Notes under the pieces: model-generated | Seen by the model: the letters and a program-made list of their open reading frames with translations, nothing else | What the model was told of the DNA's origin: nothing | Databases searched by the model: none | Shown here: positions 1-64,000 of the stretch, one piece after another | Numbering within the stretch: position 1 is the stretch's first letter | Layout of the letters: every line of letters begins with the position of its first letter | Position numbers and translations under genes: made by a program | DNA from: Pelagomonas calceolata | Lineage: Eukaryota | Direction of reading: 5' to 3' | Length of the DNA stretch: 64,000 nt | NCBI GenBank assembly: GCA_918797485.1 | Contig: CAKKNE010000004.1 | Coordinates: 2,914,001-2,978,000 of the forward strand

Positions 1-649
1 TCGCCGGGCTGTTCGACCGCGAAGGCGGGCCGTCCGAGGCGTCGGTTCTAGGAGACCCGCAGAGGCCCATGGCGCCGGCTAATTCATCCGCTGGCGTCGG
101 CCCGGCGACGCCCGACGGCGGCGAGCTCACCTCGACGCGGTCGACGGTGATGTCGACGATGGGCGACTTGGGCGGCGGCGGCGGCGGGTCGCCGCGCGCG
201 AAGGCGTCGAGCAGCTCGACGACGTCTGTATGACCGTGGATCTTCGCGATCTCGCGCGCGAAGGCCGTCTCGGCGCCGCGCGAGAAGCCCCGCGCGAGGA
301 GCAGCGCGACGATGTCTGCGTGGCCGCCGCGCGCCGCCGTGTTCAACGCACTCAAACCAGATGTCGTCGGCGTCGCGATCGACGCCCCGCGCTCGATCAG
401 CAGCTCGCAGACGTCAAGCCGCCCGTTCTGGCAGGCGACGAGGAGCGGCGTCGTGCCGTCGCGCTCGCGGTCGACGGCGGCGCCCCGCAGCAGCAGGAGC
501 TTGGCGCACTGGTAGTGGCCGCCGGCACATGCGTACCACAGCGGGCTGCCCCCCGCCTCCCCCTCGTCGTCGACGCGGCAGCCCTCCGCGTCGAGGAGGC
601 GTCGCACGTCGTTCGTGCGGCCGCTGCGGGCGGCGGCGACGAGCTCCAT
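1..649 (-). CDS. Ankyrin-repeat protein (3' part runs off the window)
   Basis: Hand translation from ATG at 649: MELVAAARSGRTNDVRRLL...SPLWYACAGGHYQCAKLLLLRGAAVD...TTPLLVACQNGRLDVCELLIERGA...SALNTAARGGHADIVALLLARG, i.e. 3-4 ankyrin repeats. Not in the ORF track because its stop lies outside the window. Confidence 0.88.
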   Translation of the reverse strand, partial: MELVAAARSGRTNDVRRLLDAEGCRVDDEGEAGGSPLWYACAGGHYQCAKLLLLRGAAVDRERDGTTPLLVACQNGRLDVCELLIERGASIATPTTSGLSALNTAARGGHADIVALLLARGFSRGAETAFAREIAKIHGHTDVVELLDAFARGDPPPPPPKSPIVDITVDRVEVSSPPSGVAGPTPADELAGAMGLCGSPRTDASDGPPSRSNSPA

Positions 650-756
650 TCTTGTTTGACGGGGCAGCCCTAGGTTGCGTTCCTCCCCTTTTGGCTGTGA
701 TTTATCCTCGGGAGAGCACCCGGGAATCCGGATTTTCGGGAGAGTGGCAGAGCTCA

Positions 757-776
757 CTAGTGTGTCGACACGCTAG
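757..776. promoter_or_regulatory. Recurrent CTAGTGT-N-CGCTAG intergenic motif, copy 1
   Basis: CTAGTGTGTCGACACGCTAG, near-palindromic, about 110 bp upstream of the ankyrin ATG; eight related copies in the window. Confidence 0.6.
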
Positions 777-811
777 CTCCGACCTACGACTTGATTAGAG
801 CTACTTGAGTC

Positions 812-825
812 CTAGCACCGTAACA
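812..825 (-). other. Conserved post-stop element, core CTAGCACCGTAACA, copy 1
   Basis: Identical 14-mer at 37854-37867 and 48389-48402; all three lie downstream of minus-strand stop codons. Confidence 0.55.
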
Positions 826-862
826 ATGTGCAGTACAGGAAGGTGGCTACACAAAAACAGAA

Positions 863-1591
863 TTACCCAGAACCAGCCTCGACCTCCGCCTTGCTCCGCT
901 CCATCACCCCCATGAGATCCGTCGCAGCCCTGACGACGGCACCCGGCGGCGCCTGGCCGCGGCCCTCGAGGAACTTGAGGTACGCGACGAACGCGTCGGC
1001 GGCGTCGCTCGCGCAGACGAAGCGCGCCCAGGCGTGCGGCGCGGCCGCGGCCTCGGCGCGCCGCGCGACCGCGCGGCCGAGGAGCGAGAACGTCTGCGAG
1101 TGGACCGCCATCTGCAAAAAAGCCGAGCGCCGCTCGTCGCCGTCGCAGGCGTCGCGCGCGACGGCGGGCGCCGGCAGCGCGAGCCGCACCTGCAGCGCGC
1201 GGTCCGCGTACTGGACCATGGCCGCGACGACGCTCTCGATCGACGCGTCCGGGATCGCGCCGCCGGCCAGCGCCGCCGCGAATCCAAACACCGCGCGGTC
1301 GTAGTAGCGCAGCACCGCGCGCCGGCCTGCGGCGTCGTCCGCCGGCGCGCGCGCGTCGAGCGCCACGGCCATCTTCGCGTCGCGCGTCGCCTCGAGGGCG
1401 CGGCCCCGGGCCGCCGACTTCGCGTCTCTTTCTGCGCGGCGCTGGGCCGCTTCGTCGTCGGTTGTGTCCGTGCCGTTCAGGACTTCCTGCAAAGCTTTTT
1501 CAGCGGCCGCATCGGTCACCTCTAGTGCGGCCATGGCGGCGCCCAGCTGACCTATCGGGGCGAGCAGCTCGTCCATTTGGTCGCGGTCCAT
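863..1591 (-). CDS. Hypothetical helical protein (242 aa)
   Basis: ATG-initiated ORF with protein-like composition between clear intergenics; no recognised domain. Confidence 0.65.
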   Translation of the reverse strand: MDRDQMDELLAPIGQLGAAMAALEVTDAAAEKALQEVLNGTDTTDDEAAQRRAERDAKSAARGRALEATRDAKMAVALDARAPADDAAGRRAVLRYYDRAVFGFAAALAGGAIPDASIESVVAAMVQYADRALQVRLALPAPAVARDACDGDERRSAFLQMAVHSQTFSLLGRAVARRAEAAAAPHAWARFVCASDAADAFVAYLKFLEGRGQAPPGAVVRAATDLMGVMERSKAEVEAGSG

Positions 1592-1751
1592 TGTTGTACA
1601 GGGGGCTCTGGCCTAGCTCCAGCTATGCGCTAAGGCTTCCAGCTGGACGCGGAGCAGCTAAGTAGCGTTGCTGTCGCCTGCCTGACAACGCCGAAGAGTG
1701 CGCGCTTCCTGTCCTGCCTACAAAAAGCGCCGGCGCCGTGATTTTCTCGCG

Positions 1752-1774
1752 CTAGCGACACAGTAAGACACTAG
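1752..1774. promoter_or_regulatory. Recurrent CTAG-bounded motif, copy 2
   Basis: Reverse complement reads CTAGTGTCTTACTGTGTCGCTAG; lies in a divergent intergenic. Confidence 0.6.
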
Positions 1775-1919
1775 GAAGCGAAGCGCTTTTGGGCAAAGGA
1801 GCTGTTAAAGAAGCAGTTACGCGCGTGAAAACGCGCCACGCAGCGTCTCTACAGCAGCGCTACAAACGCAGGAAACCGCGACAAAGACGCGAAAGGCAGC
1901 GCACGAGCACCCTTGCAGC

Positions 1920-3527
1920 ATGGCCAAGACCAGTGCTTCCGCACTCGTTTGGGCCCTCGCGGCCGCGCGCGGATGGGCGCTCGTGGCGCCGAGCGCCGCG
2001 AACCACAAGACGCGCCTGCCCCCTTTACAAATGGGCGACTGGGCCGAGGCGAACGCCGCGAAGGCGCTGGACGCGCAGAAACGCATCGTAATGAAGTTCG
2101 GAGGGTCCTCCATCAGAGACGCGGAACGCGTCACGCACGTCGCCGATCTCATAGCGTCCAAAATTAGAGAAGGATTCACTCCGGCCGTGGTTGTGAGTGC
2201 CATGGGGACCACTACGAATGAGTTAGAAAGGGCCGGAGCGTTAGCTTTGGTCGATGGCATTGTTAGAGTAGACGAGATGCGCAAATTACATTTAGAAGTC
2301 TTGGATGAGCTCGAACTCCCAGCAAACGTGGGCTATGAGGTGAGACAACTACTCAGAGAGCTCGAATCGCTCTTAGATGGCGTGAGCATGGTCAGGGAAC
2401 TCACGCCGCGAACGAAGGACCTTTTAGTCAGTTTTGGAGAAAGGATGAGTTGTCGGATTGTGGCAGGCCAATTGAAGGAAGCTCATGACATCACGGCAGT
2501 CCCGATCGAAGCCTGGAATATAGGGTTAAGGACGGAGGGCGGCCACGGCGAAGCGCGGGTCGACGAGGAGTGTTACGACGACATCGCGCGAGCGTTGCGG
2601 TCGTCCATCGTCGAGCGGAACGAGGTACCAGTTATCACTGGTTATGTAGGGCACGACGCGGATGGTAGAGTTACGACTCTCGGTAGAGGTGGTAGCGATT
2701 TGACAGCTACTACATTGGCAAGAGCAGGGGCATCAGAGACACAGGAACCGCTCTTTGCGGAGGTCCAGGTCTGGAAGGACGTCGACGGTCTCATGTCTGC
2801 GGATCCGAAAGTCGTGTCGAACTCCGTCAACGTGCCCTTCGCTACCTATGAAGAAGCGGCGGAATTAGCTTATTTCGGGGCGTCTATTCTACATCCCACG
2901 GCTCTGAGACCGGCTCAAGTAGGGCAGTGTCCCGTTCGTATCAAAAATTCGTACAACCCGGACCATCCTGGTACGCTCATTGCCTCTCCGTCGAAGATCG
3001 ACGAGGAGCGGTCGCTGAAATCGTTAGAAAGGCCCGCATTGACGGCGATCACGGCGAAACGAGGCGTGACACTCGTGGATATTAGTTCTTCAAGGATGCT
3101 GGGCCAGCCCGGGTTTCTCGCGGCGATCTTCGAGGTCTTCGAGACGGACGGGGTCTCGGTGGATGTGGTGGCTACTTCCGAAGTTTCAGTCAGTCTGACG
3201 CTCGACCCCAAAGCTCATCTCGGCGACGAAGCTAAAAGATTTTTGTCGCCCAAGGGTCTGAAGCGCCTCGAGGACATCGCGCGCGTCGACGTGCGCGACG
3301 GGCGGGCCATCGTGTCCTTCATCGCGGACGTGGCTCGGTCCACAGAGTTGATCGCGCGCGTCTTCACGGTCCTCGCGCAGCGCGGAGTGAAAGTGGAGAT
3401 GCTGAGCCAGGGCGCGTCCAAGGTCAACATTTCATTAGTGGTCTTGGACGCCGACGCCGAGGAAGCTCTACGCATCATCCACGACGAGTTCTTTTCGACA
3501 TCGAAGGAGGCGGTCGCGTCGCGCTAA
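1920..3527 (+). CDS. lysC: Aspartate kinase, monofunctional, probably plastid-targeted
   Basis: VMKFGGSS, VVSAMG, TTLGRGGSD, WKDVDG and ELAYFGASILHP motifs; two C-terminal ACT domains (VDVVATSEVSVSLT, MLSQGASKVNIS); signal peptide plus transit-like leader. Confidence 0.95.
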   Translation: MAKTSASALVWALAAARGWALVAPSAANHKTRLPPLQMGDWAEANAAKALDAQKRIVMKFGGSSIRDAERVTHVADLIASKIREGFTPAVVVSAMGTTTNELERAGALALVDGIVRVDEMRKLHLEVLDELELPANVGYEVRQLLRELESLLDGVSMVRELTPRTKDLLVSFGERMSCRIVAGQLKEAHDITAVPIEAWNIGLRTEGGHGEARVDEECYDDIARALRSSIVERNEVPVITGYVGHDADGRVTTLGRGGSDLTATTLARAGASETQEPLFAEVQVWKDVDGLMSADPKVVSNSVNVPFATYEEAAELAYFGASILHPTALRPAQVGQCPVRIKNSYNPDHPGTLIASPSKIDEERSLKSLERPALTAITAKRGVTLVDISSSRMLGQPGFLAAIFEVFETDGVSVDVVATSEVSVSLTLDPKAHLGDEAKRFLSPKGLKRLEDIARVDVRDGRAIVSFIADVARSTELIARVFTVLAQRGVKVEMLSQGASKVNISLVVLDADAEEALRIIHDEFFSTSKEAVASR

Positions 3528-4190
3528 GTAAGAGAATGTATAGATTAGTACTGCCACGAAGATGAATCCGGGAAGGGACACGAAGTACCGCCTCCTCGCT
3601 CTTTTTTGTAAACGTGGGAGGACGCCCCTTTCCAATAGTGCGTGCAGCGCGACTTTGGAGGTGTCGTTTTGTAGAGCGACGTCGCATCTATCCAATTTCA
3701 GCGCGAGGGGCATCTGCGCGTCGATGCGCTTCTTTGCGGCCTCTTCATCAATGTTGTCTCTATTCATAACGCGTCGCAGCTGCGTCTCGGGCGCCGCGGC
3801 GACGACAATTGATAAAGCGCAGATTTTGTCGAGCTTGAACTCGAAGAGCAGCGGCGCATCCAGAATCACCAAAGACGTGCCGACACAGAAGTGATAGCCG
3901 ATGGCCTGGATCAGCGTTTTCGCAATAAAGGGCCGCATGACGGCGTCGAGCTTCCTTCTTTTCGCGACGTCGCCGAAGATGGCCGCGCCGAGCGCCGCGC
4001 GGTCCAATGTGCCATTCTTCACGACGCCGGGGAAGGCCCGGTCGAGCGCCCGCGTGCACCGCGTGCCCGGTTTCTGCAGGTCGTGCACGAGCTGGTCGCA
4101 GTCGATCACCTCAACATTTTGGGAGCGGAACCAGGCGGTGACCGTGGACTTGCCCGTGGCTATTCCTCCGGTTAAGCCGACTAGCAGCAT
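3468..4190 (-). CDS. coaE: Dephospho-CoA kinase with C-terminal transmembrane helix
   Basis: MLLVGLTGGIATGKSTV P-loop, LDRAALGAAIF, ILDAPLLFE and RIDAQMPL; ATG at 4190; the stop overlaps the end of lysC. Confidence 0.92.
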   Translation of the reverse strand: MLLVGLTGGIATGKSTVTAWFRSQNVEVIDCDQLVHDLQKPGTRCTRALDRAFPGVVKNGTLDRAALGAAIFGDVAKRRKLDAVMRPFIAKTLIQAIGYHFCVGTSLVILDAPLLFEFKLDKICALSIVVAAAPETQLRRVMNRDNIDEEAAKKRIDAQMPLALKLDRCDVALQNDTSKVALHALLERGVLPRLQKRARRRYFVSLPGFIFVAVLIYTFSYLARRDRLLRCRKELVVDDA

Positions 4191-4376
4191 CTCTGCTGGC
4201 TGCTTGTGTGCTGCGGAGTGTTGCTGAGTGAGTGCTGCACAGGCGGTGTGAGGTCTTGTCGATGGCGTGAAGCGCTGCTGACCGGTCGACAGGGTCCAGT
4301 ACGCTTCAGAAACGATTCGAATCGTCTTCAAGGCCCACCGTTATAGCCCAAAAACCAAGGGCCTGAGCTCAGTGAT

Positions 4377-4396
4377 CTAGCGTACCGACACACTAG
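4377..4396. promoter_or_regulatory. Recurrent CTAG-bounded motif, copy 3
   Basis: Reverse complement reads CTAGTGTGTCGGTACGCTAG; divergent intergenic between coaE and the dynamin gene. Confidence 0.6.
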
Positions 4397-4630
4397 CTCA
4401 GTTTTCATACTAGAAACCTGTTTTGGCCGCGGCATTTGCGCGGAGCCCTCCACCGTGTGGCAGACCCTCGCGAACACCTGGCACGCTGTGAACGACGCAG
4501 CGGTTGTAGCCGTCGCAGCGAGACGCCTCACGCGGTCCACAAAGACCAGCGCGAGCCGCATAACTCCTGTTCTACATCTAGTCGTTGGACCCGCGATCGG
4601 GACCCACAGCCCCCGTTAGGCAAAAACACA

Positions 4631-7080
4631 ATGGCCACGCCCCAACAACCGACGCGCGTTGTCGACGGTGCCGTTGTCGACACGCTCGCGCGGCTCCAGC
4701 AGCTCGCCGCGACGCTCGGCGCCACCGACGCGCTCGATTCGCTACCCCAGATTGTGGTCTTAGGCAGCCAATCAGCAGGCAAGTCCTCGACGATCGAATC
4801 GTTGGTAGGATTGTCCTTTTTACCTCGAGGCACGGGCATCGTGACGCGCTGCCCCCTCTTGTTACATTTAAGGCCGAGGGACACGGGGCCGGCGGATTAT
4901 GGGGTGTTCGGGCATGGGGGCGGCGCCCCGATCAGTGACATGGAGGCTATCAGAGCGGAGATCGAGGCGCAGACGGCGAGATTAGCTGGCGATGAAAAAG
5001 ACATTTGTGCTACTCCTATTGTTTTGAGATTGCACGTGGCCGGCGCTCCCTCCTTAACGTTGGTGGACCTACCCGGTGTCACAAGGGTTCCAGTCCGAGG
5101 CCAGCCCGACGATATTGGCGAGAAGATCAAGCGGTTGTGCCAGCAGTTCGCGCGGAACCCACGAGCCGTATTACTTTGTGTGAGTGCGGCGAACGCTGAT
5201 TTGGCTACGTCCGAGGCGTTAGTGTTGGCGAGAGAAGTAGATCGGGCCGGCGATCGCACCATCGGCGTGCTCACGAAGACCGACCTGATGGACCCCGGGA
5301 CGGACTGCGCGTCGATTCTGCGAAACGAGGTCTTTCCTTTGAGATTGGGCTACGTCGCTGTGGTTTGTAGGGGCCAGCGCGATTTGGACGAGGGCGGGAC
5401 TGTTGCGGCAGCGCAATCCAGGGAGCGGACGTTCTTCGCGAATCATGAAGTGTACGGTGCGCCTCGCCATCGAGAGTTGCTGGAACGGAGCTGCGGCATC
5501 GCCGTGCTGGCGCAGAAGCTCTCAGCTTTGTTAGTGGCAGCTACTCGAGAAGCGGCGCCTCATTTAAGACAGGCGTGTCGGGCGCGGCTCGACCAGGTCG
5601 AGAGCCGTGTGGAAATCACACCATCGACGCGACGTTGTCGCCGTGACCGCGTCGGTTCGATGGAACCTCACTGGTTGAATTTACACAGGTGGAGAGCCGC
5701 GCGGCGCAGCTGGGCGAGGAGGACTCGACGGGCGATCCCGCCCGAGTCGTCCTAGAGGCCGTTTTATTATACGCGAAGACGTACGCGACGCTGGCGCGCG
5801 ACGGGGCCGTCGGCGACGCGCGGTGGCTCGGGAATAGCGGCGACGCCGAGCTAAGGGGTGCTGCTCGACTCGCCCACGTCTTTGAACGCGTCTTCGCGGC
5901 GTCGCTGGCGAAGGCCGATCCGTTGGACGGTATTTCGGACGACGACGTGCGAGCCTGTCTGCTGGCGACGTCGGGTGCGTCGCCCGCGCTCTTCGCGCCC
6001 GAAAAGGCCTTCTACGCCTTGGTGCGGCAGCAGATTCAAAGACTGAGGGACCCGGGCCTGGAGTGCGTCGACCTGGTCTGCAGGGAATTGGAAAATTGCG
6101 CGGCACACGTGGCCGAGCCGCCCGTGGCGGACCAGAACGACGTGGTAGGCGCGGTGCCGGCGCCGTTAGCTCGATTGCGCCGGGCGCCGCGACTGCGAGG
6201 CGCGGTCCGCGAGGCCGTCGTCGAGATTGTACGGAAGGAAAAGGACGGCGCCAAGGAACGGGTCGCAGATTTAGTGGCTTGTGAACTCCAACACATCAAC
6301 ACGCGGCATCCGGACTTCGTGGCGGCTCTGTCGGACGTCACTGTTAGATTAGGTTGCCTCTCGGCGCCGTCGGCGGACTTCTCCGACGACGACATCGAGG
6401 ATAGAAGGATCGAGGAGGAGGAGCTCGAGGACACTTCCCCTGCTGAGCCCGAGCGGCGCGGCTGGTTCGGCGGGCTGCGGGGCGACTCCGTGACGCCGCC
6501 GCGGCGGTCGAATCGCCGCGAGTCGTTCGTGCTGAAGGATCAGCTCAAGCCGCGGCCCTACCAGAAGCCGCGGAAAGTCAAAGCGGATCCTTCTCATGTG
6601 GATGTGGTCAAGGCTCTAGTGCGGGCCTACTTCTCCGTCGTGCGCAAGACCTTCTGCGACCTCGTGCCCAAGATTGTGATGACCCACGTTGTCCACAAAG
6701 TTGAAGAGAAGATGCAGGCGACCCTCGTGGGTAGAGTTGCGGGCGCGGAGCACGCCGCTCTCTTGGAGGAGGACGCCGCCACCGCCCAAGAGAGAAGGGA
6801 GACGGCTCGGGCGCGCGACGGTTTGAGGGATGCGCTCCGCTTGCTCGACGACGTCCAGCACGCGCAGACGCCCGTGCGACACAGGGAGCGCGCGGACTCG
6901 CTCGAGGGCGGCTCGAGTCCCGCGCCGCTCACGCACAACAATGTTTCTACAAGAAGGCGGGACCGGTCGCCGGGGCCGCAGGGCTTCGCGCCTTCTCCCT
7001 CAAAGACGCCGCCGCGGAAGGGTGGCATCTCGGGCCTCGTCGCCGCGCGCAAGGAGAACTTCATGCGTGGGCGGCGCTGA
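4631..7080 (+). CDS. Dynamin-related GTPase (Dnm1/Vps1-like); exons 4631-5596 and 5689-7080
   Basis: G1 GSQSAGKSS, LPRGTGIVTRCP, G3 DLPG, G4 TKTD, middle domain (HINTRHPDF) and GED (AYFSVVRKTFCDLVPK); removing intron 5597-5688 joins the two ORFs in frame. Confidence 0.93.
5597..5688 (+). mobile_element. Short introner-derived GT-AG intron (92 bp)
   Basis: Element CCGTGTGGAAATCA...TTGAATTTACACAG (5605-5688) with imperfect TIRs; 8-bp TSD GTCGAGAG/GTGGAGAG; internal CCATCGACGCGACG shared with the long copies. Confidence 0.85.
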
Positions 7081-7144
7081 TCCCTCTATTCCCTTCTCCC
7101 ATCGAGTAAGAGTATTGCTTATGAACAGGGGGTAATAGTATGTA

Positions 7145-9038
7145 TCAGAAGTCCTCCGGCGCCACGTGGACGACCTTCGTGTTTTCGAACTCCTCCTCCG
7201 CCATCATCGCGCCGAAGCGGTCGAAGTAAACGATGACGACTATCATGTAGCACAGCGGCAGAGCGATCATCGCGCCGAGGTCGAGGTAACCCGCGACTCG
7301 ACGGGCAACAATCTCGGACGAGTCGCTCAGCTCGTGCTCCGTTACCAAGTCCTCCAGGCGCACGTTGGCGCCGAGACTCGCACCGCCGCCGCTCGGGGCC
7401 TCCTGGGCCTCCTCGTCGTCGCCGCCGGCTTCGGTGCCAGGGTCCGCAGGAACAACGCGGCGCCTCAGACCGGGACTGCTTAGCATGAGCGTCTCAGCGT
7501 CGCTACTCACATCTTTCCTATCGATGGCCGCTTGGACGCGCCGCAGGACGAAGTCCTTCCGGCGTTTTCTCTCGAGCTTCACAAAGGGCGCGAGCATGAG
7601 TCCAATAATTGGCGAGTGATAGGCCGCGAGACCGTCCGTCTGATAGATGTCTCCCACCAAATCATACCAGACTGGCAGCGTTATGCTCTGCCCGTGAAGC
7701 GATTCCAATTTCTTTCGGAGCTTGAAAAACTTGGCCGAAGGCAGTCCCAACTTTTTGACCGCCTCTTCGACCTCTTTCTTATCGAGCACGCCGCTGTGGT
7801 CGTGGTCCGCCTTGACGAAGGCGCTCACCAGCTCATGCTCGCTCATCACGCCAGTCGAGGTCTTCACGCCGTAGAGCGACACCGACAGCACGGAGACGGC
7901 GAGTGTAGCCCAGGAGAACGAAAACGAGATGACGTGGAGCATGGAGATGATGGTCATATTACCCGTCTTTGGCAGCACCTCGAACGCGACAATATAGATC
8001 GCGGCGCTCGTGAGCAGACACGTGATACCTGCGTGACGTCGGCGGGTGACGCCATCCCCGCGAGACGTCAGCAATTTTAATTTCAAGGACGCCGGGTCGC
8101 ACCGAGCGAGATCCGCTCCCCAGACTGGGGGTTCGCAACGAATGCCAGGAATCCCGCCAACGTGGTCAGTATCATCGGCACGACGAGGCCGTAATTGTAT
8201 GTTTCGCTGTGGCGCCGCATTCGAAACTTGTACTTTATTATCGGGTAGGGCTCAGGACAGCAATCGTAAAAGCCATCAACAGCCGCGGTCCGTACCTCCA
8301 CTAAATCGAACTCAGGATTCGGCTGGTACGACTCAGCGAATTTGAAGGGTATGGGTTCGTCTCCCCCTCTAGGCTTGATGTCGACCTGTAAGCCGTGCAT
8401 ACTCCAGCTGCCGAATTCGAACGTACATTCCTGCTGATCGAAGGGGAACGTCCGAGGCTTCATGGGGCAGGGTAATCTCGATTCGACGGGCACGGACCGG
8501 GCGACATAGCCGCTCGAGTAGACGTTCGGCTGGACGCCCCCAGGCACCTGAAATACGCTTTCCACAGCATCGTAGATGATGGTGTCTGGGATCCAGATCT
8601 GCTTGTGCTCGTCGTTGCCTGCGTGGATCAGTTTTTTCACGCCGACGAGCAGACGCGAAGTTAGTTCTACGCCGCGGCGGTACCGAAGAACGTGAGTTCC
8701 GTGATGCCGCCCCAGTCCGCAGGGTCCCACGCTAATCGAAGATCCGTCCACGAGTGCCGCCACCAGGAGAAGAATTGGATCTCCTGGTTAGTGGTGTCGA
8801 GCTTTTGGAATTGTTGCAGTGCCAACTGCACCGAGACGAGCGCTCCGCGCTCCGAACCAAAGCTCGGCGGTTGTACCGTCATGTCATAATTGGCGAGCAA
8901 GGCCTGTTTGAGCAGGGTCTCGTTCCTTTGCTTGTAGCATTCCGCATTTGTGCAGGTGGTATCGAGAGCTAGGCCGACGGGTCCCCCAGCATGCGCATGG
9001 GGCAGCCCCAGAAGGAGCAGCGCCCAGCTGGTCGCCAT
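7145..9038 (-). CDS. Cys-loop pentameric ligand-gated ion channel, alpha-nicotinic-like, with EF-hand; exons 9038-8684, 8618-8103, 8028-7145
   Basis: Signal peptide; WIPD; Cys-loop CPMKPRTFPFDQQEC; loop B FGSWS; loop C YDCCPEPY; M2 SGERISLGITCLLT; four TM segments; EF loop DHDHSGVLDKKE; collinear with the paralog at 48475-50288. Confidence 0.93.
8029..8102 (-). other. GT-AG intron (74 bp), absent from the paralog
   Basis: GTGCGA...CACGCAG; removal restores ISLGITCLL as in the paralog. Confidence 0.88.
8619..8683 (-). other. GT-AG intron (65 bp), absent from the paralog
   Basis: GTACCG...CACGCAG; removal gives FFGNDEHKQ versus FFGHDEHKQ in the paralog. Confidence 0.88.
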
Positions 9039-9442
9039 GGTGTGCCAAGGGGCAGGATCCCACGTTTTTGACAGTTTTAGACGCAGCCTCCCAGAACACA
9101 CTCGCGAATCCCACGCTTTGACGACAGAGTTTGAGAGTTTGACGACAGGAATGGCGGCGCTGATGCGAGAGCGTGCGCGTGCGGGTCGCGCCGCGCGTAC
9201 ACGCGGCTTCAGCAAGTGTCAGCGAGGGTGATGTGATGATACGTACCTATGGAATGATGAGGATTTAAGGGAGCTGTTTGAAATGGCGCTGAATTGGCGC
9301 TGCACAAGCTGCCATTGCGGCCGCCACGACGAGAGGTGTGAAGCCGCGCGGGCAGCATAAGTGCGCTGCCCGGACAGCGTTTCATCGAGCGACGCGACGA
9401 ACCAATACGACTTTGCAATTGTGATATGGCAGCGCATGGATA

Positions 9443-10456
9443 ATGCCAGCCTCTGCTGATGAATTGGCTGATCTGGAGGCCCGGCTCCTAGCCAAGCAGC
9501 AATTACAGTTCGATGCGCTTCAGAAGCGACTGCTGGGCAGCGTCGCCGCGCCGACGGCAGAGGAGATCGACCAGCCCTTTGCCGAGTATGCTCGGAATTT
9601 TTATGTGACCGCCGCTCTGATGCTCTGTCTCGTCGCATCGACGGTCTACCTCGCGTTCATCACCGCCGGGCTATACGGTAATGTGAGCCAAGTCACAATG
9701 CTTGCCTTCATGCCCTTTGTATATACAACGGGCTTTGGCCTCGTCTTCACTACGCTCGACTGCGAGATAGCAGGGAGGCGGGCTGTGCAGCTAGTTCGTG
9801 GATGTCACATCGGCATGATGCTGGCTGCACCAATTGTTTTTTGGCGCGCCGGCGAGCACGGTGATGCTTTAGTAATGTTCTTCTCGTTCGCATTAGATTC
9901 CATTTTATATCCCTGGCTCCTCAAAACTATCTGCGGACTCCTGAGAACGCGGTACGAGGGTTCGTTAACCGCCCAGGCGCAGTTTTACACCAGTCGAGCG
10001 CTCAAGATAGCCGGGTTCCAACTCGTGCTGTCCGTGTCCGCGGCGGCCCAGGGAATTGATGGGCTTGATACTTTTCCTCGGATTTGGGCAACGTTGACTT
10101 TTAGCACTGCGCTCCCACAGGTGTGGATGTTCCTGATTGGGGTCTTCGACGCTTGTGGGGTGGACCACCACGCGGCAGCTAAGCTTCGGGTCTCTCCCCT
10201 CCAAGCTGCGGCGCTCGCCTCTTGTGGCGCGCTAATCCTCTCGGGTTTGGCCGGGTACGTGCTGGCTGAGCAAAGGGACCCGAGCGAGAAGGCGGCGAGG
10301 CTCGTTATGTACGTGATGTTTATCGCGGTGTACCTTTGCATGCTTTTCGTCGGGAGGCTCCTTTGTGGCGCCCGTAAAACGATCTCCGGCGCGTCCCCGA
10401 GCGTGAAGCCGAAGCCGGCCGGGGGATTGGATGTGTTCGATATCCCCGGGGCATAA
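9443..10456 (+). CDS. Multi-pass membrane protein of unknown function
   Basis: Short N-terminal coiled coil followed by roughly 7-8 hydrophobic segments; 337-aa ORF filling the space between neighbours. Confidence 0.75.
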   Translation: MPASADELADLEARLLAKQQLQFDALQKRLLGSVAAPTAEEIDQPFAEYARNFYVTAALMLCLVASTVYLAFITAGLYGNVSQVTMLAFMPFVYTTGFGLVFTTLDCEIAGRRAVQLVRGCHIGMMLAAPIVFWRAGEHGDALVMFFSFALDSILYPWLLKTICGLLRTRYEGSLTAQAQFYTSRALKIAGFQLVLSVSAAAQGIDGLDTFPRIWATLTFSTALPQVWMFLIGVFDACGVDHHAAAKLRVSPLQAAALASCGALILSGLAGYVLAEQRDPSEKAARLVMYVMFIAVYLCMLFVGRLLCGARKTISGASPSVKPKPAGGLDVFDIPGA

Positions 10457-10486
10457 TTAATAACAAAGAGTATCTTACTCCACAAA

Positions 10487-13400
10487 CTAAGTGTCCACGA
10501 TAACCGTCGCCGGCGGCACAGCGAGCACTGCGGCGACGCCTCGGACAATGAAGAACGGCTGGTCCAGCACCTTGCCCGCGTCGCGTTCCGGTCGCGAGAG
10601 GCATTCGGACGCCGTCCGATTTCGCTCCGCGGTATTTTCGTATGCTTTCAGGTTGATCCAGAACAGAACCTCCGTGTGGCGCGTCGACGCGAAGACGGGG
10701 CAGCGGTACACGCCTTTTGGCGAGAGTCTTTCGGCCTCCTCGTCCTCATCGAAGAAGGCTTCTCGGGCGAGGGGAATGAGACTGACCACCGGCGCCGGAT
10801 CAAACGGCCCGTCGATGCGTTCGCACTCCCGCAGCGCCCCGCCGTCCGGCGCGAACTGGTCCCAGCGCGCGCCCTCTATCGTCATGCCCGTGATTGATAC
10901 GACTAGTTTGGGTGGCTCGACCGGCATTTTCTCATCTATGAGATCATCGCCGGGCGTCGCCGCGCGGCTCGCGGCCGGCGTCGACGCCCGCGACCGGGAC
11001 ACCTCGTCGCCCTTGAACGAGTCGAGGTCGCTCTGATCATCGTCCTCTTCGGGCTTGGCCCGCGAGTCGAGCCAGACCTCGTCGAGCGGGACGCCCCAGT
11101 GGCGCGCCGCCTGCAACCGCACTGCGTGCACAACGGCAGCTGGTTCCGCGAGTAGATCTAAAGGAATAGGACTCGGCGGCGCCAGGGCTTCGTACCAACC
11201 TGTGAGCAACCGCGCTCTGGCTTTCACGTGGTCGAACCAATCGCCGAGCGAGGCCATCGTTTCCGGTGGCGCCGATGCGTTGCGCCAGGCCGCGGGTATT
11301 TCGAGGCGCCGCAGCGACGAAGCAACATCTCCCAAACGTAGGCGCTCCTCGTCACTCGCTGGCGCCGAGCCCACGAGCGAACTTTGTAAAGCAGCCACGT
11401 CCGCGAAGACTTTGGAAGCCAAAATACGCAGTCTATCACGCTCCCGCAGCAATATCCCGTCGAACTCCGTCGGTGGGTCCGGCGCCTCGGTATAATCAGG
11501 CTCATCGGGCTTCGCATTTTTTGTGCGTCGCGCCCAGGCGCACGCGGCCTTGAAGGCCTGTTCGCGCCGCTTGGTGCACATGGCCACAATATCTTCTTCG
11601 ACGGAACCGACGGCCGCTTTCACGTCGGGCCTCGCTGCAGCGCCGGGCGCTTCGTCGGCGACGGGCGCATCGTCGGGCTCCAAGGACACCTGGCGGGGCG
11701 CCTCCTCGTCGAGCCTGGGCCCGAAGACGTCCGCCGCCTTGAAGCACAGGTCGAGCGTCGCCGCGAGCCGGACGTCGTCGAGCACGGTCTCGGGGAAGTA
11801 GGAACCGGCTCGTGCCGCCTTTGACGTCGCTGACGCAGATTCAGCGCTGCCGCGAAGGGCAGCAAGAATGGGCGCACCGCCGACCTCCTCCGCAGCTCGT
11901 TTCTCGGGCAGCTCCGCCGTCGTCCACGTCGTGGCGTCCTCGGGCCAATCAAGCAACTGCTGTGCTTTCGTCGAGCCGATCGACTTAGCGACGAATTCCA
12001 GCAACCGCTGGTCCACGTCACCGCCACAGCTAGTCGCTCCGATGCCCACAATGAGAGTTTGCAATTCCTTCCACCTCCCGCCTTTGACGGCGCGGCCGAC
12101 GGCTTTGAGCAGCGACCGACGGCCCGGCGGAGTAATTTCGGGCGCAATAAAAGGCCAAACGCCTTGGATGGCGTGAGAAGCCGCCCCTGAGAGTTGCGAC
12201 ACGCCGCCACCGTTCCAACCCAGGGACCCGAGGGCATCGCGCCGCTCGCCGCAGACCGCCAGAGTCGTCGCGCACCGCAAGGCCGCTTCTGATATGCCTT
12301 CATCATCACCAACGAGTGACGTCGTGCGTTCGACGGACTCGGCGAGCGTCCGCGGCGCGTCGAGCGCGACGACGGTCGACGCCGCGAGCAGCGCCTGCGG
12401 CACCGCCTTGACCGACGGCGCGGACACCAACCTTAGCGATGTGAGCGAGTCGACATGTGACTCCTCGCTAACGTCCTCGACGACGCTCAGCCAGAGCCGG
12501 AAGGTCGCGTGCGCCGGTTTGCCCGCGACGCCTCGCTCGACGAGCGGCTGGTCGACGGCGGCCCAAGCCACCGCAGATAGGATTTCAGGAGATGCAGTTG
12601 CGCAGTCTGTCACCAGCAGCCAGGCGCCCTCCGAGGCCGCCTGGGCGACCGCGCGGGCCGCGTGCGAGTCCGCGCCTACGACCACTAGCCTAACGCCGTT
12701 CGCGTCCGCGACGCGCTGCAGCGCCTCGCGACCGTCGTCGGCCTCCGGCGAGACGCGCAGAATGATAGGCGGTGCCGATTCGTCGTCCAGTGAAGCTGCT
12801 TTTTCGAGGGCAGAATCTTCCTCAGCTTGACCGAGCTCGGCCGCCGCGAAGGCCTCGAGCGCCGCAGCTAGCGCGTCGAAGCGGACCGCGCGTATGACGC
12901 AGAGCCGCTGCAGCGGGGTTAAATCCGCGTACGGGCTCGGGAACTCTTCATCATAAGGCGTCGCCGACTCCAGGACCTTCTCCCAATTATCGAGCGTCTT
13001 CTCGAGCCCCGCGAGCGCTGGAAGTGTGCCGCAGGCCTTGGCTCGTGCCCGCGCGTCCGCTGCGAAGAGCCAGTGGCCGCAGCGCGTCTCGTTCGGTAAC
13101 GACGCCCGGCGCGCGAGCTTGAGGTCTTCCAGCCGCCGTTTCGCGCCGCCGACGAGATTATTCCCACTCTTGAGCGCCATGAAATCCTCCTCGACCGGAT
13201 CCGTCGCGGGCCCGACCTCGCCGGTAAGCACGAAGCGCCATTCATCTCGTTCGGCGTCGCTCCAGTCCGGCCGGGCACACAAGCGCGCCTTGAGCGCGGT
13301 GAGTTCTTTACTGAGACATCCGCGGAGCGCCACCGCCGACGCCGCCCGGACGACGGCTTTACGAACTGCGGCGACGCGTTTGTGGACCTTCTCTTCTTCG

Positions 13401-15775
13401 TTTTCTTTCGTAGGCGCTTTGGGAGGCAGTCGCGCCGGCGTGTTGAGCGACGCGATGGCTCGACCGGCGCTCTGGAAGAGGAGATCCGATCCGATGGCGA
13501 GGCACATGGCCCCCAACCGCGCCGCGACCGGCCTTAAAGGTGCCAATGCAATCCTCCCTTGCCGGTCCTCCTCCCGCATCTCCGCCAGCTGCCCCCGCTT
13601 GAACCCCAGGTCCTTGATCGTCTCCTCGGCGTCCATGAGCACCTCGCGGTCGTCGAACAAATGGGCCGCAATGCCGGGACCGCGGCGATCCCTGCCGCAG
13701 AGCTTCCAGACGTGGACGTGCTTGCGCATCTCGGCCTGGAAGTCGGGCTTCGCCGCGGCCAGGCGCCCCTCGGCGTTTTTGAGTTCCTCGGCGATCGCAT
13801 TCGTACCGATCGCGTCGTGATCTCCTCCAATCGCCTCGCCGTCCGTCGGCGCCGCGCAGGTGACAAGGGCGCCGAAGAGCCGGTCCTCGGCCGCTTGGGC
13901 TTGGCGGTCCGCCACGGCCCGTTTGAACGCGAGCCGATCCAACGTGCTTGCTAGGGACGGCAGCTCGTGCTGCGCGACGCACTCCCACATGGCACGTGAA
14001 GATAACGCCGCACTCGGGTTGATCTTGACGACGTTGCAGCAGCCTCGCAATCTCGCAGATATAGAATCATCATCTGCAATCAGAAAGAGGTTGAAATTTT
14101 TCGGAGCTACCGCCCGGCCGCCTTGCACGACCGGGAGGAGCTCGAAGGGCAGCAGCGCCTCCCCCACTCCCTCGACGATGAGCCAGTGGCCATGCAAGGC
14201 GTCCGCGAGCGTTTCACTAAAATCCGCGTGCCCTATCCGGCACGAGAGCACGCCCGGCTCCCGCTCGCCCGTCTCCTCGTCGACGAACGTGCCGCGCTGC
14301 GGCCCCGTGGCGACGGCGCATCGCATGATGAACTTCCGCGCGACGCGCAGCGGGTCGATCAGTAAGGGCCACCGCGCGCACAGTAACGTGCAGGCCGCCG
14401 AGACGCCGCTCCCGGGCTCGTCGGCGTAGACCGCGCCCAGCCGCCACTCGAGCGTATCTCTCAAAGCGCCGAGCGTCGCGACCGTCAACGCGTCCGGGTC
14501 CTGGTCACCATGGGAAGGTTGTTGCGGGGCGTCCTCGAGCGCCGCCGGTTCGGATAGAGGAAGCACCTCATCGATACGCTTCCGCCACGCCTCCCAGAGC
14601 TCTAAGCGCTTCTCTAGATCGAGGCTCCCGAGATACGCGCCGGCCGCGCCCGCGAGGAGCGCGTCTCGACATGCATTCTCGCGCGCTGCTTTCAATCCCT
14701 CATATTCACAAGCCCAGCGCACGGCGTCGGCCGTCAGAGCCTCGGCGAACTGCACGGCAACCGTGGACCGCCGCTCGGCAATACCCTTCGCGTCGCCCTG
14801 GGCGAGGCTCGTCTCCTTCGCTTTTCTGTTCGCTTCGTCCAGATCATCCATGCGCTGCGAGATGGCCCCCAGCTCCTCGCGGCATGAGTCCTGCGTCGCC
14901 GCGTCTCCACTCTTCAAAGCCGCGGTCAACTCGTCGTTGAGCTCCGAGGCGCGGCCCTCGAGCGCTTCCCGATCCGCTTTCGCCTTGGCCGCGGCTTTCT
15001 TCTGCTGCGCCGCGATTTGCCCGGCGTTCGCCGTCGCCCACTTGAGCTGCGCCGCGGCCGTCTTCGCCGCGCGCCAGCACGTGAGCGCGCTATTCAAACG
15101 ATCGAGGCGCCGCCCCGTCTCCGCCACCCTCGCTGTATGAGCGCGCGCCGCGTCCCGCAGGAACGCGTGGAAGTGGCCCGGCGTCGCTTTGACATATTTC
15201 GCTGATATCGTGTGGAGGTCCGCCGCGAGCTGCGGCGCGTCCTCTGGCCACTCGGTTAACATAGAACGAGCCAGGTCCGCGCGCGCCGCGGCGTCATCAG
15301 ATCCGCAGCGCACGACGCACGCCGATGTAAAGAGAGCGGGCTCGCGCGCGGCCAGCGCCGCCGTCGCGCGGTTGTCGTCGCCGACCGTCGCGCAGACGAC
15401 GACGCGCAGGCGGCCACGGACGCGCGCCGCGCGCGCCGCGGCTTTCCCCGTGCGACTCGCATCGAAGTCGTCGTCGTCGGCCGTGGCCGCGGCCTCATCA
15501 CAAACCATGGCGGCCGCGAGCGCGCGCCACGCCGCGGCGTCGTCGCCGAGCTCGTCGTCGCCCACGACGATCGTCAATAGGTGCTGCTCGGTGGCTTCTG
15601 TTGGAATTTCCGCCGCTTCCTTCTTGGCGCGCTTTTTCTTGCCCTTCTTGCGAGCCTTCCGGGCCGGCGAGGGCGTCCGCGCGCGACTCTTTTTGGGTTC
15701 TGATTGAGGGGGCGCCGGGGCCGCCGCCTCCTCGACGGCCGGCGCGGGCGCGGGCGCCGGTGATGGTGCTGGCGC

Positions 15776-15807
<32 letters not shown>

Positions 15808-18800
15808 GCGCCGGCGCGTCGACGACCGGGGCCTCGTCCTCGATGACCGTGGGGAGGGGCGGCGGCACCGGCGGCGGCTTCGGCAGGCCGACGGGGCTCG
15901 GCTCGACGTCGCCGAGGCGACTTAAAGCCTGACACAGCGCCTCGCGGAAACTTGATGAGCCCTGCGTCCTTATTAAGTCCGACGCCGTCATGACCTCGCC
16001 GCCGATCAACCGGCACGCGAGCCGCGCGACTGTGCGGCGGCCCGACGCCGCTCCACCTAATAAAACGACGTGACCGCCCGGCCGGCGCAGGCACCGCGCC
16101 ACGCGCATGACGTCATGGATACACCGACTGACGGGATGCGCTATTGAAACATCCTCCCGCAGGGACTCCTTCACAAATGCGCCGTGGCAAAGCTTTGCGC
16201 GCGCGGCCGCCGCGTAGACCGGCGTCTTTTCTAAGCGAGCGTAGGCGCGTCGAGGTGGTGCCGCTTCTATGAGATAAGGCTTGGCCCGGGGCGGCGGAAT
16301 GTACGACGGCACCGACTCCTCGTCGACCGTCGACGCCTCTCCTCTTAATTTCCGCATGACATCATCCACCCCATCGTCGCGCAGCTCCGTCGTGAAGTAC
16401 GGGTCCGCGCCGAGCTCTCCCTCTTCTTCATCCGGCAACACCATGTCGCAAAAGTCAAGTTCTGAATCTTCGGGCACAATCGTCGAAAACTCCTGGCCGC
16501 CCAGCTCCTGCGGGCCCTCTTGAGATGCGGCGTCCTTCAGGAGGTCCTCGAAGTCGGATTTTGAGAATGAACCCGTCTCTGATAATCTATCCGCGAGGCA
16601 CCGCCGACACTCGTGCGCCCAGAGCCGCGTGAGCTCGGCCGCCTTCGACGGTGGAACGAGCAAAAACCCCTGCAGGATTCTTACCAAATCTCGTCGTCCG
16701 TACTGCAGGCCGCCCGTGTCCAGGACAACTTGTTGAGAAGAAGCGGGCTGTACCAAACCGCGGGCAACTTTGGCGCACTGCTGCACGAGCTCCACTGTGC
16801 ACCTCGCCAAGGCATCGATCGTGCGTGCCGGTTGACCTACTACGACGGACGCGAAGGCCGTCGCCAGGCCCAGCGCGCCCTCATCATCAACACGCAGCAC
16901 GCACATCCTCGACGCCAGCCGCGGCGCGATCTCCTGGAAACACCAGGGCGCGTGGCGCACCTCGCCCCTCTTCTCGACTCGATCAAAGTCGAACGGCAGC
17001 CCGTCCGACGCCGTGGCGACGACGGACACGTCTTCCAGTCGCATCGTACCCTCTCCAGTCGTATAGCTCTGCGCGTCGAGCACCTGTCTTACAAACTCCG
17101 ACGGCCCGCGCGGTAATAAAGCGACGTCGTCCATTCTGACAAATAAGGGTCCACCAATACCACCGAGGACGCCCCGCCGCCGCCGGTCGAGGCACCGCTC
17201 GAACGCACTCCGCAGATCCGCGGCCGTCGTGCCCAATGACGAATACACCGCACACGCATCGAAGGGCCGTTCGGCGGGCGGCAGTTCGCCGCGCCCCGGC
17301 GGCAGAACTACCGGCTCGGCACCCTCCAGGGCCTCGAGGGGCGCCAGCTCTATTTTCATATAGGCGCCCTCGGTGACGCCCGGCTTCTTCTTCTTCTTCC
17401 TCTTCTTGGGCGACTTTTGTGCCTGTGCTTTGAGCTCCTCCTGCGTCGTGATCAGCGCGCGGTCGAACTGCGTCGCGACGCCGTCGACGCAGCCCAACAA
17501 ACCTTGGAGCGCGGCCTGCGCCCCAGCGACGGCGTCGCCGTCGCGCATGCCGTCTATTAACAAGACCGAAGCGTTGCTGCACATGGCGAGCCGCGCGAGC
17601 CGCGCCCCGGCGGCGGCGGCCGGCGTCGGCAGGTAGATGGCACCGCAATGGTGTGTCGAAGGAATCGGGAGAGGAGGCGCCCGGGAGACCTTGGGCAAAC
17701 AGTCCGCCCACGGCACCCAGCGAGCTCTTCCAATATCGAGGCAGTAGCCATAAAGGTTGTCCTCCGGCAGGGGCGGGTAGAAGTCCACCAAAGGCCGCGC
17801 CTTGGCCACGAACTCCAGCTCGAAAGCAAGGCGCTCCTGCTCGGGTTGCACCGAGCCAACGGCCCACAGGAGCGCCCAGGCCACCGCACTATTCACGACC
17901 TCCGGCGCCCGCGCGCAGGCGCGTAGCGGGGGCAGCGGCGCGCCGGGCCGCGGTCGTAGGGGAGCGAGTAATAACCCATCCAAAAGAGCGACGAACGTCC
18001 CCGCGCACGACCCGCTCGCATGCTTCTGGAAGGCGCACGGCGCCAGCAGCGCTATGGCGGCCTGGAGCTTTGACTTGAGGGAAGGCATCGCGTCGGCCAT
18101 GACGTCGTCGACCAAGAGCGCAACTCTAGAACTCACGTCGAGCGTCGCATCATGTGAAGCGTAGTGCACGACTTGCAGCCGATTGATGAGCGCGGGCGAC
18201 GCGTTGGACAGGTCGTCCGTCTCGACGATGATGCGCTTGTCCATCATTGAGCTCCGGTGCGCGCCCTGCGCCGTCGGCGCCCCTATGTTATCAAGCGTCG
18301 CGCAGAGGACATCTCCAATCAAACCGTCAACAACACCATCGACGACGACGGTCTCGCACGTCTCCGACTCTTGCCACTCTCGGATCCGGTTCAAGTGCAC
18401 GTCGACGTGTTTCGTCCGCGTCCGGAGGACGGCGTCGAGCGCGTCCGGCGAACTGAGCGCTTGCGGGTAGACGCGCGTCGCCTTTAAAGAACGGAGTGCG
18501 CGCGACTTGCCGCAGCCCGCGGGTCCGACGACGCAGACGGCGCGCTTCGCTGCGAGGGCCTGCCGCGCCGCGACCAGCACATCAATGGCCTCGGGCCGCG
18601 GGTCGCAGCCCGCCTCGACTAGTTCCTGCCGGGCAGCTTCGCGGCCGTCGTCAGTGTCGTCCGGCGGTGCCACGTCGCCGCTCCAGTCGGCGAAGGCGTC
18701 CCGGACCAACTCGCGCACTAACAAAGAAGCGTTCTCCGAGGTAGATGCAAGCTTGAGGGCGACCTTGACGAAGGCGGCCGCGACAAGTTGACCGTCGCCG

Positions 18801-21800
18801 CGCGCGAGCGCGTCCTCGTCGTAGGCGGCGCGCGCCGCGGCCGCCGCGTTCACGCACGCGACCACGACGCGGACCGGGCGCGCCGACGCGAGCGCCGCCA
18901 ACGCGGACCACGCGGCGGCGCCTTCGTCCGACCCCGTCCGCGCGGCGGCGGCCGCCCAGCTCGCGTCACCTAGAAGTCTGATGGCGGACGCGAGCCGCCG
19001 GCCGCCGTCGATCGCGCCGGCCGACGTGAAGCCGTGCGCGGCGAGCGCGAGCGCCGCGACGCGGTGAAGGTCGGGCGCCGTCCGCAGAATTGGCCGCGCC
19101 CGCGCCGCCAGCGCGGCTGGGAACCGCGTCGGTAACCCGTCGAAGCAGAGGATGACCGCCGGGCCGTCTTCTCTCGATCCGGGCGGGGGCCGCCGGTGCT
19201 TCGGGCCGTGGGCCTCGTGGGGATGATGCGCCTCCGCGCGCGTCGCGTTTTCCAGTGAGGCGAGGTGCTGCGCCAGCGATGCGATCACATTAGAAGACGC
19301 CCTGGCGACGCCCGCGAGGACTAACCACAGACCGCCGTTCTCGAGGCCCGTGCAGACGCGCCTCAACAACGATTCGTCCACGTCCATGCAGTGGAGGCGG
19401 ACGACGGGCTGCGCCAGCATTTCTCCTAATTTCTCCGCTAGGCTCCGTTTGCCGGTGCCACCGCTGAGTGACGCAGTAACACCAACTCGCAGCGCCGCCA
19501 GAATCTCGAGCATGCATCTTTCACAATTCGGCGTGATGAACAGCGCCTCGCCCGCCGCGCCCCCTCGGTACTCGTCGCCGCAGAAGCGGCGACTCAACGC
19601 CGCCTCGGCGACGACGCGCCCCGCCTCCACGCCGTCCATGGCGATGGCCGCGGGATTCTCGAAGTAGAACCTCAAACGAGCAGCCCAGGCGAAGTCCTCG
19701 CAGGAAGCACACACGCTTTCAATTAACGAATCCGCCGCGTCTCGACCTTCGACCTCGAAGGCCGCAAAAGTTTGCAATTTCTGGAAAGTGTGCCTCGCGT
19801 GGTTTTCTTTCAGGCGTCGCGCCACGGAGTTGATGCGTACGAGTTGCCTCCTCTTTAACTCGTTCGTGCCCACGAAGCCTCTGTCCGTCAACAAACCCTC
19901 GGCCTCCGCCGTGAAGGCGCACCGCGCCGCCAGCAATCCAGAAGCCGCCTGCTGTTGTAAACACCAGGCGCCTCTCCCTGGTTCCTTGAGCATGGCCTCG
20001 GCAGAAGCTTGCGTCAGAGCTTGCACGGCCTCTTTCATACCTTTCTCGAGCTCGTTCAGCCACAACTCACAACGGCCGCCGGCGTCCACATCCTCGGTCT
20101 TCGCGAGTTCCAACGTTTCATGGATATCTTCCTCGTCAAAGGTCGACAGGTCGGCCTTCTTCGCGTAGGGCTCGTGCCGCGCGACCAACGCCTCGATCCT
20201 CAGCGAGTCTCCCACAAAACGGACGTCGGAAACGCCCGGGAAGCACAACACGACAGCTTTCCTCGCTCGTCTTTTCGTTTCGCGGGGGTCCTGGTCGGGG
20301 TCGCCGATCAACAAATCCCACAAGTCTTGTTCCGAGACCATGCAGAGCCGCGCGCAAGCTAATCTGCGAGCTTCCGCGAAGTCATGGATACCGCGCGTGG
20401 CCTCTTCCACATCAATCAAAGCGTCTTCTAATACGTTTTTCAGAGGAGCAAGTCGATCTTGAACTTCAATCACCCTCGCGCGGCCATTCACGCCCTTCGC
20501 GGCAGCACAGCACTTCGCGAGGGCCCTGGTGACTTTCGAGAAGGTCGCCGCCTCGTGGGGCAGCTGCTTCCTTAGGGCGTCGCCGCCGGCGGCAAAGACG
20601 GTAGCCAGGGCCTCCCACTTCCCTTGGACGGTCGCCCACCTTTCTAGCGTTTCCTCGGCTGCGCGCAATCGCGACGCGAGGTTCTTTACAGAAGCGTCGG
20701 CCATGACCGAAGGCGAATTGTCTCCTTCACCTGATAACGGCCCCGTGCGGCAGGCGTCGAGCTCGACCAGACACGTGTCGAAGGCCCTGAACAGCGCCTC
20801 CAACTTCACAAGCTTGTTGCCCGCGACGACGACCTTGGGGTCCTTCATCTTGCCGCTCTTGGCGCGCTCCGCGGGCCTTGTGACTTGGTGAGGCACGATG
20901 TCCAAGAGCTGATTGTTCCAGACGGCCTCGAGGCGGCGCGCCAGCGCCAGGGCCCGGCGGCACCTGTGAGCAGCGTCCGCGAGCCTTGCGACGGCGTGGC
21001 GGTTCTTGACTAAGGAATCGGTGATCCTCCGCACTTCGAAGCCCCTACCAAGAGGAAAGCCTAATAAAGCAGCGAGCTCGGCGCCCCACATTTCGAGGGT
21101 CGAGCACTCGTCTCCTTTTACAACCCAGTCCCGGTCGCCGCCGGCCGCCAGGCCCTTCACCACATAAGTCACGGCGTCGACGACGGGCTTTGCTCGAAAC
21201 GCCGCGGCGTCGAGCCCGCCCTCCAAATCTTGAACACATCGCGCTAGCCAGACCTGGCGCTCCGCCGACGCGACGACGCGCGCCGCGATCAATGACTTCG
21301 TCCAGGCCGGGCCCGCCGGCGCGTCGACGAGGCGGTCGACGTCGCCGTAACTCTCCCTGAGCTTTCCCGCGCCGCACCAGTCGCAGGCCGCGACGACGGC
21401 CGGGTCCTCGCGCGCCACGAGTCTCTCATTAAAAGCCTTCTTCGCGTTCGCGGCGTCCAGCAATGCTTGCCGGTCCGCGAGGATTTTCCCGCCGCGCCGC
21501 GCCAAGTCATAGGTCGGCTGCAGGTGGGCCAGGAAGGCCTCGTCGCGCGCCTCGCCGAGCCTCATGCTGGCAAAGGCGTCCGTCGCCTCGACGTTGTGCT
21601 CGCCAGCCGCGGCGAGGAGGCGGTGGGGCTCGAAGGCGTCGACGAGCGCTTCCAGAGAATCCGCCGGCGTCGGGTCTTTGCTGAGAATGCCCTCGCGCCG
21701 GTTCAAGTCGGCAAGTTCCTGCGTCAGCGCCTCGATGCTCTCCTGGGCGTCCTTGCAATCAGTTGACCGTTTCGCGACGGCCTTCAAGGCCCCGTCGAAG

Positions 21801-24800
21801 GCCGCGTCGCCCCGGAATCGCGCGGCGTCGTACTGGCACGCTTTCCGCACGAGCACCGCGGCCTCGGCCAGGCGCTCCTCGTACTCCGCCCTATCATCAT
21901 CTAAACGTTCCGTGTGCTGCGCGCGCATGCGTACGCATTCACCCTTGGCGCGTTTCAAGGATTTCAGCACTTTTGGTTCCCACGCTCTATCAGCTCGCGC
22001 GATGCACATGCCCTCGACGGCGTTGAGGGGCCTTCCATGTAACGCGCAGAGCTCCGCTATATTAGACGCGTCTCTGGCTGTGGCCAATATAGGCTTTATG
22101 AGCTGAGGCACCACTTCCACGAACTTTTCAACAGCCACGGTCGTCTCGGCGTCCGAGCAGGGCGTATCTAAAACAGCTTTGATTTTGCGCCATCGCGTCT
22201 CGCACCACGTCCCGATCAGGTAGCATTGGTCCGCGTGGCCATCCAACGTGTCGCGCCGCACGCCATGCAACGCGCGCAGCAGCGACCGCCGCGCGATGCT
22301 AGCGTCGCACTCCGTCAGGGCGCAGAGGCGCCGCGGCGAGGCGTCCAACGATGCTGACGCGGACTCGATCGTGGTCTTGCCTTCATTAAGTTCCCGGGCG
22401 ATCGTGCGGACATCTTTCGGGAGCGCGGGCGGCGCGGGGCCCAATCCTCCCTTCTTGACGGCGTTGCGCGCGCGACCCAAGGACGTGTCGGCGGGCTCCA
22501 GCTCGCACTCTTCATCATCAAGGTCGTGCGACCGCACATCCTCGGCATAGTTCCTTTTTAGTGACAGCTCGGCCGAGTCGCGGCCGCGCATCTCCCGCTC
22601 AAGCATGGCGCCGACGTCCCGCACATAAGTCGCGACCGGGTCCGCGGCCGTCGCCGCGCAGGCCCGCAGGCGCCGGAGGGCGTCGCGGACCCACGCCGGC
22701 TGCGCCTCCGACGCGCCGTCCCAGGGGCACGTGATCGCGCGCGGCGGCACGTACTGCAGATGACTTAGGGCGGAGACGCAGGGGTCGCCGCAGCGCGCGC
22801 AGCCCTCGAACAGCTTCTGGAGCGGCATGACCAAAGCGGCGGCGATGTCGGCGTCGCGGAGCTGGCCCTTCTTCGCAAAGGACCACTGCTTCTGGACCTT
22901 GCGCTTCTCCGAGGCCGTCATGTCGTCATTTAGATCATCCTTTATGTCGATGTCGAGGTCGAGGCGGAACCAGGGTTTTCGTAGGAATCGATCGTCCCTA
23001 CAAGTCTCCTCGACGGCTTCGACGTATCTCGCAGTCGCGATCCGCAGCGCCGTATCCAGCTCCGTGGCCATGGCGTACCGCGTCCGCTCCAGCAAGCGCC
23101 GCAGCGGCTCCTGGGGCGACTTGCGCGTGTCGAAGAGGTCCCCGTGGTACTCGACGCGCGTCGGGTCGAAGCACGGCTCCACGAGGCCGGTCAGGCCTGT
23201 CCGCAAGGCCTCGCCGACGTCCTTCGGCCAGGTTTTCTCAACGGCCGGGAGGCCTTTACTCAGGACCTCGGAGAAGAGGCGCTGAAAGGCCGCCGGCGAG
23301 AGCTGTACAGGGCGGTGGACAAGGAATGTGGCATCTAACGAATGCGTCGCAATGATCTTTTGAGCCCCCTGCGTCGCGCACAGAGCAAATCTGGAGCCCA
23401 CAAACGGGTGCAATTCGTTAAAATGGCCGTCGTCGTGCTTATCAACCACATCATCAGGAAAATGGATCTCCCGCGTCAAGCCGGCCTTGAGCGGCAGGAC
23501 GACCGGTTTTCGAGCGGGCGAGGCATTACCATCAATACGGTAGCCCTCGTCCGCCGTCGGTTCGTCAGAAGTGCCCCACTTACTTGAAATCCAATTCGCA
23601 TGTTGTCCCTCCTCCACATCCTCGTCATCAATCGCTTCCGAAGCCTCAGGAGCGACGTGGAGCAGGGCGTGCTTCGCCAGGAGGAACCGCCGGTGCGTAT
23701 CCTTCGAAACGAAGGCGTCCCTGTCAAAATCATCAAGTTCGGCCGTACAGTAACCCGGCGCGAACTTGACCGCCAGGGCATCCAACGCAGGCAAATCTAA
23801 TGTCCCGTCCGACGAGAGGAAGCGCACGTCTCTCGATGGAGCCTCGCCGGCGAAGGCTGCCTTGGCCAACTGGGCGAATATAAAACCCTGCATCTCGATG
23901 ACGTAGTCGCGCTCGGCCTCGTCCATTTCCTTGGCTAATTGAACATCGTTGCGCCAGGGCTTCGTTTCTCTATGTACACGTTCGTCTAAAGTGGGAAAGA
24001 GCTCGTTCCTCAAATTTGCGATGACTTTTTTGCACAAAGGCGCCGACGCGAAGAAGTGGCGGAGGCGTAGTCTTTCTTCACAAGCGGCGCGCCTTATAAG
24101 AGCCCCCTGCAACCGATTGATCGACACGAACCGGTCCTGCCAGGCACCGATCGTCGCGACGGCCGGGACCCAACTTTCAGGCGGCCAGGGGTCGTCGAAC
24201 CATTTCACGCGGTGGTTGCGCCCGTCGCCGTCGTCAGAATGCTGCAAGATGGTACAGGGCACCCACCGCCCCAACCTTCGTTCAAAGTCCGAGACCTGAT
24301 CACTCGGCGAGCGGTCCTGCCGCAACGCGACGGCCACGGGCTTTCCACCATACTTCCGCCAAGCTATGGTAGCGACCTCGACGTGGTCCGCGTCGTCAAA
24401 AATATGTAGGGGTAGCTGGGGCGCGTGGCTCAGGATCGCGCCGCCCTCTTTTGTGGAAGCCCAATCGGACATGAGCGCCCGCGCGGCGTCGCCTAAAGGC
24501 ATTTGATGGATCTCCTCGAGGCGCGCGGCGGCCTTGCGTTTCTTAATAGCGTCGCGCTGCTTTTGGGGCATCGCCGCCTTCCGAGGCCCGTCGATTTTTT
24601 GGGACGCGGAGAACTCGCTCCGCGGGTCCAAATGGGGCGGCTCGCAGCAGCCGACGCCCGGGTCCCGCTCAATTATGATAGGAGGCGGCGGCGTCTTCGG
24701 GCGCGGGGCCTCGAGGTTATCCAAGTCCATTGGTTGAACCACCCTCTTTCTTTTACTTAACTTGATGGGAGTGGGCTTTCTCACTCTAGGAACACTCCCA

Positions 24801-25819
24801 CTAATATGCGTCTCGGCGTAGCGCCTTAATAAAGCCTTGGAGCCGTCGTCGGCCTTCGCCAGATCGGAAAACGTGTCGACGAAGGCAGAAGCCGTCGAAA
24901 AAGCTAACGCAGCACCGCGCGCCTCGGCCTTATTCGGTCTTCCAGTATACCGCTTCTTTTGTTTAGGTTGGTAGTAGACGCCCGGCTTCTTCTCAACTTT
25001 CGGCTTCTTCTCCTTGGTAGCACCAGAGGGTGTAGTCGCCCGCGACTCCAAACCGCGCATTTGTTTGGAATATTCCGTCAATTGGTGCATCTGGGGCCCG
25101 TGGTCCTTCATGAAGTGCATGAACTCGTCGACGTCGACCAGGCCTGAAAAATCAACATCCAAAGCCCGCCAGAGGCCCCGCAGTTCGTCCAACGTTAAAT
25201 CTGCTTCACTGAGGTTGAGGCCGGGGTCCCGCATGCGCGTCACACCTTCGAGTTCTTCGAAGCCCATTCTTCCCGATTCATCGGTGTCGAAGTGGCCAAA
25301 AATTTTGAACCAGTTGCCGTCCGTGACACCGCTGCCCTCCTTCGAATATTCATGTACACATGCATCGTTCAGCTGCTGGCAGATGCGTTGTAAAGTTGCC
25401 TTCTGGAGCACGGGCCAGTCATCTAATATGAGCAAGTAGCAGGCGTGCTGGAACTCGTCGATGGTCACTTCGCCGCTCTTGTCGTGGTCCACATACGCCC
25501 ACAATCCTTCCAACTCTTCTTCTTTTATCTCCCCTTCCTTCCGGGGGACCTTGGAGTCCTTGCTTCGGATCGGGATCTCCAGCACGTCGGTGAGCGCGGT
25601 CTTGAACTCGTCGTAGTCGAGGCGGCCGCTCTTGTCCGTGTCGAGGCGCTCGAAGAGTAACGACCAGTTCTTGCGCATGCAGCCCTTGACGTCCCACTTC
25701 TCGTAGAGCTTGGGAAACGCGTCGTTCATGCGGAGCACGACGCTCCGCAGCACGGGCGCCGGGAGGCCGCTGGTCTCGTGCTGGTCGTGCCGCGTCGGGC
25801 GGCGGTTTTCCGAGACCAT
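10487..25819 (-). CDS. Highly divergent dynein heavy chain-like protein with N-terminal EF-hands (5110 aa, no intron needed)
   Basis: Linker-region motifs (LERWATVQGKWEALATVF; EARRLACARLCMVSEQDLWDLL), AAA1 entry EYRG..LFITPNCERC, AAA2 GPAGCGKS, RLWAHECRRCLADRL, AAA4 GHVVLLGGAASGRRTVARL, RWPLLIDP, C-terminal IEGARWD and YRCPVF; four EF loops at the N-terminus. Confidence 0.9.
15700..15890 (-). repeat. Pro-Ala low-complexity coding repeat inside the AAA4 region of the dynein
   Basis: APAPAPAPAPGPAPAPAPSPAPAPAP followed by a Lys-rich patch. Confidence 0.7.
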
Positions 25820-26337
25820 GGCTGTGTATTTATGTGTGCGCTTACTATCACTGCTGCCTTGATTTATGCGATGCGGCGCTGCCTGCTTGGCTCTCAGCTA
25901 AGGCAGCACTGTGCTCGGCCGACTGCGCTTCTGCGCAGGAATCGACGAGCGTGCCGCAGGAATGGGAAAAGTGGCAAAGGGCAGCGTCTCCCGCACGACT
26001 GCCCGCCCTCCCGTCCGCAGAGCTGTGGCTTTTTGCACGGCGCTGAATCAAAGGTACGGGCTGCGCTTTCTTGCGGTGAAAATCCCCGATCGCAGGTGTA
26101 AATCTACGTCTCGAAACGTGCAGCCACCGGTCAAGGATCAACAAGCAGGGGACAAAACCAAGCGTCTTTAGCGCCTCTGCTCTCCGAGACGCGCGCGGCC
26201 TCTGTCCGCGTCGTCGGGCTGCCCTCGACGAGAAGTCGACGCGCCACAACACCTATCGCAGTCGCGTCCCGCTGGCTGCCCGCAAGGAGTCACAAGTTGG
26301 AACCCCTGTGGCTGCCCAACCTCTTGCAAGCAGCACC

Positions 26338-28254
26338 ATGGACGAACTACCGCCCAAGACCCCGATGACCCCCGGCGTCGGGCCGCGCTTCGGGCTGGAG
26401 GAGGAGACGTCCTTCGCCGGCAACACCGCGCCGACCGTCGTGAGCTCCGAAGGGACGTCTACCGTCGCCGAGCGGCTCTGGCGCGCCAAGGTGGCGAAGA
26501 AACTGCAAAAGAAGGCCTGGAACCGCTACTGGAAGAAGGACAAATTTTGCGAGGCGGCCGGCGTGCGCGACGCGGACTGCAAGAGATATTTGGAGCTTTC
26601 AAGAAGACACAGCGACGAGCTCTCGTACGACGAGGAGGACGAGCTGGCCGCGCTCCAGAAGCGCATTCACCAAGGCGGCGCGCGGGCCGTGCGGCCCGAG
26701 CGGACGATGCAGCCCTGGGAGGCGCGCCTGCGGCGGCTCTCGTCGGTGGTCGAGGAGGCGCCACAGCCTCAGCAAGTGCGACGCAAGAAGAAGACTCGCG
26801 TCGGCCGGCCGAGGTCCGCCGCGGACAACTCCCTGACGGCGAAGCGCCTCAAGGACGTGCGCAACCGCGAGCGGCGCGAGCTCGCGGCCCGGACGGAGGA
26901 CGGCTCGCTCGCGTCCCAGGTGTCGCACGACGGCGACGTGCGCGCGCACCTGGCCATGACGCGGGCGGCGGACAACGCGACGTCGATCCCCGAGGCCGCT
27001 ATGTTGGTGGCGCCGCCGATCGAGTTCCTCCACCCGCAAGGTCTCCCGCCACAACACCTACTCGTCCCCGTGCGCAACCACCACCCGCCGGAGTGGGTCA
27101 AGCCCACGGGCAAGTCGCCCCCTCCCTCCTTAGAAGCGACGTCCGTGAACGACACGGCCTCACTCACCACTGTAGAGACGGCCGCGACCACTCATACAGA
27201 GATGACGCCGGGGACGCTGGACACTGTTGAATCACCATTACGACTCAAGGCGACGCGCGACACGCACGGCGAGCACGTCTCGCACCAGGAGCACCACCAG
27301 AACCTCGCCCACAACAAAATGGTGAAAAACGTCAAAAAAGCCGTAGCTTTGTTTGGACACGCGGGCAAGTCCGGCGCGGCCGTGGCCTCGTTCAAGGCCT
27401 TTGGGAAAATACGGAGTAAGAGAAGGGGCAAGGACCAGGCCCGAGAAAGGATCCAGCTGAGCCGCCGGGATCTTGTTGACTTGAATCCACAGCACATTGT
27501 GGATTTGTTGCGGCACACGTCGCTCGAGGAGCTGAAACGCGCCGCCTCCAGCGCCCCCTACCGGGAAGAGGCTCGTCAGGAATTACAAAAAGCGCTCGAG
27601 CAGTGCCGCGTCTGCCGCAACCGGACGGACTTTTGTGAGGAGTGCAAGAAGTGCGCGAACGGCTGGTTTTCGCGTAATAGATGGGCCCTGGAGCGCATCG
27701 AGAACGAAGTGAGCGTGGAGACGCGGCGCGTTTTGATGGAGACGGAGAAGGCTTCTGTGTTTGAGCCCTGCCGCCGGTCGCTCGACGACACGCCGCCCAA
27801 GGAGGAGGACACGCGGCGCAAGAAGATCGCCCAGACCATCGTGAGGGAGCAACAACGTCAGTACGACTGGTTAGATAAACATGACCGGAAGCGCGAGATC
27901 GTGTCGGAGAGAGACACGCCCATGAAGAACCGCTTCGATAACAAAGATAAGCGCATCGCCATCCCGGCGCCCGTCGGCCCGACCGGTTTGATAACAAAGA
28001 AGATACCGCTGGAAGGCAAGGCCGTCTACACCAAAGTCGACGAGCTCAGGCAGTGGGACCATCATTTATCAAACGGCCGGCAAGGGACGCCGGCCGAGTG
28101 GCCCAACTGCTGGCGCAAAACCAAAAAGGAGCTCGCCGAGGAGCTCGCCGCGGCGGAGAACCGGGCGTCGCGGGCCAGCTCGCGGGCCAACTCGCGGCCG
28201 GCGACCTCGGGGACGAGAGTGAGTTTCGCGGTCGCGGACGACCGTCTAATGTGA
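26338..28254 (+). CDS. Hypothetical basic, largely disordered protein with a CxxC..CxxCxxC cluster
   Basis: Long ORF, ATG at 26338; CRVCRNRTDFCEECKKC. Confidence 0.75.
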   Translation: MDELPPKTPMTPGVGPRFGLEEETSFAGNTAPTVVSSEGTSTVAERLWRAKVAKKLQKKAWNRYWKKDKFCEAAGVRDADCKRYLELSRRHSDELSYDEEDELAALQKRIHQGGARAVRPERTMQPWEARLRRLSSVVEEAPQPQQVRRKKKTRVGRPRSAADNSLTAKRLKDVRNRERRELAARTEDGSLASQVSHDGDVRAHLAMTRAADNATSIPEAAMLVAPPIEFLHPQGLPPQHLLVPVRNHHPPEWVKPTGKSPPPSLEATSVNDTASLTTVETAATTHTEMTPGTLDTVESPLRLKATRDTHGEHVSHQEHHQNLAHNKMVKNVKKAVALFGHAGKSGAAVASFKAFGKIRSKRRGKDQARERIQLSRRDLVDLNPQHIVDLLRHTSLEELKRAASSAPYREEARQELQKALEQCRVCRNRTDFCEECKKCANGWFSRNRWALERIENEVSVETRRVLMETEKASVFEPCRRSLDDTPPKEEDTRRKKIAQTIVREQQRQYDWLDKHDRKREIVSERDTPMKNRFDNKDKRIAIPAPVGPTGLITKKIPLEGKAVYTKVDELRQWDHHLSNGRQGTPAEWPNCWRKTKKELAEELAAAENRASRASSRANSRPATSGTRVSFAVADDRLM

Positions 28255-28598
28255 CTTCTGGTATGAATGTTTACGATAACTCCCGAAAGACGCATCCGAT
28301 TGCCTCCAGAGCACGTCGCCCAGGTGCGCGACGGCTGCCGCCCGGCCCCTAGTGGCCGCGCCGCGAGGCTTGGCGTCCAGCCAGCGCCTCGGCACTCCCC
28401 GACGGCCCGGCTGCCCGCACTTACCAGAAGCTGCCCCGGCGCTTGGAAAGTGTACCAGACACCATTCGTGGCCCGTGACCCGAAGCGCTCCTCCAACGTT
28501 TGAGTTACGAGCTAGAAACATTGCTGCCCAGGGCCATACCTTGCAAGTAAGCGCGCGTTGGCGACCCCCAGCGGTGCAGCCTCGACGACGACCATACC

Positions 28599-30897
28599 AT
28601 GGTGACGCGCTACGAGTACTTCGACAGCCGCAACAACCGCTGGAACCCCTACGACGCGGCGACGTGCGCGTTTCTGGAGAGCGCCGAGCAGGCAAACCCG
28701 AATGCGATCGTGCAGTTGCAGGGTTTGCCCTTCCAAGTGCGATTTGGCCAGAATGCCCGCTCCCAGAAGATGGTGTCGTCGACGGGCATTCTCCAAGTGA
28801 ACGTCAATACCGAAAACTCGCGCGACGTCCGGAGGGTGGCACCGATGCAGCCGCAGCAACAGCAGACGGTGCAGGTCCAAGTACCGCCCAACGCGTATCC
28901 CGGCATGCACGTCCAAGCCCGGATCCCCGACGGCCGGACGATCGACGTGCCGATCCCGGCGGGGGTCATGCCCGGCCAGATAATCTCCGTGGCCGTACCG
29001 GCGCAGGCGCCGCCGATGATGCCGCGGCTCCAGAATCCGGGCGCCGCGCAGCGACCCCAGATGCCGGCGGTCGGCGGCCCCGTGATGCCGCAAATGCCGA
29101 CGATGCAGCGCGGGAATCCGCAGATGCCGGCGATGCCCGGGCAGTACGCGCGGCCCCAGCACGCCGGCGACTTCGTCGGTCCGCCGGCGCAGCGACCCGT
29201 CGGCGGCGGCGCCGCCGCGGCGATCTGGACGCAGCTGGAGATGCGCGACTGCCCCGAGATCGTCGGTCAAGCGCTGAATGAAATGGGCCCCGCGGTCTTC
29301 GCCGAGACGCCCATGGACAACATGCGGCGGACCATCGTCCACAAGGCGTGTAGCTTCGGGCGGCTCCAGACGCTGCAGGCCATCGGGGCCGTGCTGCAGG
29401 CCGCGGGGCGGAACGCGCTGCTCAACCAGCAGGACGCGACGGGCAAGCGCAGCATCGACTACGCGGCGAAACGGGGCCAGGCGCACGTCGTGAAGTGGCT
29501 CCTCGAGCACGGCGCGCCGGTCAGCCAGGCCCAGTCTTTAGGTGCGCAGCACCCCGCCGTCGCGGCGCTCTTCGGCGCGCAAGCGCCCCAGGGCGGCGCC
29601 GTCAACGCGGCGCGCGCGCTCGCGAGCTCACCAAAGCCGGACGACGACCTCACGGCGTTCCTCAAGGAATGGGGCCTCGAGGAGCACGAGGCCGACTTGC
29701 GAGGTATTGGGGTAGACGACGTCCGGACCTGTGTGGAAATCAAAATTTTACGGCGCGTTCGTGCTGAATCATCGCATCGTCCTCCACGCCATCGACGCGA
29801 CGCCTGCTCGATGGCGTGGCGATGCCAGTTCCTCACCGCTCGACCGAGCCAGCACGGCCACGTCATCGCCGAGAAATGACTTAGTGAAGAATTGTCGGGT
29901 GCACCCGACGCACTGGTTGATTTTCACACAGGTCCGGACGCTCGGAACTTTTGAAGAGCACGAGCTGAAGGGCATCGCCAATGAATTAGGAATGAATTTT
30001 GGCCACGGCCACAAGTTCGCGGACGCCTGCAAGCAGGTGCGGAACAAGACGCACGCCCCGCCGCCGGGCTTAGGTGATGACGCCGCCGCCCTGCTCCTGC
30101 AAAAAATGAACGCCATCGAGCAGCAGGGACAGGCGCGCGACAGGGCCATCGCGGACGTCACGCAGGGCCTGCACCACATCGACGAGGGCGTGCACCACAT
30201 CGACGCGACGACGACGAAGACGGCGCAGAGCGTGGAGCAGATCAAGGCCAAGCTCGACGAGGTCGTCGCGAAGACGCGCGGCCAGACGCGCCTCCTGGCC
30301 GACCTGTGTAGTGGCACGACGGAGTGCCCGAAGCTCGTGTGGATGGCCCGCGCCGACCCCAAGGGCCTCGCGAGCTGGATCTCGCCGAGCGCGTGGTACG
30401 GGAAAAAGGTGAAGATCCAGTTCGTCTGCCCCGTATCGATGAAGGTCGGCCCGGGGCCGGGCTTCGAGTTGACCCTATCAAAGGACTGGATGAAGAAGTA
30501 CGGCGTCGCGCTCAACGTCTCGCTGGGCATCCTGCGGCTGGCGATGCAGGTCGGCGCCGCGGCCATGGGCTGCCACCACTGCCACATCGCGGACATGTCC
30601 GTCGACCGCGCTCGATTAAAGAACGCGGACGACCTCTACGCCGAGGTGACCAAGGGCCTGGACAAGGACCAGCAGGAGGCGCTCGAGAAGGGCGCGCCGC
30701 TCGGGAAGCAGCTCGCCGAGGCGTCCTTCCAGATGCTCCTGCGCGACATCATGAAGGAGCACGGGGAGCACCCCAACTTCGGCCTCGTCAAGGTGGTCTG
30801 CGACAAGTCGCCGAACGAGGGCGTCGAGTGGGTCCACCCGGACTGCGTCGAGGCGTTCCGGGAGAAGGGGCTGTCGTTGCTGCGGCCTAAGAAATAG
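28599..30897 (+). CDS. WWE + ankyrin + SAM-like + coiled coil + COR-C-terminal-like multidomain protein; exons 28599-29720 and 29932-30897
   Basis: WWE-like YEYFD...WNPYD..TCAFLE...QVNVNTENSRDVRR; ankyrin repeats; SAM-like LTAFLKEWGLEEHEADLRGIGVDD|VRTL...ELGMNFGH is rejoined by removing the introner. Confidence 0.85.
29721..29931 (+). mobile_element. Full-length introner element forming a 211-bp GT-AG intron
   Basis: Element 29729-29931 with TIRs CTGTGTGGAAATCAA/TTGATTTTCACACAG; perfect 8-bp TSD GTCCGGAC (29721-29728 and 29932-29939); highly similar to 57820-58024. Confidence 0.95.
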
Positions 30898-30940
30898 CAA
30901 CTAGGCAGTCCTACACTCCCCACGCGCAAGTGTCCGCCAC

Positions 30941-32020
30941 TCAGTCGATGCGGTACAGCACCTTGCCCGTCGACGCGCCGCTCTCGAGGTACTTGTGGCC
31001 CTCGGCCGCCTGGTCGAGCGGGAAGGACGTGTCCACCGAGACCTTGAGCTGCCCGCTCTGGAGCCAGCCCATGATCTCGTTCGAGCGGTAGAGGAGCTCC
31101 TCGCGGTTCCGCGTGTAGTCCAGGAGCTTCGGCCGGCACATGAAGCTCGACTTGGCGATGTGGCGCAGCGGCGGGTAGGCCGGCACCGCGCCGGACGCGT
31201 TGCCGAAGGACACGAAGATGCCCCGCTGCGCGAGGGACCCGAGGGACATGTCGAGCGTCGCCTTGCCGATGCCGTCGATCACGGCCTTGCAGCCCGCGCC
31301 GTCCGTGATCTCCAAAACCTTCGCGAGGCCGTCGACGGACTCATAATCCTCGTAGGCCGTGCCCGGCGCCTCGTCGTACAGGATCAATTCATCAACGCCC
31401 GTGGCCTTGCCGATGTCGCCCTTGCCCTTGGCGCACGTGCCGATGACCTTGTAGCCGCGGATCTTCGCCATCTGCGCCGCCCACTGGCACGTGCCGCCGC
31501 CGACGCCATGAACCAACATCCACTCGCCCGGCTGGATGAGCTGCGCGTGGGCGTCCGACGTGAGGTAGTGCGCCGTCAAACCTTGCACGACGCAGGACAC
31601 AGCCACATCCATGGGCACGTCGTCGGGCACGGGCAAGCACTTGGCCGCGGGCACGGCCGTGTACTCCGCGTAACTGCCAAAGACCGAGTAGGCGACCTTG
31701 TCGCCGACCTTGACGTCCTTGACATCCGAACCGACGGCGACGACCTCGCCGCCGCCCTCCTGGCCCCCCACAAAGGGCAAATCGCGGGCGTACAGGCCCG
31801 AGCGGTGGTACGTATCAATAAAGTTGATGCCGGCAAAGGCGTTCTTCACGAGCACCTGGCCCGCCGCGATGTCGGGCACGGGGAAGTCACTTTCTACTTT
31901 AAGCGCGTCGGCGGCGCCGGGTTCGCGCACCACAGCAGCCTTCATGACGCTCGGGACGCTCAGGCGCCGCGACGACGCGCGGCGCGCCGTCATGCGCGAT
32001 GCTAGTCTTAACGCGAGCAT
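30941..32020 (-). CDS. qor: NADPH:quinone oxidoreductase (Qor/zeta-crystallin, MDR family), probably mitochondrial
   Basis: AGINFIDTYHRSGLY, QGLTAHYL, VSFGNASG and STGKVL; Arg/Ser-rich presequence from ATG 32020. Confidence 0.92.
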   Translation of the reverse strand: MLALRLASRMTARRASSRRLSVPSVMKAAVVREPGAADALKVESDFPVPDIAAGQVLVKNAFAGINFIDTYHRSGLYARDLPFVGGQEGGGEVVAVGSDVKDVKVGDKVAYSVFGSYAEYTAVPAAKCLPVPDDVPMDVAVSCVVQGLTAHYLTSDAHAQLIQPGEWMLVHGVGGGTCQWAAQMAKIRGYKVIGTCAKGKGDIGKATGVDELILYDEAPGTAYEDYESVDGLAKVLEITDGAGCKAVIDGIGKATLDMSLGSLAQRGIFVSFGNASGAVPAYPPLRHIAKSSFMCRPKLLDYTRNREELLYRSNEIMGWLQSGQLKVSVDTSFPLDQAAEGHKYLESGASTGKVLYRID

Positions 32021-32327
32021 GGTACCTGCGCATGATTGGTGTGGCGTAGCGCGTTGCGACCCTCTCGCCCCTCGCGCAATGCATATGCAGTGTGCAGCGT
32101 CGCGTTGATGGCGTCGAGTCGAGGCGTTTCGTATTCCCAAGCGCGTTGCGACAGCTCGCCCGTCAGGGAGAGCATGCAATGTGCAGTTGTCGATGGCGTC
32201 AAGCGGTGAGTTCATGTGCAAAAGGCGATTGGTGAAACGCTGTGCATGCACCAGTCAGTGATTCTGCAGCGGAATGCAGTCGATGGAGCCCAAACAAAGC
32301 TGCAACCTCGTGACAGGACAGGCTGCG

Positions 32328-32349
32328 CTAGTGTCTTACAGGCCGCTAG
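32328..32349. promoter_or_regulatory. Recurrent CTAG-bounded motif, copy 4 (inverted partial copy at 32414-32432)
   Basis: CTAGTGTCTTACAGGCCGCTAG in a divergent intergenic. Confidence 0.6.
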
Positions 32350-32621
32350 CATTGCGAGTCCTGCCCGCGAAACGAGCAATTGGCAGGTGTCGAGGGACGT
32401 TTGGGGAACCAGGTGCTAGCGGCCTCTAAGACTGCCATCCTTGGTGCCAGCAAAAAATAGAGGCGGCCCACATTGCAAATTCGGGGTGCCGCAGCGCTGG
32501 AACAGAGCGGAAAGGCTGCGGCCTCGAACATTGGTGCAACGCGCGCTGCTGCATTGTACGGCGTGGGGGCAGCCCCAAATTTGGTGCAGTCCAACATCAG
32601 GCCTAGCTTCGGCACAAGACG

Positions 32622-33968
32622 ATGAGGCCGCTCCTCGCGACCCTCCTCTTGGCCGCAACGGCTGACGAGCAGCACGCGAAGCATGGAATAGCACCATTGA
32701 ACGCGGGCGGCTGGATTAACAAGGACGACGCCGAGACGCACACGGCGATGCTGTACTTTCATTCCTTCGTGCCGCCCTTTGTGAGTATAGACGAGAACGC
32801 CACTTTAACGGTAAGCGACCAGTGGCGCGCCCACGGCGACACCGAAGTAAGGCAGAGCTTTGCGCGATTGACACCTTTTCAGGAGAACTCGGCGGGCGCT
32901 TTATGGTCGGCGTTTCCGTTTGGAGATGCGGCGAATTCCGAAAGATTGAGTATTGTGATGACGTTTCGGCTGTCGGGGCGAGCCCAAGCGCTGGACGCGG
33001 GCGAAGGTTTGGCGTTGTGGTTAAGGGAAGGACCCTTTGTAAGTGGAAAGGCGTTTGGCGCGTCCGACAGATTCGTTGGGGCTGCCGCTCTATTTGATAC
33101 GCGCGTGAATCAGGTGCGGCTGGTCGCCTCGGACTCGCTGCCGGACGATCCCAGTGACCGAGAACCTATATTGGAAGCTGCAGCATGTGATGTATCATTG
33201 CGGAAGGACGCGTCTAGGGACGATTATAATCATAGAAACAAGTCGCGAGCACGACTCGTCGCGACGCCGAATCGCCTGCGACTCTTAATAGACGAGGCCA
33301 ATCAAAACGAGTGGCGCCTGTGCGCCGACGTCGAAGTGCCGAAGAGGGTAGCTGAAAGGGGTGCGGCCTGGCTCGGCGCCGCCCACCTAGGCGTGTCCGC
33401 GGCGACGGGGACGTCCAGAGACTCGCACGACGTCGTCGGCGTCGAAGCCTTTGCGGATAGTAGAGCACACGACGCCCACCTACAAACGGGCTGGCGCAAG
33501 TTCCTACCAAGAGGCACGGAGGCGCCTTTGGACAATGAGCGATTGAAGGCCATCGAAAAAATGGTCGACTGGATGAGTTTCAAGCTAGATCATCTGAGTC
33601 ATGTCTTCGAGCACTCCACAGCCGCGTTTAGCGCACAAGTGGACCGAGGCGAAGACGAGTTCGAGGCGATTGTGGATGATGAGCACAACCGCCTCATGCA
33701 GCTCGACGATAGCATCGAGGCGTCGCTGTCCGAGGATCTCGAGCGGCGCGTCCTGGAGCTGCAACTCGCCTTCAAGTCGAATTTTGAAGATAAGGTCGCT
33801 GACCCCGAGAACGGCCTCGACGCGACGCTGTCCGAGAAGGTCGTGCCCGAGGTCTTGCAGCCCTTCGAGGACTCGTGGCGGCGGCCGTTCTTGGTGCTGG
33901 TCGGCGCGCACGTCGTCTTCGGCGTCGGGGTCGTGGTGCTCATGCGGCGCGTGCGGAAGATGGTTTAA
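32622..33968 (+). CDS. L-type lectin membrane protein (VIP36/ERGIC-53-like cargo receptor)
   Basis: Signal peptide; HSFVPPF, RLTP, GEGLALW, LGVSAATG..DSHDV; coiled coil; C-terminal TM helix and short basic tail. Confidence 0.85.
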   Translation: MRPLLATLLLAATADEQHAKHGIAPLNAGGWINKDDAETHTAMLYFHSFVPPFVSIDENATLTVSDQWRAHGDTEVRQSFARLTPFQENSAGALWSAFPFGDAANSERLSIVMTFRLSGRAQALDAGEGLALWLREGPFVSGKAFGASDRFVGAAALFDTRVNQVRLVASDSLPDDPSDREPILEAAACDVSLRKDASRDDYNHRNKSRARLVATPNRLRLLIDEANQNEWRLCADVEVPKRVAERGAAWLGAAHLGVSAATGTSRDSHDVVGVEAFADSRAHDAHLQTGWRKFLPRGTEAPLDNERLKAIEKMVDWMSFKLDHLSHVFEHSTAAFSAQVDRGEDEFEAIVDDEHNRLMQLDDSIEASLSEDLERRVLELQLAFKSNFEDKVADPENGLDATLSEKVVPEVLQPFEDSWRRPFLVLVGAHVVFGVGVVVLMRRVRKMV

Positions 33969-33974
33969 CAACAG

Positions 33975-35180
33975 TTACTGTGCTAAGCGTAGGCGGCGCC
34001 GCTCCCAGAGTTTGCGCCACTTCCTCTTCCGCCGTTGGAGGGCGTACTCGAGGACGTGGACCGCGTCGTTCAGAATCCTCCACTGGCCGAGCCGGTAGAT
34101 TGCGACCGAGGCCTCGGGGCCCGGCGGAGCTAGCAGCGCTTTGTCGCGGCGGCACGTGGCGTCGAAGGGTCCCACCGCTTTGCGGCACGCGCGGAGGATC
34201 GCGGTGAGCACAATGCGCGTCTCCGGTTCTAACCGCACGCGGTCCTCATTCCGCCGGAACGCCTGGAGTACGAGCGCGCGAGCGTCGAGGATGACCTCCG
34301 GCGAGGAGGCGAAGCTCTCGTAGAGCCCCCAAGGAAACTGGTCGTCGCCGCCGGCCGGACAGATGTCGAAGATACCGCTGGCGACGCTGAGCGCAAAGGT
34401 CTCGTGTCGCGAGCCCCGGAGCGCGAAGCCATGCGACATCAAGTGGTCCGCGTTCGACACCTCCCCGTAGTTTGTGACGATCTCGGCGCCCACCTCAATT
34501 CCCGGAGCACAAAGCCGCACGTAGCCGTCCGAGGCCCGCGGCGTCGCCTCGGCCGCGCCGTCGGCGTGATTCCGGAGGTCCAGCAGCGGGCAGAGCACGC
34601 CGCAGGCGCCGCCCTCGTTATTTAAGATCTCGGCCCGGAACGCGCGCGTCACGACCATCTCGCGCGCCCAGCGCACGTCCGCCGCCGACAGCTCGCCGAA
34701 GAGGTCCGGCCGCGCCTCCCGGAGCTGCGGGAGCAGGTCGCCGATGGCCGCGCGCACCTCGCGCCGCTCGCGCTCGACGCGGTCGCCGAGGGCCGTACCC
34801 TTCAGGAGTCGTCTTGCGGCTTTGGAAAACGTGCTGGCGCTTTGGGAGCCGGCCGGCAGCGACGCCAGGTAGGCGTGCTGCGGGTGAGTGGCGTCGGAGC
34901 GTCCCGTCGCCGCGTCCAGGACCAGCACAAATTCATCGGCGCAGTCCGGGAGGACCTCTCTGGCAGCGCGGCCGACCGGTCTCGTAAGAGCGGCGGTGGC
35001 CGTCACGCAGCACTCGACGGGTATGCGTGCGATCGACGTCGTCTCGACGGGTGCCGCGAGGAAGACGCCCAAGCCGCCGTAGGCCGTCCGCTTGACTTCT
35101 ACGTTGTCGAGGCCTTCGGCTCCGGCCGCGCGGAGCCAGGTGAGCATCGCTTGTGTCCTTGCTAGCTGGGAGTGCTCCAT
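33975..35180 (-). CDS. SET-domain lysine methyltransferase (Rubisco LSMT/SETD3-like)
   Basis: GLGVF, YLASLP, WAREMVVTRAF, PLLDLRNH, EIVTNYG..SNADHLMSHGF. Confidence 0.88.
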   Translation of the reverse strand: MEHSQLARTQAMLTWLRAAGAEGLDNVEVKRTAYGGLGVFLAAPVETTSIARIPVECCVTATAALTRPVGRAAREVLPDCADEFVLVLDAATGRSDATHPQHAYLASLPAGSQSASTFSKAARRLLKGTALGDRVERERREVRAAIGDLLPQLREARPDLFGELSAADVRWAREMVVTRAFRAEILNNEGGACGVLCPLLDLRNHADGAAEATPRASDGYVRLCAPGIEVGAEIVTNYGEVSNADHLMSHGFALRGSRHETFALSVASGIFDICPAGGDDQFPWGLYESFASSPEVILDARALVLQAFRRNEDRVRLEPETRIVLTAILRACRKAVGPFDATCRRDKALLAPPGPEASVAIYRLGQWRILNDAVHVLEYALQRRKRKWRKLWERRRLRLAQ

Positions 35181-35382
35181 CCCGTCTTCAGACCGCCTTA
35201 TGACGCTGCAGCAACCTTGTGCACGATCAGGCCGCCTTGCACAAGGTTGTGAGGCTGCAGCAGCCTTACCTAGGTAGGCACAAGATCAGTCCGCCTTATG
35301 AGGCTGCAGCAGCCTTGTGCATCGCGTATCGTGCATTATTTGCAGCAATGCGGCCTACAAAAGTGCTGGAGGCAGGAGCTTG

Positions 35383-35403
35383 CTAGTGTCTTACTGCCGC
35401 TAG
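35383..35403. promoter_or_regulatory. Recurrent CTAG-bounded motif, copy 5
   Basis: CTAGTGTCTTACTGCCGCTAG with flanking GCTTG/CAAGC extending the inverted repeat; divergent intergenic. Confidence 0.6.
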
Positions 35404-35487
35404 CAAGCCCCGGCACCGCTTTAGTTTTTTTGAAAAAACGTAGCCTTTCGGCCCTCTAGAGACACCATCGCTTGCACGCAAGCAGCC

Positions 35488-36267
35488 ATGGCCTCCACCG
35501 ACCTCTACGCCCTCCTCAAAGTGGACAAAGACGTGCAGCCTCCGCAGCTCAAAAAGGCGTACTACGCACTGGCGCGCAAGGTGCATCCCGACAAGCGCCC
35601 CGGGGACGAGCAGGCGAAAGCGGACTTCCTGGCGCTGAAGAAGGCCTACGACATCTTGTGCGACCCGGTGCGCCGCCGCCGCTACGACCGCACGGGCTCC
35701 GTCGAGGACGACGCCGACTTCGCGGCGGCCTACGAGCATTATAGAGGCATCCCCGTGTCCGAGGAGGACATCCGCGCGACGGAGGCCGAGTACCGCCACT
35801 CGGACGAGGAGCGCACCGACGTGGTCGAGTACGCGCGGAAGCATTCGGGCGACGTGGCGCGCATCCTCGAGTCCATCATCGGCTCGACCGACGACGACGC
35901 CGAGCGCTACCGGACGATTCTCGAGGACGCGCTGCGGGCCGGCGACCTGCCGAAAAAGCACAAGAAGCCCATCGCCAAAGCCACGATCCTCACGCTCGCC
36001 GAGCTCGAGGCCGACGCCGAGGAAATGTCGTCCAGCGAGGAGGACGACGACGACGACGAGAAGGTCGACCTCGCGCCGCCGGCGGAGGTCGCGACCGCGC
36101 GCGCCGCCGCGGCCTCGGACGAGCCGTCCTCGGATTTATTGGCCATGTTCGCGTCGCGGCGCGCCGAGCGGCAGCAGGGCTTCGACGCGTTCGCCGCGAA
36201 GTGGGAACGGATCTCTGCCGAGGAGGAGGCAGCGGCGCCGAAGAAGAAGTCCAAGAAGCGTCGGTAA
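35488..36267 (+). CDS. DnaJ-domain protein, DNAJC9-like
   Basis: J domain with HPD (KVHPDK); YRHSDEERTDV; acidic stretch and C-terminal NLS-like PKKKSKKRR. Confidence 0.9.
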   Translation: MASTDLYALLKVDKDVQPPQLKKAYYALARKVHPDKRPGDEQAKADFLALKKAYDILCDPVRRRRYDRTGSVEDDADFAAAYEHYRGIPVSEEDIRATEAEYRHSDEERTDVVEYARKHSGDVARILESIIGSTDDDAERYRTILEDALRAGDLPKKHKKPIAKATILTLAELEADAEEMSSSEEDDDDDEKVDLAPPAEVATARAAAASDEPSSDLLAMFASRRAERQQGFDAFAAKWERISAEEEAAAPKKKSKKRR

Positions 36268-36280
36268 TTTAGTATTTCAA

Positions 36281-37675
36281 TTACAACTCCTCCCCGCTCA
36301 CGAACTCCCTTCCAGAATCCGCCGCGGCCCACCGCTCGGTCCCCAACCTAAGTGCTTCGTCGAGCGCCCGGTCCGTCATCGACGGCTTCCCCGCGGGCCA
36401 GACCTCGCCGAGCTCGCGCTGGACCCAGGCCGCTAAATCATCATAGGTCGCGTTCAGGGACAGGGCTCTATGAAAGGCCGCGGCCTGCGCGACGGCCACG
36501 CCAACTTCCTGGCGCGAGATATGTCGGTCCCCATTTAAATCGATGTCGCCGTAGGCCAGCCGCTTCCTTTCTGAAGGCCGCTCGCGCGGCGCCGGGCACC
36601 TTGATTGCGCCCCCGGGCACTCGCGCGAGAACCGCGACTCGACGGCGCACGCGGGCGGGTGCGCGCCGGCGTTGAAGATGGCGTCTGCCAAATGCCACGA
36701 CGGCGGCCGCGCGCCCCGCGCGGACGCGTCGTCCAGCGCGCCCGCAATATCTAGACACAGCAAACAGGGGTCCGTCACCTCGGCGTCCGGCGCGCGGCCG
36801 TGGCCGCGGTAGCCGCACGTTCTAGCACCTAAAGGTGCCAACCGATGCGTCATCGTCTCCACGTACTTGTCGCAGAAATCCCGCAGCAACCTTTTTTTGT
36901 GCGCATGGTCGAAGAAGAAGCCGAACGCCGCGACGATGGGCTCCTCCCCCATAATTTTTGTCGCCCGCAGCGCCCCAACCGGCGCGTAGACCCAGTCGCC
37001 TGCTTTGGCAAGTGTTTTGTACAACGTCACGTTCGCCTCGTTTAATGCACTATCATCAAAAGCATCGAACGGCCCGTTGAAATCGGGGTTCGGGTCGTTG
37101 ATGATCAACGGGTCTGAACCGGTAGCGAACTTCGGCCGCCACTCCTCGATGCGCATGATCCGTATATCGACTTTCCCGGCTACGACCTTGAACCACCAGG
37201 GCAGCATCTGGTCGCTACCGTGCATCTGCGTCCCGCCGTGCTTCCGCCCCAGAGCTAGCGACGGCCAGTACTTCCTCTGAAATTCGGAGAAGCGGTGACG
37301 GTCGTCCCTCAGAAACGGCGGCATCGACACGTCGAGGTCCGGGCACCAACACTTCAGATCCAAACCCATGCCGTACTTGGCCGACTCGTCTTGTACAAAT
37401 TCGTGGACCGTGCAGGGCTTCGCATCACTAAAACCCGCCCAGCCCTTGCCCTCGGCGTGTAGTTCATAGGCCTCCATGGGCCCGTCGGGGCACATTTCTC
37501 CTAGTTCATCGAACGTCGGGCCGTCCTCATTTCCCCGCATGACGACGGGCAGCCCCTTCCGCGCGTAGCGCTTTCTAAAATTCTTGGCGCTGAGCCTGTT
37601 CGCTTCGCCCTCCTCTGGCATGTCTTGGACCAGTGCCATGGCGCTGCCTAGGGCAGCCCATAGTGCCCAATTCAT
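36281..37675 (-). CDS. Secreted or ER JmjC/cupin-like protein with C-terminal EF-hand-like loop
   Basis: Signal peptide MNWALWAALGSAMA; FRKRYARKGLPVVMRG; GTQMHGSD; AGDWVYAPVG; DIDLNGDRHISRQE; ends in GEEL. Confidence 0.7.
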   Translation of the reverse strand: MNWALWAALGSAMALVQDMPEEGEANRLSAKNFRKRYARKGLPVVMRGNEDGPTFDELGEMCPDGPMEAYELHAEGKGWAGFSDAKPCTVHEFVQDESAKYGMGLDLKCWCPDLDVSMPPFLRDDRHRFSEFQRKYWPSLALGRKHGGTQMHGSDQMLPWWFKVVAGKVDIRIMRIEEWRPKFATGSDPLIINDPNPDFNGPFDAFDDSALNEANVTLYKTLAKAGDWVYAPVGALRATKIMGEEPIVAAFGFFFDHAHKKRLLRDFCDKYVETMTHRLAPLGARTCGYRGHGRAPDAEVTDPCLLCLDIAGALDDASARGARPPSWHLADAIFNAGAHPPACAVESRFSRECPGAQSRCPAPRERPSERKRLAYGDIDLNGDRHISRQEVGVAVAQAAAFHRALSLNATYDDLAAWVQRELGEVWPAGKPSMTDRALDEALRLGTERWAAADSGREFVSGEEL

Positions 37676-37833
37676 GGCTGCTGCGTCGCAGCGATGGCGT
37701 GTCGGTGGCGCCGCGACCCCGTCGACGCGTGCCAAATCCCGTCACAATCGCCACACGGCGCTTTCGTGCGCCGGAGACGATCGATCTTCCACAGAGCGGG
37801 CTAGAGGGGCTACCTAGGTCAAAGACGTAGCGT

Positions 37834-37868
37834 AGGGGCTCCACCCACTAGTTCTAGCACCGTAACAT
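37834..37868 (-). other. Conserved 35-bp post-stop element, copy 2
   Basis: AGGGGCTCCACCCACTAGTTCTAGCACCGTAACAT, 33/35 identical to 48369-48403. Confidence 0.65.
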
Positions 37869-37939
37869 GACTGACGTAGCCAGTTTAGGCATGGCGAGCC
37901 GCCAGGAGAAGATCAACCTAGAAAACTCTTAGTACGGCC

Positions 37940-39673
37940 TCAGTCGGGCCGGGCCGGGCTGAGGAGCGCCTCGTTCGCGCGCGAGTCGAAGGGCGTTTTT
38001 GGGCGGTGGATCGTGACCTGGCGCCGCGCGCCGACGGTGCGGTCCACGGGCAGGTCGAGGTTGCCTCCATGAAAGCCGACGGCGTCCGAACTACTGGAAA
38101 GGCGCCGCCGGCCCGTCTTCGGCGTGGCCGTCGCCTCGAGCTCTGAGGTGGTTGGCCGCCGAAAAGTTGAGGTCCGGCGCGGCGCGATGGCGTTCGTCGC
38201 GAGGCGGCCGCGCGTCGGCGTTGTTTGTTCTTTCAGGATAGATCGAGGTCGCACCAACGGCCGCGGCTTGACGCACGGCGACAGCACCAAGGAAGACGGC
38301 CGCCGCTGGACGTGCGGCACCTCCAGAGCATCGAGCCCGAGCTCCTCCCTTGCTTTCCGCTCCCGCACCATGGAGTAGCTGTCTTTACCGCGATGCTTCG
38401 ACGGCCTGTACCCTCCCCGAAAGGACAAGCGCACGGCGTCCCTCTTGGGCGCGGCGCCGTCGTGCAACGCGACGAAGGACGCCTTCAGATCGACACTACC
38501 TTCCTCCAGCGTGTCCATGGCCGGCGGTTCATGTAAAACCTTTCGCAATGACAGGGCCTTCTCGTTCGCGGCACGCTCGACGTTCCGCGCGTCCTCCATA
38601 AACGTCGCCCAGCCGTACGTGAATTCGGTGGAATCAATACAGCCGTCGCCGCCCTCGGCGCCCGTCCTTGCGGACTTGTCAAACGCTGAAAACACGGCGC
38701 CCATCTCCTGGGGGGTCATGCTCAATTTGTAGGACTTTTTCAGCTGGTCCCTTAATTCTGCGGGCGTCATCGTCCCGCCGAAGGATCGGCGAGCCGCCAC
38801 GTCGCCGACCAACCCCCGGTTCGACGCCGCCTCCCGCAACTTCTTCCTCGCAGATGCTTCATCTTCTGCGGTAAACGGCGCAGTGACAACTTTATATCTT
38901 TCTCTCAGGTCTTCAGAGGAACTCCGGTTGAATTTTTCAACGGCCTCCTGGCGCTCTTTTTCAGCTACAGCTTGTAACCTATTCAGCTCGACCATGCGCA
39001 GCCGATAGCCTTGCGCGAAGAACCACTGGACAAACTTTGGACCATCAAAGTATTTTTCATCAATTTCAAAGTGGTCCGCGAAGGCGTTCGCCTCCGACGT
39101 CGTCAGGTGGCAGTTCGTCGAGATCCTTATTCTACGTTTCACGTCTGTTTTCAAGAACTCAGCGCCTTCGAACGCAACAAAAGCCGCCGACGGCTTGAGT
39201 AAACCCTTCGGTCCCGACCACCCATCAAAACCGGACCCGCGCGCGAAGAAGACGGCCGCCTTTTCCAGTTTTTGTATTGCTCTTTCCAGAGCCGCATCTT
39301 TGTTCTCCCTCAGAGCCTTCGCGTCCGGAGCTTCGAGCCACCGCGTCGTCTTGAGTCCCGGCGGGTCCGACTCGATGACCAGATCCTCGACACCTTCATG
39401 AATGGCGAACGCATCAAAAATCGTCGGCTCGCGCTGCGCGACCTCGTGCCGCCGGCGCCTCGCTCTTTCATCCGCCAAGGCGCGCTTCATCTTGCGCAGG
39501 GGCTGGACCTCGTCGAGGGCCGAGTCCAATAACCCGGACGTGAGGAGCTGGCTCGTCCGCGAGAGCTTCTTGCGCCTTACGACCGACGCCTGGGGGCCCA
39601 CTAGAGCTTCATCCGCGGGGGGCTGCCGTTCCAGCGTGCGGAGCATGGCCGCGTGGCAGCCCCAGGTCGACAT
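37940..39673 (-). CDS. Hypothetical protein with degenerate EF-hand-like motifs
   Basis: 577-aa ORF; MTPQEMGAVFSAFDK...DGCIDSTEF. Confidence 0.75.
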   Translation of the reverse strand: MSTWGCHAAMLRTLERQPPADEALVGPQASVVRRKKLSRTSQLLTSGLLDSALDEVQPLRKMKRALADERARRRRHEVAQREPTIFDAFAIHEGVEDLVIESDPPGLKTTRWLEAPDAKALRENKDAALERAIQKLEKAAVFFARGSGFDGWSGPKGLLKPSAAFVAFEGAEFLKTDVKRRIRISTNCHLTTSEANAFADHFEIDEKYFDGPKFVQWFFAQGYRLRMVELNRLQAVAEKERQEAVEKFNRSSSEDLRERYKVVTAPFTAEDEASARKKLREAASNRGLVGDVAARRSFGGTMTPAELRDQLKKSYKLSMTPQEMGAVFSAFDKSARTGAEGGDGCIDSTEFTYGWATFMEDARNVERAANEKALSLRKVLHEPPAMDTLEEGSVDLKASFVALHDGAAPKRDAVRLSFRGGYRPSKHRGKDSYSMVRERKAREELGLDALEVPHVQRRPSSLVLSPCVKPRPLVRPRSILKEQTTPTRGRLATNAIAPRRTSTFRRPTTSELEATATPKTGRRRLSSSSDAVGFHGGNLDLPVDRTVGARRQVTIHRPKTPFDSRANEALLSPARPD

Positions 39674-40120
39674 GGTTGCCGTGCTTCTCGGTGCCCAGCC
39701 TTTGTAGCTTGTGTGCCGTGCGCCGTGCGAGAGGGGCGCGCCTCTTGGCGCTGCAGCTGGGAGACGAGGCTAGAGCGTTACCATCCGGGTAGCCGTATCG
39801 GTCCTAGGCATGTTTCTTTATTACGTTTTGGGGGCTTCAGATACTTGTGCTGCGCAAGGAAACCCGCACTCTGGAAAGTAGAGACCTGAGGAGCAAGCTG
39901 GAAAGTATCGTACGCGGCGTGTGGACCAAAAAAATATAGTCTAGACTGGGGCACAACCAGGCGGCACCTCGGCCCGTCGAAATCGCCATCGATCCGCAAC
40001 GATTTTCGCTATTTTGCTGCAGGACTGTTTTTTGCCCAGGGTTTACGCGCGCGCGCCGCCTCATATCAGCACGGATTCTCCTCATATCAAGGATTCTCCG
40101 TCTCGCGCAGGTCTTCCGCA

Positions 40121-40447
40121 ATGGCTCGCCTCGTCAAAACCATCTTCGCGCTCGCGCTCGCGTCGGCGGCCGCGAACGACTCGACCGTCACGATCGACGG
40201 CCACAGCTTCGACGGCGGTCCGTGCACGCCTGAACAAAACCGGTGCAGCGACGGCGCCTGCTGCTATTCCGACGCCTGGTGCTGCGAGGGCATGCCCGGC
40301 GTCGGCAAAGTATCGGTCAACGGAAGGACGTGTTACCAGATGAACGACGAGGGCCAGTGCGGGAGCGGGGGCGGGAGCGACGCCGCGGCGCCGCGCGCCG
40401 GCATCGCCCTACTCGCCCTCGGGGCGCTCGCCGTCGCCGCCGCGTAG
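40121..40447 (+). CDS. Small secreted 8-Cys protein, putatively GPI-anchored
   Basis: Signal peptide; C-C-CC-CC-C-C pattern; GSGGGSDAA spacer then a hydrophobic C-terminus. Confidence 0.8.
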   Translation: MARLVKTIFALALASAAANDSTVTIDGHSFDGGPCTPEQNRCSDGACCYSDAWCCEGMPGVGKVSVNGRTCYQMNDEGQCGSGGGSDAAAPRAGIALLALGALAVAAA

Positions 40448-40477
40448 ACGGCCTAAAGGGCCGCTAGAAGAAGTTAC

Positions 40478-42337
40478 TCACGCGTCCCACCGCTTGCTGT
40501 GGACGTAGTCCCCGGCGGGCCCGCGCACCGTCGCGTGGTTCGACTTCTCCTTCTCGGCCTGGACGAGCGTGCGCCACTCGGCCATGACGGTCTCGTCTCC
40601 CTTCATGTCGTGCGCGTCGAGCAGCTTGGCGCCCTCGTCGGCGTGGCGCAGGTCGTCGCCCGCCTCCGCGCGCAGCAACGCGAGCTCCGACTCCTTCGCG
40701 TCGAGCTCGGCCTGCTGCCGCCGCACGGACGCGCCGTGCGCGGCGCGCTCCGCGCCCAAGGCGCGCTGCAGCGCCGCCAGCGCGTCGGCGTAGGACGCGC
40801 AGTCCGTCCGTAATTCGTCGGCCGCCGCGCGCTTGTCGCTCAGCACGAGCTCGGCCCGCCGCGCCTGGGCCATGGCCCGCGCGTCCGTGAGGTCGTCTCT
40901 TACGGAAGCCTGGACGGGCTCCTCGCCGTGGTCCACGACGACGGCAGCCATGGCCCGCCGGTGATCCTTTTCCAGGGCCGCCAACCTATTTTTCTTGTTC
41001 TGCAGCGCGGCCTCGGCGCGTTTATTGGCTTCAGCCAACAACCGTCGTAGTCGCTCCGCCTCGTCGTCCAAGCGGCGCGCCGAATCGTCCTCCGCCACTA
41101 ATCTATCGCAGGCTTCGCGGCCCTCGCGCCGCGCGCGCTCCGTCGCGTCCAGGACGGCCTCTTCCATTTCACGCGCGCGCCGCTTCCTTCGCTTCTCTAA
41201 AGCTTTCTTCCTTTCAGCCTGCAGTTTTTCCAGATCCTTGTCGCGGCGCTGCTCCAGGGCCGCTCGATTTTTGGGAGCCTCCTTGTCTAGTTTTTTTGCT
41301 GCGTTTGTCGCGTCCTTGATGATCTTCTCGAGGCGCGCCATCGCATCTCTTAACGACGCCAGGTCTCGCGCCTGCTGCTCTCTCTTAATTCGGGCGTCGG
41401 CCTCGAGGGCGTCCACCTCCCCATCAGCCGCGGCCTCGCGGCCGTCGCTCGCCATTCTCAATTCGTGCGCGTGCGTCTCGCGCCGCCGCTTCATATCGGC
41501 GTCGTGCTGCTTCTTCGCGTCCTTCAAAGCGCGGTCATGTCTCTTCTTCGCGTCGGCCAACGCCTTCAGCAGCGCCTCGATCTCGTCCTGGAGCGTTTTC
41601 TTCGCGCGGTCGCCCGCTTCATTCTTGGCTTTGAGCTGCCGCGCGAGCTCGGCCTGGGCCTGGGCGAGGGCGTCGCGCGCCGCCGCCGCGACCTCGGCCG
41701 CGTGCCGCGTCCGCTGGTCCTCGAGGCGCCGTTCTAACCCTTCGAGGTCGATCGTTAAGTTCGACTGGTCCCCCTTTAACAAGTCCCGCTTCGATCGGGC
41801 CTCGTCGATGAGGCGCTTTTTCGCGTCGAGTTCCTGCTTCGACGCCGCCTCGAGCTTGGACCTTAATAGCAGTAGTAATTGGGTCTCGAGCGTTTTTACA
41901 GAAGCGTCGTAGGTCGCGTCGACGTCCGCCAGCGACTTTTTAAAAGCAGTCTGCTCGCGCTGCAGCCCAGTCGCTTCCTTAGTTTGCGCGTCGCGGACCT
42001 CGGCGACGCGCGTCCGGTGCGCGGCGCGCGACGCCGCCGTCGCCCGCGTCAATTTGTTGTACTGGGCCTTCAGACCGTCCAGGTCCCCTACAACATCGTC
42101 GGAGTCGTCGTTGGTGAAGAGCACCTCCTCGTGCTGGGACCGGTGCGCCTCGCGCGTCGCGTGCGCGGCGTCGAGCTCGGTCGTTTTCGTGGCATATTTC
42201 AACTGGAGCGCGGCGAGCTCGCGGCTGTGCACGGCGTCGGCGGCGACCTGGTGGCTCAGGATCTTCGAGGCGAGGTTGGCGTCTTCCAGGCCGGCCGTGA
42301 GGTGCGTCGTCGTGGTGGTGGTGGCCATGGTTGCCAT
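40478..42337 (-). CDS. Long coiled-coil protein
   Basis: Heptad-rich E/K/R/A/L sequence over about 600 aa; ATG at 42337 (MATMATTTT). Confidence 0.78.
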   Translation of the reverse strand: MATMATTTTTTHLTAGLEDANLASKILSHQVAADAVHSRELAALQLKYATKTTELDAAHATREAHRSQHEEVLFTNDDSDDVVGDLDGLKAQYNKLTRATAASRAAHRTRVAEVRDAQTKEATGLQREQTAFKKSLADVDATYDASVKTLETQLLLLLRSKLEAASKQELDAKKRLIDEARSKRDLLKGDQSNLTIDLEGLERRLEDQRTRHAAEVAAAARDALAQAQAELARQLKAKNEAGDRAKKTLQDEIEALLKALADAKKRHDRALKDAKKQHDADMKRRRETHAHELRMASDGREAAADGEVDALEADARIKREQQARDLASLRDAMARLEKIIKDATNAAKKLDKEAPKNRAALEQRRDKDLEKLQAERKKALEKRRKRRAREMEEAVLDATERARREGREACDRLVAEDDSARRLDDEAERLRRLLAEANKRAEAALQNKKNRLAALEKDHRRAMAAVVVDHGEEPVQASVRDDLTDARAMAQARRAELVLSDKRAAADELRTDCASYADALAALQRALGAERAAHGASVRRQQAELDAKESELALLRAEAGDDLRHADEGAKLLDAHDMKGDETVMAEWRTLVQAEKEKSNHATVRGPAGDYVHSKRWDA

Positions 42338-42628
42338 GGCTGCTTCGGGCTTGGCGTGGACTTCGAACCGAGGCTGCCCTGCGTCTTTTCCGGGGCGCGG
42401 GCACACCGAAATCCGTGCCTGATTTCGTGTCCTCCTTGTGCAGAGGCAGCCAATTCGTCGAACCCCGTCCCTTCTCCGGACGCGTCCCAGCGAGCATGGA
42501 CCGTCTCCGGGCGCCGTCGACCTCTCGCGACGCTTGCGAGCAAAATGCGTCGTTGGCCTCAGCGCCACTGACAACGCGGACGCGAGCCGGAACGACAGAT
42601 GAATCAGACACAACAACTATGTTTAAAC

Positions 42629-43573
42629 TCACGGCCCACCGCCGCGCCGCCGCTTCTCCCACGTCTGCTGCGCATGCTTCTTCCGCCGCTGCTCGTCGCG
42701 GCGCGCGCGCCGCTCGCGGTCCGCGAGGCGCCGCCGCGCGCGGGCCACGGCCCGCCGCCAGAGCCCGCCCCCGACCTGGCGGATGATGTTCACGAAGAAC
42801 GGCAGGAGCCGCGGGTTCTGGAGCACGACGCGCGCCGCGATGCCTATGACGGCCGTCGCGAGCGGCGCGACGCCCCGCAGCACCCAGACCGCCGCGCCGG
42901 GCCACCTTAACAACACGAGCGCGGGCACGACGACGCTCACGATGAGCCCCGACCGCCGCTTGACGACGTCGAGCGCGTCGCCGAGGCGCCGGTGCGTCAC
43001 CGCCGCCGAAAACTCCTCGACGTCCTCGTCGAGCGCGGCGTACTCCTCCTCCCACCAGGCCTGGGCCGCCTCCAATAACGCGCCGGCGTCGGCCCAGGCC
43101 TCGGCCCACGTCGCCGCCGCCTGCGCCGCGCTCTGCTGCGCGCTCTGCTGGCGCGGCCGGCCGTAGCCGGGATCCGTGTCCTGGAAGCGCGCGCGCGCGT
43201 CGTAGGCCGCGCGCGCGCCCGAGTCCTTGATCTCGTCGTAGGCCGCGGAGAGCTCCTGGAACTTTTTGGTGGCGGTCGGGTCGTTGGGGCGGAGGTCGGG
43301 GTGCCACTCCTTGGCCTTGCGCAGGTAGGCGACCTTGTAGTCGCGGTCCGTCAGGCCGCGCGCGACGCCGAGGACCGCGTACGCGTCGGGCGCGCGCGTC
43401 GCGAGGTACCGCGCGACGACGGGCGGCGGCGGCCTCAAGCGCGCCGCGTCGCGCGCGCGGTCCACCGCGGCGACGAGTGATGGAGCGCGGTCCGCCGCGG
43501 CGACGAGTGATGAGGCGTGGTGCCGCTGCGTGCTGATGCGTAGGAGCAGCGCAGGACGATGCAGGCGTCCCAT
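42629..43573 (-). CDS. DnaJ-domain membrane protein, probably mitochondrial (start uncertain, 43573-43630)
   Basis: DAYAVLGV...KAKEWHPD...KFQELSAAYDEI; hydrophobic C-terminal helices; Arg-rich leader. Confidence 0.85.
   Translation of the reverse strand: MGRLHRPALLLRISTQRHHASSLVAAADRAPSLVAAVDRARDAARLRPPPPVVARYLATRAPDAYAVLGVARGLTDRDYKVAYLRKAKEWHPDLRPNDPTATKKFQELSAAYDEIKDSGARAAYDARARFQDTDPGYGRPRQQSAQQSAAQAAATWAEAWADAGALLEAAQAWWEEEYAALDEDVEEFSAAVTHRRLGDALDVVKRRSGLIVSVVVPALVLLRWPGAAVWVLRGVAPLATAVIGIAARVVLQNPRLLPFFVNIIRQVGGGLWRRAVARARRRLADRERRARRDEQRRKKHAQQTWEKRRRGGGP
43455..43514. repeat. 30-bp tandem duplication in the DnaJ leader
   Basis: GCGCGGTCC(A/G)CCGCGGCGACGAGTGATG twice; encodes SLVAAADRA and SLVAAVDRA. 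Confidence 0.8.
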
Positions 43574-43707
43574 GACGGCCGCAGCGGTGCACGAATGGCT
43601 CCATTGTTGCGCGCGTCGGGCCAGTAGCATTGTGAAGCGGCTATGTATTCACGGCAGAGGTATCCACGGCTTCCATGCGGCGCAAATCGACGAGTTAAAA
43701 CGTTGAC

Positions 43708-43726
43708 CTAGCGGCAGAGGTACTAG
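43708..43726. promoter_or_regulatory. Recurrent CTAG-bounded motif, copy 6 (degenerate)
   Basis: Reverse complement reads CTAGTACCTCTGCCGCTAG; divergent intergenic. Confidence 0.45.
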
Positions 43727-43876
43727 CCAGTTTCGTGTTTGTGTTTTCGAAGGCCAGCACGAGACGCAGGCACGCCGGGCAGCCCAACGCGAAGTCAAGC
43801 ACGTCCACACGCCCCATTGCTGCGCGGGAGGCACCAGTGGGCCGCCTTGCATCCCTAGTGTACCAGCGGGCTGCAT

Positions 43877-43908
43877 AGGACACGCATCCGAAAGGACACG
43901 CATCCGAA
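43877..43908 (+). repeat. Exact 16-bp tandem duplication abutting a start codon
   Basis: AGGACACGCATCCGAA twice, immediately followed by the ATG at 43909. Confidence 0.85.
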
Positions 43909-44232
43909 ATGAAGCCCTCGTCGGCCCTCATCATCGGCGGCGCCTACCTCTCCTACACGATTGCGTCGTGGTCGCCGGAGCGCAGGGAAGCCGTGGTCCA
44001 AATGATAAGAGACGGCGTTTCCGGAGCGGTCAACGCGTTCCTCGAGGACCCGGTCGGGTGCCTGCGGCGGTTCTGGGACGAAAAAAAGCGGTCGCCGATG
44101 CTCCTGCTGGCCCTCGCGTCGAAGCTCATGGCCGACAACCTGCGGCGAAAGAGGCTGAAGAGGGAGGCCGCGGCCGCGCCGGCCGCGACCGCCGCGAAGC
44201 CGGCGGCGCCGGGCAGGAAGAAGCGGAAGTAG
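43909..44232 (+). CDS. Small hypothetical protein with N-terminal hydrophobic segment and basic tail
   Basis: 107-aa ATG ORF with GC3-rich codons. Confidence 0.65.
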   Translation: MKPSSALIIGGAYLSYTIASWSPERREAVVQMIRDGVSGAVNAFLEDPVGCLRRFWDEKKRSPMLLLALASKLMADNLRRKRLKREAAAAPAATAAKPAAPGRKKRK

Positions 44233-44484
44233 TCGGGCCGGCCCCGAGTCGTATAAAATAGTGTCAATAGATCGCTCGGGCCTAGGCTAATAAAACGGGT
44301 TTTGCCGGCCCTTTTTTTTTGCGCAATCGAGCGCAAATCGACCTTGCTGGGATCAATTCTTAGCGTTTCGTATACCAGAGATCGCAATTCTTCGCTGCCG
44401 CCATCGGTGCCACTTCGCAGGAGGCTTGGGGGGCGCCAGGGTAGGCTGCAGCCCTCAGCCAGACTGCTGGGACTACGCATCGAA

Positions 44485-46830
44485 ATGCAGCGGCCAGACG
44501 AAGACGACGACCTGGACCTACCGCGACGGAAGCGCCCGCGCGCCGCGGCACCGCTCTATTACTCCGAAACTGACGTCTTCCGAGGCGCCGACGCGCGCGC
44601 GGTCGATGCCGCACTCGCCGCGCTACGAAGGGCTGCGACAACGGTCGAGGACGGGCCGATGCGATCCGTGGCGATCGCGCCGCTCGCCGCGACAGCGCCG
44701 GGCGCCGGGGCGGTCTACGGCGCCCTGGCCGACGCATTCGCGGCGAGCGGAGCGCCGCGGCCGCGGCGGCTCGCTACGGCGCAGTTAGCCGTCTACGAAA
44801 CCGGAGACCATTTCAACACGTGGCATGTCGACGAGACAGAAGACGAAGGGCGTCTCGCCCTCGTCGTCTTCCTGAGCGATCCCACAGACTACGAGGGCGG
44901 CGAGTTCGACGCCGAAGGCGACGTCGTACTACCAGCACGACCGCCGGCGCGCAGCTTCGTCGTGTTTGACGCGTCGCGCCTGCGTCACCGCGTGCGCGCC
45001 GTGCGCCGCGGCCGCCGCGAGGCGTTGCTGTGTTGGACGGCTTCGGCGCACGACCCGGCGCCGGCCGTCGCCGCGCCGCCGCCGACGCGCGCCGCGCCGG
45101 CGACCGTGAAAGTGATCGTGTGGGACTTGGACGGCACGCTCTGGCACGGCGCGCTGGAGGACGACGACCGCGTCGAGCCGCGGTGCGCGCTCGTAGATCT
45201 CATCGGCGCGCTCGCCGACCGCGGCATCGTGTCGAGCGTGTGCTCGCGCGCCCCGCGGGCGGCAGCCGAGGGCATGCTCGACACGCTCGGCGTGCGGGAA
45301 CTATTGGTCTTCAACGAGTACGACGTCATGGGTTCCAAGGGCGCGCGCGTCCTCCGGACGCTCGAGGCGATGCACCTGTCGCCGCGCCACGCGCTGTTCG
45401 TCGACGACGAGGCGAGCAACCGCGCCGACGTCATGAGCCGGTGCGAGGGCATCGGGGCGCTCGCGCCCGATGATTTAGAGGCGCTCCTGCCGGTCGCCTG
45501 GGGCGCGCCGGACGCTCGCGAACGCCTGGCGCGCTACAAAGTCCTGGAGCGCAAGCACGAAGCGCGGCAGCCCGAGGAGGAGGACGACGCGTTCCTGAGA
45601 CGCTGCGCCATCGTCGCGACCGTTAGCCGTGTCGCGGCGCTGGACGGTGACGCGGACCGGCTCGTCGAGTTGTTACAGCGATCGAACCGACTCAACTACA
45701 CGAAGGACGTCGACCGGCCGGACGCGACCTGGGACGTGCTCGACGTCGCTGCGGGCGCTTACGATAGCTACAAAGACGAGCCCGGCGAGCGGATTTGTTG
45801 GAAGGTGACGGTGAGGGACGCGTTCGGCGAGTATGGGGTGGTGGGCGTTGTCGCGGCGAGTCGCACCGGTGATGCCTGGCGGCCGCGGCACTTCACGTTC
45901 AGCTGCCGCTGCGCGGGCATGCGCGTCGACGCGGCGCTCGCGGCGTGGCTCGTCGCGCAGTTGGATGCGTCGGCGCTCCCGGCGGCGGCCGAGGGGCTCC
46001 TCGCTGTCGACGCGTCGGCGGTCACCATCGTCGTCGATGACGAAGCGCTAGCGGCGCCACCGGTAACACACGCGCGGCGCGCCCTTTTACGCGGCTGGTG
46101 CGCGACGCAGCAGCTCGCGCCGCTGTTGGACGCGTCACCGACGTGCGTGCCTTCGCGCTACGCGGCGACGCGCTTCTCGTCCGTGCACTTCCTTCGCGCG
46201 TCCGCGCGCGACCCGCGCCTCGCCGCCGCCGCAGCCCGCTCGCTTGCGGCGGTCGACGCGGCGGCGACGGCGCCCTCGAACGATCTGCGGTCCTACGACG
46301 TGGTCGTCCAGGACTGCGAGGTCGACGCGCTCTGGCCGGTCACGTGTGGCTTTCCGGTGGATCTTGCTCACACTGACGTCGCGTGCGCCCCGGGCCTCGC
46401 CGACGCCTGGGCGTCTCTCTGGCGCCGGGCCGTGGCGCCGCCGCGCGACGCCGTCGCCGCGGAGTTCGGAACCCCCGCGGATCTCTTGACGCCGGCGGCG
46501 ATAGCCGACGACGCGCGCTGGCTCCGCGCCCAGGTCGCGCCGGGTGCCGGCTTAGTCTTGCTCCTCACGCCGGATTTGTGGGACCTAGGCCTCGCGGCGC
46601 CGGGCTGGCGGGAGCGGCTGGAACAGATCCCGGCGGCGCTCCGCGCGCGGCTCTCTGAAAGGCTTCGGCAGGTCAACGCGGCGGTCTCCCGCGTCGCGGC
46701 GGATTTGCCGAACACGGTCGCCGTGGACCGGACGGCGCTGCTCCGGCCCGGCGAGGTGCAGGAGCACACGCACGTCTGCCGCCGCGCCCAGGTCGCGGTG
46801 GCGGACCGCGTCAACGAAGCGCTTTTGTAG
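44485..46830 (+). CDS. Fusion of 2OG-Fe(II) oxygenase, FkbH-like HAD-IIIC/GNAT-like domain and an SGNH-like C-terminus
   Basis: WHVD...YEGGEF...LRHRVRAVRRGRREALLCW; KVIVWDLDGTLWHG, LFVDD, ELLQRSNRLNYT, VRDAFGEYGVVG, FTFSCR. Confidence 0.85.
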   Translation: MQRPDEDDDLDLPRRKRPRAAAPLYYSETDVFRGADARAVDAALAALRRAATTVEDGPMRSVAIAPLAATAPGAGAVYGALADAFAASGAPRPRRLATAQLAVYETGDHFNTWHVDETEDEGRLALVVFLSDPTDYEGGEFDAEGDVVLPARPPARSFVVFDASRLRHRVRAVRRGRREALLCWTASAHDPAPAVAAPPPTRAAPATVKVIVWDLDGTLWHGALEDDDRVEPRCALVDLIGALADRGIVSSVCSRAPRAAAEGMLDTLGVRELLVFNEYDVMGSKGARVLRTLEAMHLSPRHALFVDDEASNRADVMSRCEGIGALAPDDLEALLPVAWGAPDARERLARYKVLERKHEARQPEEEDDAFLRRCAIVATVSRVAALDGDADRLVELLQRSNRLNYTKDVDRPDATWDVLDVAAGAYDSYKDEPGERICWKVTVRDAFGEYGVVGVVAASRTGDAWRPRHFTFSCRCAGMRVDAALAAWLVAQLDASALPAAAEGLLAVDASAVTIVVDDEALAAPPVTHARRALLRGWCATQQLAPLLDASPTCVPSRYAATRFSSVHFLRASARDPRLAAAAARSLAAVDAAATAPSNDLRSYDVVVQDCEVDALWPVTCGFPVDLAHTDVACAPGLADAWASLWRRAVAPPRDAVAAEFGTPADLLTPAAIADDARWLRAQVAPGAGLVLLLTPDLWDLGLAAPGWRERLEQIPAALRARLSERLRQVNAAVSRVAADLPNTVAVDRTALLRPGEVQEHTHVCRRAQVAVADRVNEALL

Positions 46831-47028
46831 TAACGTGAGATTTGTTGTGCTTTTGCTTTGCTTTGCTTAGAGCTAGGCCGCCTAGCCACCACGTGCGACC
46901 GACGCGGGGCCCTCCAATCGCCCCGAGTGTTAGCTCGGAGGGCGGCGACGGCCGGCGGAGGGGGTTGTTGGAATGCCACACGACGTCGCCGCGGCCGCCG
47001 ACGAGGAAAAAAATAACAAGATAGCAAA

Positions 47029-48156
47029 TTAGACACTCCGCGACGCGCCGAATAAATCGCCCACGGCGCCCTCGACCTCGCGCGCGCGCGCGCGCGTCAT
47101 GCCCACGGTCTGCTCGCCGCTCGCGTCCTCGAGGTTCAGCAGGTCGTGGGACGGCCCCTCCGACGGCAGCACCCGGCCGTGCGTCGGGTGCCACGGCGGC
47201 AGCGTACTAAAGACGCTCTCGCGCTTCTCGAGCGCCCAGGACGTCGGCACCTGCATGTACCTCTCCAAGAACCTCCTGACAAAGACGTGCATCGCCGGCG
47301 GCCGCGCGTCGTTGTGGTCCCCTTCTACCGACAGGATGAACTTGTCGCCGGCGTAGGAGCCGTGGAGCAGCTCCGAGTGCTTGTTCGCGATGAACGAGTC
47401 GCCCTTGACGACGCAGAATAATGCTGGTACGTATAATTTCGGCGTGTGGTCGATGGCCGAGATGTCGTTGATGTCGATCTTGGCTCTCGATCTAATGGTC
47501 CTTCGGACGATCTGGAGCATGCCGCTGACCGCGAACTTTGGGATTTTTGTGGACGTCTGCTCCGTGGCCCGCTCTACGAGCTCTTCCGCGAGTAGTTTGA
47601 GGGAGGCAAAGGGCGAGTCCAGGACCATCGCGTCGACCATATTATCCTCGTCGGCATATAACAGAGCGGTGACGGCGCCCATGCTTCTCCCCCAGAAGGC
47701 TATTGTCGATGTCTTACCTTCCGCCCGCAGATAGGTTACTACGGCTCGACAGTCTAATCGTTCGTTGGCTCCCAACGTGACGTACTCGCCGTCTGACAAC
47801 CCGCTCCCCGCAAAATCAAAGGACACGACGGCCACGCCCAGCGACAGGAGTGTCCCGAGCTGCGGGATCGCCTCGAGCCGCGCCGACGCGTTGCCGTGCA
47901 TGAAGATAAGGGTAGGTACCATCGGCGGCCTTTGTTCCGCGGCCCAGCGCGAGCAGACGAGGCGCTCGTCCTTGACGTTGTGGACCTCGAAGTCCTCTCT
48001 GATAAAGGTTCTTCCTAAAAACTCGAAGCGCCGCGGCCCGAGGTGCCGCTCGTCGTACGTCGTCCGCGGCGGCCGGATGATCGCGCAGACGACCTGCTCG
48101 TAGGCCGCCTTGGCCTGGTCGATGATGCCGGGGGTCCGCTCTGGTTGCTCGGCCAT
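47029..48156 (-). CDS. Alpha/beta hydrolase (YqkD-like)
   Basis: IIRPPR, FMHGNAS, FDFAGSGLSDGEYVTLG, nucleophile elbow WGRSMG, VLDSPF, EGDHND. Confidence 0.92.
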   Translation of the reverse strand: MAEQPERTPGIIDQAKAAYEQVVCAIIRPPRTTYDERHLGPRRFEFLGRTFIREDFEVHNVKDERLVCSRWAAEQRPPMVPTLIFMHGNASARLEAIPQLGTLLSLGVAVVSFDFAGSGLSDGEYVTLGANERLDCRAVVTYLRAEGKTSTIAFWGRSMGAVTALLYADEDNMVDAMVLDSPFASLKLLAEELVERATEQTSTKIPKFAVSGMLQIVRRTIRSRAKIDINDISAIDHTPKLYVPALFCVVKGDSFIANKHSELLHGSYAGDKFILSVEGDHNDARPPAMHVFVRRFLERYMQVPTSWALEKRESVFSTLPPWHPTHGRVLPSEGPSHDLLNLEDASGEQTVGMTRARAREVEGAVGDLFGASRSV

Positions 48157-48337
48157 TTGTGTTTTGTGGCAGTCTTTTTTTGGTTCGCCTCACAGCAAGC
48201 TCTCTGCGCCTCGTGCGCGGCGCTTGCTGCCGACAGCTGCTCTTGCGCGGTGCCAAGCACTCTCGCAGCCGTTTGATCGGCCGCGTAGGCGCGCGGGCGT
48301 GCAACACTCTGCTCGTTTTGCCTAGGCTTGCCTCTTG

Positions 48338-48357
48338 CTAGTGTCTACATACGCTAG
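48338..48357. promoter_or_regulatory. Recurrent CTAG-bounded motif, copy 7
   Basis: CTAGTGTCTACATACGCTAG about 180 bp upstream of the hydrolase ATG. Confidence 0.6.
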
Positions 48358-48368
48358 CTACGCCCTGC

Positions 48369-48403
48369 AGGGGCTCCGCCCACTAGTCCTAGCACCGTAA
48401 CAT
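48369..48403 (-). other. Conserved 35-bp post-stop element, copy 3
   Basis: AGGGGCTCCGCCCACTAGTCCTAGCACCGTAACAT. Confidence 0.65.
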
Positions 48404-48474
48404 CGACGCCCTGCAGGACGAATCTACTAAGATTATACGAGCAGGGGGGTGTATCGAAGGAAGTGTCGGAAGTG

Positions 48475-50288
48475 TCAGAAGTTCGCCGGTGCCACGTGGT
48501 TGATCTTCGTCCCCTTGAACTCCTCTTCCTCCGTCATCGCGCCGAAGCGGTCGAAATAGACCTGCGGGGGAATCGGGTTGAAGGAGAGAAGTTGCGCCGA
48601 GAAATGACACGGGGCACGACGATGACCACGATCATGTAGCACAGCGGCAGGGCGACCATCGCGGCGAGGTCGAGATATCCCGCGACGCGCCTTGCGACGA
48701 TTTCCGACGAGTCGCTCAGCTCGTGGTCCGTGACGAGATCTTCGAGGCGCGCGCCGCCGAGGCCTTCGCCCGGGGCCTCTTCGTCGCTGCCGCCAGCTTT
48801 TGTGCCGGGTTCGGGAGCGACGGCTTTCGTCGACGGTTGGCGGCGCCTCAGGCCCGGACTGTTCGACGAGTTTGCTTCCGACATGGTGCTTTCGCTGAGG
48901 TCCTTCTGGTCGTTGGCCGCCTGGACCCTTCTTAGCACAAATGCCTTGCGTTTGCGCCGTTCGAGCTTCACAAAGGGGATGAGGATGATCCCGACGATAT
49001 ACGAGTGATAGGCCGCTAGGCCGTCCGTCTCGTAGATGTCGCCCACAAGATCGTACCAGACCGGAAGCGTTAATCGCTGTCCGTGGAGCGAGTCCAGCTT
49101 CTTTCGTAGTTTCTGTAGCTTAGCTGGTGGCAGTCCTAACTTCTTGACCGCATTCTCCACCTCTTTTTTGTCGAGATCGCCGCTTTCATCGGTGTCGGCC
49201 TTCACGAACGCGCTGACCAGCTCGTATTCCGACATCACGCCAGTCGAAGATTTCACGCCATAGAGCGATACGGATAGCACGGACACGGCGAGTGTCGTCC
49301 ACGAAAACGCGAAAGAAAGAACATATAGCAAACTAATAATCGTCATATTACCTGTCTTCGGCAGCACCTCAAACGCCACAATGTAGAGCGCTGCGCTTGT
49401 GAGCAGACACGTGATCCCGAGCGAGATGCGTTCCCCTGATTGTGGGTTTGCCACGAACGCCAGGAACCCTGCGAGCGTCGTGAGGATCATGGGCACGACG
49501 AGGCCGTAGTTATACGTCTCGCTGTGACGCCGCATTCGAAACTTGTACTTTACTATCGGGTAGGGTTCCGGACAGCACCCGTAAATGAAATCAATAGCTG
49601 CAGTTCGTACCTCCACTAAATCGAACTCGGGGTTCGGTCGGTACGAGGCAGCGAGGGTAAAAGGCGCGGGTTCGTCTCCCCCTCTAGGCTTGATGTCGAC
49701 CTGGAAGCCATGAGTTGACCAGCAACCAAATTCGAATTCACATGTCTGCTCGTCGAAGGGAAACGTGCGCGGCTTCATAGGGCAGGGTAATCTCGTCTCG
49801 ACAGGAACGGATTGCCACACGCCGCCGCTCGAGTACACGTTAGGCTGCACGCCGCCTGGTACCTGAAACACGCTTTCTACCGCCTCGTACACGATTGTGT
49901 CCGGGATCCAGATCTGTTTGTGCTCGTCGTGGCCAAAAAACGTTAACTCGGTGATACCGCCCCAATGATCCGGATTCCACGCTAATCGAGGATCCGTCCA
50001 CGAGTGCCGCCACCACGAGAAGAATCTTATCTCTTGATTCGTGGTATCGAGCTCTTGGAATTGCTGCAGCGCCAACTGAACCGAGACGAGTGCGCCGCGC
50101 TCCGAACCAAAGTGGGGTGGTTGTATCGTCATGTCGTAATTAGCGAGCAGCGCTTGTTTGAGCAGGGTCATATTACGCTGCTTGTAGCATTCCGCATTTG
50201 TGCAGGTAGTGTCGAGGGCCAGACCGACTGGGCCTGCCGCGTGGGCCAGTGGAAGCGCGACGAGGATTAGCGCTGCCCAGCCCGCCAT
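48475..50288 (-). CDS. Cys-loop ligand-gated ion channel paralog 2 with EF-hand; exons 50288-48621 (or 48618) and 48561-48475
   Basis: CPMKPRTFPFDEQTC, FGCWS, YGCCPEPY, SGERISLGITCLLT and EF loop DTDESGDLDKKE; splicing restores the tail VYFDRFGAM...HVAPANF matching paralog 1. Confidence 0.93.
48562..48620 (-). other. GT-AG intron (59 bp, or 56 bp with donor at 48617), absent from paralog 1
   Basis: Pyrimidine-rich ...TTCCCCCGCAG acceptor; removal restores homology with 7145-7235. Confidence 0.8.
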
Positions 50289-50525
50289 GGTGGTCCTGGG
50301 ACAGCCCTTTGTAGAAGATTCTGGCACTGGCGACTGGCACTGGCACTCTGCAATTGCTCTGCACGTGAAATGCGGTGCCTCTCAAGTGGGCTGCCGCATG
50401 GGCGCGTGATCTGCGCATGGCGCCCAATAATCGGAACGTGTCCAATGTACGAAGAGATTACTGATGTATATATACTACTTCTTAGTATGTTCAACTAGAC
50501 ATGATGCGACGGTGCGAATAATCGA

Positions 50526-50990
50526 CTACGAGGCGAGCCGCTTGCGGCCCTTGAGCCGCCGCCGCTGGAGCACGCGGCGGCCGTGGCGGTCCGAGAGCCG
50601 CCGGAGGAAGCCGTGCTTGCGCTTGCGGCGGATGAGCGACGGCTGGAAGGTGCGCTTGATGGCGCGGAGCGGCGCCGGCGCCGGCGCGTCGTCGCCGGCG
50701 AGGGGCGGCGCGTCGTCCCAGTGGTGGAACGGCGGCGGCGCCGCGGCGGGCCAGCCCGCGACGACGGCCGCGTCGGGATAGGACTCGACCTCGTCAGCGG
50801 GGGCGTCGAGCCAGGCCGCGACGATGTCCTGGGCCGACCGGAGCGGCGGCGACGACGCCCGCGCGTGCGCGTGCGCGACGTCCGCGAAGGGGTTCTCGCG
50901 GTGGGCGCTCAGGATGGCGTTGTTCGTGTTGCACCGGCGCAGCGGTGCGCAGCGCACGGTGCGCAGGAGGGTTGCGACGCCGCGGCGCAT
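50526..50990 (-). CDS. MRPL34: Mitochondrial ribosomal protein bL34m
   Basis: [41 protein letters not shown] after an Arg-rich presequence; ATG at 50990. Confidence 0.9.
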
Positions 50991-51269
50991 CTTGCTGTGC
51001 ACAGCTTTTTTGGTGCAGTACTTGTTCTTGCCTCTGGAGGCACGCCGCGACCAAACGCGGCGCCCCTGCAAAATACGGATGCTGCGGAGTGGCAAGAGAG
51101 CAGTCCAGTACGCGTCTGTTGCTTGGGGAGGGAGCGCGGCAGTAGCGCGGTCGTGTGCGTGAGCAGCAGATATTACGGCTTGCAGCTGCGAGGGTGGGGG
51201 AGGCAGCGACCACTCTTCCCAGCCCGCGCAGGAGATCTCCTCGGACAAGACGAGACACACAAAACGCGC

Positions 51270-51968
51270 TTATGGCGGGTCCTCCTCTTCGTCGCGGTCG
51301 AGCAGCATCCCCCACAGCGGCGCGTGGGCGCCCCGCGTCCAGACGTGTGTGTCGTCGCCCGACACGTCTCGGCGAGAGTGGAAGGATAGCCCCGCGCTCC
51401 GCAGCGTCGCCGCCGTGATGCCCGACGGGACGGGCTTGTCCGCGAACGCGACGGGCGCCCGCACGACGATGGCCCGGTCCACGAGCCCCGCGCTGAGGAA
51501 GTAGCGTGCGGTCTGCGGGCCGCCTTCGACCATGAGGTGGTTGACGCCTCGCCGATGGAGTTCCCGCAGGACGCCCGGCAGCGCGGCCGCGCCGGCGCCG
51601 TCGAGGCCGTCGTCTTTGGAAAACACCACCGTCTCCAGGCCGTCTGTGAGCAAGCCCGCGTCGGCCGGCGCACGGCCCAGCACGACGCGCAGCGGCTGCG
51701 CCGTCCGCGGCGCGAGCGGCACGCGCCGCACGGTCAGCGAAGGATCGTCTCGTGCGACCGTCGACGCGCCTACCAGCACGGCGTCGCAGTGGCGGCGCAG
51801 CCGGTGGACGGCATCCAGCGATGCCGGCGACGTGAAGCGCTCCGCCTTGTCGCCGAGGTCGTCGACGGCGCCGTTTCTATCCATGGCTAATTTCAGCGTG
51901 ACTTCGACATTCTTTTGCGGTGCTGTGAGCGCGGCGGCGGTGATGGCTAGTGCGAGTAGCGCGCGCAT
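51270..51968 (-). CDS. RibD C-terminal (pyrimidine reductase-like) protein with signal peptide
   Basis: VTLKLAMDRNG, VHRLRRHCDAVLVGASTVARDDPSLTVR, QPLRVVL, HLMVEGG. Confidence 0.88.
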   Translation of the reverse strand: MRALLALAITAAALTAPQKNVEVTLKLAMDRNGAVDDLGDKAERFTSPASLDAVHRLRRHCDAVLVGASTVARDDPSLTVRRVPLAPRTAQPLRVVLGRAPADAGLLTDGLETVVFSKDDGLDGAGAAALPGVLRELHRRGVNHLMVEGGPQTARYFLSAGLVDRAIVVRAPVAFADKPVPSGITAATLRSAGLSFHSRRDVSGDDTHVWTRGAHAPLWGMLLDRDEEEDPP

Positions 51969-52512
51969 GGGTGCTGCAGGTCTGCTGGCACACTGCACCC
52001 TGTCGACACCAAGCGCAGCCGCAGTGCTGCCGAAGTTGACCTTCGTCGTTACTGTCGGTCGTGTGCAGTTCAATGGTCGATGCCTATGTCGCATGCATCA
52101 TTCGCGTACGTCGATGCCATCGTGCGGGTTCACGCGTTTTCATCTCCGTCAGTTGCAACCACGATGGTGGAGGTACGGGATGTGAGGCGAGGATGAGTTA
52201 GACGAGCGGCGCTAGACCGTGCGGGTATCACCGTATAACGCGGCTTAGCTTGTTTGTAGGGCTCCCGCGAGGTGCATGCATCGGCTGCCTGAACATGGCT
52301 TGGGCTGCCCAGGTCATGGAGAGGAGTAAGGCAAGTTAATCGTCAGGTCATGGGCGGCGGTGCCAGCAAGCGCGCACGTGGTCGGGTTTATCGCGCGGTA
52401 CCGCTGAACGACCATATGCCCCTATGCAATGAGAGTACGTGTGTGATGCTCAGGCTCAGGCTAGTTACGTCGCGGGGTCCCCCGTACCCCTCCCGCTCCC
52501 CCCGGATGTAGG

Positions 52513-52534
52513 CTAGTGTGTTACAGGCCGCTAG
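52513..52534. promoter_or_regulatory. Recurrent CTAG-bounded motif, copy 8
   Basis: CTAGTGTGTTACAGGCCGCTAG, 21/22 identical to copy 4; divergent intergenic. Confidence 0.6.
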
Positions 52535-52770
52535 CTAATCTTGCTTGCCGGCGGAGCCGAAGTGCATAGTCGTCTCAGCTGAAGCCAGAGTCACACTCTG
52601 AACTGAGGACTGCACCCCCGCAGCCTGCCCGTCCCTCGGGGGCTGAGCCCTTGTGTGAATTTTGCCGTGAGAACAGGGTATCCTTGCTTAGCTGATCGAG
52701 GGCGGCAGTAGCCACGTCGTAAACAAGAGGGCAGGGCATCTTGCTGCAAGCAAGCGGGATAGGATCCAAA

Positions 52771-54063
52771 ATGCCTGAGGATGCCCCACCCCCGCCACCG
52801 GCCGCGGACGCCGCGGAGCCGATCCCGCTCGACGAGACGGCGCTCACCGCGCTCGGGACGGTGTCGCCGCGCAAGCAAGCCACAATCCTGGCCAAGCTCG
52901 CCGCGAAGCGAGCCGAAGTCAAGAACCCGTCGGCCTACGCCGTGCGCTCCGTCGAGAACGCGAGGAGAGAGGAGGCCCGCCACGTGCCGACCGGCACCGT
53001 ATACTACGTGCCGTTCTACGCCGACCAGGCCCCGAACGAATACGCGGAACCGCCACCGGGCTTCGAGCCGCACCAAACGACGACGCAGGACGAGTGGCGC
53101 GACTGGGACGAGGCCGACGCGCGCGCGTTCGCCGCGCTCGACCCGAAAGCCGCGGCGGCGCTGCAAGCCCTCCCGCCGCCGACGGCGGCGCGCATTTTGT
53201 TGAATCTTCGGCGCCGCGGCGGCGTGCGTAATCCCTCAGCCTACGTGATGAGGGCCATCATGAACGACCGCGCGGGCCTGGATCCGCGGCGCCCGTCGCT
53301 CGGCGACATCGAGGAGGTGCCGCGCCAGCTCGCGGATCTCGCGGTCGCGGACCTCGCCTCATGTCTGGAATGTGACGACGTCGCGACGTGCCAGCGGCGG
53401 GGCGCCGTCGACGCTGCGTTGCGCGACGCGCCGGCGCGCGCCGAGGGCTGCTCGCTCGTCTTCGCGACGCCGGGTTCGGCGGCGGTCCACGCGGCGCGCT
53501 GCGCCGCGCGCTGGCGCGGGCGTCGCCCGCGGCCGGTCGTCGACGCGCCGCGGCACGTCGAGCCGCCGGCGCCAGCCGCCGGATCGCTGGTCTGCGCCGG
53601 GGCCGACTGCACGGCGGCGGACCAGGTCGCGTGTGCGCGCCGCAGCCGCGTCGCCGCGGCGCTCGCCGCTGTCGGGGCGCAGGCCGGCGCCAAGGACTGC
53701 GCGCTCGTCGCCGGGGCAGCCGCCGTGGACCCGGCCGCGCTCGCCGAGGCGCTCGCCGAGTTACCCGCGGGCGACCGCGCAGCGTTAGCCGTCGCGGATG
53801 ATGAATTAGCACGTGGCGTGGCACTCGTTCAGCAAGTACAGCACTACTTCGCGCCGGCGAACTTCGCCAAGGACACTTACCTGAAGAGCCTGATGGACCT
53901 GGAGGGCTACGTCGACCTCGCGGCGCTCGCCGCGTTCCCGCAATTAGCTGCAATGACGGCTGGCGTCGACGAGCTCGCGCGCTTCCTCACATACTCGCGC
54001 CTCACCGAGCTCGACCCCACGCGCACCAAGGTCCGGCCGCGCCCGCGCGCGGCGGCGGCCTGA
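52771..54063 (+). CDS. La-motif (HTH) RNA-binding protein with two N-terminal NPSAY helical modules
   Basis: VQQVQHYFAPANFAKDTYLKSLMDLEGYVDLAALAAFPQL is a La motif; VKNPSAY and VRNPSAY resemble hnRNP-Q acidic-domain-like modules. Confidence 0.82.
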   Translation: MPEDAPPPPPAADAAEPIPLDETALTALGTVSPRKQATILAKLAAKRAEVKNPSAYAVRSVENARREEARHVPTGTVYYVPFYADQAPNEYAEPPPGFEPHQTTTQDEWRDWDEADARAFAALDPKAAAALQALPPPTAARILLNLRRRGGVRNPSAYVMRAIMNDRAGLDPRRPSLGDIEEVPRQLADLAVADLASCLECDDVATCQRRGAVDAALRDAPARAEGCSLVFATPGSAAVHAARCAARWRGRRPRPVVDAPRHVEPPAPAAGSLVCAGADCTAADQVACARRSRVAAALAAVGAQAGAKDCALVAGAAAVDPAALAEALAELPAGDRAALAVADDELARGVALVQQVQHYFAPANFAKDTYLKSLMDLEGYVDLAALAAFPQLAAMTAGVDELARFLTYSRLTELDPTRTKVRPRPRAAAA

Positions 54064-54332
54064 AATCGCATCGCTCATCGTCCATCGAATTGTCTATCGC
54101 ACGCGCGTCGTATCTGCGCATCTGTCGTCGTCGTTTTCCTGTCGTCCTGTCGTCGTCTAAGCATCGTTGCCTGTAATTGAAAGAGACGATTAGGGATATT
54201 TACACACGTTATCTGGATGATACAATGAGCACAACGTCGAGGCGACACGTGGGCACGTTGGTCCGATAGTTCGATGGGATAAGATAGGGTCGATGTTCGA
54301 TCGATGTTCAGTCGATGGAGTTGTCGATGGAG

Positions 54333-55646
54333 TCAGCGGCTCGACACCGCCGGCCGGTCGAGCTCGGCGACGCAGACGTCGCGGTGGCGCCCGCCGAGCG
54401 CGAACATGAGCTCGTGCCAGAGCGTCTGCGCGCGATCGGCATGCCTCGCGGCGGCGAGCGTGACGGTGTCCGCGCAGGCGACGGAGTCGTGCACGCCGGC
54501 GGCGACGTGGCGGGACAGTTCGCCGGGCGCCCACTCGTAGCGGCCGACGAAGAAGGCGAAGTCGTCGGCCTCGGCCTCGCCGCTCGCGACCAACTTCGCC
54601 GCCGCCGCTGCACCGCCAACAAATACGCCGCAGCCCGGCGCGAGCTCGCGGGCGCCGGGGAGGCCGGCGACGCCGTGGACCACGACGGCGCCGCCGGTAC
54701 CCGCGCGAGCTGCGTCGCCGCGCCGGCCCGCGAAGACGGCCACGCGATTTCCGAACGCGCGGTCGAAAGACTCGAGCCCCACCTCGTCGCCGTTCTTCGC
54801 GAGCGCGGCGCAGAGTGACGCGCTGAGCTCGCGGCTGCCCTCGAGGCGCGCGTCGACGCCGCGACCGAGCGCCACGCCGGAGCTGCCCCGCGCGTCGTCG
54901 TGGGTCAGAAGCAAGACGACTTCGTGCCTCGCGTCCAGACAGCGGCGGTGCGCGTCGAGGAAGGCGACGTCCTCGCGCTCGAGTCTGCGCGGGTCCGCGG
55001 ACCCGACGGCGACGACGCGGCGCAACCGGTGCCGCAAATAGCGCTGCGCGTCGCGGTAGCGGCGTTTGTTCAGGCATGCGGGGGGCTCGCCGCAAATTCG
55101 GGCCACCTCCCTCGCCGGCACGCAGAACTCGCGCGCCGCAGCCATCTCGCGCCGCGTCCGCTGGCGCCGGCCGTGCGCGCCGACCAGCGCTGCCCAGGGC
55201 AGGTCGTCGCGCAGGAGCTGTGTCTCGAATGAGCTGCGGAGCAGCAGGCCGCCGGCCTCGGCGCGCGGCGTTGCGTGTGCCCAGCCCCCGACACGCGCGG
55301 CCGCCCATTTTTCTGCGCGCCCGCGAGCGGCGCCGTCGCTCTCGCCCGTCGTCGCGAGGCCTACGGCGCAGAGCCGCGCGCGGACGTCGCGCCATTCGCT
55401 ATTCGGCGCCTCATGCGATGGTGCGTGCGCGGGTGGCTCCAACTCCCAATCGTCGTCGTCGTCGTCAGCGGAGAGCGGCCGCGCCGCGCGCGCGGCGGCT
55501 CGCGCTGCCATCTCGAACGCCTCGTCCTCGTCGACTGCCGCGCGTGCCACAGTCCTCCCGAGCCGCCACGGGCCCGCGCCGCCGGGCCGCAGGGCGCTGC
55601 CTGCGTGCAGCAGGGCCACGACGAGGCCCAGCGCGCGGGGCGGCAT
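54333..55646 (-). CDS. YqgE/AlgH (DUF179)-like protein with signal peptide
   Basis: WRDVRARL, VVLLLTHDDARGSSGVAL, FAFFVGRYEWAPGEL, LWHELMFALGG. Confidence 0.8.
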   Translation of the reverse strand: MPPRALGLVVALLHAGSALRPGGAGPWRLGRTVARAAVDEDEAFEMAARAAARAARPLSADDDDDDWELEPPAHAPSHEAPNSEWRDVRARLCAVGLATTGESDGAARGRAEKWAAARVGGWAHATPRAEAGGLLLRSSFETQLLRDDLPWAALVGAHGRRQRTRREMAAAREFCVPAREVARICGEPPACLNKRRYRDAQRYLRHRLRRVVAVGSADPRRLEREDVAFLDAHRRCLDARHEVVLLLTHDDARGSSGVALGRGVDARLEGSRELSASLCAALAKNGDEVGLESFDRAFGNRVAVFAGRRGDAARAGTGGAVVVHGVAGLPGARELAPGCGVFVGGAAAAAKLVASGEAEADDFAFFVGRYEWAPGELSRHVAAGVHDSVACADTVTLAAARHADRAQTLWHELMFALGGRHRDVCVAELDRPAVSSR

Positions 55647-55851
55647 CCCTGCGGCTTCTCTCTGCTACCCACAGCACAGCCTGTCCTTCAGTAGTGTCCA
55701 ACGCCCATGCACTGCCTTCACCCTTTGTTCGCCTTGACCACTGTCTTGAGCTAAATGAGTACTCTACACTCTGCTAAGTTGGCCCCACACGGCGCTCTAA
55801 GCGCTATCAGCTACGGACACCGCACGCCGTCAAGTGCTTTTGCTGGGATGC

Positions 55852-55873
55852 CTAGTGTCTTACTGGCCGCTAG
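55852..55873. promoter_or_regulatory. Recurrent CTAG-bounded motif, copy 9
   Basis: CTAGTGTCTTACTGGCCGCTAG, 21/22 identical to copy 4; about 200 bp upstream of the AlgH-like ATG. Confidence 0.6.
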
Positions 55874-55961
55874 CGATTTCCTAAACGCGGCGTACACGCT
55901 GCACGGCTCCGCACAGCACGGGTTTTGCTCGGAGATATACAAAGACTACAATCAAAAATTC

Positions 55962-58900
55962 TTAAATCTCGATCTGCACGGCGAGCGCGTCCTTGTAGTG
56001 GCAGTTGTGCCCGTAGAAGCCCTGGAAGCACTTGCACTGCCCCGTCTCGTGGTCGCAGAAGCCTCGGTTCGAGCAGTCGACGTGACAGAGGTTGCCGGGC
56101 TCGCCGACGCCGTGACCGCCCTTGGCGAGCACGCCCGTGCAGTTCGTCTCGTCGCGCGCCGTCATCGGGTCGTCGCCCGACGGGCAGTGCTGCGCCGCGC
56201 AGGTCGGTCCAAAATATTCGGGCTCCTGCGTCTCGCCGGGCCCCAGGCCGACGGGCCAGGACGAGTCGCAGACGCAGCCGTAGAGGCGCATCGCGTCCCA
56301 CGTGCCGTCGTCGCGGCCGTGCGCGTGGTGCTCGTAGTAGGGCACGTGGTCGCCCGCGTGGTAGCCGCTGACGTTGTTCTTCGAGAGCGGGAGCGCGTTG
56401 GGCAGCATCGAGAGCTGCTTCATCGTCGCGCACGTGCCGTGGCCCGAGCAGTCGCCCGTCTCGGCGCTCCCACCGGGGCAGACCCGCCGCTCGCACGCTG
56501 GGCCGAAGAAATTCGCGAAACAACTGCATTTGCCGGCGGCCGTGCAGAGGCCCGCGCCCGAGCAGGGCAGCCGCCGGTAGTGGGCCCACGTGTTGTCGCC
56601 GGCGCCTCCGGGATGCCAGGGCAGATCGGCCCAAGCCTGTGTAGAAATCGAATGTCTGCCCCGCGCCATAAATGCGTCTGCTCGACGGCGCGCCGATTTC
56701 CACACCGGTCGGAGCCATGCCCGTCGGACAGTTGATCGCCTCGCAGCTGTACGACGTGTACGAGTTGTCCACCGCGCTGTGGGCGTGCGGGCACCGGCAC
56801 GTGGACGTGCAGTGGTCGCACTCGCCCTTGCCCGTGCAGAAGCCGAGGGACTTGCAGCCGTCGCCGATGGCGTTGGCCTCGTCGATGGGCCGGGGCGCGA
56901 CGACCTCGACGCCTGACACGTACGTCGAATCGATTTCCAGCGTGTGGTCCAACGTGTCCTTCAAGAGGAACACTTTTACCCCGTCCACGTGAGCCGCGGC
57001 AGTTGTCCCGTGTTGCGCCCGGGTTACGGTCAATGCGTTAGTAGCAACGTTAGTTATCAACATAACCTCGCTGCCGATCAGGATGTACGAATTCACGGCC
57101 GCGCCAAGACCAGCCGTGTTCAAGTCCACATTTACGGTTGTAGCACTATCAGTAAGTGCACCATCTAGAGTTGACTCAGTTAATCGATATACCATACTCC
57201 CGTCGGTGTGATCAACAGCCGTCGTACCGTCTTGGGCGCGGGTCACGGTCAGATCGTTAGTAGAGACGGCCGTAACTAACATAACCTCGCTGCCGATCCG
57301 GATGTAAGAATTAACCGCCGCAAACAGACCGGGATCATTCAGAGTCACCGAAAGGGTAGTATCAGCAGCAGCCAAGTTCGCATTACCGTCCCCGGCATCA
57401 CTAACAGTCGTCTGGGTTATGCGATATACTTTCGCGCCATCGGCGTGCGCGGCCGCGGTCGTTCCGTCTTGACCCCTTGTTACTGTAAGATCGTTCGTAG
57501 ACACGGCCGTGACCAACATAACCTCGCTGCCGATTAAGATGTAGCTGTTGGCGACCGCACCAAGAGTAGTTCCAGAAGTCACCGTAAGCGTGGTATCACT
57601 CTTGCTAAAGGCGGCGCCTTCATTAATAGTTGTCTCCGTTATCTGTTTTGCGTAGGGCTCCATCACTGTTTTCACATTGCTTTTGAGCAGGAACACCTTC
57701 GCCGCGTCGAGGTGTGTAGTAGCCGTCGTTCCATCCTGTCCGCGGATTACGGTCAGAGAGTTCGTCGAGACGGCCGTGACTTTGAGAACTTCGCTTCCGA
57801 TCAGTATATAAGTGTTCGCCTGTGTGTGGAAATCAAAGTCTTACGGCACGTTCGTCCTGAATCGCCGCGTCGACCTCCACGCCATCGACGCGACGCCTGC
57901 TCGATGGCGTGGCGATGCCGGTTCCCCACCGCTCGACGGAGCCAGCGCGGCCACGTAGTCGCCGAGAAATGACTTAGTGAAGAATTATCGCGTGCACCCG
58001 ACACACTGGTTGATTTCCACACAGGTGTTCGCAGCCGCGCCGAGACCGCCGGTGTTGAGATCCACATTAACGGTCGTGGCACTATCAGCAAGGGCTCCGT
58101 CGAGGGTCGACTCCGTCAAGAGATATACTTTCGCTCCGTCAACGTGTGCAGAAGCAGTCGTTGAGGCTTGAGCTCGGGTTACGGTCAAAGCTTCACTAGA
58201 TACAGCGCCACTCACTAACATAACCTCGCTGCCAATTAAGATGTAGGAGTTTTGAGCGACACCGAGAGCGGTATGACCACCGGTAGCCAGCGTAACAGTT
58301 GTAACAGCATTATCAATTGCACCGTCTAGAGTATTCTCAGGGTACGCCTTCTTGACGTACTCGTAGACCCGCTGGCCCGCCCGGCGCACGGACATGGTCT
58401 GGTTTACGTAGGGCCCGGGCATGCCGCATTGCGGCCGGAGCTGCTGCCGGGGCACGATGACCTCGACGGTCGTCCCGGCGCGGATGTACTGCAGCGCCGT
58501 GAGCACGAGCGTCGAGTTCAGGAAGCCCGCGCGGTGCGCCTCGTAGCAGCAGCCCTCCTCCCACGAGCCCGAGAGCCACGTCGAGTTGCCGATGACTGCC
58601 AGGTCGTCGCGGACCGCTACGTAGTAGTCATCGCTCCCGGGTATGCCATCAGCCTTCCCCGAGGTCCAGCCAGCCATCTGAACGCGGACGCGGTCGCCGA
58701 CGTAGAGGTGGATCGCGCCTGTGTTCAAGTCAACCAGTGAGTCGGGGATTCAGAGACGCGCCGCGACAATTTGATTTATGCACTGATTCGCACTGCGGAA
58801 ACGGACCTCAATCTGCGCTGACTCCTTAGGGATCGCCGGTCGGAACTTGAGACGCGTGTCCGTCATGTAGCATGTCAGGTCGACGGCGTCCGACTTGTTG

Positions 58901-59394
58901 ACCGGCCGGATGTACTGGGCCTTGGCGTCCTTGTAGACGAAGCCTTTGACGCGCATCAGTGAGCTGTTCGCCGGCGAGCCGCAGTTCGGCCGGATGTCGT
59001 TCGACGCGTCGATGACGACCGTGTGCCGGTAGCCCGCCGTGCCGATCACGTCATATTTCGCCTTGAGGATGATATACGAGTCGTTGTACATGTTGTCGAC
59101 GCTCCCCTCGTAGTACTCGGCCTGCCACTCGTCGTTGCCCGACGGCGCGCCGAGCAGCACGAGGCCGTCGCTGATCTTCCCGCCGTTGCCATTATTACAC
59201 CCGCCCCTGGTAAATTGGTTTAGGTAGAAGTAGACCGTGTCCAGGTGTTGCAGGCCGCCCGCAATCTCGAAGGTTAGTGTTATCTCGGTCGGCGCGCACT
59301 TCTCGGGCGGCGGCGGGTAGAAACTTATCTCCGCATAGTCGATGTCGCCCCGCACCAGGAGCGCGAGGAGGCAGCCCACGAGGCGGCGGGCCAT
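55962..59394 (-). CDS. Secreted EGF-like protein of the tubular mastigoneme (Ocm/Sig-type) family with inserted tandem repeats; exons 59394-58794, 58718-58033, 57819-56716, 56636-55962
   Basis: Signal peptide; C-terminal CPTGMAWAD, CSGAGLC, CSGHGTC, WDAMRLYGCVCD, CPSGDDP and HVDCSNRGFCDHETGQCKCFQGFYGHNC; four ORF pieces join in frame across three introns. Confidence 0.82.
56637..56715 (-). mobile_element. Short decayed introner forming a GC-AG intron (79 bp)
   Basis: GCTCCGAC-CGGTGTGGAAATCG...CGATTTCTACACAG-GCTTGGGC; removal restores CPTGM|AWADLP in frame. Confidence 0.8.
56962..58335 (-). repeat. Five tandem ~75-aa coding repeats with AT-richer codon use
   Basis: Consensus T(L/I)DGALxDSxTTVxV...NSYILIGSEVMLVTAVSTNxLTVTR(G/A)QDGTTAxxHxDGAKVY. 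Confidence 0.9.
57820..58032 (-). mobile_element. Full-length introner in inverted orientation forming a GC-AG intron (213 bp)
   Basis: Element 57820-58024 closely matches 29729-29931 on the + strand while the host gene is on the - strand; perfect TSD GTGTTCGC at 57812-57819 and 58025-58032. Confidence 0.93.
58719..58793 (-). mobile_element. Short decayed introner forming a GT-AG intron (75 bp)
   Basis: GTGCGAAT-CAGTGCATAAATCAAA...CACTGGTTGACTTGAACACAG-GCGCGATC; contains an in-frame stop and removal keeps frame. Confidence 0.78.
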
Positions 59395-59871
59395 CCTCCC
59401 GACGGGCGGCCCCGCTCACGCCTGCGATAACTCTGCCCGCGCCAAGCGCCGCTCTCGTCCCGACAGGCAGCTTCGGCCACAGGTCTGTTACAACTCGTCC
59501 CGACGTGCAGCCTCGGCACGCCGGGCTCTGGCAGCCTCCCAAGCGTCTCGTCGTCGACCGAGCAGGGGTCACGCTGGTCCGGGCGGTCGGTGGGCTCCAC
59601 ACACGTTAATGGGATGAGTCAGCCCCCCGATCGGCTGAGCTCCAAGCGTCCAGCGGCACTCGAGGCAATCACGCTGCGCTAGGTGTAACATACTAGAGCC
59701 GCTGCACGGTTTGCGCACTGCCGCCGCATACGGGGCTGCCAAACGCCACCCGGCGCCTCGACTCAAGGCCTGATAGTACTTCCTGTGCCGCCCCGCGCCG
59801 TCGGGCAGCCGTCGTCGTCCTTTTGTCGCTGTGGGCAGCAAACCAGCAAACTTGTGCAGCAGACCAGCAAG

Positions 59872-62800
59872 ATGGCCCCCAGCCTGGCGGGAGCGGCCCA
59901 GGACCTGCGCGACGAGCTCGGCGCCGTCGACGTGCACAGCGACATCTCCGAGCCGGACACGAGCGACGACGAGGTCGCGCGCGCGACGGCGACGGCGAAG
60001 CGCACCGCCTCAAAGGACCTCGAGAGCCGCATGGCGCGCATCCGGGAGCAGGGGAAGAACAAACCGCCCACGAAGCCGCACTGGACCCGCGCGCGGCCCG
60101 AGGACGACGGACCGAGCGAGATGTCGGCCGCCGCGGCGGAGCTGCGCGGCGCGTTCGACGCGGACTACGAGGCCGAGGAGGCCGAGGAGGCGTCGCCCGT
60201 CCGGCGCCGGGCCGACTCGCCGGCGATGCCTCGCGCGCGCAACGAGACGCAGGTCATGCTCGAGGAAGCGGCGAGGCGCCTCAGCCCCGAGCCCCCGGTC
60301 CTGAGCTGGCGCCGCGGCGACGCCGTGAGCTGCAAGTTCCGCGCCACGGGCAAGTGGGTCGACGCGACGGTGCTCGGCCCCGCCGCGGCGACGGCCAAGG
60401 GGCCCGCGGGCTACGACGTCAAGTACGAGGACGGCGGCGTCGTCGAGCGCCACGTGCCGCCGACGCTCCTCCGGCCGCGCGAGGGCGCCGAGCGCGACGC
60501 CGGGCCGTCGAAGGGCTTCGGGCGCGTCGACGCCGCCGCGGCGCCCGCGGCGCCCGCGGCGCCGAAGCCGCCCCGGCCCGCGCGGCCGGCGCCGCCGCGG
60601 CCCAAGGCCGCGCAGGAAGCCAAGGCCGCGCCGCCGGCGCACGTCGCGCAAGACTCGGCGCCCCGGCCCGAAGCCAAGGCGCCGCCGCCCGCAAATGTGG
60701 CGCAGGACGCGCCAGCTGGCCCGCCGGAACCCAAGCCGGCTACTGACGCGCCCCCTGCCCAGCCCGGGGCCAAGGCGCCGCCGCCGGCGCACGTCGCCCA
60801 GGACGCGTCGTCGCCGGCTCCGCCGGAGCCCAAGCCGGCTCCCGCGGATGCGCCGCCCGCCAAGGCCCCGCCGCCCGCAAATGTGGCACAAGACGCACCA
60901 GTGCCAGAGCCCAAGCCGGCTCCTGCGAACGCGCCACCTGCCCAACCGGAGCCCAAGCCGGCTCCTGACGCGCCGCCCGCCCGGCCGGGGGCCAAGGCCC
61001 CGCCGCCGGCAAACGTGGCACAAGATACACCACCTGTCCAGCCGGAGCCCAAGCCAAGCGCCCAGGACGCGCCGGCGGCCAAGGCCCCGCCGCCCCCGAC
61101 CGTCGTACAGGACGCGCCGGTCCCAAGGCCCGAGGCCGCGGCGCCGCCGCCCCGAGCTGTGCCCCGGCCGGCCCCGGAGCCGGAAAAGCCTTGGGTGCCG
61201 AAGCGCGCGGACCTCGCCGACGAGGAGGAGAAGGACGAGCCGCTGCCGTCGGACGACGAGCCCTCAGCCGACGAGGCGGAGGACGCGGAGCCGCCGGTCT
61301 TCGTGGCGGCCGAGGATCTCGCGCCGCGCTGGCACCGCGGCGACCGCGCGCTCGTCCGCGACGGCGGCACGTCGAATTTTCTCGAAGGCAAGGTCGCGCA
61401 CACGCTGCCGAACGGCGGCGCCGCCGTCAAGTTCGGCACGGAAACTATTGACGTCGACGCGGGACGCCTCAAGCCGCCCCAAGACGTCTTCGCGCGCGCC
61501 GCGGCGGCCGCGTCGGTGCAGCTCCGCGCCTTTTTGTTAGGACGCAGCGGCGGCGGCACGCCGCAGGAGCAGCGGCGGAACTTAGTAAAGGCCTTCAAGG
61601 CCGCGGACGCCGACCGGAGCGGCACGATGGACCGCAACGAGTTCCTCGCGCTCCTCAAGGACGCGGGCCTGCGCGTGGACGTCGACCGGGCCACGGCGCG
61701 CGCGGACGTCAGGATCGTAAAGTGCCCCGCGCCGCGGGCGCCCGTCGAGCTCGACCACGCGGCCGTCGCCGTGCTCGTGGCGCGCCGCGCGTCGGGCGAC
61801 ATCAAAGCCGGGGACGAGCTGCTTAGTATCGGCGAGAAGACCGTGAAGCGCGAGGCGGACCGTTTGAGAGGCGACGACGACTTGGACCTGGCGACGCTGC
61901 CCGCGGCGATGCTCAAGCACAAAGGAGAGTGGCGCGTGCGGCGCACGACCGCCAAGTACCTATCAAAACGCGAGGCCGACGCGCTGATGCGATGCGTCGG
62001 GCTCTCGCTCGACGACGCGACGTCGCTCGAGAATATTGTGAGCTTTGCCTTTGACGACGCACCGGAGGGCCAGGAACCGGAGTTGGCCGTGGCCATGGAC
62101 GCGGCCGCCCGGTGTTTACGGGGCAACACGGAGGACGACGTGGACGCGGCCTTCGACGCGTGTCGAAAAGCCCTCGGCACGACGGCGACGACCATCGAGA
62201 CGACGAAGCTCGTATCATATCTGTGTCAAGCGGACCTGGACTTGCCGGCGCCCGGCTACGGTTTAGGCGGCCCCCAGGACGACGAGGGGTCGTCGAGGCG
62301 GGGCCTCACGCCGCGGCAGGCCCACCTCGTGGTGCGGCGCTGCCTCGACCCGTCGGGCGACGGCGTCGTCACGAAGGACGAGTTCTCCGCCTTTGCGTTC
62401 TGGCCGACGCGCACCGTCGAGGGTTTGAGGAGAGCGGCGCTGACGGCGGCGTTTCAATTGCCGGACGACGGCGATTTGACGCCGGGTAGGAGGTTGTTTA
62501 CGGCCCTGGACGAGGACGGCAATGGGTGTTTGGGAAGGGCTGAATTAGCCCGCGGCCTGGCGCGATTGGGCGCTCCTTTACTGCCGAACGAGCGCCGACT
62601 GTTATCGCAAGCGCTGGATGTGGATGGAGACGGCGCGACGACGCGCAAGGAGTTCCTCACGTTCTTGGGTGAGAAAGTTGATGATCTCGACGACAGGATT
62701 GTGCCCACGCCGAAGAAGGTGCCGGTGGTGCCGAAGCCGTCTCCCCGAAGACCGCGCCGGCCCGAGGCGAGTTACCACCCCAAGCCCAAGGTCAGCGAGA

Positions 62801-63606
62801 AGACGAAGGAGGCTTTGGCGGTCTGGATCACGCGCTGTCTAGCATTGGAGGAGGACAACAAGGGTCTGAATCGGAAGGTCCGCGAGCTGGCGCGGGACCT
62901 GAAGAAGGCCGTGCGTCCTAAAGCGGAGGAGCCCGACCCGGAACTCGCGATGGAACTAGAGGCGCTGGCCGCGAAGAACGACGCGCTCGAGGTCCAGGTC
63001 GCCGAATTTGAGTTGTGGAAGACGGAGACGCTGAAACAGCACGACGACGAAAAGACTACGATCAGGGCGGAGCTCGAGGAGTCGTACCGCGAGCGCGTCC
63101 GCACGGCGGAAGCTGGCCAGCGGAAAGACATGTTAAACGCGAAGCGCTTGCAACGCGAGCTCGCCGCGTTGAAGGCCCAGAAGGAGACGAAAGTAGTAGT
63201 AAAAGACGCCTACTTCAGCCGCAAGGGTTCCACGTCGATCATCAAGGAGAAGGAGGCCCTCCAGGCCAAACTGAAAGATAGGGACGCAGAGATCGCCGAT
63301 TTGAAATACCGGATAGAGCGCTACAAGAAGGGCGAACGGGCCCTCCATCGGGCGTGGCAGAAGGCTTGCGTCAGAGGCGATAAATATCGCGAGGCCGCGC
63401 GGGCGACGGAGGTCGACTGCGTGAATCGACTGCGACGGACAAAGTCGCAGATGGACGAGGCGTGTTTGAAGGCCGAGGGCGCCGTCGACGAGTCCGTCCT
63501 CCCGTCCGAGGAGGACGTGCAACGCCTGACCAAGCAGGAGACGCGCGCGTTTCGGGGCCGGCGCCAGTTCCCCGCGGCGAGCGCGTCGACGGTCGAGATT
63601 TCCTAA
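59872..63606 (+). CDS. Multidomain protein with Tudor/SH3-like modules, Pro-rich repeats, several EF-hands and a C-terminal coiled coil
   Basis: WRRGDAVSCKF..KWVDATV..YDVKYEDG; EF loops DADRSGTMDRNE, DPSGDGVVTKDE, DEDGNGCLGRAE and DVDGDGATTRKE; ATG at 59872. Confidence 0.85.
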   Translation: MAPSLAGAAQDLRDELGAVDVHSDISEPDTSDDEVARATATAKRTASKDLESRMARIREQGKNKPPTKPHWTRARPEDDGPSEMSAAAAELRGAFDADYEAEEAEEASPVRRRADSPAMPRARNETQVMLEEAARRLSPEPPVLSWRRGDAVSCKFRATGKWVDATVLGPAAATAKGPAGYDVKYEDGGVVERHVPPTLLRPREGAERDAGPSKGFGRVDAAAAPAAPAAPKPPRPARPAPPRPKAAQEAKAAPPAHVAQDSAPRPEAKAPPPANVAQDAPAGPPEPKPATDAPPAQPGAKAPPPAHVAQDASSPAPPEPKPAPADAPPAKAPPPANVAQDAPVPEPKPAPANAPPAQPEPKPAPDAPPARPGAKAPPPANVAQDTPPVQPEPKPSAQDAPAAKAPPPPTVVQDAPVPRPEAAAPPPRAVPRPAPEPEKPWVPKRADLADEEEKDEPLPSDDEPSADEAEDAEPPVFVAAEDLAPRWHRGDRALVRDGGTSNFLEGKVAHTLPNGGAAVKFGTETIDVDAGRLKPPQDVFARAAAAASVQLRAFLLGRSGGGTPQEQRRNLVKAFKAADADRSGTMDRNEFLALLKDAGLRVDVDRATARADVRIVKCPAPRAPVELDHAAVAVLVARRASGDIKAGDELLSIGEKTVKREADRLRGDDDLDLATLPAAMLKHKGEWRVRRTTAKYLSKREADALMRCVGLSLDDATSLENIVSFAFDDAPEGQEPELAVAMDAAARCLRGNTEDDVDAAFDACRKALGTTATTIETTKLVSYLCQADLDLPAPGYGLGGPQDDEGSSRRGLTPRQAHLVVRRCLDPSGDGVVTKDEFSAFAFWPTRTVEGLRRAALTAAFQLPDDGDLTPGRRLFTALDEDGNGCLGRAELARGLARLGAPLLPNERRLLSQALDVDGDGATTRKEFLTFLGEKVDDLDDRIVPTPKKVPVVPKPSPRRPRRPEASYHPKPKVSEKTKEALAVWITRCLALEEDNKGLNRKVRELARDLKKAVRPKAEEPDPELAMELEALAAKNDALEVQVAEFELWKTETLKQHDDEKTTIRAELEESYRERVRTAEAGQRKDMLNAKRLQRELAALKAQKETKVVVKDAYFSRKGSTSIIKEKEALQAKLKDRDAEIADLKYRIERYKKGERALHRAWQKACVRGDKYREAARATEVDCVNRLRRTKSQMDEACLKAEGAVDESVLPSEEDVQRLTKQETRAFRGRRQFPAASASTVEIS
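60615..61140 (+). repeat. Coding minisatellite-like Pro/Ala repeats
   Basis: Six AKA(A/P)PP(A/P)xV(A/V)QD units interspersed with PEPKP units. Confidence 0.85.
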
Positions 63607-64000
63607 GGTACTTGAATTTAGTCCGACCTCCGAGTCGGAACGGTAAAGGCGCGAGGGGGAGGGGGGCGTGCGTGCGCGCATCATACGCGCCGCTCCACGC
63701 GCCGTGGAACCGCCGCGCCGCCGGCCGGAAGACGACGGCGACGGGCGCCTCGTCTCGTAATAAAGCCGACAGGCGGTGCCAGAGCCGCTTTCCCACAAAC
63801 CGGAGGAGCGCCCGCACGACCTCCCGCGGCTCCTGATCAGAAACGAGCAGCTCGCAGGCCGCCGGGAGCGCGACGACGCGCCGCCGCTCGTCGATGGACA
63901 CGCAGCCCGGCCGGTCCAGGAACCGCGCGCAGGCCGCATCCAACGTCGCCGGCAGCGTCGCCGGGTCGGCCTCCATGATCGTGGACGGGAAGTCGCGCGC
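63371..64000 (-). CDS. 3' portion of a hypothetical gene entering from the right edge (true end uncertain)
   Basis: The frame of ORF 63371-63976 stays open to the window edge and looks protein-like until about 63640; the last 236 nt would overlap the convergent gene. Confidence 0.4.
   Translation of the reverse strand, partial: ARDFPSTIMEADPATLPATLDAACARFLDRPGCVSIDERRRVVALPAACELLVSDQEPREVVRALLRFVGKRLWHRLSALLRDEAPVAVVFRPAARRFHGAWSGAYDARTHAPLPLAPLPFRLGGRTKFKYLRKSRPSTRSPRGTGAGPETRASPAWSGVARPPRTGGRTRRRRPRPSNTPRPSATLSVAVDSRSRPPSPARPRDIYRL

Follow-up and report, generated by a model that had tools for sequence, protein, structure and literature searches.

A CTAG-bounded repeat with two conserved halves at gene junctions of Pelagomonas calceolata: a candidate copy-spread protein-binding site

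The gaps between genes of Pelagomonas calceolata recurrently carry a 22-base consensus with fixed ends and a loose middle. In the 64-kb stretch of DNA analysed here (the window), genes were mapped from open reading frames (ORFs) and Pfam, with a family found for 19 of the 34 ORFs. Copies of the motif are 18-23 bp long, measure 14-19 bp (mostly 16-18) from CTAG to CTAG, and occur in either orientation. Those in divergent gaps include a 23-bp copy at 1752..1774 (minus strand), upstream of an aspartate kinase gene; a copy of the short class at 4377..4396 (minus), between genes for dephospho-CoA kinase and dynamin; the exact consensus 22-mer at 32328..32349 (plus); a 21-bp T variant at 35383..35403 (plus); a degenerate 19-bp copy at 43708..43726 (minus); and a G variant at 52513..52534 (plus), a locus also recovered from wild DNA as L116 with a flank identity of 85%. 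Tandem gaps hold two copies of the short (20-bp) class, at 757..776 and 48338..48357 (both plus), and a T variant at 55852..55873 (plus). The left CTAG of this last copy is abutted by a 6-bp satellite unit, GGATGC (55846..55851, plus), and its right side is followed by the start of the flank that defines an extended subfamily. A degenerate 18-bp copy at 59679..59696 (minus) lies in a divergent gap. Half copies are also known: a right half that has lost its left CTAG at 32416..32431 (minus), in the gap shared with the 32328 copy; a left half (43855) preceded by an inverted satellite unit, together at 43849..43861 (plus) within the 5' UTR of the gene at 43909; and one at locus L010.

A previous, sequence-only reading of this DNA had listed nine copies, six of them between divergent genes, and all nine coordinates and strands are correct, as are the divergent count (757, 48338 and 55852 being the tandem ones) and the description of the 43708 copy as degenerate. 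The three copies called near-consensus differ from the 22-mer at 0, 1, and 1 positions. The total fell short by one, the degenerate copy at 59679 having been missed. The pattern CTAGTG-N5-16-CGCTAG matches eight times against 0.02 expected, and none of 100 shuffles reached eight, confirming that the motif is not random. All 10 copies fall within the intergenic 12% of the window, in agreement with the claim that coding DNA is avoided, and 17 of the 27 gaps have no copy. Convergent gaps are likewise free of copies (0/10), but this is uninformative (P = 0.48 by chance) because the eight such gaps total just 653 bp. Start codons are indeed close by, although at 77-272 bp on the ORF/Pfam gene map and not the 85-250 bp first given; the distance of 272 bp would shrink to about 112 bp if the upstream in-frame ATG at 32215 were used.

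Other repeats share these gaps. Module 2 has a 14-mer core that is exact in three window copies. One core, at 812..825 (minus), lies 37 bp beyond the stop of a gene on the minus strand (863-1591), and this copy of the module follows the 757 motif at 35 bp to its right. Another copy at 37834..37867 (minus) occupies a tandem gap devoid of the main motif type, with RNA 5' ends at 37759 (9/16). The full form at 48368..48402 (minus) ends sharply at 48402, and a DNA run from this organism contains it in high copy. Another CTAG-containing repeat, module 3, lies in a convergent gap (46858..46893, plus) and is matched by RNA reads from many other loci. The window also contains two probable copies of Introner elements, which the consulted part of PMC9481584 describes as high-copy interspersed repeats of this same genome, about 210 bp long and intronic in pelagophytes. 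High copy number, interspersion, and host are common to the two, but the motif was rejected as an Introner element, being 18-23 bp long and intergenic where Introner elements are some 200 bp, spliced, and within genes; no shared sequence was noticed. The P. calceolata genome has little other repeat content.

Conservation is unevenly distributed within the motif. Each of the eight window sites with the left 9-mer also has the right half, which would occur by chance at 1% of sites. Among copies chosen by the left half alone, differences number 0/48 in the right half and 20/56 in the middle (Fisher p = 1e-6), and such fixed halves around a varying middle are as expected of a two-part binding site. 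An 11-mer anchor, applied to eight copies from flanks that the scan had not selected and to four window copies, is followed by CTAG in 12/12 and by CGCTAG in 10/12; with a looser 9-mer anchor the right half is missing at 7/19 flank sites. The motif is retained in all of six allele pairs of 81-99% identity, a biased set in that both members were found by the motif.

Transcript starts lie near the motif. At all three divergent-gap copies with reads, in gaps of 278-601 bp, RNA 5' ends pile up 29-56 bp away; these are RNA-seq read ends and not CAGE, drawn from the ends listed for two runs of one sample. The pile-up at 32289 (minus strand; 26/35 and 23/36 molecules) is 39 bp from the 32328 motif, ends at 35459 (5/23 molecules, one run) are 56 bp from the 35383 motif, and ends at 43755-43760, found in both runs, are 29-34 bp from the 43708 motif. 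The motif itself is outside the mapped transcripts. Among the ends listed, none belongs to the 48338 copy, one at 42427 has no motif copy nearby, and two further pile-ups fall inside coding sequence (32671 and 41928). Taken together, the constraint and the RNA 5' ends support the earlier idea of a two-half-site element near transcript starts.

The associated idea, that the motif is specific to the promoter side of genes, found no support in a wider count. Among 117 matches listed, 69 have one flank or both without a gene call; the 48 that could be classified divide 24/19/5 among divergent, tandem, and convergent gaps, against the 28/16/4 that gap length predicts (chi-square p = 0.45). Since the gap classes follow gap length, the motif marks gene junctions generally. 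In tandem gaps it lies 28-266 bp from the upstream stop (one case ambiguous) and 55-291 bp from the downstream ATG, thus equally near to both. An intronic location of the tandem cases was not supported, as they lie between a stop and, where one was found (11/19), an ATG. GC and CpG content are lowest at the motif and the T-A skew changes sign across it (117 matches listed, 114 loci). Phasing of nucleosomes was not detected from CpG spacing, which has no periodicity of 130-260 bp (p = 0.59).

Beyond the window, a metagenome scan recovered at least 121 motif loci with mostly unrelated flanks, from which some 2,000 near-consensus copies in each genome are extrapolated. Nine of ten motif-locus proteins are present in a protein collection, four in clusters with a named P. 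calceolata member and that of L079 in a cluster of just two; the clusters of these proteins revealed no other species carrying the motif. Viral contigs contained no match for three motif patterns, nor an autonomous partner with motif ends. Prokaryote genomes yielded four matches, all within alga-like terminal pieces of contigs whose remainder has prokaryote-like ORFs. Two of these (L124 and L125) share one algal locus, and three of the matching genomes have 1-3 loose matches each. From ORF sequence and composition, the four matches are read as chimeric assemblies. The literature searched held no report of the motif, which the supplements of two genome papers may list among unclassified families, and no pelagophyte promoter or boundary element turned up there.

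Several features are signs of copying. Among them are the 10-bp insertion polymorphism described below, which is known in both orientations, and the related oriented modules. A single 22-mer accounts for 63 of the 120 strict matches listed, and a 1-bp deletion shows linkage to the T variant (9/17 vs 16/103 among the matches listed, p = 0.0015). On either side, flank 6-mers are identical more often than in column shuffles. A shared right-hand extension passes the filter in 14 of the 123 matches listed (about 11 convincing by eye), compared with 6/123 in a left-side control of shorter search range. The sequence-only reading had offered two alternatives, an element bound by a factor and a relic of a tiny mobile element. 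For the second, signs of copied origin in subfamilies and flanks stand on one side and the failure to find a transposase or an empty site on the other; both alternatives are probably true in part.

The explanation that we prefer, with confidence about evenly divided between it and everything else, is that of a copy-spread, selectively kept site for a predicted protein resembling a general regulatory factor. A sequence-specific protein would bind the motif and hold the junction of adjacent transcription units open, and selection on the ends would reflect this binding. Much like a yeast general regulatory factor, the protein may fix where transcription starts, on one side or on both, and may also block read-through from the upstream gene. 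The site would have spread by copying from one ancestral sequence, with a small mobile element or gene conversion among copies as the putative source of the shared spacer, subfamilies, and flank haplotypes.

An unlikely but serious contender would dispense with function: a DNA element may insert at CTAG, or the TA within it, in open intergenic chromatin, duplicate the site, and leave 14-bp remnants, later visits adding others of 6 bp and 0 bp. The CTAG direct repeat at both ends would be expected of such a transposon footprint, and several features resemble small insertions: the alleles L069 and L004 are set apart by an exact insertion of 10 bp, led by CTAG, at the left edge of L069, the satellite unit polymorphic between these two abuts the left edge in 10 of the 123 matches listed (its inverse in 4, and 1 at the right edge), and 5/123 have a doubled CTAG on the right. 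Motif-like copies in opposite orientation stand where the homology of L003 and L064 begins, at CTAG, and both the subfamily structure and a distribution that tracks gap length fit as well. Old neutral relics should decay evenly, however, and here divergence is confined to the middle, between intact ends. The unit has just 14 bases inside its CTAGs, which start TGT and end CG, with no terminal inverted repeat beyond a wobble pair. No transposase was seen by eye among the ORFs of six odd loci, none of the six allele pairs (the biased set above) includes an empty site for the whole unit, and when stop-codon CTAGs were examined as targets, a loose filter retained 10 of 217 sides, none convincingly. 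A more novel reading, which we consider quite improbable, is a promoter cassette that propagates itself. A nuclease or recombinase dedicated to this 18-bp unit bounded by CTAG would insert, invert, or copy it at CTAG sites, and the same protein, domesticated, would bind it and so set transcription starts and gene borders.

A boundary or termination element, at which a protein blocks polymerase or separates genes and 5' ends are near merely because gaps are short, is improbable. It would account for the two orientations in tandem gaps (10 vs 9 among the matches listed), for the five of 48 gaps called convergent, for upstream stops as near as downstream ATGs, and for module 2, which in 6/7 copies is oriented like the upstream gene and lies 37-131 bp past its stop. 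Half of the classified loci are divergent, though, where no transcript ends, and the 5' ends keep within 29-56 bp of the motif in the 278-601-bp gaps noted above. Very improbable is a recombination or break hotspot, subject to cutting or targeting in meiosis or repair, in which repair from other copies would homogenise the 22-mer and move flanking bits. The L003/L064 homology that begins at CTAG, the ragged shared flank haplotypes, and the pair L042/L113, about 96% identical to one side of the motif and far less so to the other, are consistent with this, but three other allele pairs have no such switch and a contrast between coding and non-coding constraint could explain that of L042/L113. Least credible is a hairpin or cruciform acting through DNA or RNA structure. 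The ends can pair, as had been proposed, given a G-T wobble; some short-class copies are near-perfect palindromes, and the 757 copy reaches -9.2 kcal/mol as RNA. The consensus nevertheless folds at just -0.5 kcal/mol as DNA, the other strand does not fold, the fixed T-G mismatch is retained and not repaired, and mapped transcripts do not include the motif. Rfam gave no match at the gathering score in the 64 kb.

If the extrapolation holds, the motif is present in about one third of the intergenic gaps of a very abundant oceanic picoeukaryote, and would then help to define promoters, construct expression vectors, and identify the main chromatin-opening factor of the alga. A motif both constrained and copy-derived also offers a compact case in which to test how repeats turn into regulatory sites. 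Should the promoter cassette prove real, the regulatory punctuation of thousands of genes in this major ocean alga would be the work of a mobile micro-element.

Among known systems, transposons of the IS630/Tc1-mariner and IS5 groups prefer CTAG or TA targets. The motif resembles their miniature derivatives (MITEs) and footprints, and RUP, in its CTAG at both ends, both orientations, subfamilies, and small insertion polymorphisms; it is unlike them in its 14 bp between CTAGs, its ends more conserved than its middle, and its lack of terminal inverted repeats; neither clear stop-codon insertions nor, in the six allele pairs of the biased set, an empty site was seen. Helitrons, in the section consulted of PMC4778049, insert at A-T, and at their 3' end T follows a CTAG that has a 19-bp palindrome 11 nt before it. 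The motif shares the terminal CTAG, but was rejected as a Helitron 3' terminus, T following CTAG in only 4% of cases forward and 2% in reverse (117 matches listed); flanks near background beyond about 6 bp make no shared hairpin evident.

Other parallels come from bound sites. The yeast general regulatory factors open nucleosome-depleted promoters, acting at short sites with known proteins, and the site of Abf1 is bipartite. They reportedly restrict ectopic initiation as well, according to one study. Sites of Reb1, Abf1, and Rap1 are intergenic and the factors also block Pol II, in the portion consulted of PMC5052057. The motif is similarly intergenic and at transcription-unit borders, with binding predicted, and it differs from those sites in its length of 18-23 bp, its bounding CTAGs, its subfamilies, and its single dominant spacer; it is known from sequence and RNA reads. 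In animals, REST represses neural genes. Its element, RE1/NRSE, is said in one study to have spread by transposon-mediated duplication. The extracts used of PMC3320604 describe RE1/NRSE as a pair of half-sites under strong constraint, separated by a spacer of variable length under weak constraint. The motif differs in that its halves are near-inverted and its sites stand beside all sorts of genes; constrained halves around a looser spacer are common to both, a likeness of architecture.

All nine motif positions given by the sequence-only reading proved correct when the window was rechecked; the ninth copy, at 43708, is degenerate, and an additional tenth copy lies at 59679. The two-half pattern, CTAGTG on the left and CGCTAG on the right of a variable middle, has eight matches in the window against 0.02 expected. 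On a hand-made gene map of the window, one full copy each is found in 7/10 divergent, 3/9 tandem and 0/8 convergent gaps. The window holds no copies in coding DNA, as had been claimed. The further claim that convergent gaps lack the motif holds as a count (0/8), but such a zero has a probability of 0.48 because these gaps total only 653 bp. Of all 97 CTAGs in the window, 52 fall in intergenic DNA, which makes up 12% of the sequence; their density there is 6-8 per kb vs. 0.8 per kb elsewhere.

The P. calceolata genome comprises 32.4 Mb and 16,667 genes at 63.6% GC, according to the accessible text of its description (PMC9481584). Among named entries, a window protein has its nearest relatives in other pelagophytes. 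The strict, near-consensus pattern occurs at no fewer than 121 metagenome loci, at least; removal of seven loci as duplicates or alleles (L022, L034, L069, L090, L104, L113, and L115) left a working set of 117 matches in 114 loci, among the matches listed. Scaling from four strict and ten loose window copies, and presuming the window to be typical, suggests ~2,000 strict (550-5,200) and ~5,000 loose (2,400-9,300) copies per genome, the latter including degenerate copies. A scan of viral contigs gave no matches. Prokaryote genomes gave four (L122-L125, MAG contigs), which look chimeric, their ends resembling Pelagomonas; one algal locus is shared by L124 and L125.

Stranded RNA reads over 30,600-49,600 of the window (two runs of one sample) show 5′-end pile-ups, among those listed, at 32289, 35459, and 43755-43760, lying 39, 56, and 29-34 bp from three motif copies in divergent gaps of 601, 307, and 278 bp, respectively. 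Counting against a start-site link, no motif lies near the pile-up at 42427 and two further pile-ups fall within coding sequence; the 48338 copy has no pile-up among those listed. Gene orientation at the metagenome loci was called with a coding model; its training set was made up of window genes, one of them out of frame, and in cross-validation it assigned 122/149 pieces correctly and 0 to the wrong strand. Both flanks were called for 48/117 of the matches listed, giving 24 divergent, 19 tandem, and 5 convergent cases, the last inspected by eye and still tentative. This split departs from what randomly oriented genes would give (p = 2e-4) but is consistent with the window gap lengths (p = 0.45), and the proposed promoter-side enrichment over other non-coding DNA was thus not borne out. 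In tandem gaps the motif takes either orientation (10 vs. 9) and lies equally near the upstream stop and the downstream ATG. Together with the fit to gap length, these observations indicate that the motif marks gene junctions generally. It is a minimum of GC and CpG across which T-A skew changes sign (117 matches, among those listed); a nucleosome-scale CpG period, as the suggested role in nucleosome positioning might entail, was not found around it (p = 0.59).

To avoid circularity, constraint was assessed on copies chosen via the left half only. The right half was present in 8/8 such window sites, with differences at 0/48 right-half positions vs. 20/56 in the middle (p = 1e-6). Flanking DNA outside the scan's selection showed a CTAG end in 12/19 sites with a 9-mer anchor and 8/8 with an 11-mer anchor, vs. 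1% by chance. The seven 9-mer misses, all in the GTGT class, may have decayed, belong to a further subfamily, or be chance occurrences. The CTAG-to-CTAG distance is 14-19 bp. Judged from sequence, fixed ends about a free middle are what a protein site in two parts would show, unlike even decay.

Several features point to copying, each among the matches listed. A single 22-mer accounts for 63/120 strict matches; the T variant, a subfamily, is linked with a 1-bp deletion (p = 0.0015); common flank 6-mers exceed column shuffles; and ~11/123 matches have in common a ragged extension to the right, reaching ~60 bp at most. Flanks are mostly unrelated between loci, with a GCTTG bias at -5 to -1 and CT at +1 and +2, beyond which they are near background. 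Relative to its allele L004, locus L069 carries an insertion of exactly 10 bp, led by CTAG, at the left motif edge, and the unit of this insertion occurs at that edge in 10/123 matches and inverted in 4/123. Between L003 and L064, where the copies are opposite in reading, homology begins right at CTAG, the motif alignment itself being ambiguous. Six allele pairs, a biased sample, retain the motif at 81-99% flank identity, and none of them shows an empty site lacking the complete unit. At L013 (3700-4500) the motif and extension lie beside CCCTAA repeats, telomere-like but degenerate, and beside a different CTAG-bounded 22-mer, common to L013 and L046. L030 (3859-4341) holds two inverted copies, ~440 bp apart, that enclose an AT-rich stretch, with neighboring genes unrecognized by the host coding model.

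What is established for the motif is the size and location of its family, the constraint on its ends, its closeness to three 5′ ends, and its subfamily structure. A putative protein would recognize both halves, behaving like a yeast general regulatory factor, at sites first seeded by a small element or homogenized by conversion and then retained by selection; this joint reading has perhaps an even chance of being correct. A functionless CTAG micro-element is a less likely explanation, as its copies should decay evenly, whereas the ends are constrained and the middle varies. That the motif is purely a boundary is rather improbable, and that it is a break hotspot more doubtful again; a hairpin is hardly credible, since the sequence folds too weakly to make a cruciform. 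The motif failed both the Helitron test for a Helitron end and the inverted-repeat test for a MITE, and is therefore placed under neither.

Two other CTAG-containing repeats occur in the window. Module 2 (812-825, 37834-37867, and 48368-48402), a high-copy oriented repeat, has a T(G/C)TTAC..GCTAG core in common with the motif and a sharp TGT end (at 48402 in the last copy). Six of seven copies lie 37-131 bp past a same-strand stop, and in six of seven the next 128 bp include a main-type motif; module 2 is a candidate terminator or element end. Its summed depth in a DNA run, ~790,000 vs. 470-620 for single-copy contigs, is ~1,400-fold, a ratio that is no copy number. Unitigs end at the motif copies of 32328 and 35383, and in several cases a unitig connects motif and module 2 over 13-35 bp. 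At L047, module 2 stands in tandem duplicate. Module 3 (46858-46893, in a convergent gap) is likewise high-copy in DNA, with a summed depth of ~250,000, again no copy number, and occurs in RNA of many other loci in both directions; it is possibly a 3′-UTR element.

The window also holds two 204-bp repeats (29730-29933 and 57823-58026), 91% identical and breaking ORFs, which match parts of L004, L019, L021, L031, and L035 and by sequence are probable Introner elements. Paralogous Cys-loop ligand-gated ion channel genes (7145-9038 and 48472-50288) share ~80% DNA identity, the former with an EF-hand-like insert, the latter with hardly any expression. A 5,110-codon ORF (10487-25819) resembles, by eye, a dynein heavy chain of divergent sequence that carries EF hands at its N terminus, and the minus-strand gene at 35180 has a short imperfect tandem duplication (35190-35320) in its 5′ region.

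The accessible main text of two pelagophyte genome papers contains none of the words "motif," "intergenic," and "CTAG," and the accessible portions of a third paper mention only the low-GC regions of P. calceolata. A literature search, with most subscription journals outside its reach, found no report of the motif. Elements of this kind have been reported before; this one, with its modular anatomy bounded by CTAG, seems to be undescribed. In its constraint pattern, as read from sequence, the motif is like RE1, a two-part protein site constrained in this manner (PMC3320604). The protein proposed to bind it is likened to a yeast general regulatory factor, which in yeast is also a roadblock to Pol II (PMC5052057).

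What the first reader, a model, noticed from the sequence alone, without database searches (positions are those of the whole stretch)
7145..9038. Alpha-nicotinic-type Cys-loop receptor in an alga with an EF-hand in the M3-M4 loop
Seen: a true C-x13-C loop; vicinal cysteines in loop C (FYDCCPEPYP); aromatic-box equivalents in loop A (IIYD), loop B (GSWS) and loop D (FSWW); M2 start SGERISLGIT; a canonical 12-residue EF loop DHDHSGVLDKKE, conserved in the paralog as DTDESGDLDKKE. Known: vicinal loop-C cysteines define nAChR alpha subunits; SGEKISLGIT is the alpha7-type cation-selective M2 entry; pLGICs occur in some protists, and animal nAChRs have no canonical EF-hand in this loop. Inference: a cation channel gated by a quaternary-ammonium or sulfonium ligand (choline, betaine or DMSP-like) with built-in Ca2+ feedback.
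Basis: partly seen in the sequence, partly recalled or inferred. Interest (0 to 1): 0.8.

Follow-up and report, generated by a model that had tools for sequence, protein, structure and literature searches.

The report
Algal nicotinic-type channel with calcium sensor
A marine single-celled eukaryote, likely an alga, expresses a gene built like an animal acetylcholine-receptor subunit that also carries an EF-hand module on its inner side, shared with a large and apparently undescribed family of plankton channels, so it is likely a chemical-sensing cation channel predicted to detect calcium inside the cell and adjust its own opening.

Summary
The gene is an intact 584-aa Cys-loop subunit on the minus strand; RNA reads confirm both introns. 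It has the C-x13-C loop, vicinal loop-C cysteines, all five aromatic-box residues and a cation-type pore.

The 'EF loop' is half of a calmodulin/centrin-like EF-hand pair placed about 10 residues after M3: EF1 is canonical, EF2 degenerate. AlphaFold models the pair at pLDDT 90-94 in a close orthologue.

The gene belongs to a diverse marine clade (100/98 support with the EF columns excluded) that lies apart from animal-like nAChRs. Of 38 non-redundant members, 34 keep the module, and Ca2+-ligand positions are conserved while neighbouring positions vary.

Best reading: an onium-gated cation channel with built-in Ca2+ feedback. Ligand, Ca2+ binding and the sign of the feedback are untested.

It is not unique in databases. 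EF pairs lie elsewhere in the same loop of an Emiliania alpha-type subunit and five Aureococcus anionic-type subunits in the supplementary alignment of Jaiteh 2016, whose main text does not mention them. Eight literature searches found no description. New variant of a known kind; interest 0.7.

The parts
8684..9038 (-). Exon 1: start codon, likely signal peptide (aa 1-17), N-terminal part of the ligand-binding domain with loop D
   Evidence: (Neur_chan_LBD E 2e-14); signal peptide inferred from the hydrophobic N-terminus
8619..8683 (-). Intron 1, GT-AG, 65 nt
   Evidence: 25 reads in X24; contigs X3, X8
8103..8618 (-). Exon 2: loops A, E, B, C, Cys-loop, M1 and start of M2
   Evidence: (LBD E 1e-24)
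8029..8102 (-). Intron 2, GT-AG, 74 nt, inside the M2 coding sequence
   Evidence: 7 + 28 reads; contigs X3, X8
7145..8028 (-). Exon 3: rest of M2, M3, EF-hand pair, long helix, disordered stretch, M4, C-tail, stop
8757..8765 (-). Loop D W92-W93-R94 (W92 = alpha7 W54 in 9qto numbering; R94 in 46 of 46 clade rows with a residue there)
8572..8574 (-). Loop A Y134 (= alpha7 Y92)
8425..8469 (-). Cys-loop C169-x13-C183 with FPFD
8404..8406 (-). Loop B W190 (= alpha7 W148)
8242..8271 (-). Loop C with Y236, vicinal C238-C239 and Y243 (= alpha7 Y187, C189-C190, Y194)
7976..8118 (-). M2 pore helix: -1' E, 0' R, 2' S, 6' T, 9' L, 13' A, 20' E (cation-type signature; Ala at 13')
7871..7948 (-). M3 helix (aa 318-343)
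   Evidence: (hydropathy)
7745..7840 (-). EF-hand 1 (aa 354-385); canonical 12-residue loop D365-E376 at 7807-7772
7643..7738 (-). EF-hand 2 (aa 388-419), degenerate loop; conserved beta-strand and W411
   Evidence: canonical in 2 of 34 relatives
7511..7618 (-). Long basic amphipathic helix after the EF pair (aa ~428-463); equivalence to MX or MA not established
   Evidence: helix 359-395 of P0054; inconclusive
7220..7297 (-). M4 helix (aa ~535-560)
48475..50288 (-). Paralog, 81% identical over aa 21-552, same architecture with EF1 loop DTDESGDLDKKE; one probable intron near the 3' end (not confirmed by reads); weakly covered by RNA reads

Best explanation
This is an expressed alpha-type Cys-loop receptor subunit of a marine protist, likely a pelagophyte alga, predicted to form a pentameric cation channel that a small onium compound would open, with an EF-hand pair fused just behind M3 that likely binds cytosolic Ca2+ and would feed back on gating, most likely by damping it. 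Steps: (1) Shown: spliced, transcribed gene; nAChR fold; intact five-aromatic box with vicinal cysteines; -1' Glu and 20' Glu pore; EF pair at a fixed position with selectively conserved Ca2+ ligands. (2) Inferred from family knowledge, about 0.8: five subunits (mostly this one, perhaps with the paralog) form a Na+/K+ channel, probably Ca2+-permeable, at the plasma membrane. (3) Inferred, about 0.6: the agonist is a quaternary ammonium or sulfonium compound (choline, betaine, acetylcholine- or DMSP-like); the box cannot tell these apart. (4) Inferred, about 0.8: EF1 binds one Ca2+ per subunit and EF2 is its structural partner. (5) Inferred, about 0.6: because the lobe hangs on a 10-residue tether from M3, in the region where the 5-HT3 MX helix tunes gating, Ca2+ binding shifts gating; negative feedback (faster desensitisation after the channel's own Ca2+ influx) is my preferred sign.
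For: - Gene and expression.
- Family and fold: Pfam LBD 146 bits and TM 28.8 bits for the paralog ORF; best solved relative human alpha7, E 2e-40; AF2 model of orthologue P0054, mean pLDDT 88.9, matches alpha7 at Foldseek E 1e-21 and muscle nAChR at Z 27.2, rmsd 4.9, 351 aligned.
- Box residues align with alpha7 W54, Y92, W148, Y187, Y194 and with the five positions that cage betaine in ACR-23 (PMC11377560, passages).
- EF1 in 34 non-redundant members: D1 34/34, D/N3 31/34, S/D/N/T5 32/34, G6 32/34, L/I/V8 34/34, E12 29/34. A full strict loop in 26/34; entropy 1.18 bits at side-chain ligand positions against 3.17 at the others.
- pN/pS against 9 wild loci: 0.04 for EF1, 0.025 for the membrane helices, 0.52 for the disordered stretch (loci not independent).
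- An EF-only profile hits centrin (6e-8), CDPK and calmodulin. AF2 gives helix-strand-helix twice at pLDDT 90-94, and the same pattern in a shallow low-confidence model.
- P0165 has both loops canonical and P0151 only the second, which shows that the unit is a pair.
- The post-M3/MX region modulates gating in 5-HT3 (PMC9354082, abstract).
Against: - No functional data.
- EF Pfam scores pass the curated cut-off in only 3 of 37 proteins scanned.
- EF2 is non-canonical in 32 of 34, so cooperative Ca2+ sensing is doubtful.
- 8 of 34 members miss the strict EF1 loop; P0095 (dropped by the 70% redundancy filter) has a broken one; 4 of 38 members lack the module. The channel lineage can do without it.
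- The family set came from a profile that contains the EF region, which favours EF-bearing hits.
- A -1' Glu does not guarantee Ca2+ permeability: ACR-23 has -1' Glu and 20' Asp and passes no divalents.
- The ligand-binding domain is the fastest-changing folded part among wild relatives (pN/pS 0.29), and this copy has Ala158 where 41 of 48 clade rows have Phe or Trp. Both fit a varied ligand range.
- The link of the post-EF helix to MX was not significant.
- The model is a monomer and gave no coordinates, so closeness to the pore was not measured.
Confidence: 0.5

Rival explanations
1. The EF pair is a structural or docking module. It is permanently metal-loaded (Ca2+ or Mg2+) or serves folding, assembly, trafficking or partner binding, and does not regulate gating on a signalling time scale.
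For: EF2 is degenerate in 32 of 34. The hydrophobic core (F361 34/34, L357 31/34, W411 31/34, G385 32/34) is as conserved as the ligands. The module is lost in 4 of 38 members. Post-M3 residues in 5-HT3 are also needed for folding or assembly (PMC9354082, abstract).
Against: Side-chain ligand positions, including the bidentate Glu12 (29/34), are conserved over great divergence while neighbours vary. At least one loop of the pair is usually kept canonical. EF pairs recur at a second position in other algal Cys-loop subunits.
Confidence: 0.25
2. Ca2+ acts positively: the channel is a coincidence detector or amplifier that needs, or is potentiated by, cytosolic Ca2+ in addition to an external ligand.
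For: Same anatomy as the best explanation. The pore has Ala at 13' in 30 of 45 clade rows against Val in 71 of 98 others, a weaker hydrophobic gate that could be easy to open allosterically (inference). EF-hands are needed for gating of plant TPC1 (PMC11085791, passage).
Against: The orthosteric box is fully kept, so ligand gating remains under selection. Positive feedback on a Ca2+-permeable channel in a very small cell would be hard to end (inference).
Confidence: 0.15
3. It is a diversifying environmental chemoreceptor for something other than an onium compound (primary amines, amino acids, alkaloid-like cues); the nicotinic look of the box is ancestral.
For: Ligand-binding domain pN/pS 0.29 against 0.025 for the membrane part, with loop E and loop C variants among wild relatives. 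Mosaic identity along the gene suggests recombination. Loop D Arg is invariant in the clade (46/46 against 44/102 outside) and there is a clade-specific loop E aromatic.
Against: The five aromatics and the vicinal cysteines do not vary in those relatives. Loop D Arg is common outside the clade too, so it is not diagnostic.
Confidence: 0.2
4. Artefact: an animal contaminant, a pseudogene, or a chance EF-like string in a disordered loop.
For: The best named hits are animal receptors; EF Pfam scores are below cut-off.
Against: Spliced poly(A) transcripts; flanks syntenic in 7 of 15 marine metagenome loci; its own clade at 100/98; strict motif in 10 of 100,000 shuffles; fixed position in 34 of 34.
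Confidence: 0.02

Closest known systems
Human alpha7 nicotinic acetylcholine receptor (PDB 43sn, 9qto, 7koo, 9iir)
   Same: Best solved relative by sequence (E 2e-40) and by Foldseek; Cys-loop, vicinal loop-C cysteines, five aromatic-box residues, M2 entry identical at 9 of 10 residues, -1' and 20' Glu.
   Different: About 22-30% identity. No EF-hand pair behind M3 in any animal-like row examined; Ala at 13'; Arg two residues after the loop D Trp. A separate clade in the tree, so not an alpha7 orthologue; acetylcholine gating untested.
Nematode ACR-23 betaine receptor (PDB 8zfk; PMC11377560, passages) and DEG-3/DES-2 (PDB 22qs; choline response recalled)
   Same: Alpha-type box that cages a quaternary amine other than acetylcholine, using the same five positions; cation pore.
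   Different: More distant than alpha7 (E 2e-26). No EF module reported in the passages read; ACR-23 passes no divalent cations.
Cationic-type Cys-loop receptors of protists (Jaiteh, Taly, Henin 2016, PMC4795631), e.g. Emiliania huxleyi R1D0D9
   Same: Non-animal Cys-loop with cation signature. R1D0D9 has vicinal loop-C cysteines, a Gly-Glu-Arg M2 entry and an EF-like pair in the M3-M4 loop (supplement part 113). P0226 and P0234, sister to the focal clade, show the same layout.
   Different: Their EF pair lies late in the loop, just before the MA/M4 helix; here it follows M3 directly. The focal EF profile scores those pairs at about 0-5 bits, below unrelated EF-hands of a dynein-like gene (up to 18.5 bits), so common origin is not supported. 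The paper's main text has no 'EF-hand' or 'vicinal'.
Anionic-type Cys-loop subunits of Aureococcus anophagefferens (F0Y9D2, F0YBJ5, F0YCK2, F0YEV4, F0YFN1 in the Jaiteh 2016 alignment)
   Same: Pelagophyte Cys-loop subunits with EF-like loops inside the M3-M4 loop (read by eye).
   Different: Pro-Ala-Arg anionic pore, no vicinal cysteines, EF pair just before M4.
Centrin / calmodulin / CDPK EF-hand lobes
   Same: Helix-loop-helix pair with a short two-stranded sheet; canonical first loop; Leu-Gly linker.
   Different: A single lobe fused into a channel; second loop degenerate; below the Pfam cut-off.

Membership tests
pLGIC (Pro-loop) superfamily | Neur_chan_LBD plus Neur_chan_memb above Pfam cut-offs | tested here: met
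   exons 54 and 87 bits; paralog ORF 146.2 and 28.8 bits
pLGIC (Pro-loop) superfamily | F/Y-P-x-D loop, pre-M1 Arg, M1 Pro, M2-M3 Pro (Jaiteh 2016, section 7) | tested here: met
pLGIC (Pro-loop) superfamily | Beta-sandwich ECD plus four-helix membrane domain | tested here: met
   predicted for orthologue P0054: (Z 27.2); hydropathy
pLGIC (Pro-loop) superfamily | Pentameric, ligand-gated ion conduction | not testable with these tools
   needs expression; a pentamer exceeds the limits of the complex tool
Cationic-type Cys-loop receptors | C-x13-C loop | tested here: met
   C169-C183
Cationic-type Cys-loop receptors | Gly-Glu-Lys/Arg at -2' to 0', no -2' Pro | tested here: met
   G285-E286-R287; 10 of 45 clade rows have Ala, Gly or Ser at -1' instead
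Cationic-type Cys-loop receptors | Measured cation selectivity | not testable with these tools
   electrophysiology needed
nAChR alpha subunits | Vicinal cysteines in loop C | tested here: met
   C238-C239; 45 of 46 clade rows with a residue
nAChR alpha subunits | Five-residue aromatic box (loops A, B, C, C, D) | tested here: met
   Y134, W190, Y236, Y243, W92
nAChR alpha subunits | Descent within the animal nAChR radiation | tested here: inconclusive
   own clade (100/98), with non-animal-like groups beside it (99/94); but midpoint-rooted, no anionic outgroup, and only 2 of 33 outside rows are named animal proteins. It works like an alpha subunit; I do not file it as an nAChR.
nAChR alpha subunits | Gating by acetylcholine or nicotine | not testable with these tools
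   the same box serves betaine in ACR-23
nAChR alpha subunits | MX helix directly after M3, and MA helix | tested here: inconclusive
   the EF pair takes the place after M3; profile tests of the following helix against MX were not significant
EF-hand (calmodulin-like) lobes | 12-residue loop with ligands at 1, 3, 5, 9, 12, Gly6 and hydrophobic 8 (EF1) | tested here: met
   D-H-D-H-S-G-V-L-D-K-K-E
EF-hand (calmodulin-like) lobes | Paired helix-loop-helix with a short beta-sheet | tested here: met
   predicted, pLDDT 90-94; profile hits centrin, CDPK and calmodulin
EF-hand (calmodulin-like) lobes | Second loop competent for Ca2+ | tested here: not met
   degenerate here; PROSITE-like in 2 of 34 relatives
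EF-hand (calmodulin-like) lobes | Pfam EF-hand gathering score | tested here: not met
   19.2 against 25.4 bits; 3 of 37 relatives pass, 26 of 37 hit at E<=0.01
EF-hand (calmodulin-like) lobes | Measured Ca2+ binding | not testable with these tools
   needs ITC or NMR

The most novel reading that the evidence does not exclude
Marine phytoplankton have their own ancient branch of nicotinic-type receptors, with a full alpha-subunit binding site, that sense algal osmolytes or infochemicals (betaine, choline, DMSP) in seawater and regulate themselves through a fused calmodulin-like lobe. Algal Cys-loop channels, cationic and anionic, acquired such Ca2+ sensors more than once, a mode of regulation not described for any pentameric ligand-gated channel.
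Probability: 0.3. Interest if true: 0.9.

Novelty: new variant of a known kind. Interest (0 to 1): 0.7.

Why it matters
Jaiteh et al. (2016, passage) state that no biological role was known for any pentameric ligand-gated channel of a unicellular organism. This gene is intact, expressed and conserved in wild marine populations, and it gives precise predictions (an onium ligand box, a cation pore, one Ca2+ site per subunit) that an oocyte experiment and a binding assay on a 75-residue fragment can test.

If true, it would give a molecular receptor for chemical sensing in open-ocean picophytoplankton. It would show that the alpha-subunit site with vicinal cysteines is not an animal or synaptic invention. 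It would also add an intrinsic cytosolic Ca2+ sensor to a channel family whose intracellular loop is mostly disordered, and so offer a folded intracellular domain for structural work on how that loop couples to the gate.

Tried and rejected
Genome and taxa
- No genome was held, so the copy number outside the window is unknown.
- Naming clade members mostly failed: three cluster look-ups (30 proteins) gave one MMETSP transcript (P0140) and one Picozoa label for a non-member (P0015). A third homologue search with a divergent alignment returned 7 proteins, none with an informative name. A second Atlas query did not complete.
- No relative in viral contigs (0 of 72 candidate stretches) or prokaryotic genomes (0 of 33); both scans use short exact patterns. 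P0117 found nothing in viral contigs, so the idea that the P0117/P0242/P0123 group is viral is untested.

Structure
- The first AF2 model (9 sequences) had pLDDT 43 and was not searched.
- Whole-chain fold searches list no EF-hand protein because the channel domain fills the list; this is inconclusive.
- BLASTP of the EF stretch against P0165 gave no alignment. The single-sequence PDB search of the EF stretch was weak: best E 5e-6, summed over repeats.
- 'The helix after the EF pair is MX' and 'the early and late EF pairs are one module' were both tested and not supported.
- The complex predictor was not used: a pentamer does not fit, and Ca2+ cannot be the scored partner.

Ligand
- 'Loop D Arg proves a carboxylate ligand' was rejected. 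It occurs in 44 of 102 outside rows, and in ACR-23 the betaine carboxylate is held by a loop C Cys and a water.

Literature and earlier notes
- Motif searches in the gapped Jaiteh alignment were uninformative for absence.
- Earlier-findings look-ups by sequence and by the full word set were empty.
Full report
Gene. The finding is a minus-strand gene of three exons (9038-8684, 8618-8103, 8028-7145) that gives 584 residues without an internal stop. RNA confirms both GT-AG introns. Intron 2 is skipped in 7 and 28 reads of X21 and X24 (one sample), intron 1 in 25 reads of X24, and both in full-length contigs of X3 and X8; read orientation fits a minus-strand transcript. A paralog lies 41 kb away at 50288-~48475, 81% identical over residues 21-552. 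It is thinly covered in the same four runs (depth about 1-4 against about 10-50); the runs were chosen with the first gene, so this is only a hint. No third copy lies in the window.

Organism. No genome was held. Spliceosomal introns, poly(A) RNA, and dynamin and dynein-like neighbours show a eukaryote, and marine metatranscriptomes hold the stretch. GC of 64.6% and a dispersed 204-bp repeat fit a pelagophyte such as Pelagomonas (63% GC, introner-sized introns of about 210 bp; PMC9481584, passages). This is an inference.

Channel anatomy. Pfam finds the ligand-binding and membrane domains. The best solved relative is human alpha7 (E 2e-40 for the paralog ORF). By alignment, W92, Y134, W190, Y236 and Y243 correspond to alpha7 W54, Y92, W148, Y187 and Y194, and C238-C239 to the vicinal pair. 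M2 has Glu -1', Ser 2', Thr 6', Leu 9', Ala 13' and Glu 20'. An AF2 model of the orthologue P0054 (88% identical over residues 72-584; 144-sequence alignment) has mean pLDDT 88.9 and matches nAChRs by Foldseek (E 1e-21) and VIA (Z 27.2, rmsd 4.9, 351 aligned).

The EF module. Ten residues after M3 the model shows helix-strand-helix twice at pLDDT 90-94, a calmodulin-like lobe spanning residues 354-419. The first loop is canonical and the second degenerate. A five-sequence profile of this stretch alone hits centrin (6e-8), CDPK and calmodulin in the PDB. A strict loop arises in 10 of 100,000 shuffles of the intracellular loop. Pfam EF scores are below cut-off here and in 34 of 37 relatives scanned, though 26 of 37 hit at E<=0.01; this may be why the architecture is overlooked.

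The family. Homologue and profile searches gave a diverse set of mostly unnamed proteins from metagenome and sequencing-run assemblies. A FastTree on the ligand-binding domain and M1-M3 only (150 of 180 rows; 30 dropped for under 70% coverage) grouped 48 rows at SH 99. IQ-TREE on 62 chosen rows (29 clade, 33 others) gave 100/98. The clade is one side of a branch, with other non-animal-like groups next to it (99/94). The tree is midpoint-rooted and only 2 of the 33 outside rows are named animal proteins, so the placement outside animal nAChRs is likely, not proven.

Conservation in the family. I took 51 members and fragments that reach the EF site; 10 clade rows that end or break off before it were left out. 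After a 70% identity filter 38 remained: 34 carry the module and 4 lack it. In the 34, D1 is 34/34, D/N3 31/34, S/D/N/T5 32/34, G6 32/34, L/I/V8 34/34 and E12 29/34. A strict loop is matched by 26; ligand positions average 1.18 bits of entropy against 3.17 for the other loop positions; the loop starts 76-81 residues after the 0' Arg in all 34. P0165 has two canonical loops and P0151 only the second. Against this: 8 of 34 are imperfect, P0095 (removed by the filter) is broken, and the search profile contained the EF region. Against nine wild loci, pooled pN/pS is 0.04 for EF1, 0.11 for EF2, 0.025 for the membrane helices, 0.29 for the ligand-binding domain and 0.52 for the disordered stretch. 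All pairs share the window gene, L004 and L005 are near-copies, and L002 and L008 may be another paralog.

Mechanism. Shown: anatomy, expression and conservation. Inferred: a pentameric cation channel (0.8); an onium agonist (0.6); Ca2+ binding at EF1 (0.8); Ca2+-dependent change of gating (0.6), with damping the preferred sign. The ligand cannot be read from the box. ACR-23 cages betaine with the same five positions and, despite Glu -1' and Asp 20', passes no divalent ions (PMC11377560, passages), so Ca2+ permeability is also open. The loop D Arg (46/46 in the clade, 44/102 outside) and a loop E aromatic (41/48; Ala in this copy) are clade traits of unknown meaning. The region just after M3 tunes gating and assembly in 5-HT3 receptors (PMC9354082, abstract only), which makes coupling plausible and also feeds the structural rival. 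Whether the long helix after the lobe is MX was not resolved.

What is known. Jaiteh et al. 2016 (PMC4795631; abstract, passages, sections 5 and 7, and supplement parts 106-109, 112, 113 and 181 of 201) report cationic- and anionic-type Cys-loop receptors in protists, including Aureococcus and Emiliania. Their main text has no 'EF-hand' or 'vicinal'. In their alignment I saw 11 of 12 Aureococcus rows wholly or partly. None showed vicinal loop-C cysteines or an EF pair right after M3, but five anionic-type rows have EF-like loops just before M4. Of 6 of 29 Emiliania rows seen, R1D0D9 is a cationic subunit with vicinal cysteines and an EF pair late in the loop, like P0226 and P0234 in the sister group. 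The unread rows and the two supplementary PDFs, which were only term-searched, may hold more. The ESM Atlas top cluster (score 0.97, 83 members, LBD 99%, EF-hand_6 95%, commonest Haptophyta among 6 with a phylum) also shows the fusion; I cannot tell which EF position it represents. The focal EF profile scores the late pairs lower than unrelated EF-hands, consistent with separate gains.

Literature coverage. Eight searches of the open library gave no paper whose title or abstract opening describes EF-hands in a Cys-loop receptor; three of them returned none at all. Of the 16 papers holding both 'EF-hand' and 'Cys-loop' (15 listed) I read passages of one, PMC11085791, where the terms are unrelated; the rest I saw only as listings. 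Subscription journals were not searched.

Verdict. It works like an nAChR alpha subunit; I file it as a cationic-type protist Cys-loop receptor of an apparently undescribed clade defined by an EF-hand pair directly behind M3. Novelty: new variant of a known kind. Interest 0.7; confidence in the whole mechanism 0.5.

Noticed in passing
Jaiteh 2016 supplement rows F0Y9D2, F0YBJ5, F0YCK2, F0YEV4, F0YFN1 (Aureococcus) and R1D0D9 (Emiliania); P0226, P0234: EF-hand pairs at a second position, just before MA/M4, in both anionic-type and cationic-type algal Cys-loop subunits; suggests repeated gain of Ca2+ sensors.
   Followed up: partly
P0147, P0157, P0160, P0165, P0172, P0180, P0182, P0183, P0203, P0225: A subgroup of the EF clade has Ala, Gly or Ser instead of Glu at -1' while mostly keeping the vicinal cysteines: a possible switch of ion selectivity.
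   Followed up: no
L004, L005, L007 against window 7000-7600: Wild syntenic copies are 97-100% identical to the window at 7200-7600 but mostly 82-90% over 7600-8600; suggests recombination or gene conversion. Loops E and C vary among copies.
   Followed up: partly
L003, L009, L008; P0013, P0104: Intron presence differs: L003 and L009 read through both intron sites. L008 holds pieces matching the window's 204-bp repeat. P0013 and P0104 show read-through of an insertion, probably an intron, inside the EF1 loop.
   Followed up: partly
window 29730-29933 and 57823-58026: Two 204-bp copies, 91% identical, of an introner-sized element.
   Followed up: no
window 10487-25897 (-): A 5,136-codon open frame for a divergent dynein-heavy-chain-like protein (Dynein_C hit) with four N-terminal EF-hand loops.
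   Followed up: partly
window 4631-7080 (+): Dynamin-family gene whose 3' end meets or overlaps the 3' end of the receptor transcript near 7100.
   Followed up: no
window 9425-10456 (+): A 343-aa multi-pass membrane ORF with no Pfam match, divergent from the receptor gene; only thinly conserved in some syntenic loci.
   Followed up: no
P0181, P0182, P0151, P0015: Other fusions among relatives: SAM domains (P0181, P0182), a CHB_HEX_C/Fn3-associated domain (P0151), and a Picozoa pLGIC with an N-terminal EF-like loop (P0015).
   Followed up: no
P0117, P0118, P0242, P0266, P0123: A short-loop alpha-type group lying between the animal-like rows and the protist groups; may relate to the giant-virus receptors in earlier notes, but a viral scan with P0117 found nothing.
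   Followed up: partly
window 48367-48407: A short element shared with many other transcripts (many loose ends) just downstream of the paralog's stop.
   Followed up: no

Follow-up and report, generated by a model that had tools for sequence, protein, structure and literature searches.

A predicted non-motile orphan dynein heavy chain, transcribed in the pelagophyte Pelagomonas calceolata, with a four-EF-hand cassette at its N terminus

The window analysed here, a 64,000-nucleotide stretch of the Pelagomonas calceolata genome (contig CAKKNE010000004.1, positions 2,914,001 to 2,978,000), carries on its minus strand a transcribed orphan dynein heavy chain gene of pelagophyte algae. The gene is a single frame of 5110 codons without internal stop or frameshift (Table 1); frame analysis finds one terminal stop in it and 61–144 stops in each of the other five frames, and GC3 lies between 0.69 and 0.84 along the entire ORF. 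RNA maps to the minus strand along the ORF and no splice joint is listed inside it, on the basis of four short-read runs from one sample with low 5′ depth, so that a single transcript is not proven. Hidden introns and an assembly fusion were rejected on this lack of listed splice joints and on the presence of cassette and tail in one frame in a second lineage, P0284.

An earlier note, made from the letters alone, had described one 5110-aa frame with dynein landmarks in order and had proposed a Pfam scan as a check. ORF analysis and Pfam bear it out: four EF-hand stretches are followed by DHC_N2, AAA_6, AAA lid, AAA_7 (weak), AAA_8, AAA_9, Dynein_heavy and Dynein_C, the MT family being matched only in part (matches to unrelated families above E 0.001 were disregarded as chance). 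With linker, six AAA modules and C-sequence ordered on one chain, the protein belongs to the dynein heavy chain superfamily. In each region, only about half of the near-invariant columns survive.

Table 1 Features of the 5110-aa heavy chain gene, in window positions
Feature	Position	Strand	Basis
Single-ORF gene, 5110-aa orphan dynein heavy chain	10487..25819	-	Frame analysis, Pfam, RNA on same strand
Four-EF-hand cassette, aa ~20–245	25085..25762	-	Pfam, predicted model, paralogous cassettes
Low-complexity tether, ~190 aa, predicted disordered	24500..25084	-	pLDDT <50 over most of aa 260–414
Tail and neck, single-headed inner-arm type, best match DHC8/DNAH1	20720..24499	-	Tail profiles; neck match
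Linker (DHC_N2)	19640..20722	-	Pfam, profile; 26/45 near-invariant columns kept
AAA1, degenerate	18620..19567	-	Profile; 24/67 near-invariant columns kept
AAA2, P-loop GPAGCGKS and arginine finger SPALINR intact, inserts degenerate	17660..18622	-	Alignment columns
AAA3, P-loop lost (LIDGMRDGDAV), Walker B DD kept	16580..17602	-	Translation, profile, alignment columns
AAA4 (GGAASGRRT)	15170..16132	-	Translation, Pfam, profile, alignment columns
Pro/Ala/Lys-rich insert inside AAA4, ~100 aa	15590–15904	-	
Short stalk, no microtubule-binding domain	14714..15109	-	Length measure, model, fold search, MT profile
AAA5, buttress coiled coil kept, extended at tip	13430..14713	-	Pfam, predicted model
AAA6 region	11960..13042	-	Pfam, profile
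C-sequence (Dynein_C)	10490..11482	-	Pfam, profile

Several catalytic motifs of the motor ring are lost or degenerate. The AAA1 Walker B region reads GLWLVLAGVAR (19301–19333), with LAGVAR lacking the DE of the CFDEFNR to which it aligns in PDB dyneins and in our profile; these alignments rule out a mis-registered motif and confirm the loss reported in the earlier note. Of 226 other heavy chains, 100% carry the Walker B D and 99% the E, and both are lost in the 5110-aa protein and in P0122, a full-length pelagophyte ortholog that is 28–34% identical (its region was read by eye). The same two proteins have lost the sensor I Asn (99% of 224 other heavy chains) and the H2 and pre-sensor-I motifs of AAA2, the linker-remodelling inserts; the sensor II Arg (100% of 214) is lost in the 5110-aa protein. 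Three features survive: the lysine of the AAA1 Walker A, the arginine finger that AAA2 contributes and the P-loop of AAA2, the last found as previously described, at 18503–18526. The Walker A, SLSGGTGKR at 19445–19471, aligns as SG--GTGKR; it is shorter by two residues and has Arg in place of the Thr that follows the conserved Lys, where P0122 has GAAGAGKT. No AAA site combines an intact P-loop with a Walker B glutamate. With these three features kept, the term 'motor-dead' depends on the lost Walker B and sensor residues, the degenerate AAA2 inserts and the short stalk, and does not draw on Walker A.

The stalk has lost its tip. From RRLDRLNSAL to ADAVRW (15112–14714) we measure 133 aa, close to the ~130 aa of continuous coiled coil first noticed, and the stalk itself comes to 121 aa, or about 125 in P0122, against a canonical median of 293 aa (measurable in 103 of 120 proteins) and a range of 280–312 aa in 49 ORFs from the at least 80 JGI loci listed; a motile motor has a stalk of ~290 aa bearing a microtubule-binding domain. 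The Pfam MT family, matched full length in two control dyneins, finds only the second coiled coil (profile 244–337 of 344, E 0.026), and this comparison, with the profile and PDB alignments, rules out a mis-registered stalk. Structure prediction, suggested at the outset, yields a bare hairpin of two helices (aa 3551–3637 and 3640–3714) joined by a two-residue turn near 14900, at a pLDDT of about 70–83, with the first 113 residues of the model below 50 and the alignment scattered there. A fold search with this model placed PDB 3VKG, a motor truncated of its microtubule-binding domain, at rank 3. The sequence, the second ortholog and the structure prediction all back the notion of a pseudo-dynein without microtubule-binding domain and, because both this domain and the AAA1 Walker B residues are missing, the protein is predicted to be non-motile.

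At the N terminus, the four EF-hands claimed earlier were recovered as four Pfam stretches, four canonical loops and paired folds. The loops, between 25642 and 25124 (at aa 60, 111, 178 and 221), each have 12 residues with D at 1 and 3, G at 6 and E at 12, and the cassette comprises two repeats of a helix plus an EF pair, modelled as paired helix–loop–helix units at a pLDDT of mostly 80–94 within an N-terminal model whose tail part is unreliable. Fold matches put its identity to calmodulin or centrin at only ~20%, against 55–66% to paralogous cassettes, and the same cassette family occurs in unrelated, non-dynein proteins. An Atlas search with the cassette returned generic EF-hand clusters only, and the EF-hand ORF at window position 59689 bears no special likeness to it. 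The cassette is a mobile module of a pelagophyte-type family. It is joined to a dynein tail in one frame in P0284 (47% identity) and absent from the gene model of P0122; a short motif of the tether recurs in both P0284 and P0122. The canonical loops and the recurring fusion speak for a putative tethered Ca2+ sensor, the mobility of the cassette and its absence from the P0122 model against it.

The losses in the motor ring and the stalk are old, because P0122, at 28–34% identity, has the same specific losses and retentions, and a 15.3-kb frame kept open in two lineages so divergent indicates selection. Closer relatives occur in marine data (57–95% identical, including a 762-aa piece at 94%), and no ortholog was found among the at least 80 JGI loci listed. 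A whole-protein word search returned canonical chains only, at 20–26% identity, and missed P0122; oomycete DNAH1-type chains were among the top full-length matches. An AAA1 profile run against proteins of 878–2505 aa gave 2 matches among 7995 scored, both canonical.

Tail profiles, with class labels assigned by us, gave aa 400–1300 a score of 41.5 bits for DHC8 and 6.2 for DHC7, with five other classes negative or without match; second scores were 45.5 and 29.6 bits, with none against the other five. The neck was also matched by profile, the tail alone had no match among PDB sequences, and a profile built from just two tail sequences proved too weak. The tail thus best matches, weakly at 41–46 bits, the DHC8/DNAH1-type single-headed inner-arm dyneins. 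The motor domain, on very long branches, shifts position between trees and falls outside all seven classes in two of them; no DNHD1, class 12–16 or Aureococcus orphan sequence was identified among the homologues. An approximately unbiased (AU) test, with fixed topologies and only 2000 replicates, prefers the base of DHC3/4/5 for the motor domain; sister positions to DHC4 (p 0.46) and DHC8 (p 0.23) are not rejected, and nesting within DHC8 is (p 0.027). P0201, which adjoined the ortholog pair in one tree, is DHC7-like with a full stalk and was treated as long-branch attraction. The phylogeny with axonemal heavy chains proposed in the earlier note gives no stable class for the motor. Kollmar has argued for an axonemal location of orphans whose tails are of this type (PMC5100056).

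The matching gene model is labelled DHC4A in a published Pelagomonas dataset (PMC13284251 Supplementary Data 13), an outer-arm label with which the tail does not agree: Pfam finds no DHC_N1 or Kelch tail match and the DHC4 tail profile is negative. The model lies in a small co-expression module (at most 760 of at least 11,526 genes) together with eight of the nine axonemal heavy chains looked up; DHC1 and the IFT dynein DHC2 lie in one or more other modules. Of the 17 genes annotated with the GO term 'axonemal dynein complex', 9 belong to another module. A normal DHC8 gene model is also present in the table. The gene id does not appear in that paper's proteome tables, from which three of nine other heavy chains looked up are also missing. 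The inner-arm-type tail and the module shared with axonemal heavy chains lend indirect support to the flagellar role first suggested. The annotation is corrected as well: what was counted as one of the iron-responsive 'DHC4A' motors in Pelagomonas is predicted to be unable to move.

At roughly even confidence, we take the protein for an axonemal pseudo-dynein that does not move, fills a structural or regulatory place in the inner-arm row and bears a tethered Ca2+ sensor. Its tail would dock on the A-tubule as that of DHC8 (dynein d) does, via the same accessory chains. Nucleotide at AAA2 would hold the ring folded, perhaps together with ATP that stays unhydrolysed at AAA1, where lysine and arginine finger are preserved, and no powerstroke would occur; the shortened coiled coil, ~60 residues per helix, could not grip the next doublet and may work as a protein-contact arm. 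The DHC8 tail is normally without centrin. In the EF-carrying lineage, the flexibly tethered four-EF-hand module would provide the tail with a Ca2+ switch. Much more tentatively, the protein may represent a pelagophyte-own pseudo-dynein class derived from a single-headed inner-arm motor, a natural ring without tip or hydrolysis within the axonemal repeat, whose built-in EF-hands would let Ca2+ gate it as a brake or clutch for the inner-arm motors next to it and so change the beat.

By analogy, a locked pseudo-motor might instead pair with active single-headed dyneins and inhibit them during flagellar delivery, as an assembly or transport chaperone. Such a role, which we regard as possible but rather unlikely, fits the retention of ring, linker, buttress and C-sequence, an ATP-locked state (which a site that keeps lysine and arginine finger but has no Walker B would suit) and the axonemal co-expression, and the same model, a phi template, has been proposed for sea urchin DNAHX (PMC11785096). 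That role is itself a proposal, however, DNAHX derives from a two-headed outer-arm chain whereas the tail here is of single-headed type, and the IFT dynein DHC2 lies in a different module. Less probable is a non-axonemal scaffold at the basal body, rootlet or in the cytoplasm, with the dynein fold merely a platform: the predicted loss of all motor functions and the presence of the cassette family outside dyneins favour it, but the inner-arm-type tail, the axonemal co-expression and Kollmar's placement of orphans with such tails (PMC5100056) point to the axoneme. We doubt still more that the gene is a surplus copy on which selection has relaxed, with a flagellar-type promoter still driving its transcription and the mobile EF cassette acquired to no effect. 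The very long branches, the loss of about half of the near-invariant columns per region, the missing proteome entry and the normal DHC8 model in the same species would suit it; the uninterrupted 5110 codons, a likewise full-length ortholog, 28–34% identical, with the same losses and retentions, and the marine relatives speak against it. A still-active, unusual motor or ATPase binding microtubules or another track via a new surface is very improbable, for despite the kept AAA1 lysine, arginine finger, AAA2 P-loop and buttress, no AAA site has both intact P-loop and Walker B glutamate, the microtubule-binding domain is gone and the linker-remodelling inserts are degenerate.

The inner-row pseudo-dynein we favour is not without precedent, and a dead dynein is less unusual than the earlier note took it to be: non-motile heavy chains are already described (PMC11785096, PMC5100056), so far from animals. 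A predicted algal one parallels the non-motile dyneins of animal sperm, a solution evolved again from a different parent and with the motor stripped further: it has lost Walker B and, by a clean deletion, the tip, and retains ring, buttress and coiled coil. It offers a natural test of what dynein does besides pulling, in a globally abundant, culturable alga, and its fused EF-hand module offers a direct way to study how Ca2+ controls stramenopile flagella. What is new relative to the known non-motile dyneins is the clean tip deletion, the single-headed-type tail, the EF fusion and the algal host.

DNAHX, isolated from sea urchin axonemes and found non-motile and ATP-locked by cryo-EM, likewise exceeds 5000 aa, with many insertions, a degenerate AAA1 and an impaired stalk, yet it is animal-only, outer-arm-derived and keeps Walker B and a folded-back microtubule-binding domain (bioRxiv 2025, PMC11785096). 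The algal protein, with a single-headed-type tail, no Walker B pair, an outright deletion of that domain and EF-hands, falls outside the DNAHX subfamily by tail, Walker B and stalk. Human DNHD1 is described in the same paper as an orphan heavy chain without catalytic Walker B residues that is needed for flagellar assembly (PMC11785096); it shares the Walker B loss, in a presumably different lineage. Class 12 dyneins have no typical microtubule-binding site but are holozoan, with an outer-arm-type tail and no coiled coil, which the algal protein keeps; orphans, among them Aureococcus AuaDHC_A/B and Chlamydomonas DHC12/pcr4 with its DHC8-like N terminus, retain tails of ancient classes (PMC5100056). 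DHC8/DNAH1/dynein d, an active motor with full stalk that binds actin, p28, p38 and p44 (PMC5100056), is homologous in the tail, shares ~25% identity and has the motor features missing here. PDB 3VKG also pairs a motor ring with a tipless stalk but is a laboratory construct with AAA1 intact. The dynein Ca2+ sensors LC4, calaxin, DC3 and centrin couple EF-hand sensing to a heavy chain, as proposed for the 5110-aa protein, but as separate subunits (PMC4415241), whereas in the Pelagomonas chain the EF module is fused to the heavy chain itself.

The pseudo-dynein, a dynein heavy chain with four EF-hands, is read without a stop from one frame, the remaining five frames carrying 61–144 stops each while GC3 stays at 0.69–0.84 all along the ORF. 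Pfam places four EF-hand stretches (aa 55–240) ahead of DHC_N2, AAA_6, an AAA lid, AAA_7 (weak), AAA_8, AAA_9, Dynein_heavy and Dynein_C, bearing out the earlier note's description of a single ORF with dynein landmarks in order, and dynein-type chains account for 60 of 60 among the PDB sequence matches listed. RNA from four polyA runs of a single sample (6–12% of it read) falls on the ORF strand, with read starts clustered at 10479–10492, directly beyond the stop, and a depth of 31–86 in the last ORF bin and about 0–6 across the 5′ two thirds, where it derives in part from reads of other loci matching short stretches of the ORF. Depth was at least 1.8 in all ORF bins in one run, another had one empty bin, and at this low 5′ depth no splice joints were listed within the ORF. 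The pattern agrees with a single long unspliced transcript; a promoter in common with the divergent ORF upstream is possible.

Pseudo-dynein gene, its AAA4 insert and other features in the window
Feature	Position	Strand	Remarks
Pseudo-dynein gene	25819–10487	−	stop-free translation, 5110 aa
Pro/Ala repeat and Lys-rich insert	15590–15904	−	within pseudo-dynein AAA4
Expressed ORF, about 640–720 aa	26080–28254	+	no Pfam match; head to head with pseudo-dynein gene
1305-aa ORF, multiple EF-hands	59689–63606	+	not closely related to EF cassette
Cys-loop ligand-gated ion channel domain (Neur_chan_LBD) gene	8083–8787	−	65-base intron at 8617–8683 from RNA
Cys-loop ligand-gated ion channel domain (Neur_chan_LBD) gene	48534–50381	−	
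Dynamin gene	4397–7080	+	two frames, probably split by an intron
Aspartate kinase gene	1809–3527		adjoins dynamin gene
Dephospho-CoA kinase gene	3468–4340		adjoins dynamin gene

All matches were aligned to a motor profile made from 20 canonical chains. The AAA1 Walker B reads LAGVAR at positions where 226 other chains have D in 100% and E in 99%, and the domain lacks both the sensor I Asn and the sensor II Arg. The claim of a motor-dead AAA1 thus stands for the Walker B pair and both sensors but not in full, as Walker A, despite two deleted residues, retains its lysine, and AAA2 still supplies the arginine finger. AAA2 keeps its P-loop, as had been claimed, while its H2 and pre-sensor-I motifs, which function in linker remodelling, are degenerate. 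AAA3 lacks a P-loop, and the replacement of Lys by Arg in AAA4 is uninformative because that Lys is not kept in 27% of other chains either. Taken together, these motif states leave no AAA site in which a P-loop is combined with a catalytic glutamate. Three further heavy chains in the match set have altered AAA1 motifs (P0201, GAAGVGKT/DELNH; P0264, GPAGVGKT/DQFDS; P0267, GPTSVGKT/KDFNN), and partly dead dyneins may be wider spread.

The stalk is likewise short, as the earlier note had it: it is 121 aa long, where the 103 of 120 proteins measurable by patterns have a median of 293 (range 236–412) and 49 ORFs from at least 80 loci have 280–312 aa. The Pfam MT family matches only the second coiled coil, and AlphaFold2 on aa 3470–4140 predicts a helix (3551–3637), a turn of two residues and a second helix (3640–3714), with pLDDT about 70–83 along the greater part of the hairpin but less where it begins, and with the buttress retained. 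Fold matches of this model, among those listed, are dyneins throughout, the engineered tip-less motor 3VKG ranking in the top three.

An exhaustive search with aa 1201–2300 returned one full-length ortholog, P0122 (Pelagophyceae, KAJ1449661.1, 5460 aa), about 20 fragments at 41–94% identity and, below these, canonical chains at 23–30%. P0122 is 28% identical to the pseudo-dynein by BLAST (34% over profile columns). Both the Walker B pair and the AAA3 P-loop are missing from it; the Walker A lysine is retained, as are the AAA2 P-loop and the arginine finger. Its stalk measures about 125 aa, and its low-complexity inserts lie at positions that resemble, but differ from, that of the pseudo-dynein insert. 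LAGVA recurs at Walker B in fragment P0125 (77% identity). Because losses and retentions are common to so distant a pair and the frames are open, they argue for selection for a non-motor role.

Seven groups of matches each gave a tail profile, with class labels assigned here (DHC3, DHC4, DHC7 and DHC8 from named members; DHC9 on separate evidence; DHC5 and DHC6 inferred). Among these, DHC8 scored 41.5 bits for the pseudo-dynein and 45.5 for P0122, and DHC7 6.2 and 29.6; the other five matched neither tail. The pseudo-dynein motor branch is too long for placement: the two proteins form a clade in every tree, which lies between DHC7 and DHC8 in a 74-row tree, but two others (37 and 24 rows) place it outside the single-headed chains. 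An AU test of 11 placements preferred the base of DHC3/4/5 and rejected five, leaving both sister-to-DHC8 (p 0.23) and sister-to-DHC4 (p 0.46) unrejected. As the tail points to DHC8 and the motor placement shifts, a tail–motor chimera is possible.

All four EF loops are canonical, which together with Pfam upholds the claim of four N-terminal EF-hands, and the cassette is modelled at high confidence, followed by a tether predicted to be disordered. Related cassettes at 55–66% identity occur in P0280 (three in tandem), P0283 and P0296 (an unrelated 2179-aa protein); with copies in tandem and within unrelated proteins, the cassette is a mobile module. This four-EF-hand unit of about 230 aa, also found in P0287, looks undescribed and is tandem or inserted in unrelated marine eukaryote proteins. 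Reads from a paralogous cassette (LYLLILEGW) were found in the same RNA sample. P0284 (462 aa; 47% over aa 48–489) reads from cassette into the start of the dynein tail in one frame, so the fusion is present in a second lineage. The cassette was not found in 205 of 205 other tail-bearing dyneins of the match set; the P0122 gene model begins directly past its position, reflecting loss, later gain or an incomplete model.

In the available part of a Pelagomonas calceolata dynein table (PMC13284251), a 5068-aa model, labelled DHC4A and iron-sensitive, matches the pseudo-dynein by eye over its first 400 residues. The table has 24 other heavy-chain rows, and modules were looked up for 11 of them: the gene shares the 'brown' module (at most 760 occurrences among at least 11,526 genes) with eight of the nine axonemal heavy chains, while DHC1 and DHC2, equally long and thus a control for transcript length, and one DHC7 fall outside it. 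Contrary to this, the turquoise module holds 9 of 17 genes with an axonemal dynein GO term. The proteome tables available there contain neither the gene id nor 3 of 9 other heavy chains. Supplementary Data 13 of the same source also shows two 3765-aa DHC4A-labelled models, identical across the 400 residues shown, whose odd N-terminus, ankyrin-like by eye, would make a second unusually fused dynein of P. calceolata.

On these data, a docked, structural or regulatory role is for us an evenly balanced proposition. An assembly chaperone seems rather unlikely, and a non-axonemal scaffold more doubtful again. We give little credence to a relic, given the open frames and the features common to P0122, and residual motor activity, despite the retained lysine and arginine finger, is highly improbable.

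The proposed non-motile chain has partial precedents. Orphan dyneins with ancient tails retained, including two in Aureococcus and a Chlamydomonas chain with a DHC8-like N-terminus, and a class 12 without the typical microtubule-binding site are described in the sections available of Kollmar 2016 (PMC5100056), whose analysis did not extend to ATP sites. In the literature covered, largely outside subscription papers, we found no account of an algal dynein without a stalk tip, nor of the defects in the pseudo-dynein motor. Dynein Ca2+ sensors are separate subunits in the part of PMC4415241 available. As far as the available text of a preprint (PMC11785096) goes, DNAHX is an ATP-locked, non-motile chain of sea urchin axonemes reported to be missing from protists, and DNHD1 lacks Walker B. 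The pseudo-dynein is not a DNAHX member and has a separate origin; it most likely works as DNAHX or DNHD1 does, as a non-motile axonemal heavy chain.

Follow-up and report, generated by a model that had tools for sequence, protein, structure and literature searches.

A hypervariable phage-type beta-barrel inserted in mastigoneme-family proteins of the alga Pelagomonas calceolata

Introduction

Stramenopiles are defined by their tubular hairs, which are usually regarded as mechanical structures that evolve little. The flagellum of Pelagomonas calceolata, a globally abundant alga, bears such hairs. For the solved structure of a tubular mastigoneme (9UFE), the proteins go by the names Ocm1-6 / Sig1-3 (Ochromonas-type names as deposited), and two papers link the Sig family to mastigonemes (PMC4700764, PMC12618581).

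Two other kinds of described system are similar to what we report here. First, phage virions contain small accessory barrels that are inserted in larger scaffold proteins. The P. calceolata barrel has the same fold and is detectably homologous; unlike the phage versions, it is encoded in the nucleus of a eukaryote by a gene that has spliceosomal introns, it occurs in tandem, and it is hypervariable. Second, Borrelia VlsE, Neisseria pilin, and trypanosome VSG are surface proteins that vary by segmental gene conversion. The P. calceolata barrels share with these systems a constant frame, a variable cassette, patchwork tracts, and exchange between loci. They differ in that the organism is a free-living alga, no switching was seen within a culture, and the variable unit is a whole domain that was, in all probability, captured from phages.

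Virus domain capture and cassette surface variation are each known, and their combination on stramenopile flagellar-hair proteins appears to be new. We found no report of this insertion in the literature within our reach, which left out most subscription papers. Our preferred reading, to which we give a probability of about 55%, is that viruses or grazers exert selection on the hairs and that the captured barrel makes their outer surface variable; the location of these proteins on the hairs is putative. Several proteins of the hair family carry this extremely polymorphic domain, very probably of phage origin, next to flanks that hardly vary. If the preferred reading is true, an alga that ranks among the most numerous eukaryotes uses a phage virion domain to vary its surface.

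Results and discussion

Gene structure and expression

The window is a stretch of 64,000 nucleotides from P. calceolata. The gene under study and its parts are:

59394-55962, minus strand: host gene, four exons, 1021 amino acids, no internal stops
58794..59394, minus strand: exon 1, encodes the hydrophobic N-terminus (~16 aa) plus the host protein's first N-terminal beta domain
58719..58793, minus strand: intron 1, 75 nt, GT-AG, spliced in 63 and 159 reads
58033..58718, minus strand: exon 2, runs from the second N-terminal domain through the entry linker and repeat 1 into repeat 2
58339..58386, minus strand: entry linker, aa 312-327 (16 aa), host-like GC3, missing from the closest relative (P0001)
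58114..58338, minus strand: barrel repeat 1, aa 328-402, groups in the tree with a sister unit from an Ocm2-like gene (support 99/94)
57682..58113, minus strand: barrel repeat 2, aa 403-475, split by the 213-nt intron 2
57820..58032, minus strand: intron 2, 213 nt, introner-type element that interrupts barrel repeat 2
56716..57819, minus strand: exon 3, end of repeat 2 and onward through the block to the first EGF-like module
57637..57681, minus strand: internal linker, 15 aa, resembles a second exit/entry linker
57415..57636, minus strand: barrel repeat 3, aa 491-564, the most phage-like (53 of 73 residues identical to L008)
57178..57414, minus strand: barrel repeat 4, aa 565-643
56959..57177, minus strand: barrel repeat 5, aa 644-716
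56914..56958, minus strand: exit linker, aa 717-731 (15 aa), host-like GC3, missing from P0001
56716..56913, minus strand: remainder of exon 3, final strand of the host domain followed by the first of the EGF-like modules in the mastigoneme core
56637..56715, minus strand: intron 3, 79 nt, GC-AG, spliced in 257 and 171 reads
55962..56636, minus strand: exon 4, Cys-rich EGF-like core of the Ocm/Sig type and stop codon

Raw RNA reads (two runs of one sample), together with RNA contigs (a different sample), show that all three introns are excised exactly and that a minus-strand transcript runs through the repeat block. The gene's RNA depth in culture is 45-480. Amino acids 1-797 are identical to P. 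calceolata protein CAH0374282.1, whose public annotation misses the GC-AG third intron. The position of the hydrophobic N-terminus is conserved among homologues, and these ~16 residues are likely a signal peptide.

The host protein belongs to the mastigoneme family

Using a profile of 15 insert-free homologues, we found that the Cys-rich half of the protein is colinear with all six tubular mastigoneme chains of 9UFE (E = 2e-35 to 2e-21); the next PDB match had E = 0.002. Exon 4 has EGF-like Pfam matches and 135 homologues. Among the 120 matches listed, the named ones are from pelagophytes, a bolidophyte, brown algae, oomycetes, Ochromonas, and Phaeomonas, as expected for a family of stramenopiles that have flagellate stages. 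By its colinear EGF-like core and C-terminal EGF module, the gene is classified as a member of the mastigoneme (Ocm/Sig) family. The initial annotation had called it a mastigoneme-type protein, and this holds for family membership, with the hair location being putative.

The N-terminal 330 amino acids, a two-domain region that the 9UFE subunits do not have, matched none of the 9UFE chains. The gene is thus a paralogue rather than a solved shaft subunit. We considered whether it is the orthologue of a solved subunit (OCM1-6) and rejected this, as the N-terminal region has no counterpart; it was the Ocm2-like protein P0434 that matched a chain along its full length instead, with its domains in the same order.

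A five-unit block at a variable turn

The block comprises five units of 73-79 amino acids each (aa 328-716; 58338-56959 on the minus strand), with pairwise identities of 53-75%. The initial annotation had described five cysteine-free units of ~75 amino acids, and its motif (IGSEVMLV...) represents the consensus for the latter half of every unit. There are no cysteines in the block, versus 8 and 27 in the flanks.

The unit is present in just 2 of the 120 homologues listed, both of which are variants of the window gene, and 118 lack it; the block is not a feature of orthologs across the stramenopiles. Similarly, the barrel is in no 9UFE chain and in no named homologue from outside Pelagomonas among the matches. 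P0001 (615 aa) is the closest relative, at 83-86% identity; in place of the 420 residues of the window gene it has 4, as do all 8 members of its cluster that span the junction. By eye, the exit linker is similar to the host strand ahead of the insertion, and it may have arisen by duplication of that strand.

The insertion lies at a turn of variable sequence, close to where the second N-terminal domain ends, and another member of the family, P0017, has up to ~40 extra residues there. Such variability of the linker among family members would suit a neutral or selfish cassette: permissive surface loops would tolerate a stable phage barrel, which would spread and be scrambled by ectopic conversion, and its diversity would reflect relaxed constraint on the loops without diversifying selection. 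We think this is the case with a probability well below that of our preferred reading, and we return to it below.

Low GC3 in the block

The initial annotation had noted more A/T-ending codons in the units, with sharp edges. Indeed, GC3 is 53% in the block (204/383) versus 90% in the flanks (552/611; Fisher p=3.5e-40), and the best two change-points, at codons 327 and 711, are the edges of the block. If we consider only the four-fold codons for Ala, Gly, Pro, Thr, and Val, GC3 is 52% in the block versus 93% in the flanks. The insertion is larger than the low-GC3 part, as it also includes the GC-rich linkers (58386-58339 and 56958-56914).

To put the drop in context, 33 other long open reading frames in the window (some of them spurious) have GC3 of 0.67-0.94, with 100-codon minima of 0.50-0.92; the minimum for the block is 0.39. 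The drop is the deepest in the window, yet of the same order as in other reading frames. Because those frames dip to 0.50-0.92, low GC3 is by itself weak evidence.

The A/T-ending codons are not a trace of donor DNA. Silent sites are near saturation relative to the phages: at four-fold sites, repeat 3 and 157 phage-type units agree in 1079 of 3882 comparisons versus 888 expected, with rows that are not independent of each other. Also, GC3 in donor-type units ranges from 4% to 62%. We therefore rejected the low GC3 as a fresh relic of the donor. The alleles L007 and L012 have GC3 of 0.51-0.52, which is near the GC content of the non-coding DNA around the gene. We infer that the low GC3 is kept by turnover rather than inherited from the donor. 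A GC3 of 53% also equals the GC content of nearby non-coding DNA (50-61%), as would be expected for a barrel that is merely tolerated.

The barrel resembles accessory domains of phage virions

The unit matches tail, tail-fibre, and virion families in PHROGs, with E values down to 9e-25, and 334 stretches in IMG/VR carry it. The barrel family has 5464 cluster representatives at E<=0.001. Repeat 3 is 59-68% identical, over 54 residues, to the tail sheath protein gp18 of P-RSM6, P-TIM40, and S-SZBM1 (6 records). Compared to the nozzle insert of marine podophages, 53 of its 73 residues are identical, and identity reaches 73-74%. Its identity to its four siblings is lower than this, at 60-65%. The other four repeats are 50-59% identical to the best unit from outside the pelagophytes.

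Among 79 metagenome loci, 77 encode phage-type proteins (by motif labels) and two are alleles of the window gene. The phage-type loci encode sheaths of ~925 amino acids with two units, phrog_3287 proteins of ~713 amino acids with one unit, and two others. The phrog_3287 protein is related to the tail nozzle or "stabilization" proteins of HTVC023P-like and CRP-901-like podophages. The closest sequences are the sheaths of Kyanoviridae (66-68% identical to repeat 3) and these nozzles. Unlike in P. calceolata, there are only one or two copies per phage protein, and the DNA identity at four-fold sites is near chance.

No Pfam family reached its cut-off: the best was PF23666 (Rcc01698_C), with 13.2 bits for the window gene and 20.4 bits for P0434, versus a threshold of 27. 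There was no match in NCBIfam. A 4-sequence profile matched no PDB chain, and deeper profiles did.

Given an alignment of 98 rows, one unit (repeat 3) is predicted to fold as a small closed beta-barrel (pLDDT 98, pTM 0.86). A single-sequence fold of three repeats had a pLDDT of 45 and was discarded. We compared the predicted barrel to 48,161 chains. The best match was to an insertion in the capsid of Vibrio phage VP1 (9IN6; Z = 11.6, rmsd of 1.3 A over 70 residues), followed by the Chi tail tip (8VJH; Z = 10.7), the JBD30 baseplate hub (8RK3; Z = 10.4), the GP4 fibre (8JOV; Z = 9.8), and the Mystique tail tube (9N71; Z = 9.3), with rmsd of 1.3-1.8 A across the five. The six best matches (Z = 11.6 to 8.4) comprise these five phage virion entries and a capsule-specific lyase. 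The I-domain of the P22 coat protein (2M5S) is more distant (Z = 6.4). Four of the five best phage structures were also detected by a sequence profile. Foldseek against the PDB gave no match at E<=0.001; its best was 9IN6, at E = 1.4e-3.

These results uphold the resemblance to phage virion modules that the initial annotation suggested, as well as the horizontal origin and amplification of the module. The barrel is very probably of phage origin. We considered a bacterial donor and rejected it: the best match in prokaryotic genomes is 64% identical, and most matches look, as read from their sequences, like prophage capsid or head-tail proteins. A giant-virus intermediate may have been involved, the one structural match being to Bodo saltans virus, at only 39%. 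As to direction, the domain spans proteins of myo-, podo-, and siphophages, versus one pelagophyte lineage among the matches. Because of this contrast, phage-to-alga is the likely direction, and we rejected alga-to-phage transfer. This would be a clear, datable transfer of a domain from phages to a eukaryote, and the array offers a scaffold for testing the function of a widespread, unnamed phage domain.

The same barrel occurs in another eukaryotic alga, Rhodomonas salina (P0179, P0290, and P0349), where, as in P. calceolata, it forms tandem arrays, with up to 11 copies in Rhodomonas proteins. The host proteins are different, and P0179 is only 33-42% identical to the window units. Judging from these differences, the cryptophyte barrels are likely a separate capture.

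If the barrels were adhesins or lectins, they would bind glycans of bacteria, particles, or mucus, the hairs would catch prey or substrates, and variation would widen the range of ligands. The Rhodomonas arrays would fit this idea, as would the barrel's occurrence on tail fibres and tips and the long proteins of surface type that combine it with FG-GAP, PA14, C-type lectin, RTX, and IPT domains. However, the closest donors are sheath and nozzle inserts rather than receptor-binding tips. In addition, typical sugar-binding sites have aromatic residues, in contrast to the barrel unit: there are just 9 Tyr, 4 Phe, and no Trp in 389 amino acids. Finally, PMC11445458 describes a small six-stranded barrel in the JBD30 hub as stabilising, and this is probably the matching domain, because its size and position fit. 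We consider a binding role unlikely, and nothing here supports the adhesive function that the initial annotation proposed. Its other proposal, a decoy for phages, seems implausible because the related phages infect bacteria and because the barrel is a part of the virion, not a receptor.

The barrel in other genes of P. calceolata

The same barrel is found in a giant repeat protein (P0170 and relatives), which has no Pfam or PDB match, and in Ocm2-like proteins, which are homologous to 9UFE chains on both sides of the insert. In the latter, the barrel lies between the positions of residues 307 and 320 of shaft chain 9ufe_BA. Two Ocm2-like genes of P. calceolata encode CAH0379012.1, with one unit, and CAH0377305.1, with two. 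Among 121 Ocm2-like sequences, 80 have the barrel, and the rest are incomplete or from other taxa; none of the 8 named Ocm2-like homologues from Aureococcus have it. An entry linker of related sequence lies ahead of the units in each of the three types of gene. Thus, the barrel is in at least three other genes of this lineage, a sharing that had been overlooked, and the carriers that can be assigned are mostly of the mastigoneme family, which fits poorly with a cassette that is tolerated wherever it lands.

That a structural add-on of phage virions sits in Ocm2-like shaft subunits might suggest that the barrels act mechanically, as beads that thicken or stiffen the hairs and raise thrust, with variation being incidental. 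This would leave the divergent types between invariant flanks, and their replacement in blocks (both described below), unexplained, and we consider it the least probable of the explanations given here.

Variation among wild alleles

The initial annotation had missed the hypervariability of the barrels. Our wild variants are metagenome-assembled proteins along with two loci, and repeats in such assemblies can be mis-joined. In the window gene, the first slot has 5 types among 25 wild proteins, while the upstream flank is 98.7-100% identical. Four of these five types are 57-68% identical to the window. The last slot has 4 types among 33 wild proteins, and the flank after it is 95-100% identical. 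Five arrays could be read from flank to flank, and they have 389, 391, 391, 391, and 75 amino acids. The one-unit array of 75 amino acids (P0236) may be due to assembly collapse; otherwise, it would indicate that copy number varies, as might occur in the absence of selection.

In the Ocm2-like proteins, 69 complete sequences contain 60 different units of 30 types, with a mean identity between types of 40%; these 30 types mix alleles with at least two loci. In contrast, the last 38 residues of these proteins are identical in 61 of 72 rows. Across 57 unique units, E38, V52, R54, and T59 are invariant, and indels are clustered in loops.

The differences between alleles come in patches. In L012, 187 codons match the window exactly before dense blocks of differences appear at codons 408-421 (13 of 14 codons differ) and 529-545; L007 shares both blocks. 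There are signs of exchange between loci as well: one type of unit is common to the window gene and the giant-repeat gene, and P0587 joins the N-terminus of the window gene to the C-terminus of Ocm2 via two barrels (this is a single contig and might be mis-assembled). A variable cassette between conserved flanks, with patchwork tracts, is what segmental gene conversion produces. We also considered a diversity-generating retroelement; this seems unlikely, as the differences affect all four bases and include indels.

Within the window gene, the five repeats differ from each other at 41-74% of four-fold sites. Four of the five share a tract of 17-21 nt, and Tandem Repeats Finder did not report the array. 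The DNA and RNA contigs from culture break at 57280-57309, where the longest repeat within the window is 21 nt; the breaks hint that the genome contains a longer match at another site. In four runs of culture reads, we found no credible variant of the array at a frequency of 5% or more (one short low-level cluster is apparently an artefact of poly-G), and thus nothing indicates that the clone switches.

Can this variation arise without diversifying selection? The conversion tracts hold many silent changes, as a tolerated barrel would predict. On the other hand, every complete wild Ocm2-like protein of the P. calceolata type in our set has retained a barrel in frame, always at this one site (n = 69, selected for having one; 80/121 overall), and the low identity between types differs sharply from the near-invariance of the last 38 residues. 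Overall, we think that a neutral or selfish cassette is improbable, although it is the strongest of the competing explanations.

Another idea is that variable hair surfaces are labels of compatibility between cells, for recognition of mates or of self, as once proposed for the diatom Sig1. High allelic diversity fits with recognition systems, and PMC4700764 presents the hypothesis of a role for Sig1 in gamete adhesion and describes its rapid divergence in Thalassiosira. However, the authors find no positive selection in the sig1 of Ectocarpus and favour a structural role. Also, the window gene is expressed in culture (at the depths given above) without evidence of a sexual stage. We consider this role very unlikely.

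One capture or several

Our trees are built from 72-74 columns and are mostly unresolved; they used 127, 51, or 58 of the over 1250 units. A single capture for all pelagophyte units is not rejected by the AU test, with p = 0.53 (19 of 51 rows) or p = 0.41 (30 of 58 rows). Forcing the units of the window gene into one clade is not rejected at 0.05 (AU p = 0.056). In trees without constraints, the pelagophyte units fall into 2-5 separate groups. Because of these splits and the small number of columns, there may have been several captures.

A model for variable hair surfaces

Under our preferred reading, in which the barrel gives the hairs a variable outer face, a single capture would have occurred in the P. 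calceolata line once it had diverged from its sister, the lineage represented by P0001. The barrel would then have spread among secreted genes of the hair family by ectopic recombination, carrying its short entry and exit linkers along. Ongoing segmental gene conversion would reshuffle the loops while selection holds the barrel core, and turnover in these tracts, which would escape whatever raises GC3 in ordinary exons, would keep GC3 low. We propose that the barrels are displayed as beads that project from the hair, because the barrel enters and leaves by one host loop, as in the sheath, nozzle, capsid, and baseplate proteins of phages. Frequency-dependent selection would be imposed by something that binds the hair surface, putatively and most likely algal viruses or grazers. 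The barrels are a concrete, amplifiable marker for testing how open-ocean algae vary their surfaces against viruses and grazers.

More tentatively, and we are inclined to doubt this fuller version, there could be a population-wide system of surface variation, with barrels on several hair subunits. Viruses or grazers would provide the pressure under which gene conversion shuffles these barrels between loci, and marine phages that share the alga's habitat would have supplied new ones on more than one occasion. In that case, repeat 3 would have been captured later than the highly diverged Ocm2 units.

An introner within the array

Intron 2, which interrupts barrel repeat 2, has terminal inverted repeats and an 8-nt flanking direct repeat (a target-site duplication). 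It has a very high copy number (a depth of 333,840 versus ~180), and a second copy in the window, at 29730-29933, is 91% identical. It is missing from the alleles L007 and L012, so its presence is polymorphic. With many near-identical copies and clean splicing as well, intron 2 has the features of an introner. According to PMC9481584, P. calceolata has a peak of introns at ~210 bp.

Barrels in other carriers

The same phage-virion-type β-barrel was found in three proteins from the cryptophyte Rhodomonas salina (P0179, P0290, and P0349), and the cryptophyte proteins hold up to 11 copies of it. The barrel in these proteins is likely to represent a separate capture by a eukaryote. P0182, P0298, P0287, and P0288 are counted with these proteins. 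The barrel also occurs in very long proteins (7,456–7,472 amino acids) with up to 32 copies, along with FG-GAP, PA14, and C-type lectin domains.

Among the Ocm2-like proteins (P0435–P0523), which are relatives of the mastigoneme shaft subunit, it is not only the barrel that varies widely: the host shaft domain does so too. Among wild sequences, identity is 61–96% across 135 amino acids of this domain, and in the named P. calceolata protein, CAH0377305.1, the shaft domain has an additional insertion of about 55 amino acids. In the giant repeat protein (P0170, P0173, P0178, P0199, and P0211), the barrel array is preceded by two different host contexts. We compared this protein to Pfam and to PDB and found no match.

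Many genomes of Planctomycetota code for a conserved, roughly 395-amino-acid protein that has the barrel inserted (L175–L239). This protein appears to resemble the major capsid protein of the VP1 type (from a Vibrio phage), and it might be the capsid of a widespread prophage or transfer agent.

Introns of the mastigoneme-family gene

Intron features
57820–58032 (intron 2) and, elsewhere in the window, 29730–29933: high-copy introner-type element
56637–56715 (intron 3): GC-AG intron with degenerate introner-like ends

In DNA reads, the introner-type element has about 1,800 times single-copy depth. Wild alleles differ in where it lies within their barrel arrays, and two of them (L007 and L012) lack it at the 57820–58032 site. 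The public annotation (CAH0374282.1) translates the GC-AG intron as coding, so its C-terminus is frameshifted and false. Many wild alleles have an extra intron in exon 4, which has none in the window.

Other genes

Other genes of the window
59872–63603, plus strand: 1,244-amino-acid gene that combines tandem repeats rich in Pro and Ala with EF-hands and a tail of coiled-coil-like character
10490–25819, minus strand: one open frame, about 5,110 amino acids long, for a divergent dynein heavy chain that carries EF-hands at its N-terminus
48537–50288, minus strand: pentameric ligand-gated ion-channel-like gene (PF02931/PF02932)

The first of these neighbors the mastigoneme-family gene, and we saw no connection between it and the barrel insertion. 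By eye, the channel-like gene has an EF-hand-like loop, and its C-terminal part is similar to an ORF at 7148–7957 (minus strand; this similarity was also judged only by eye).
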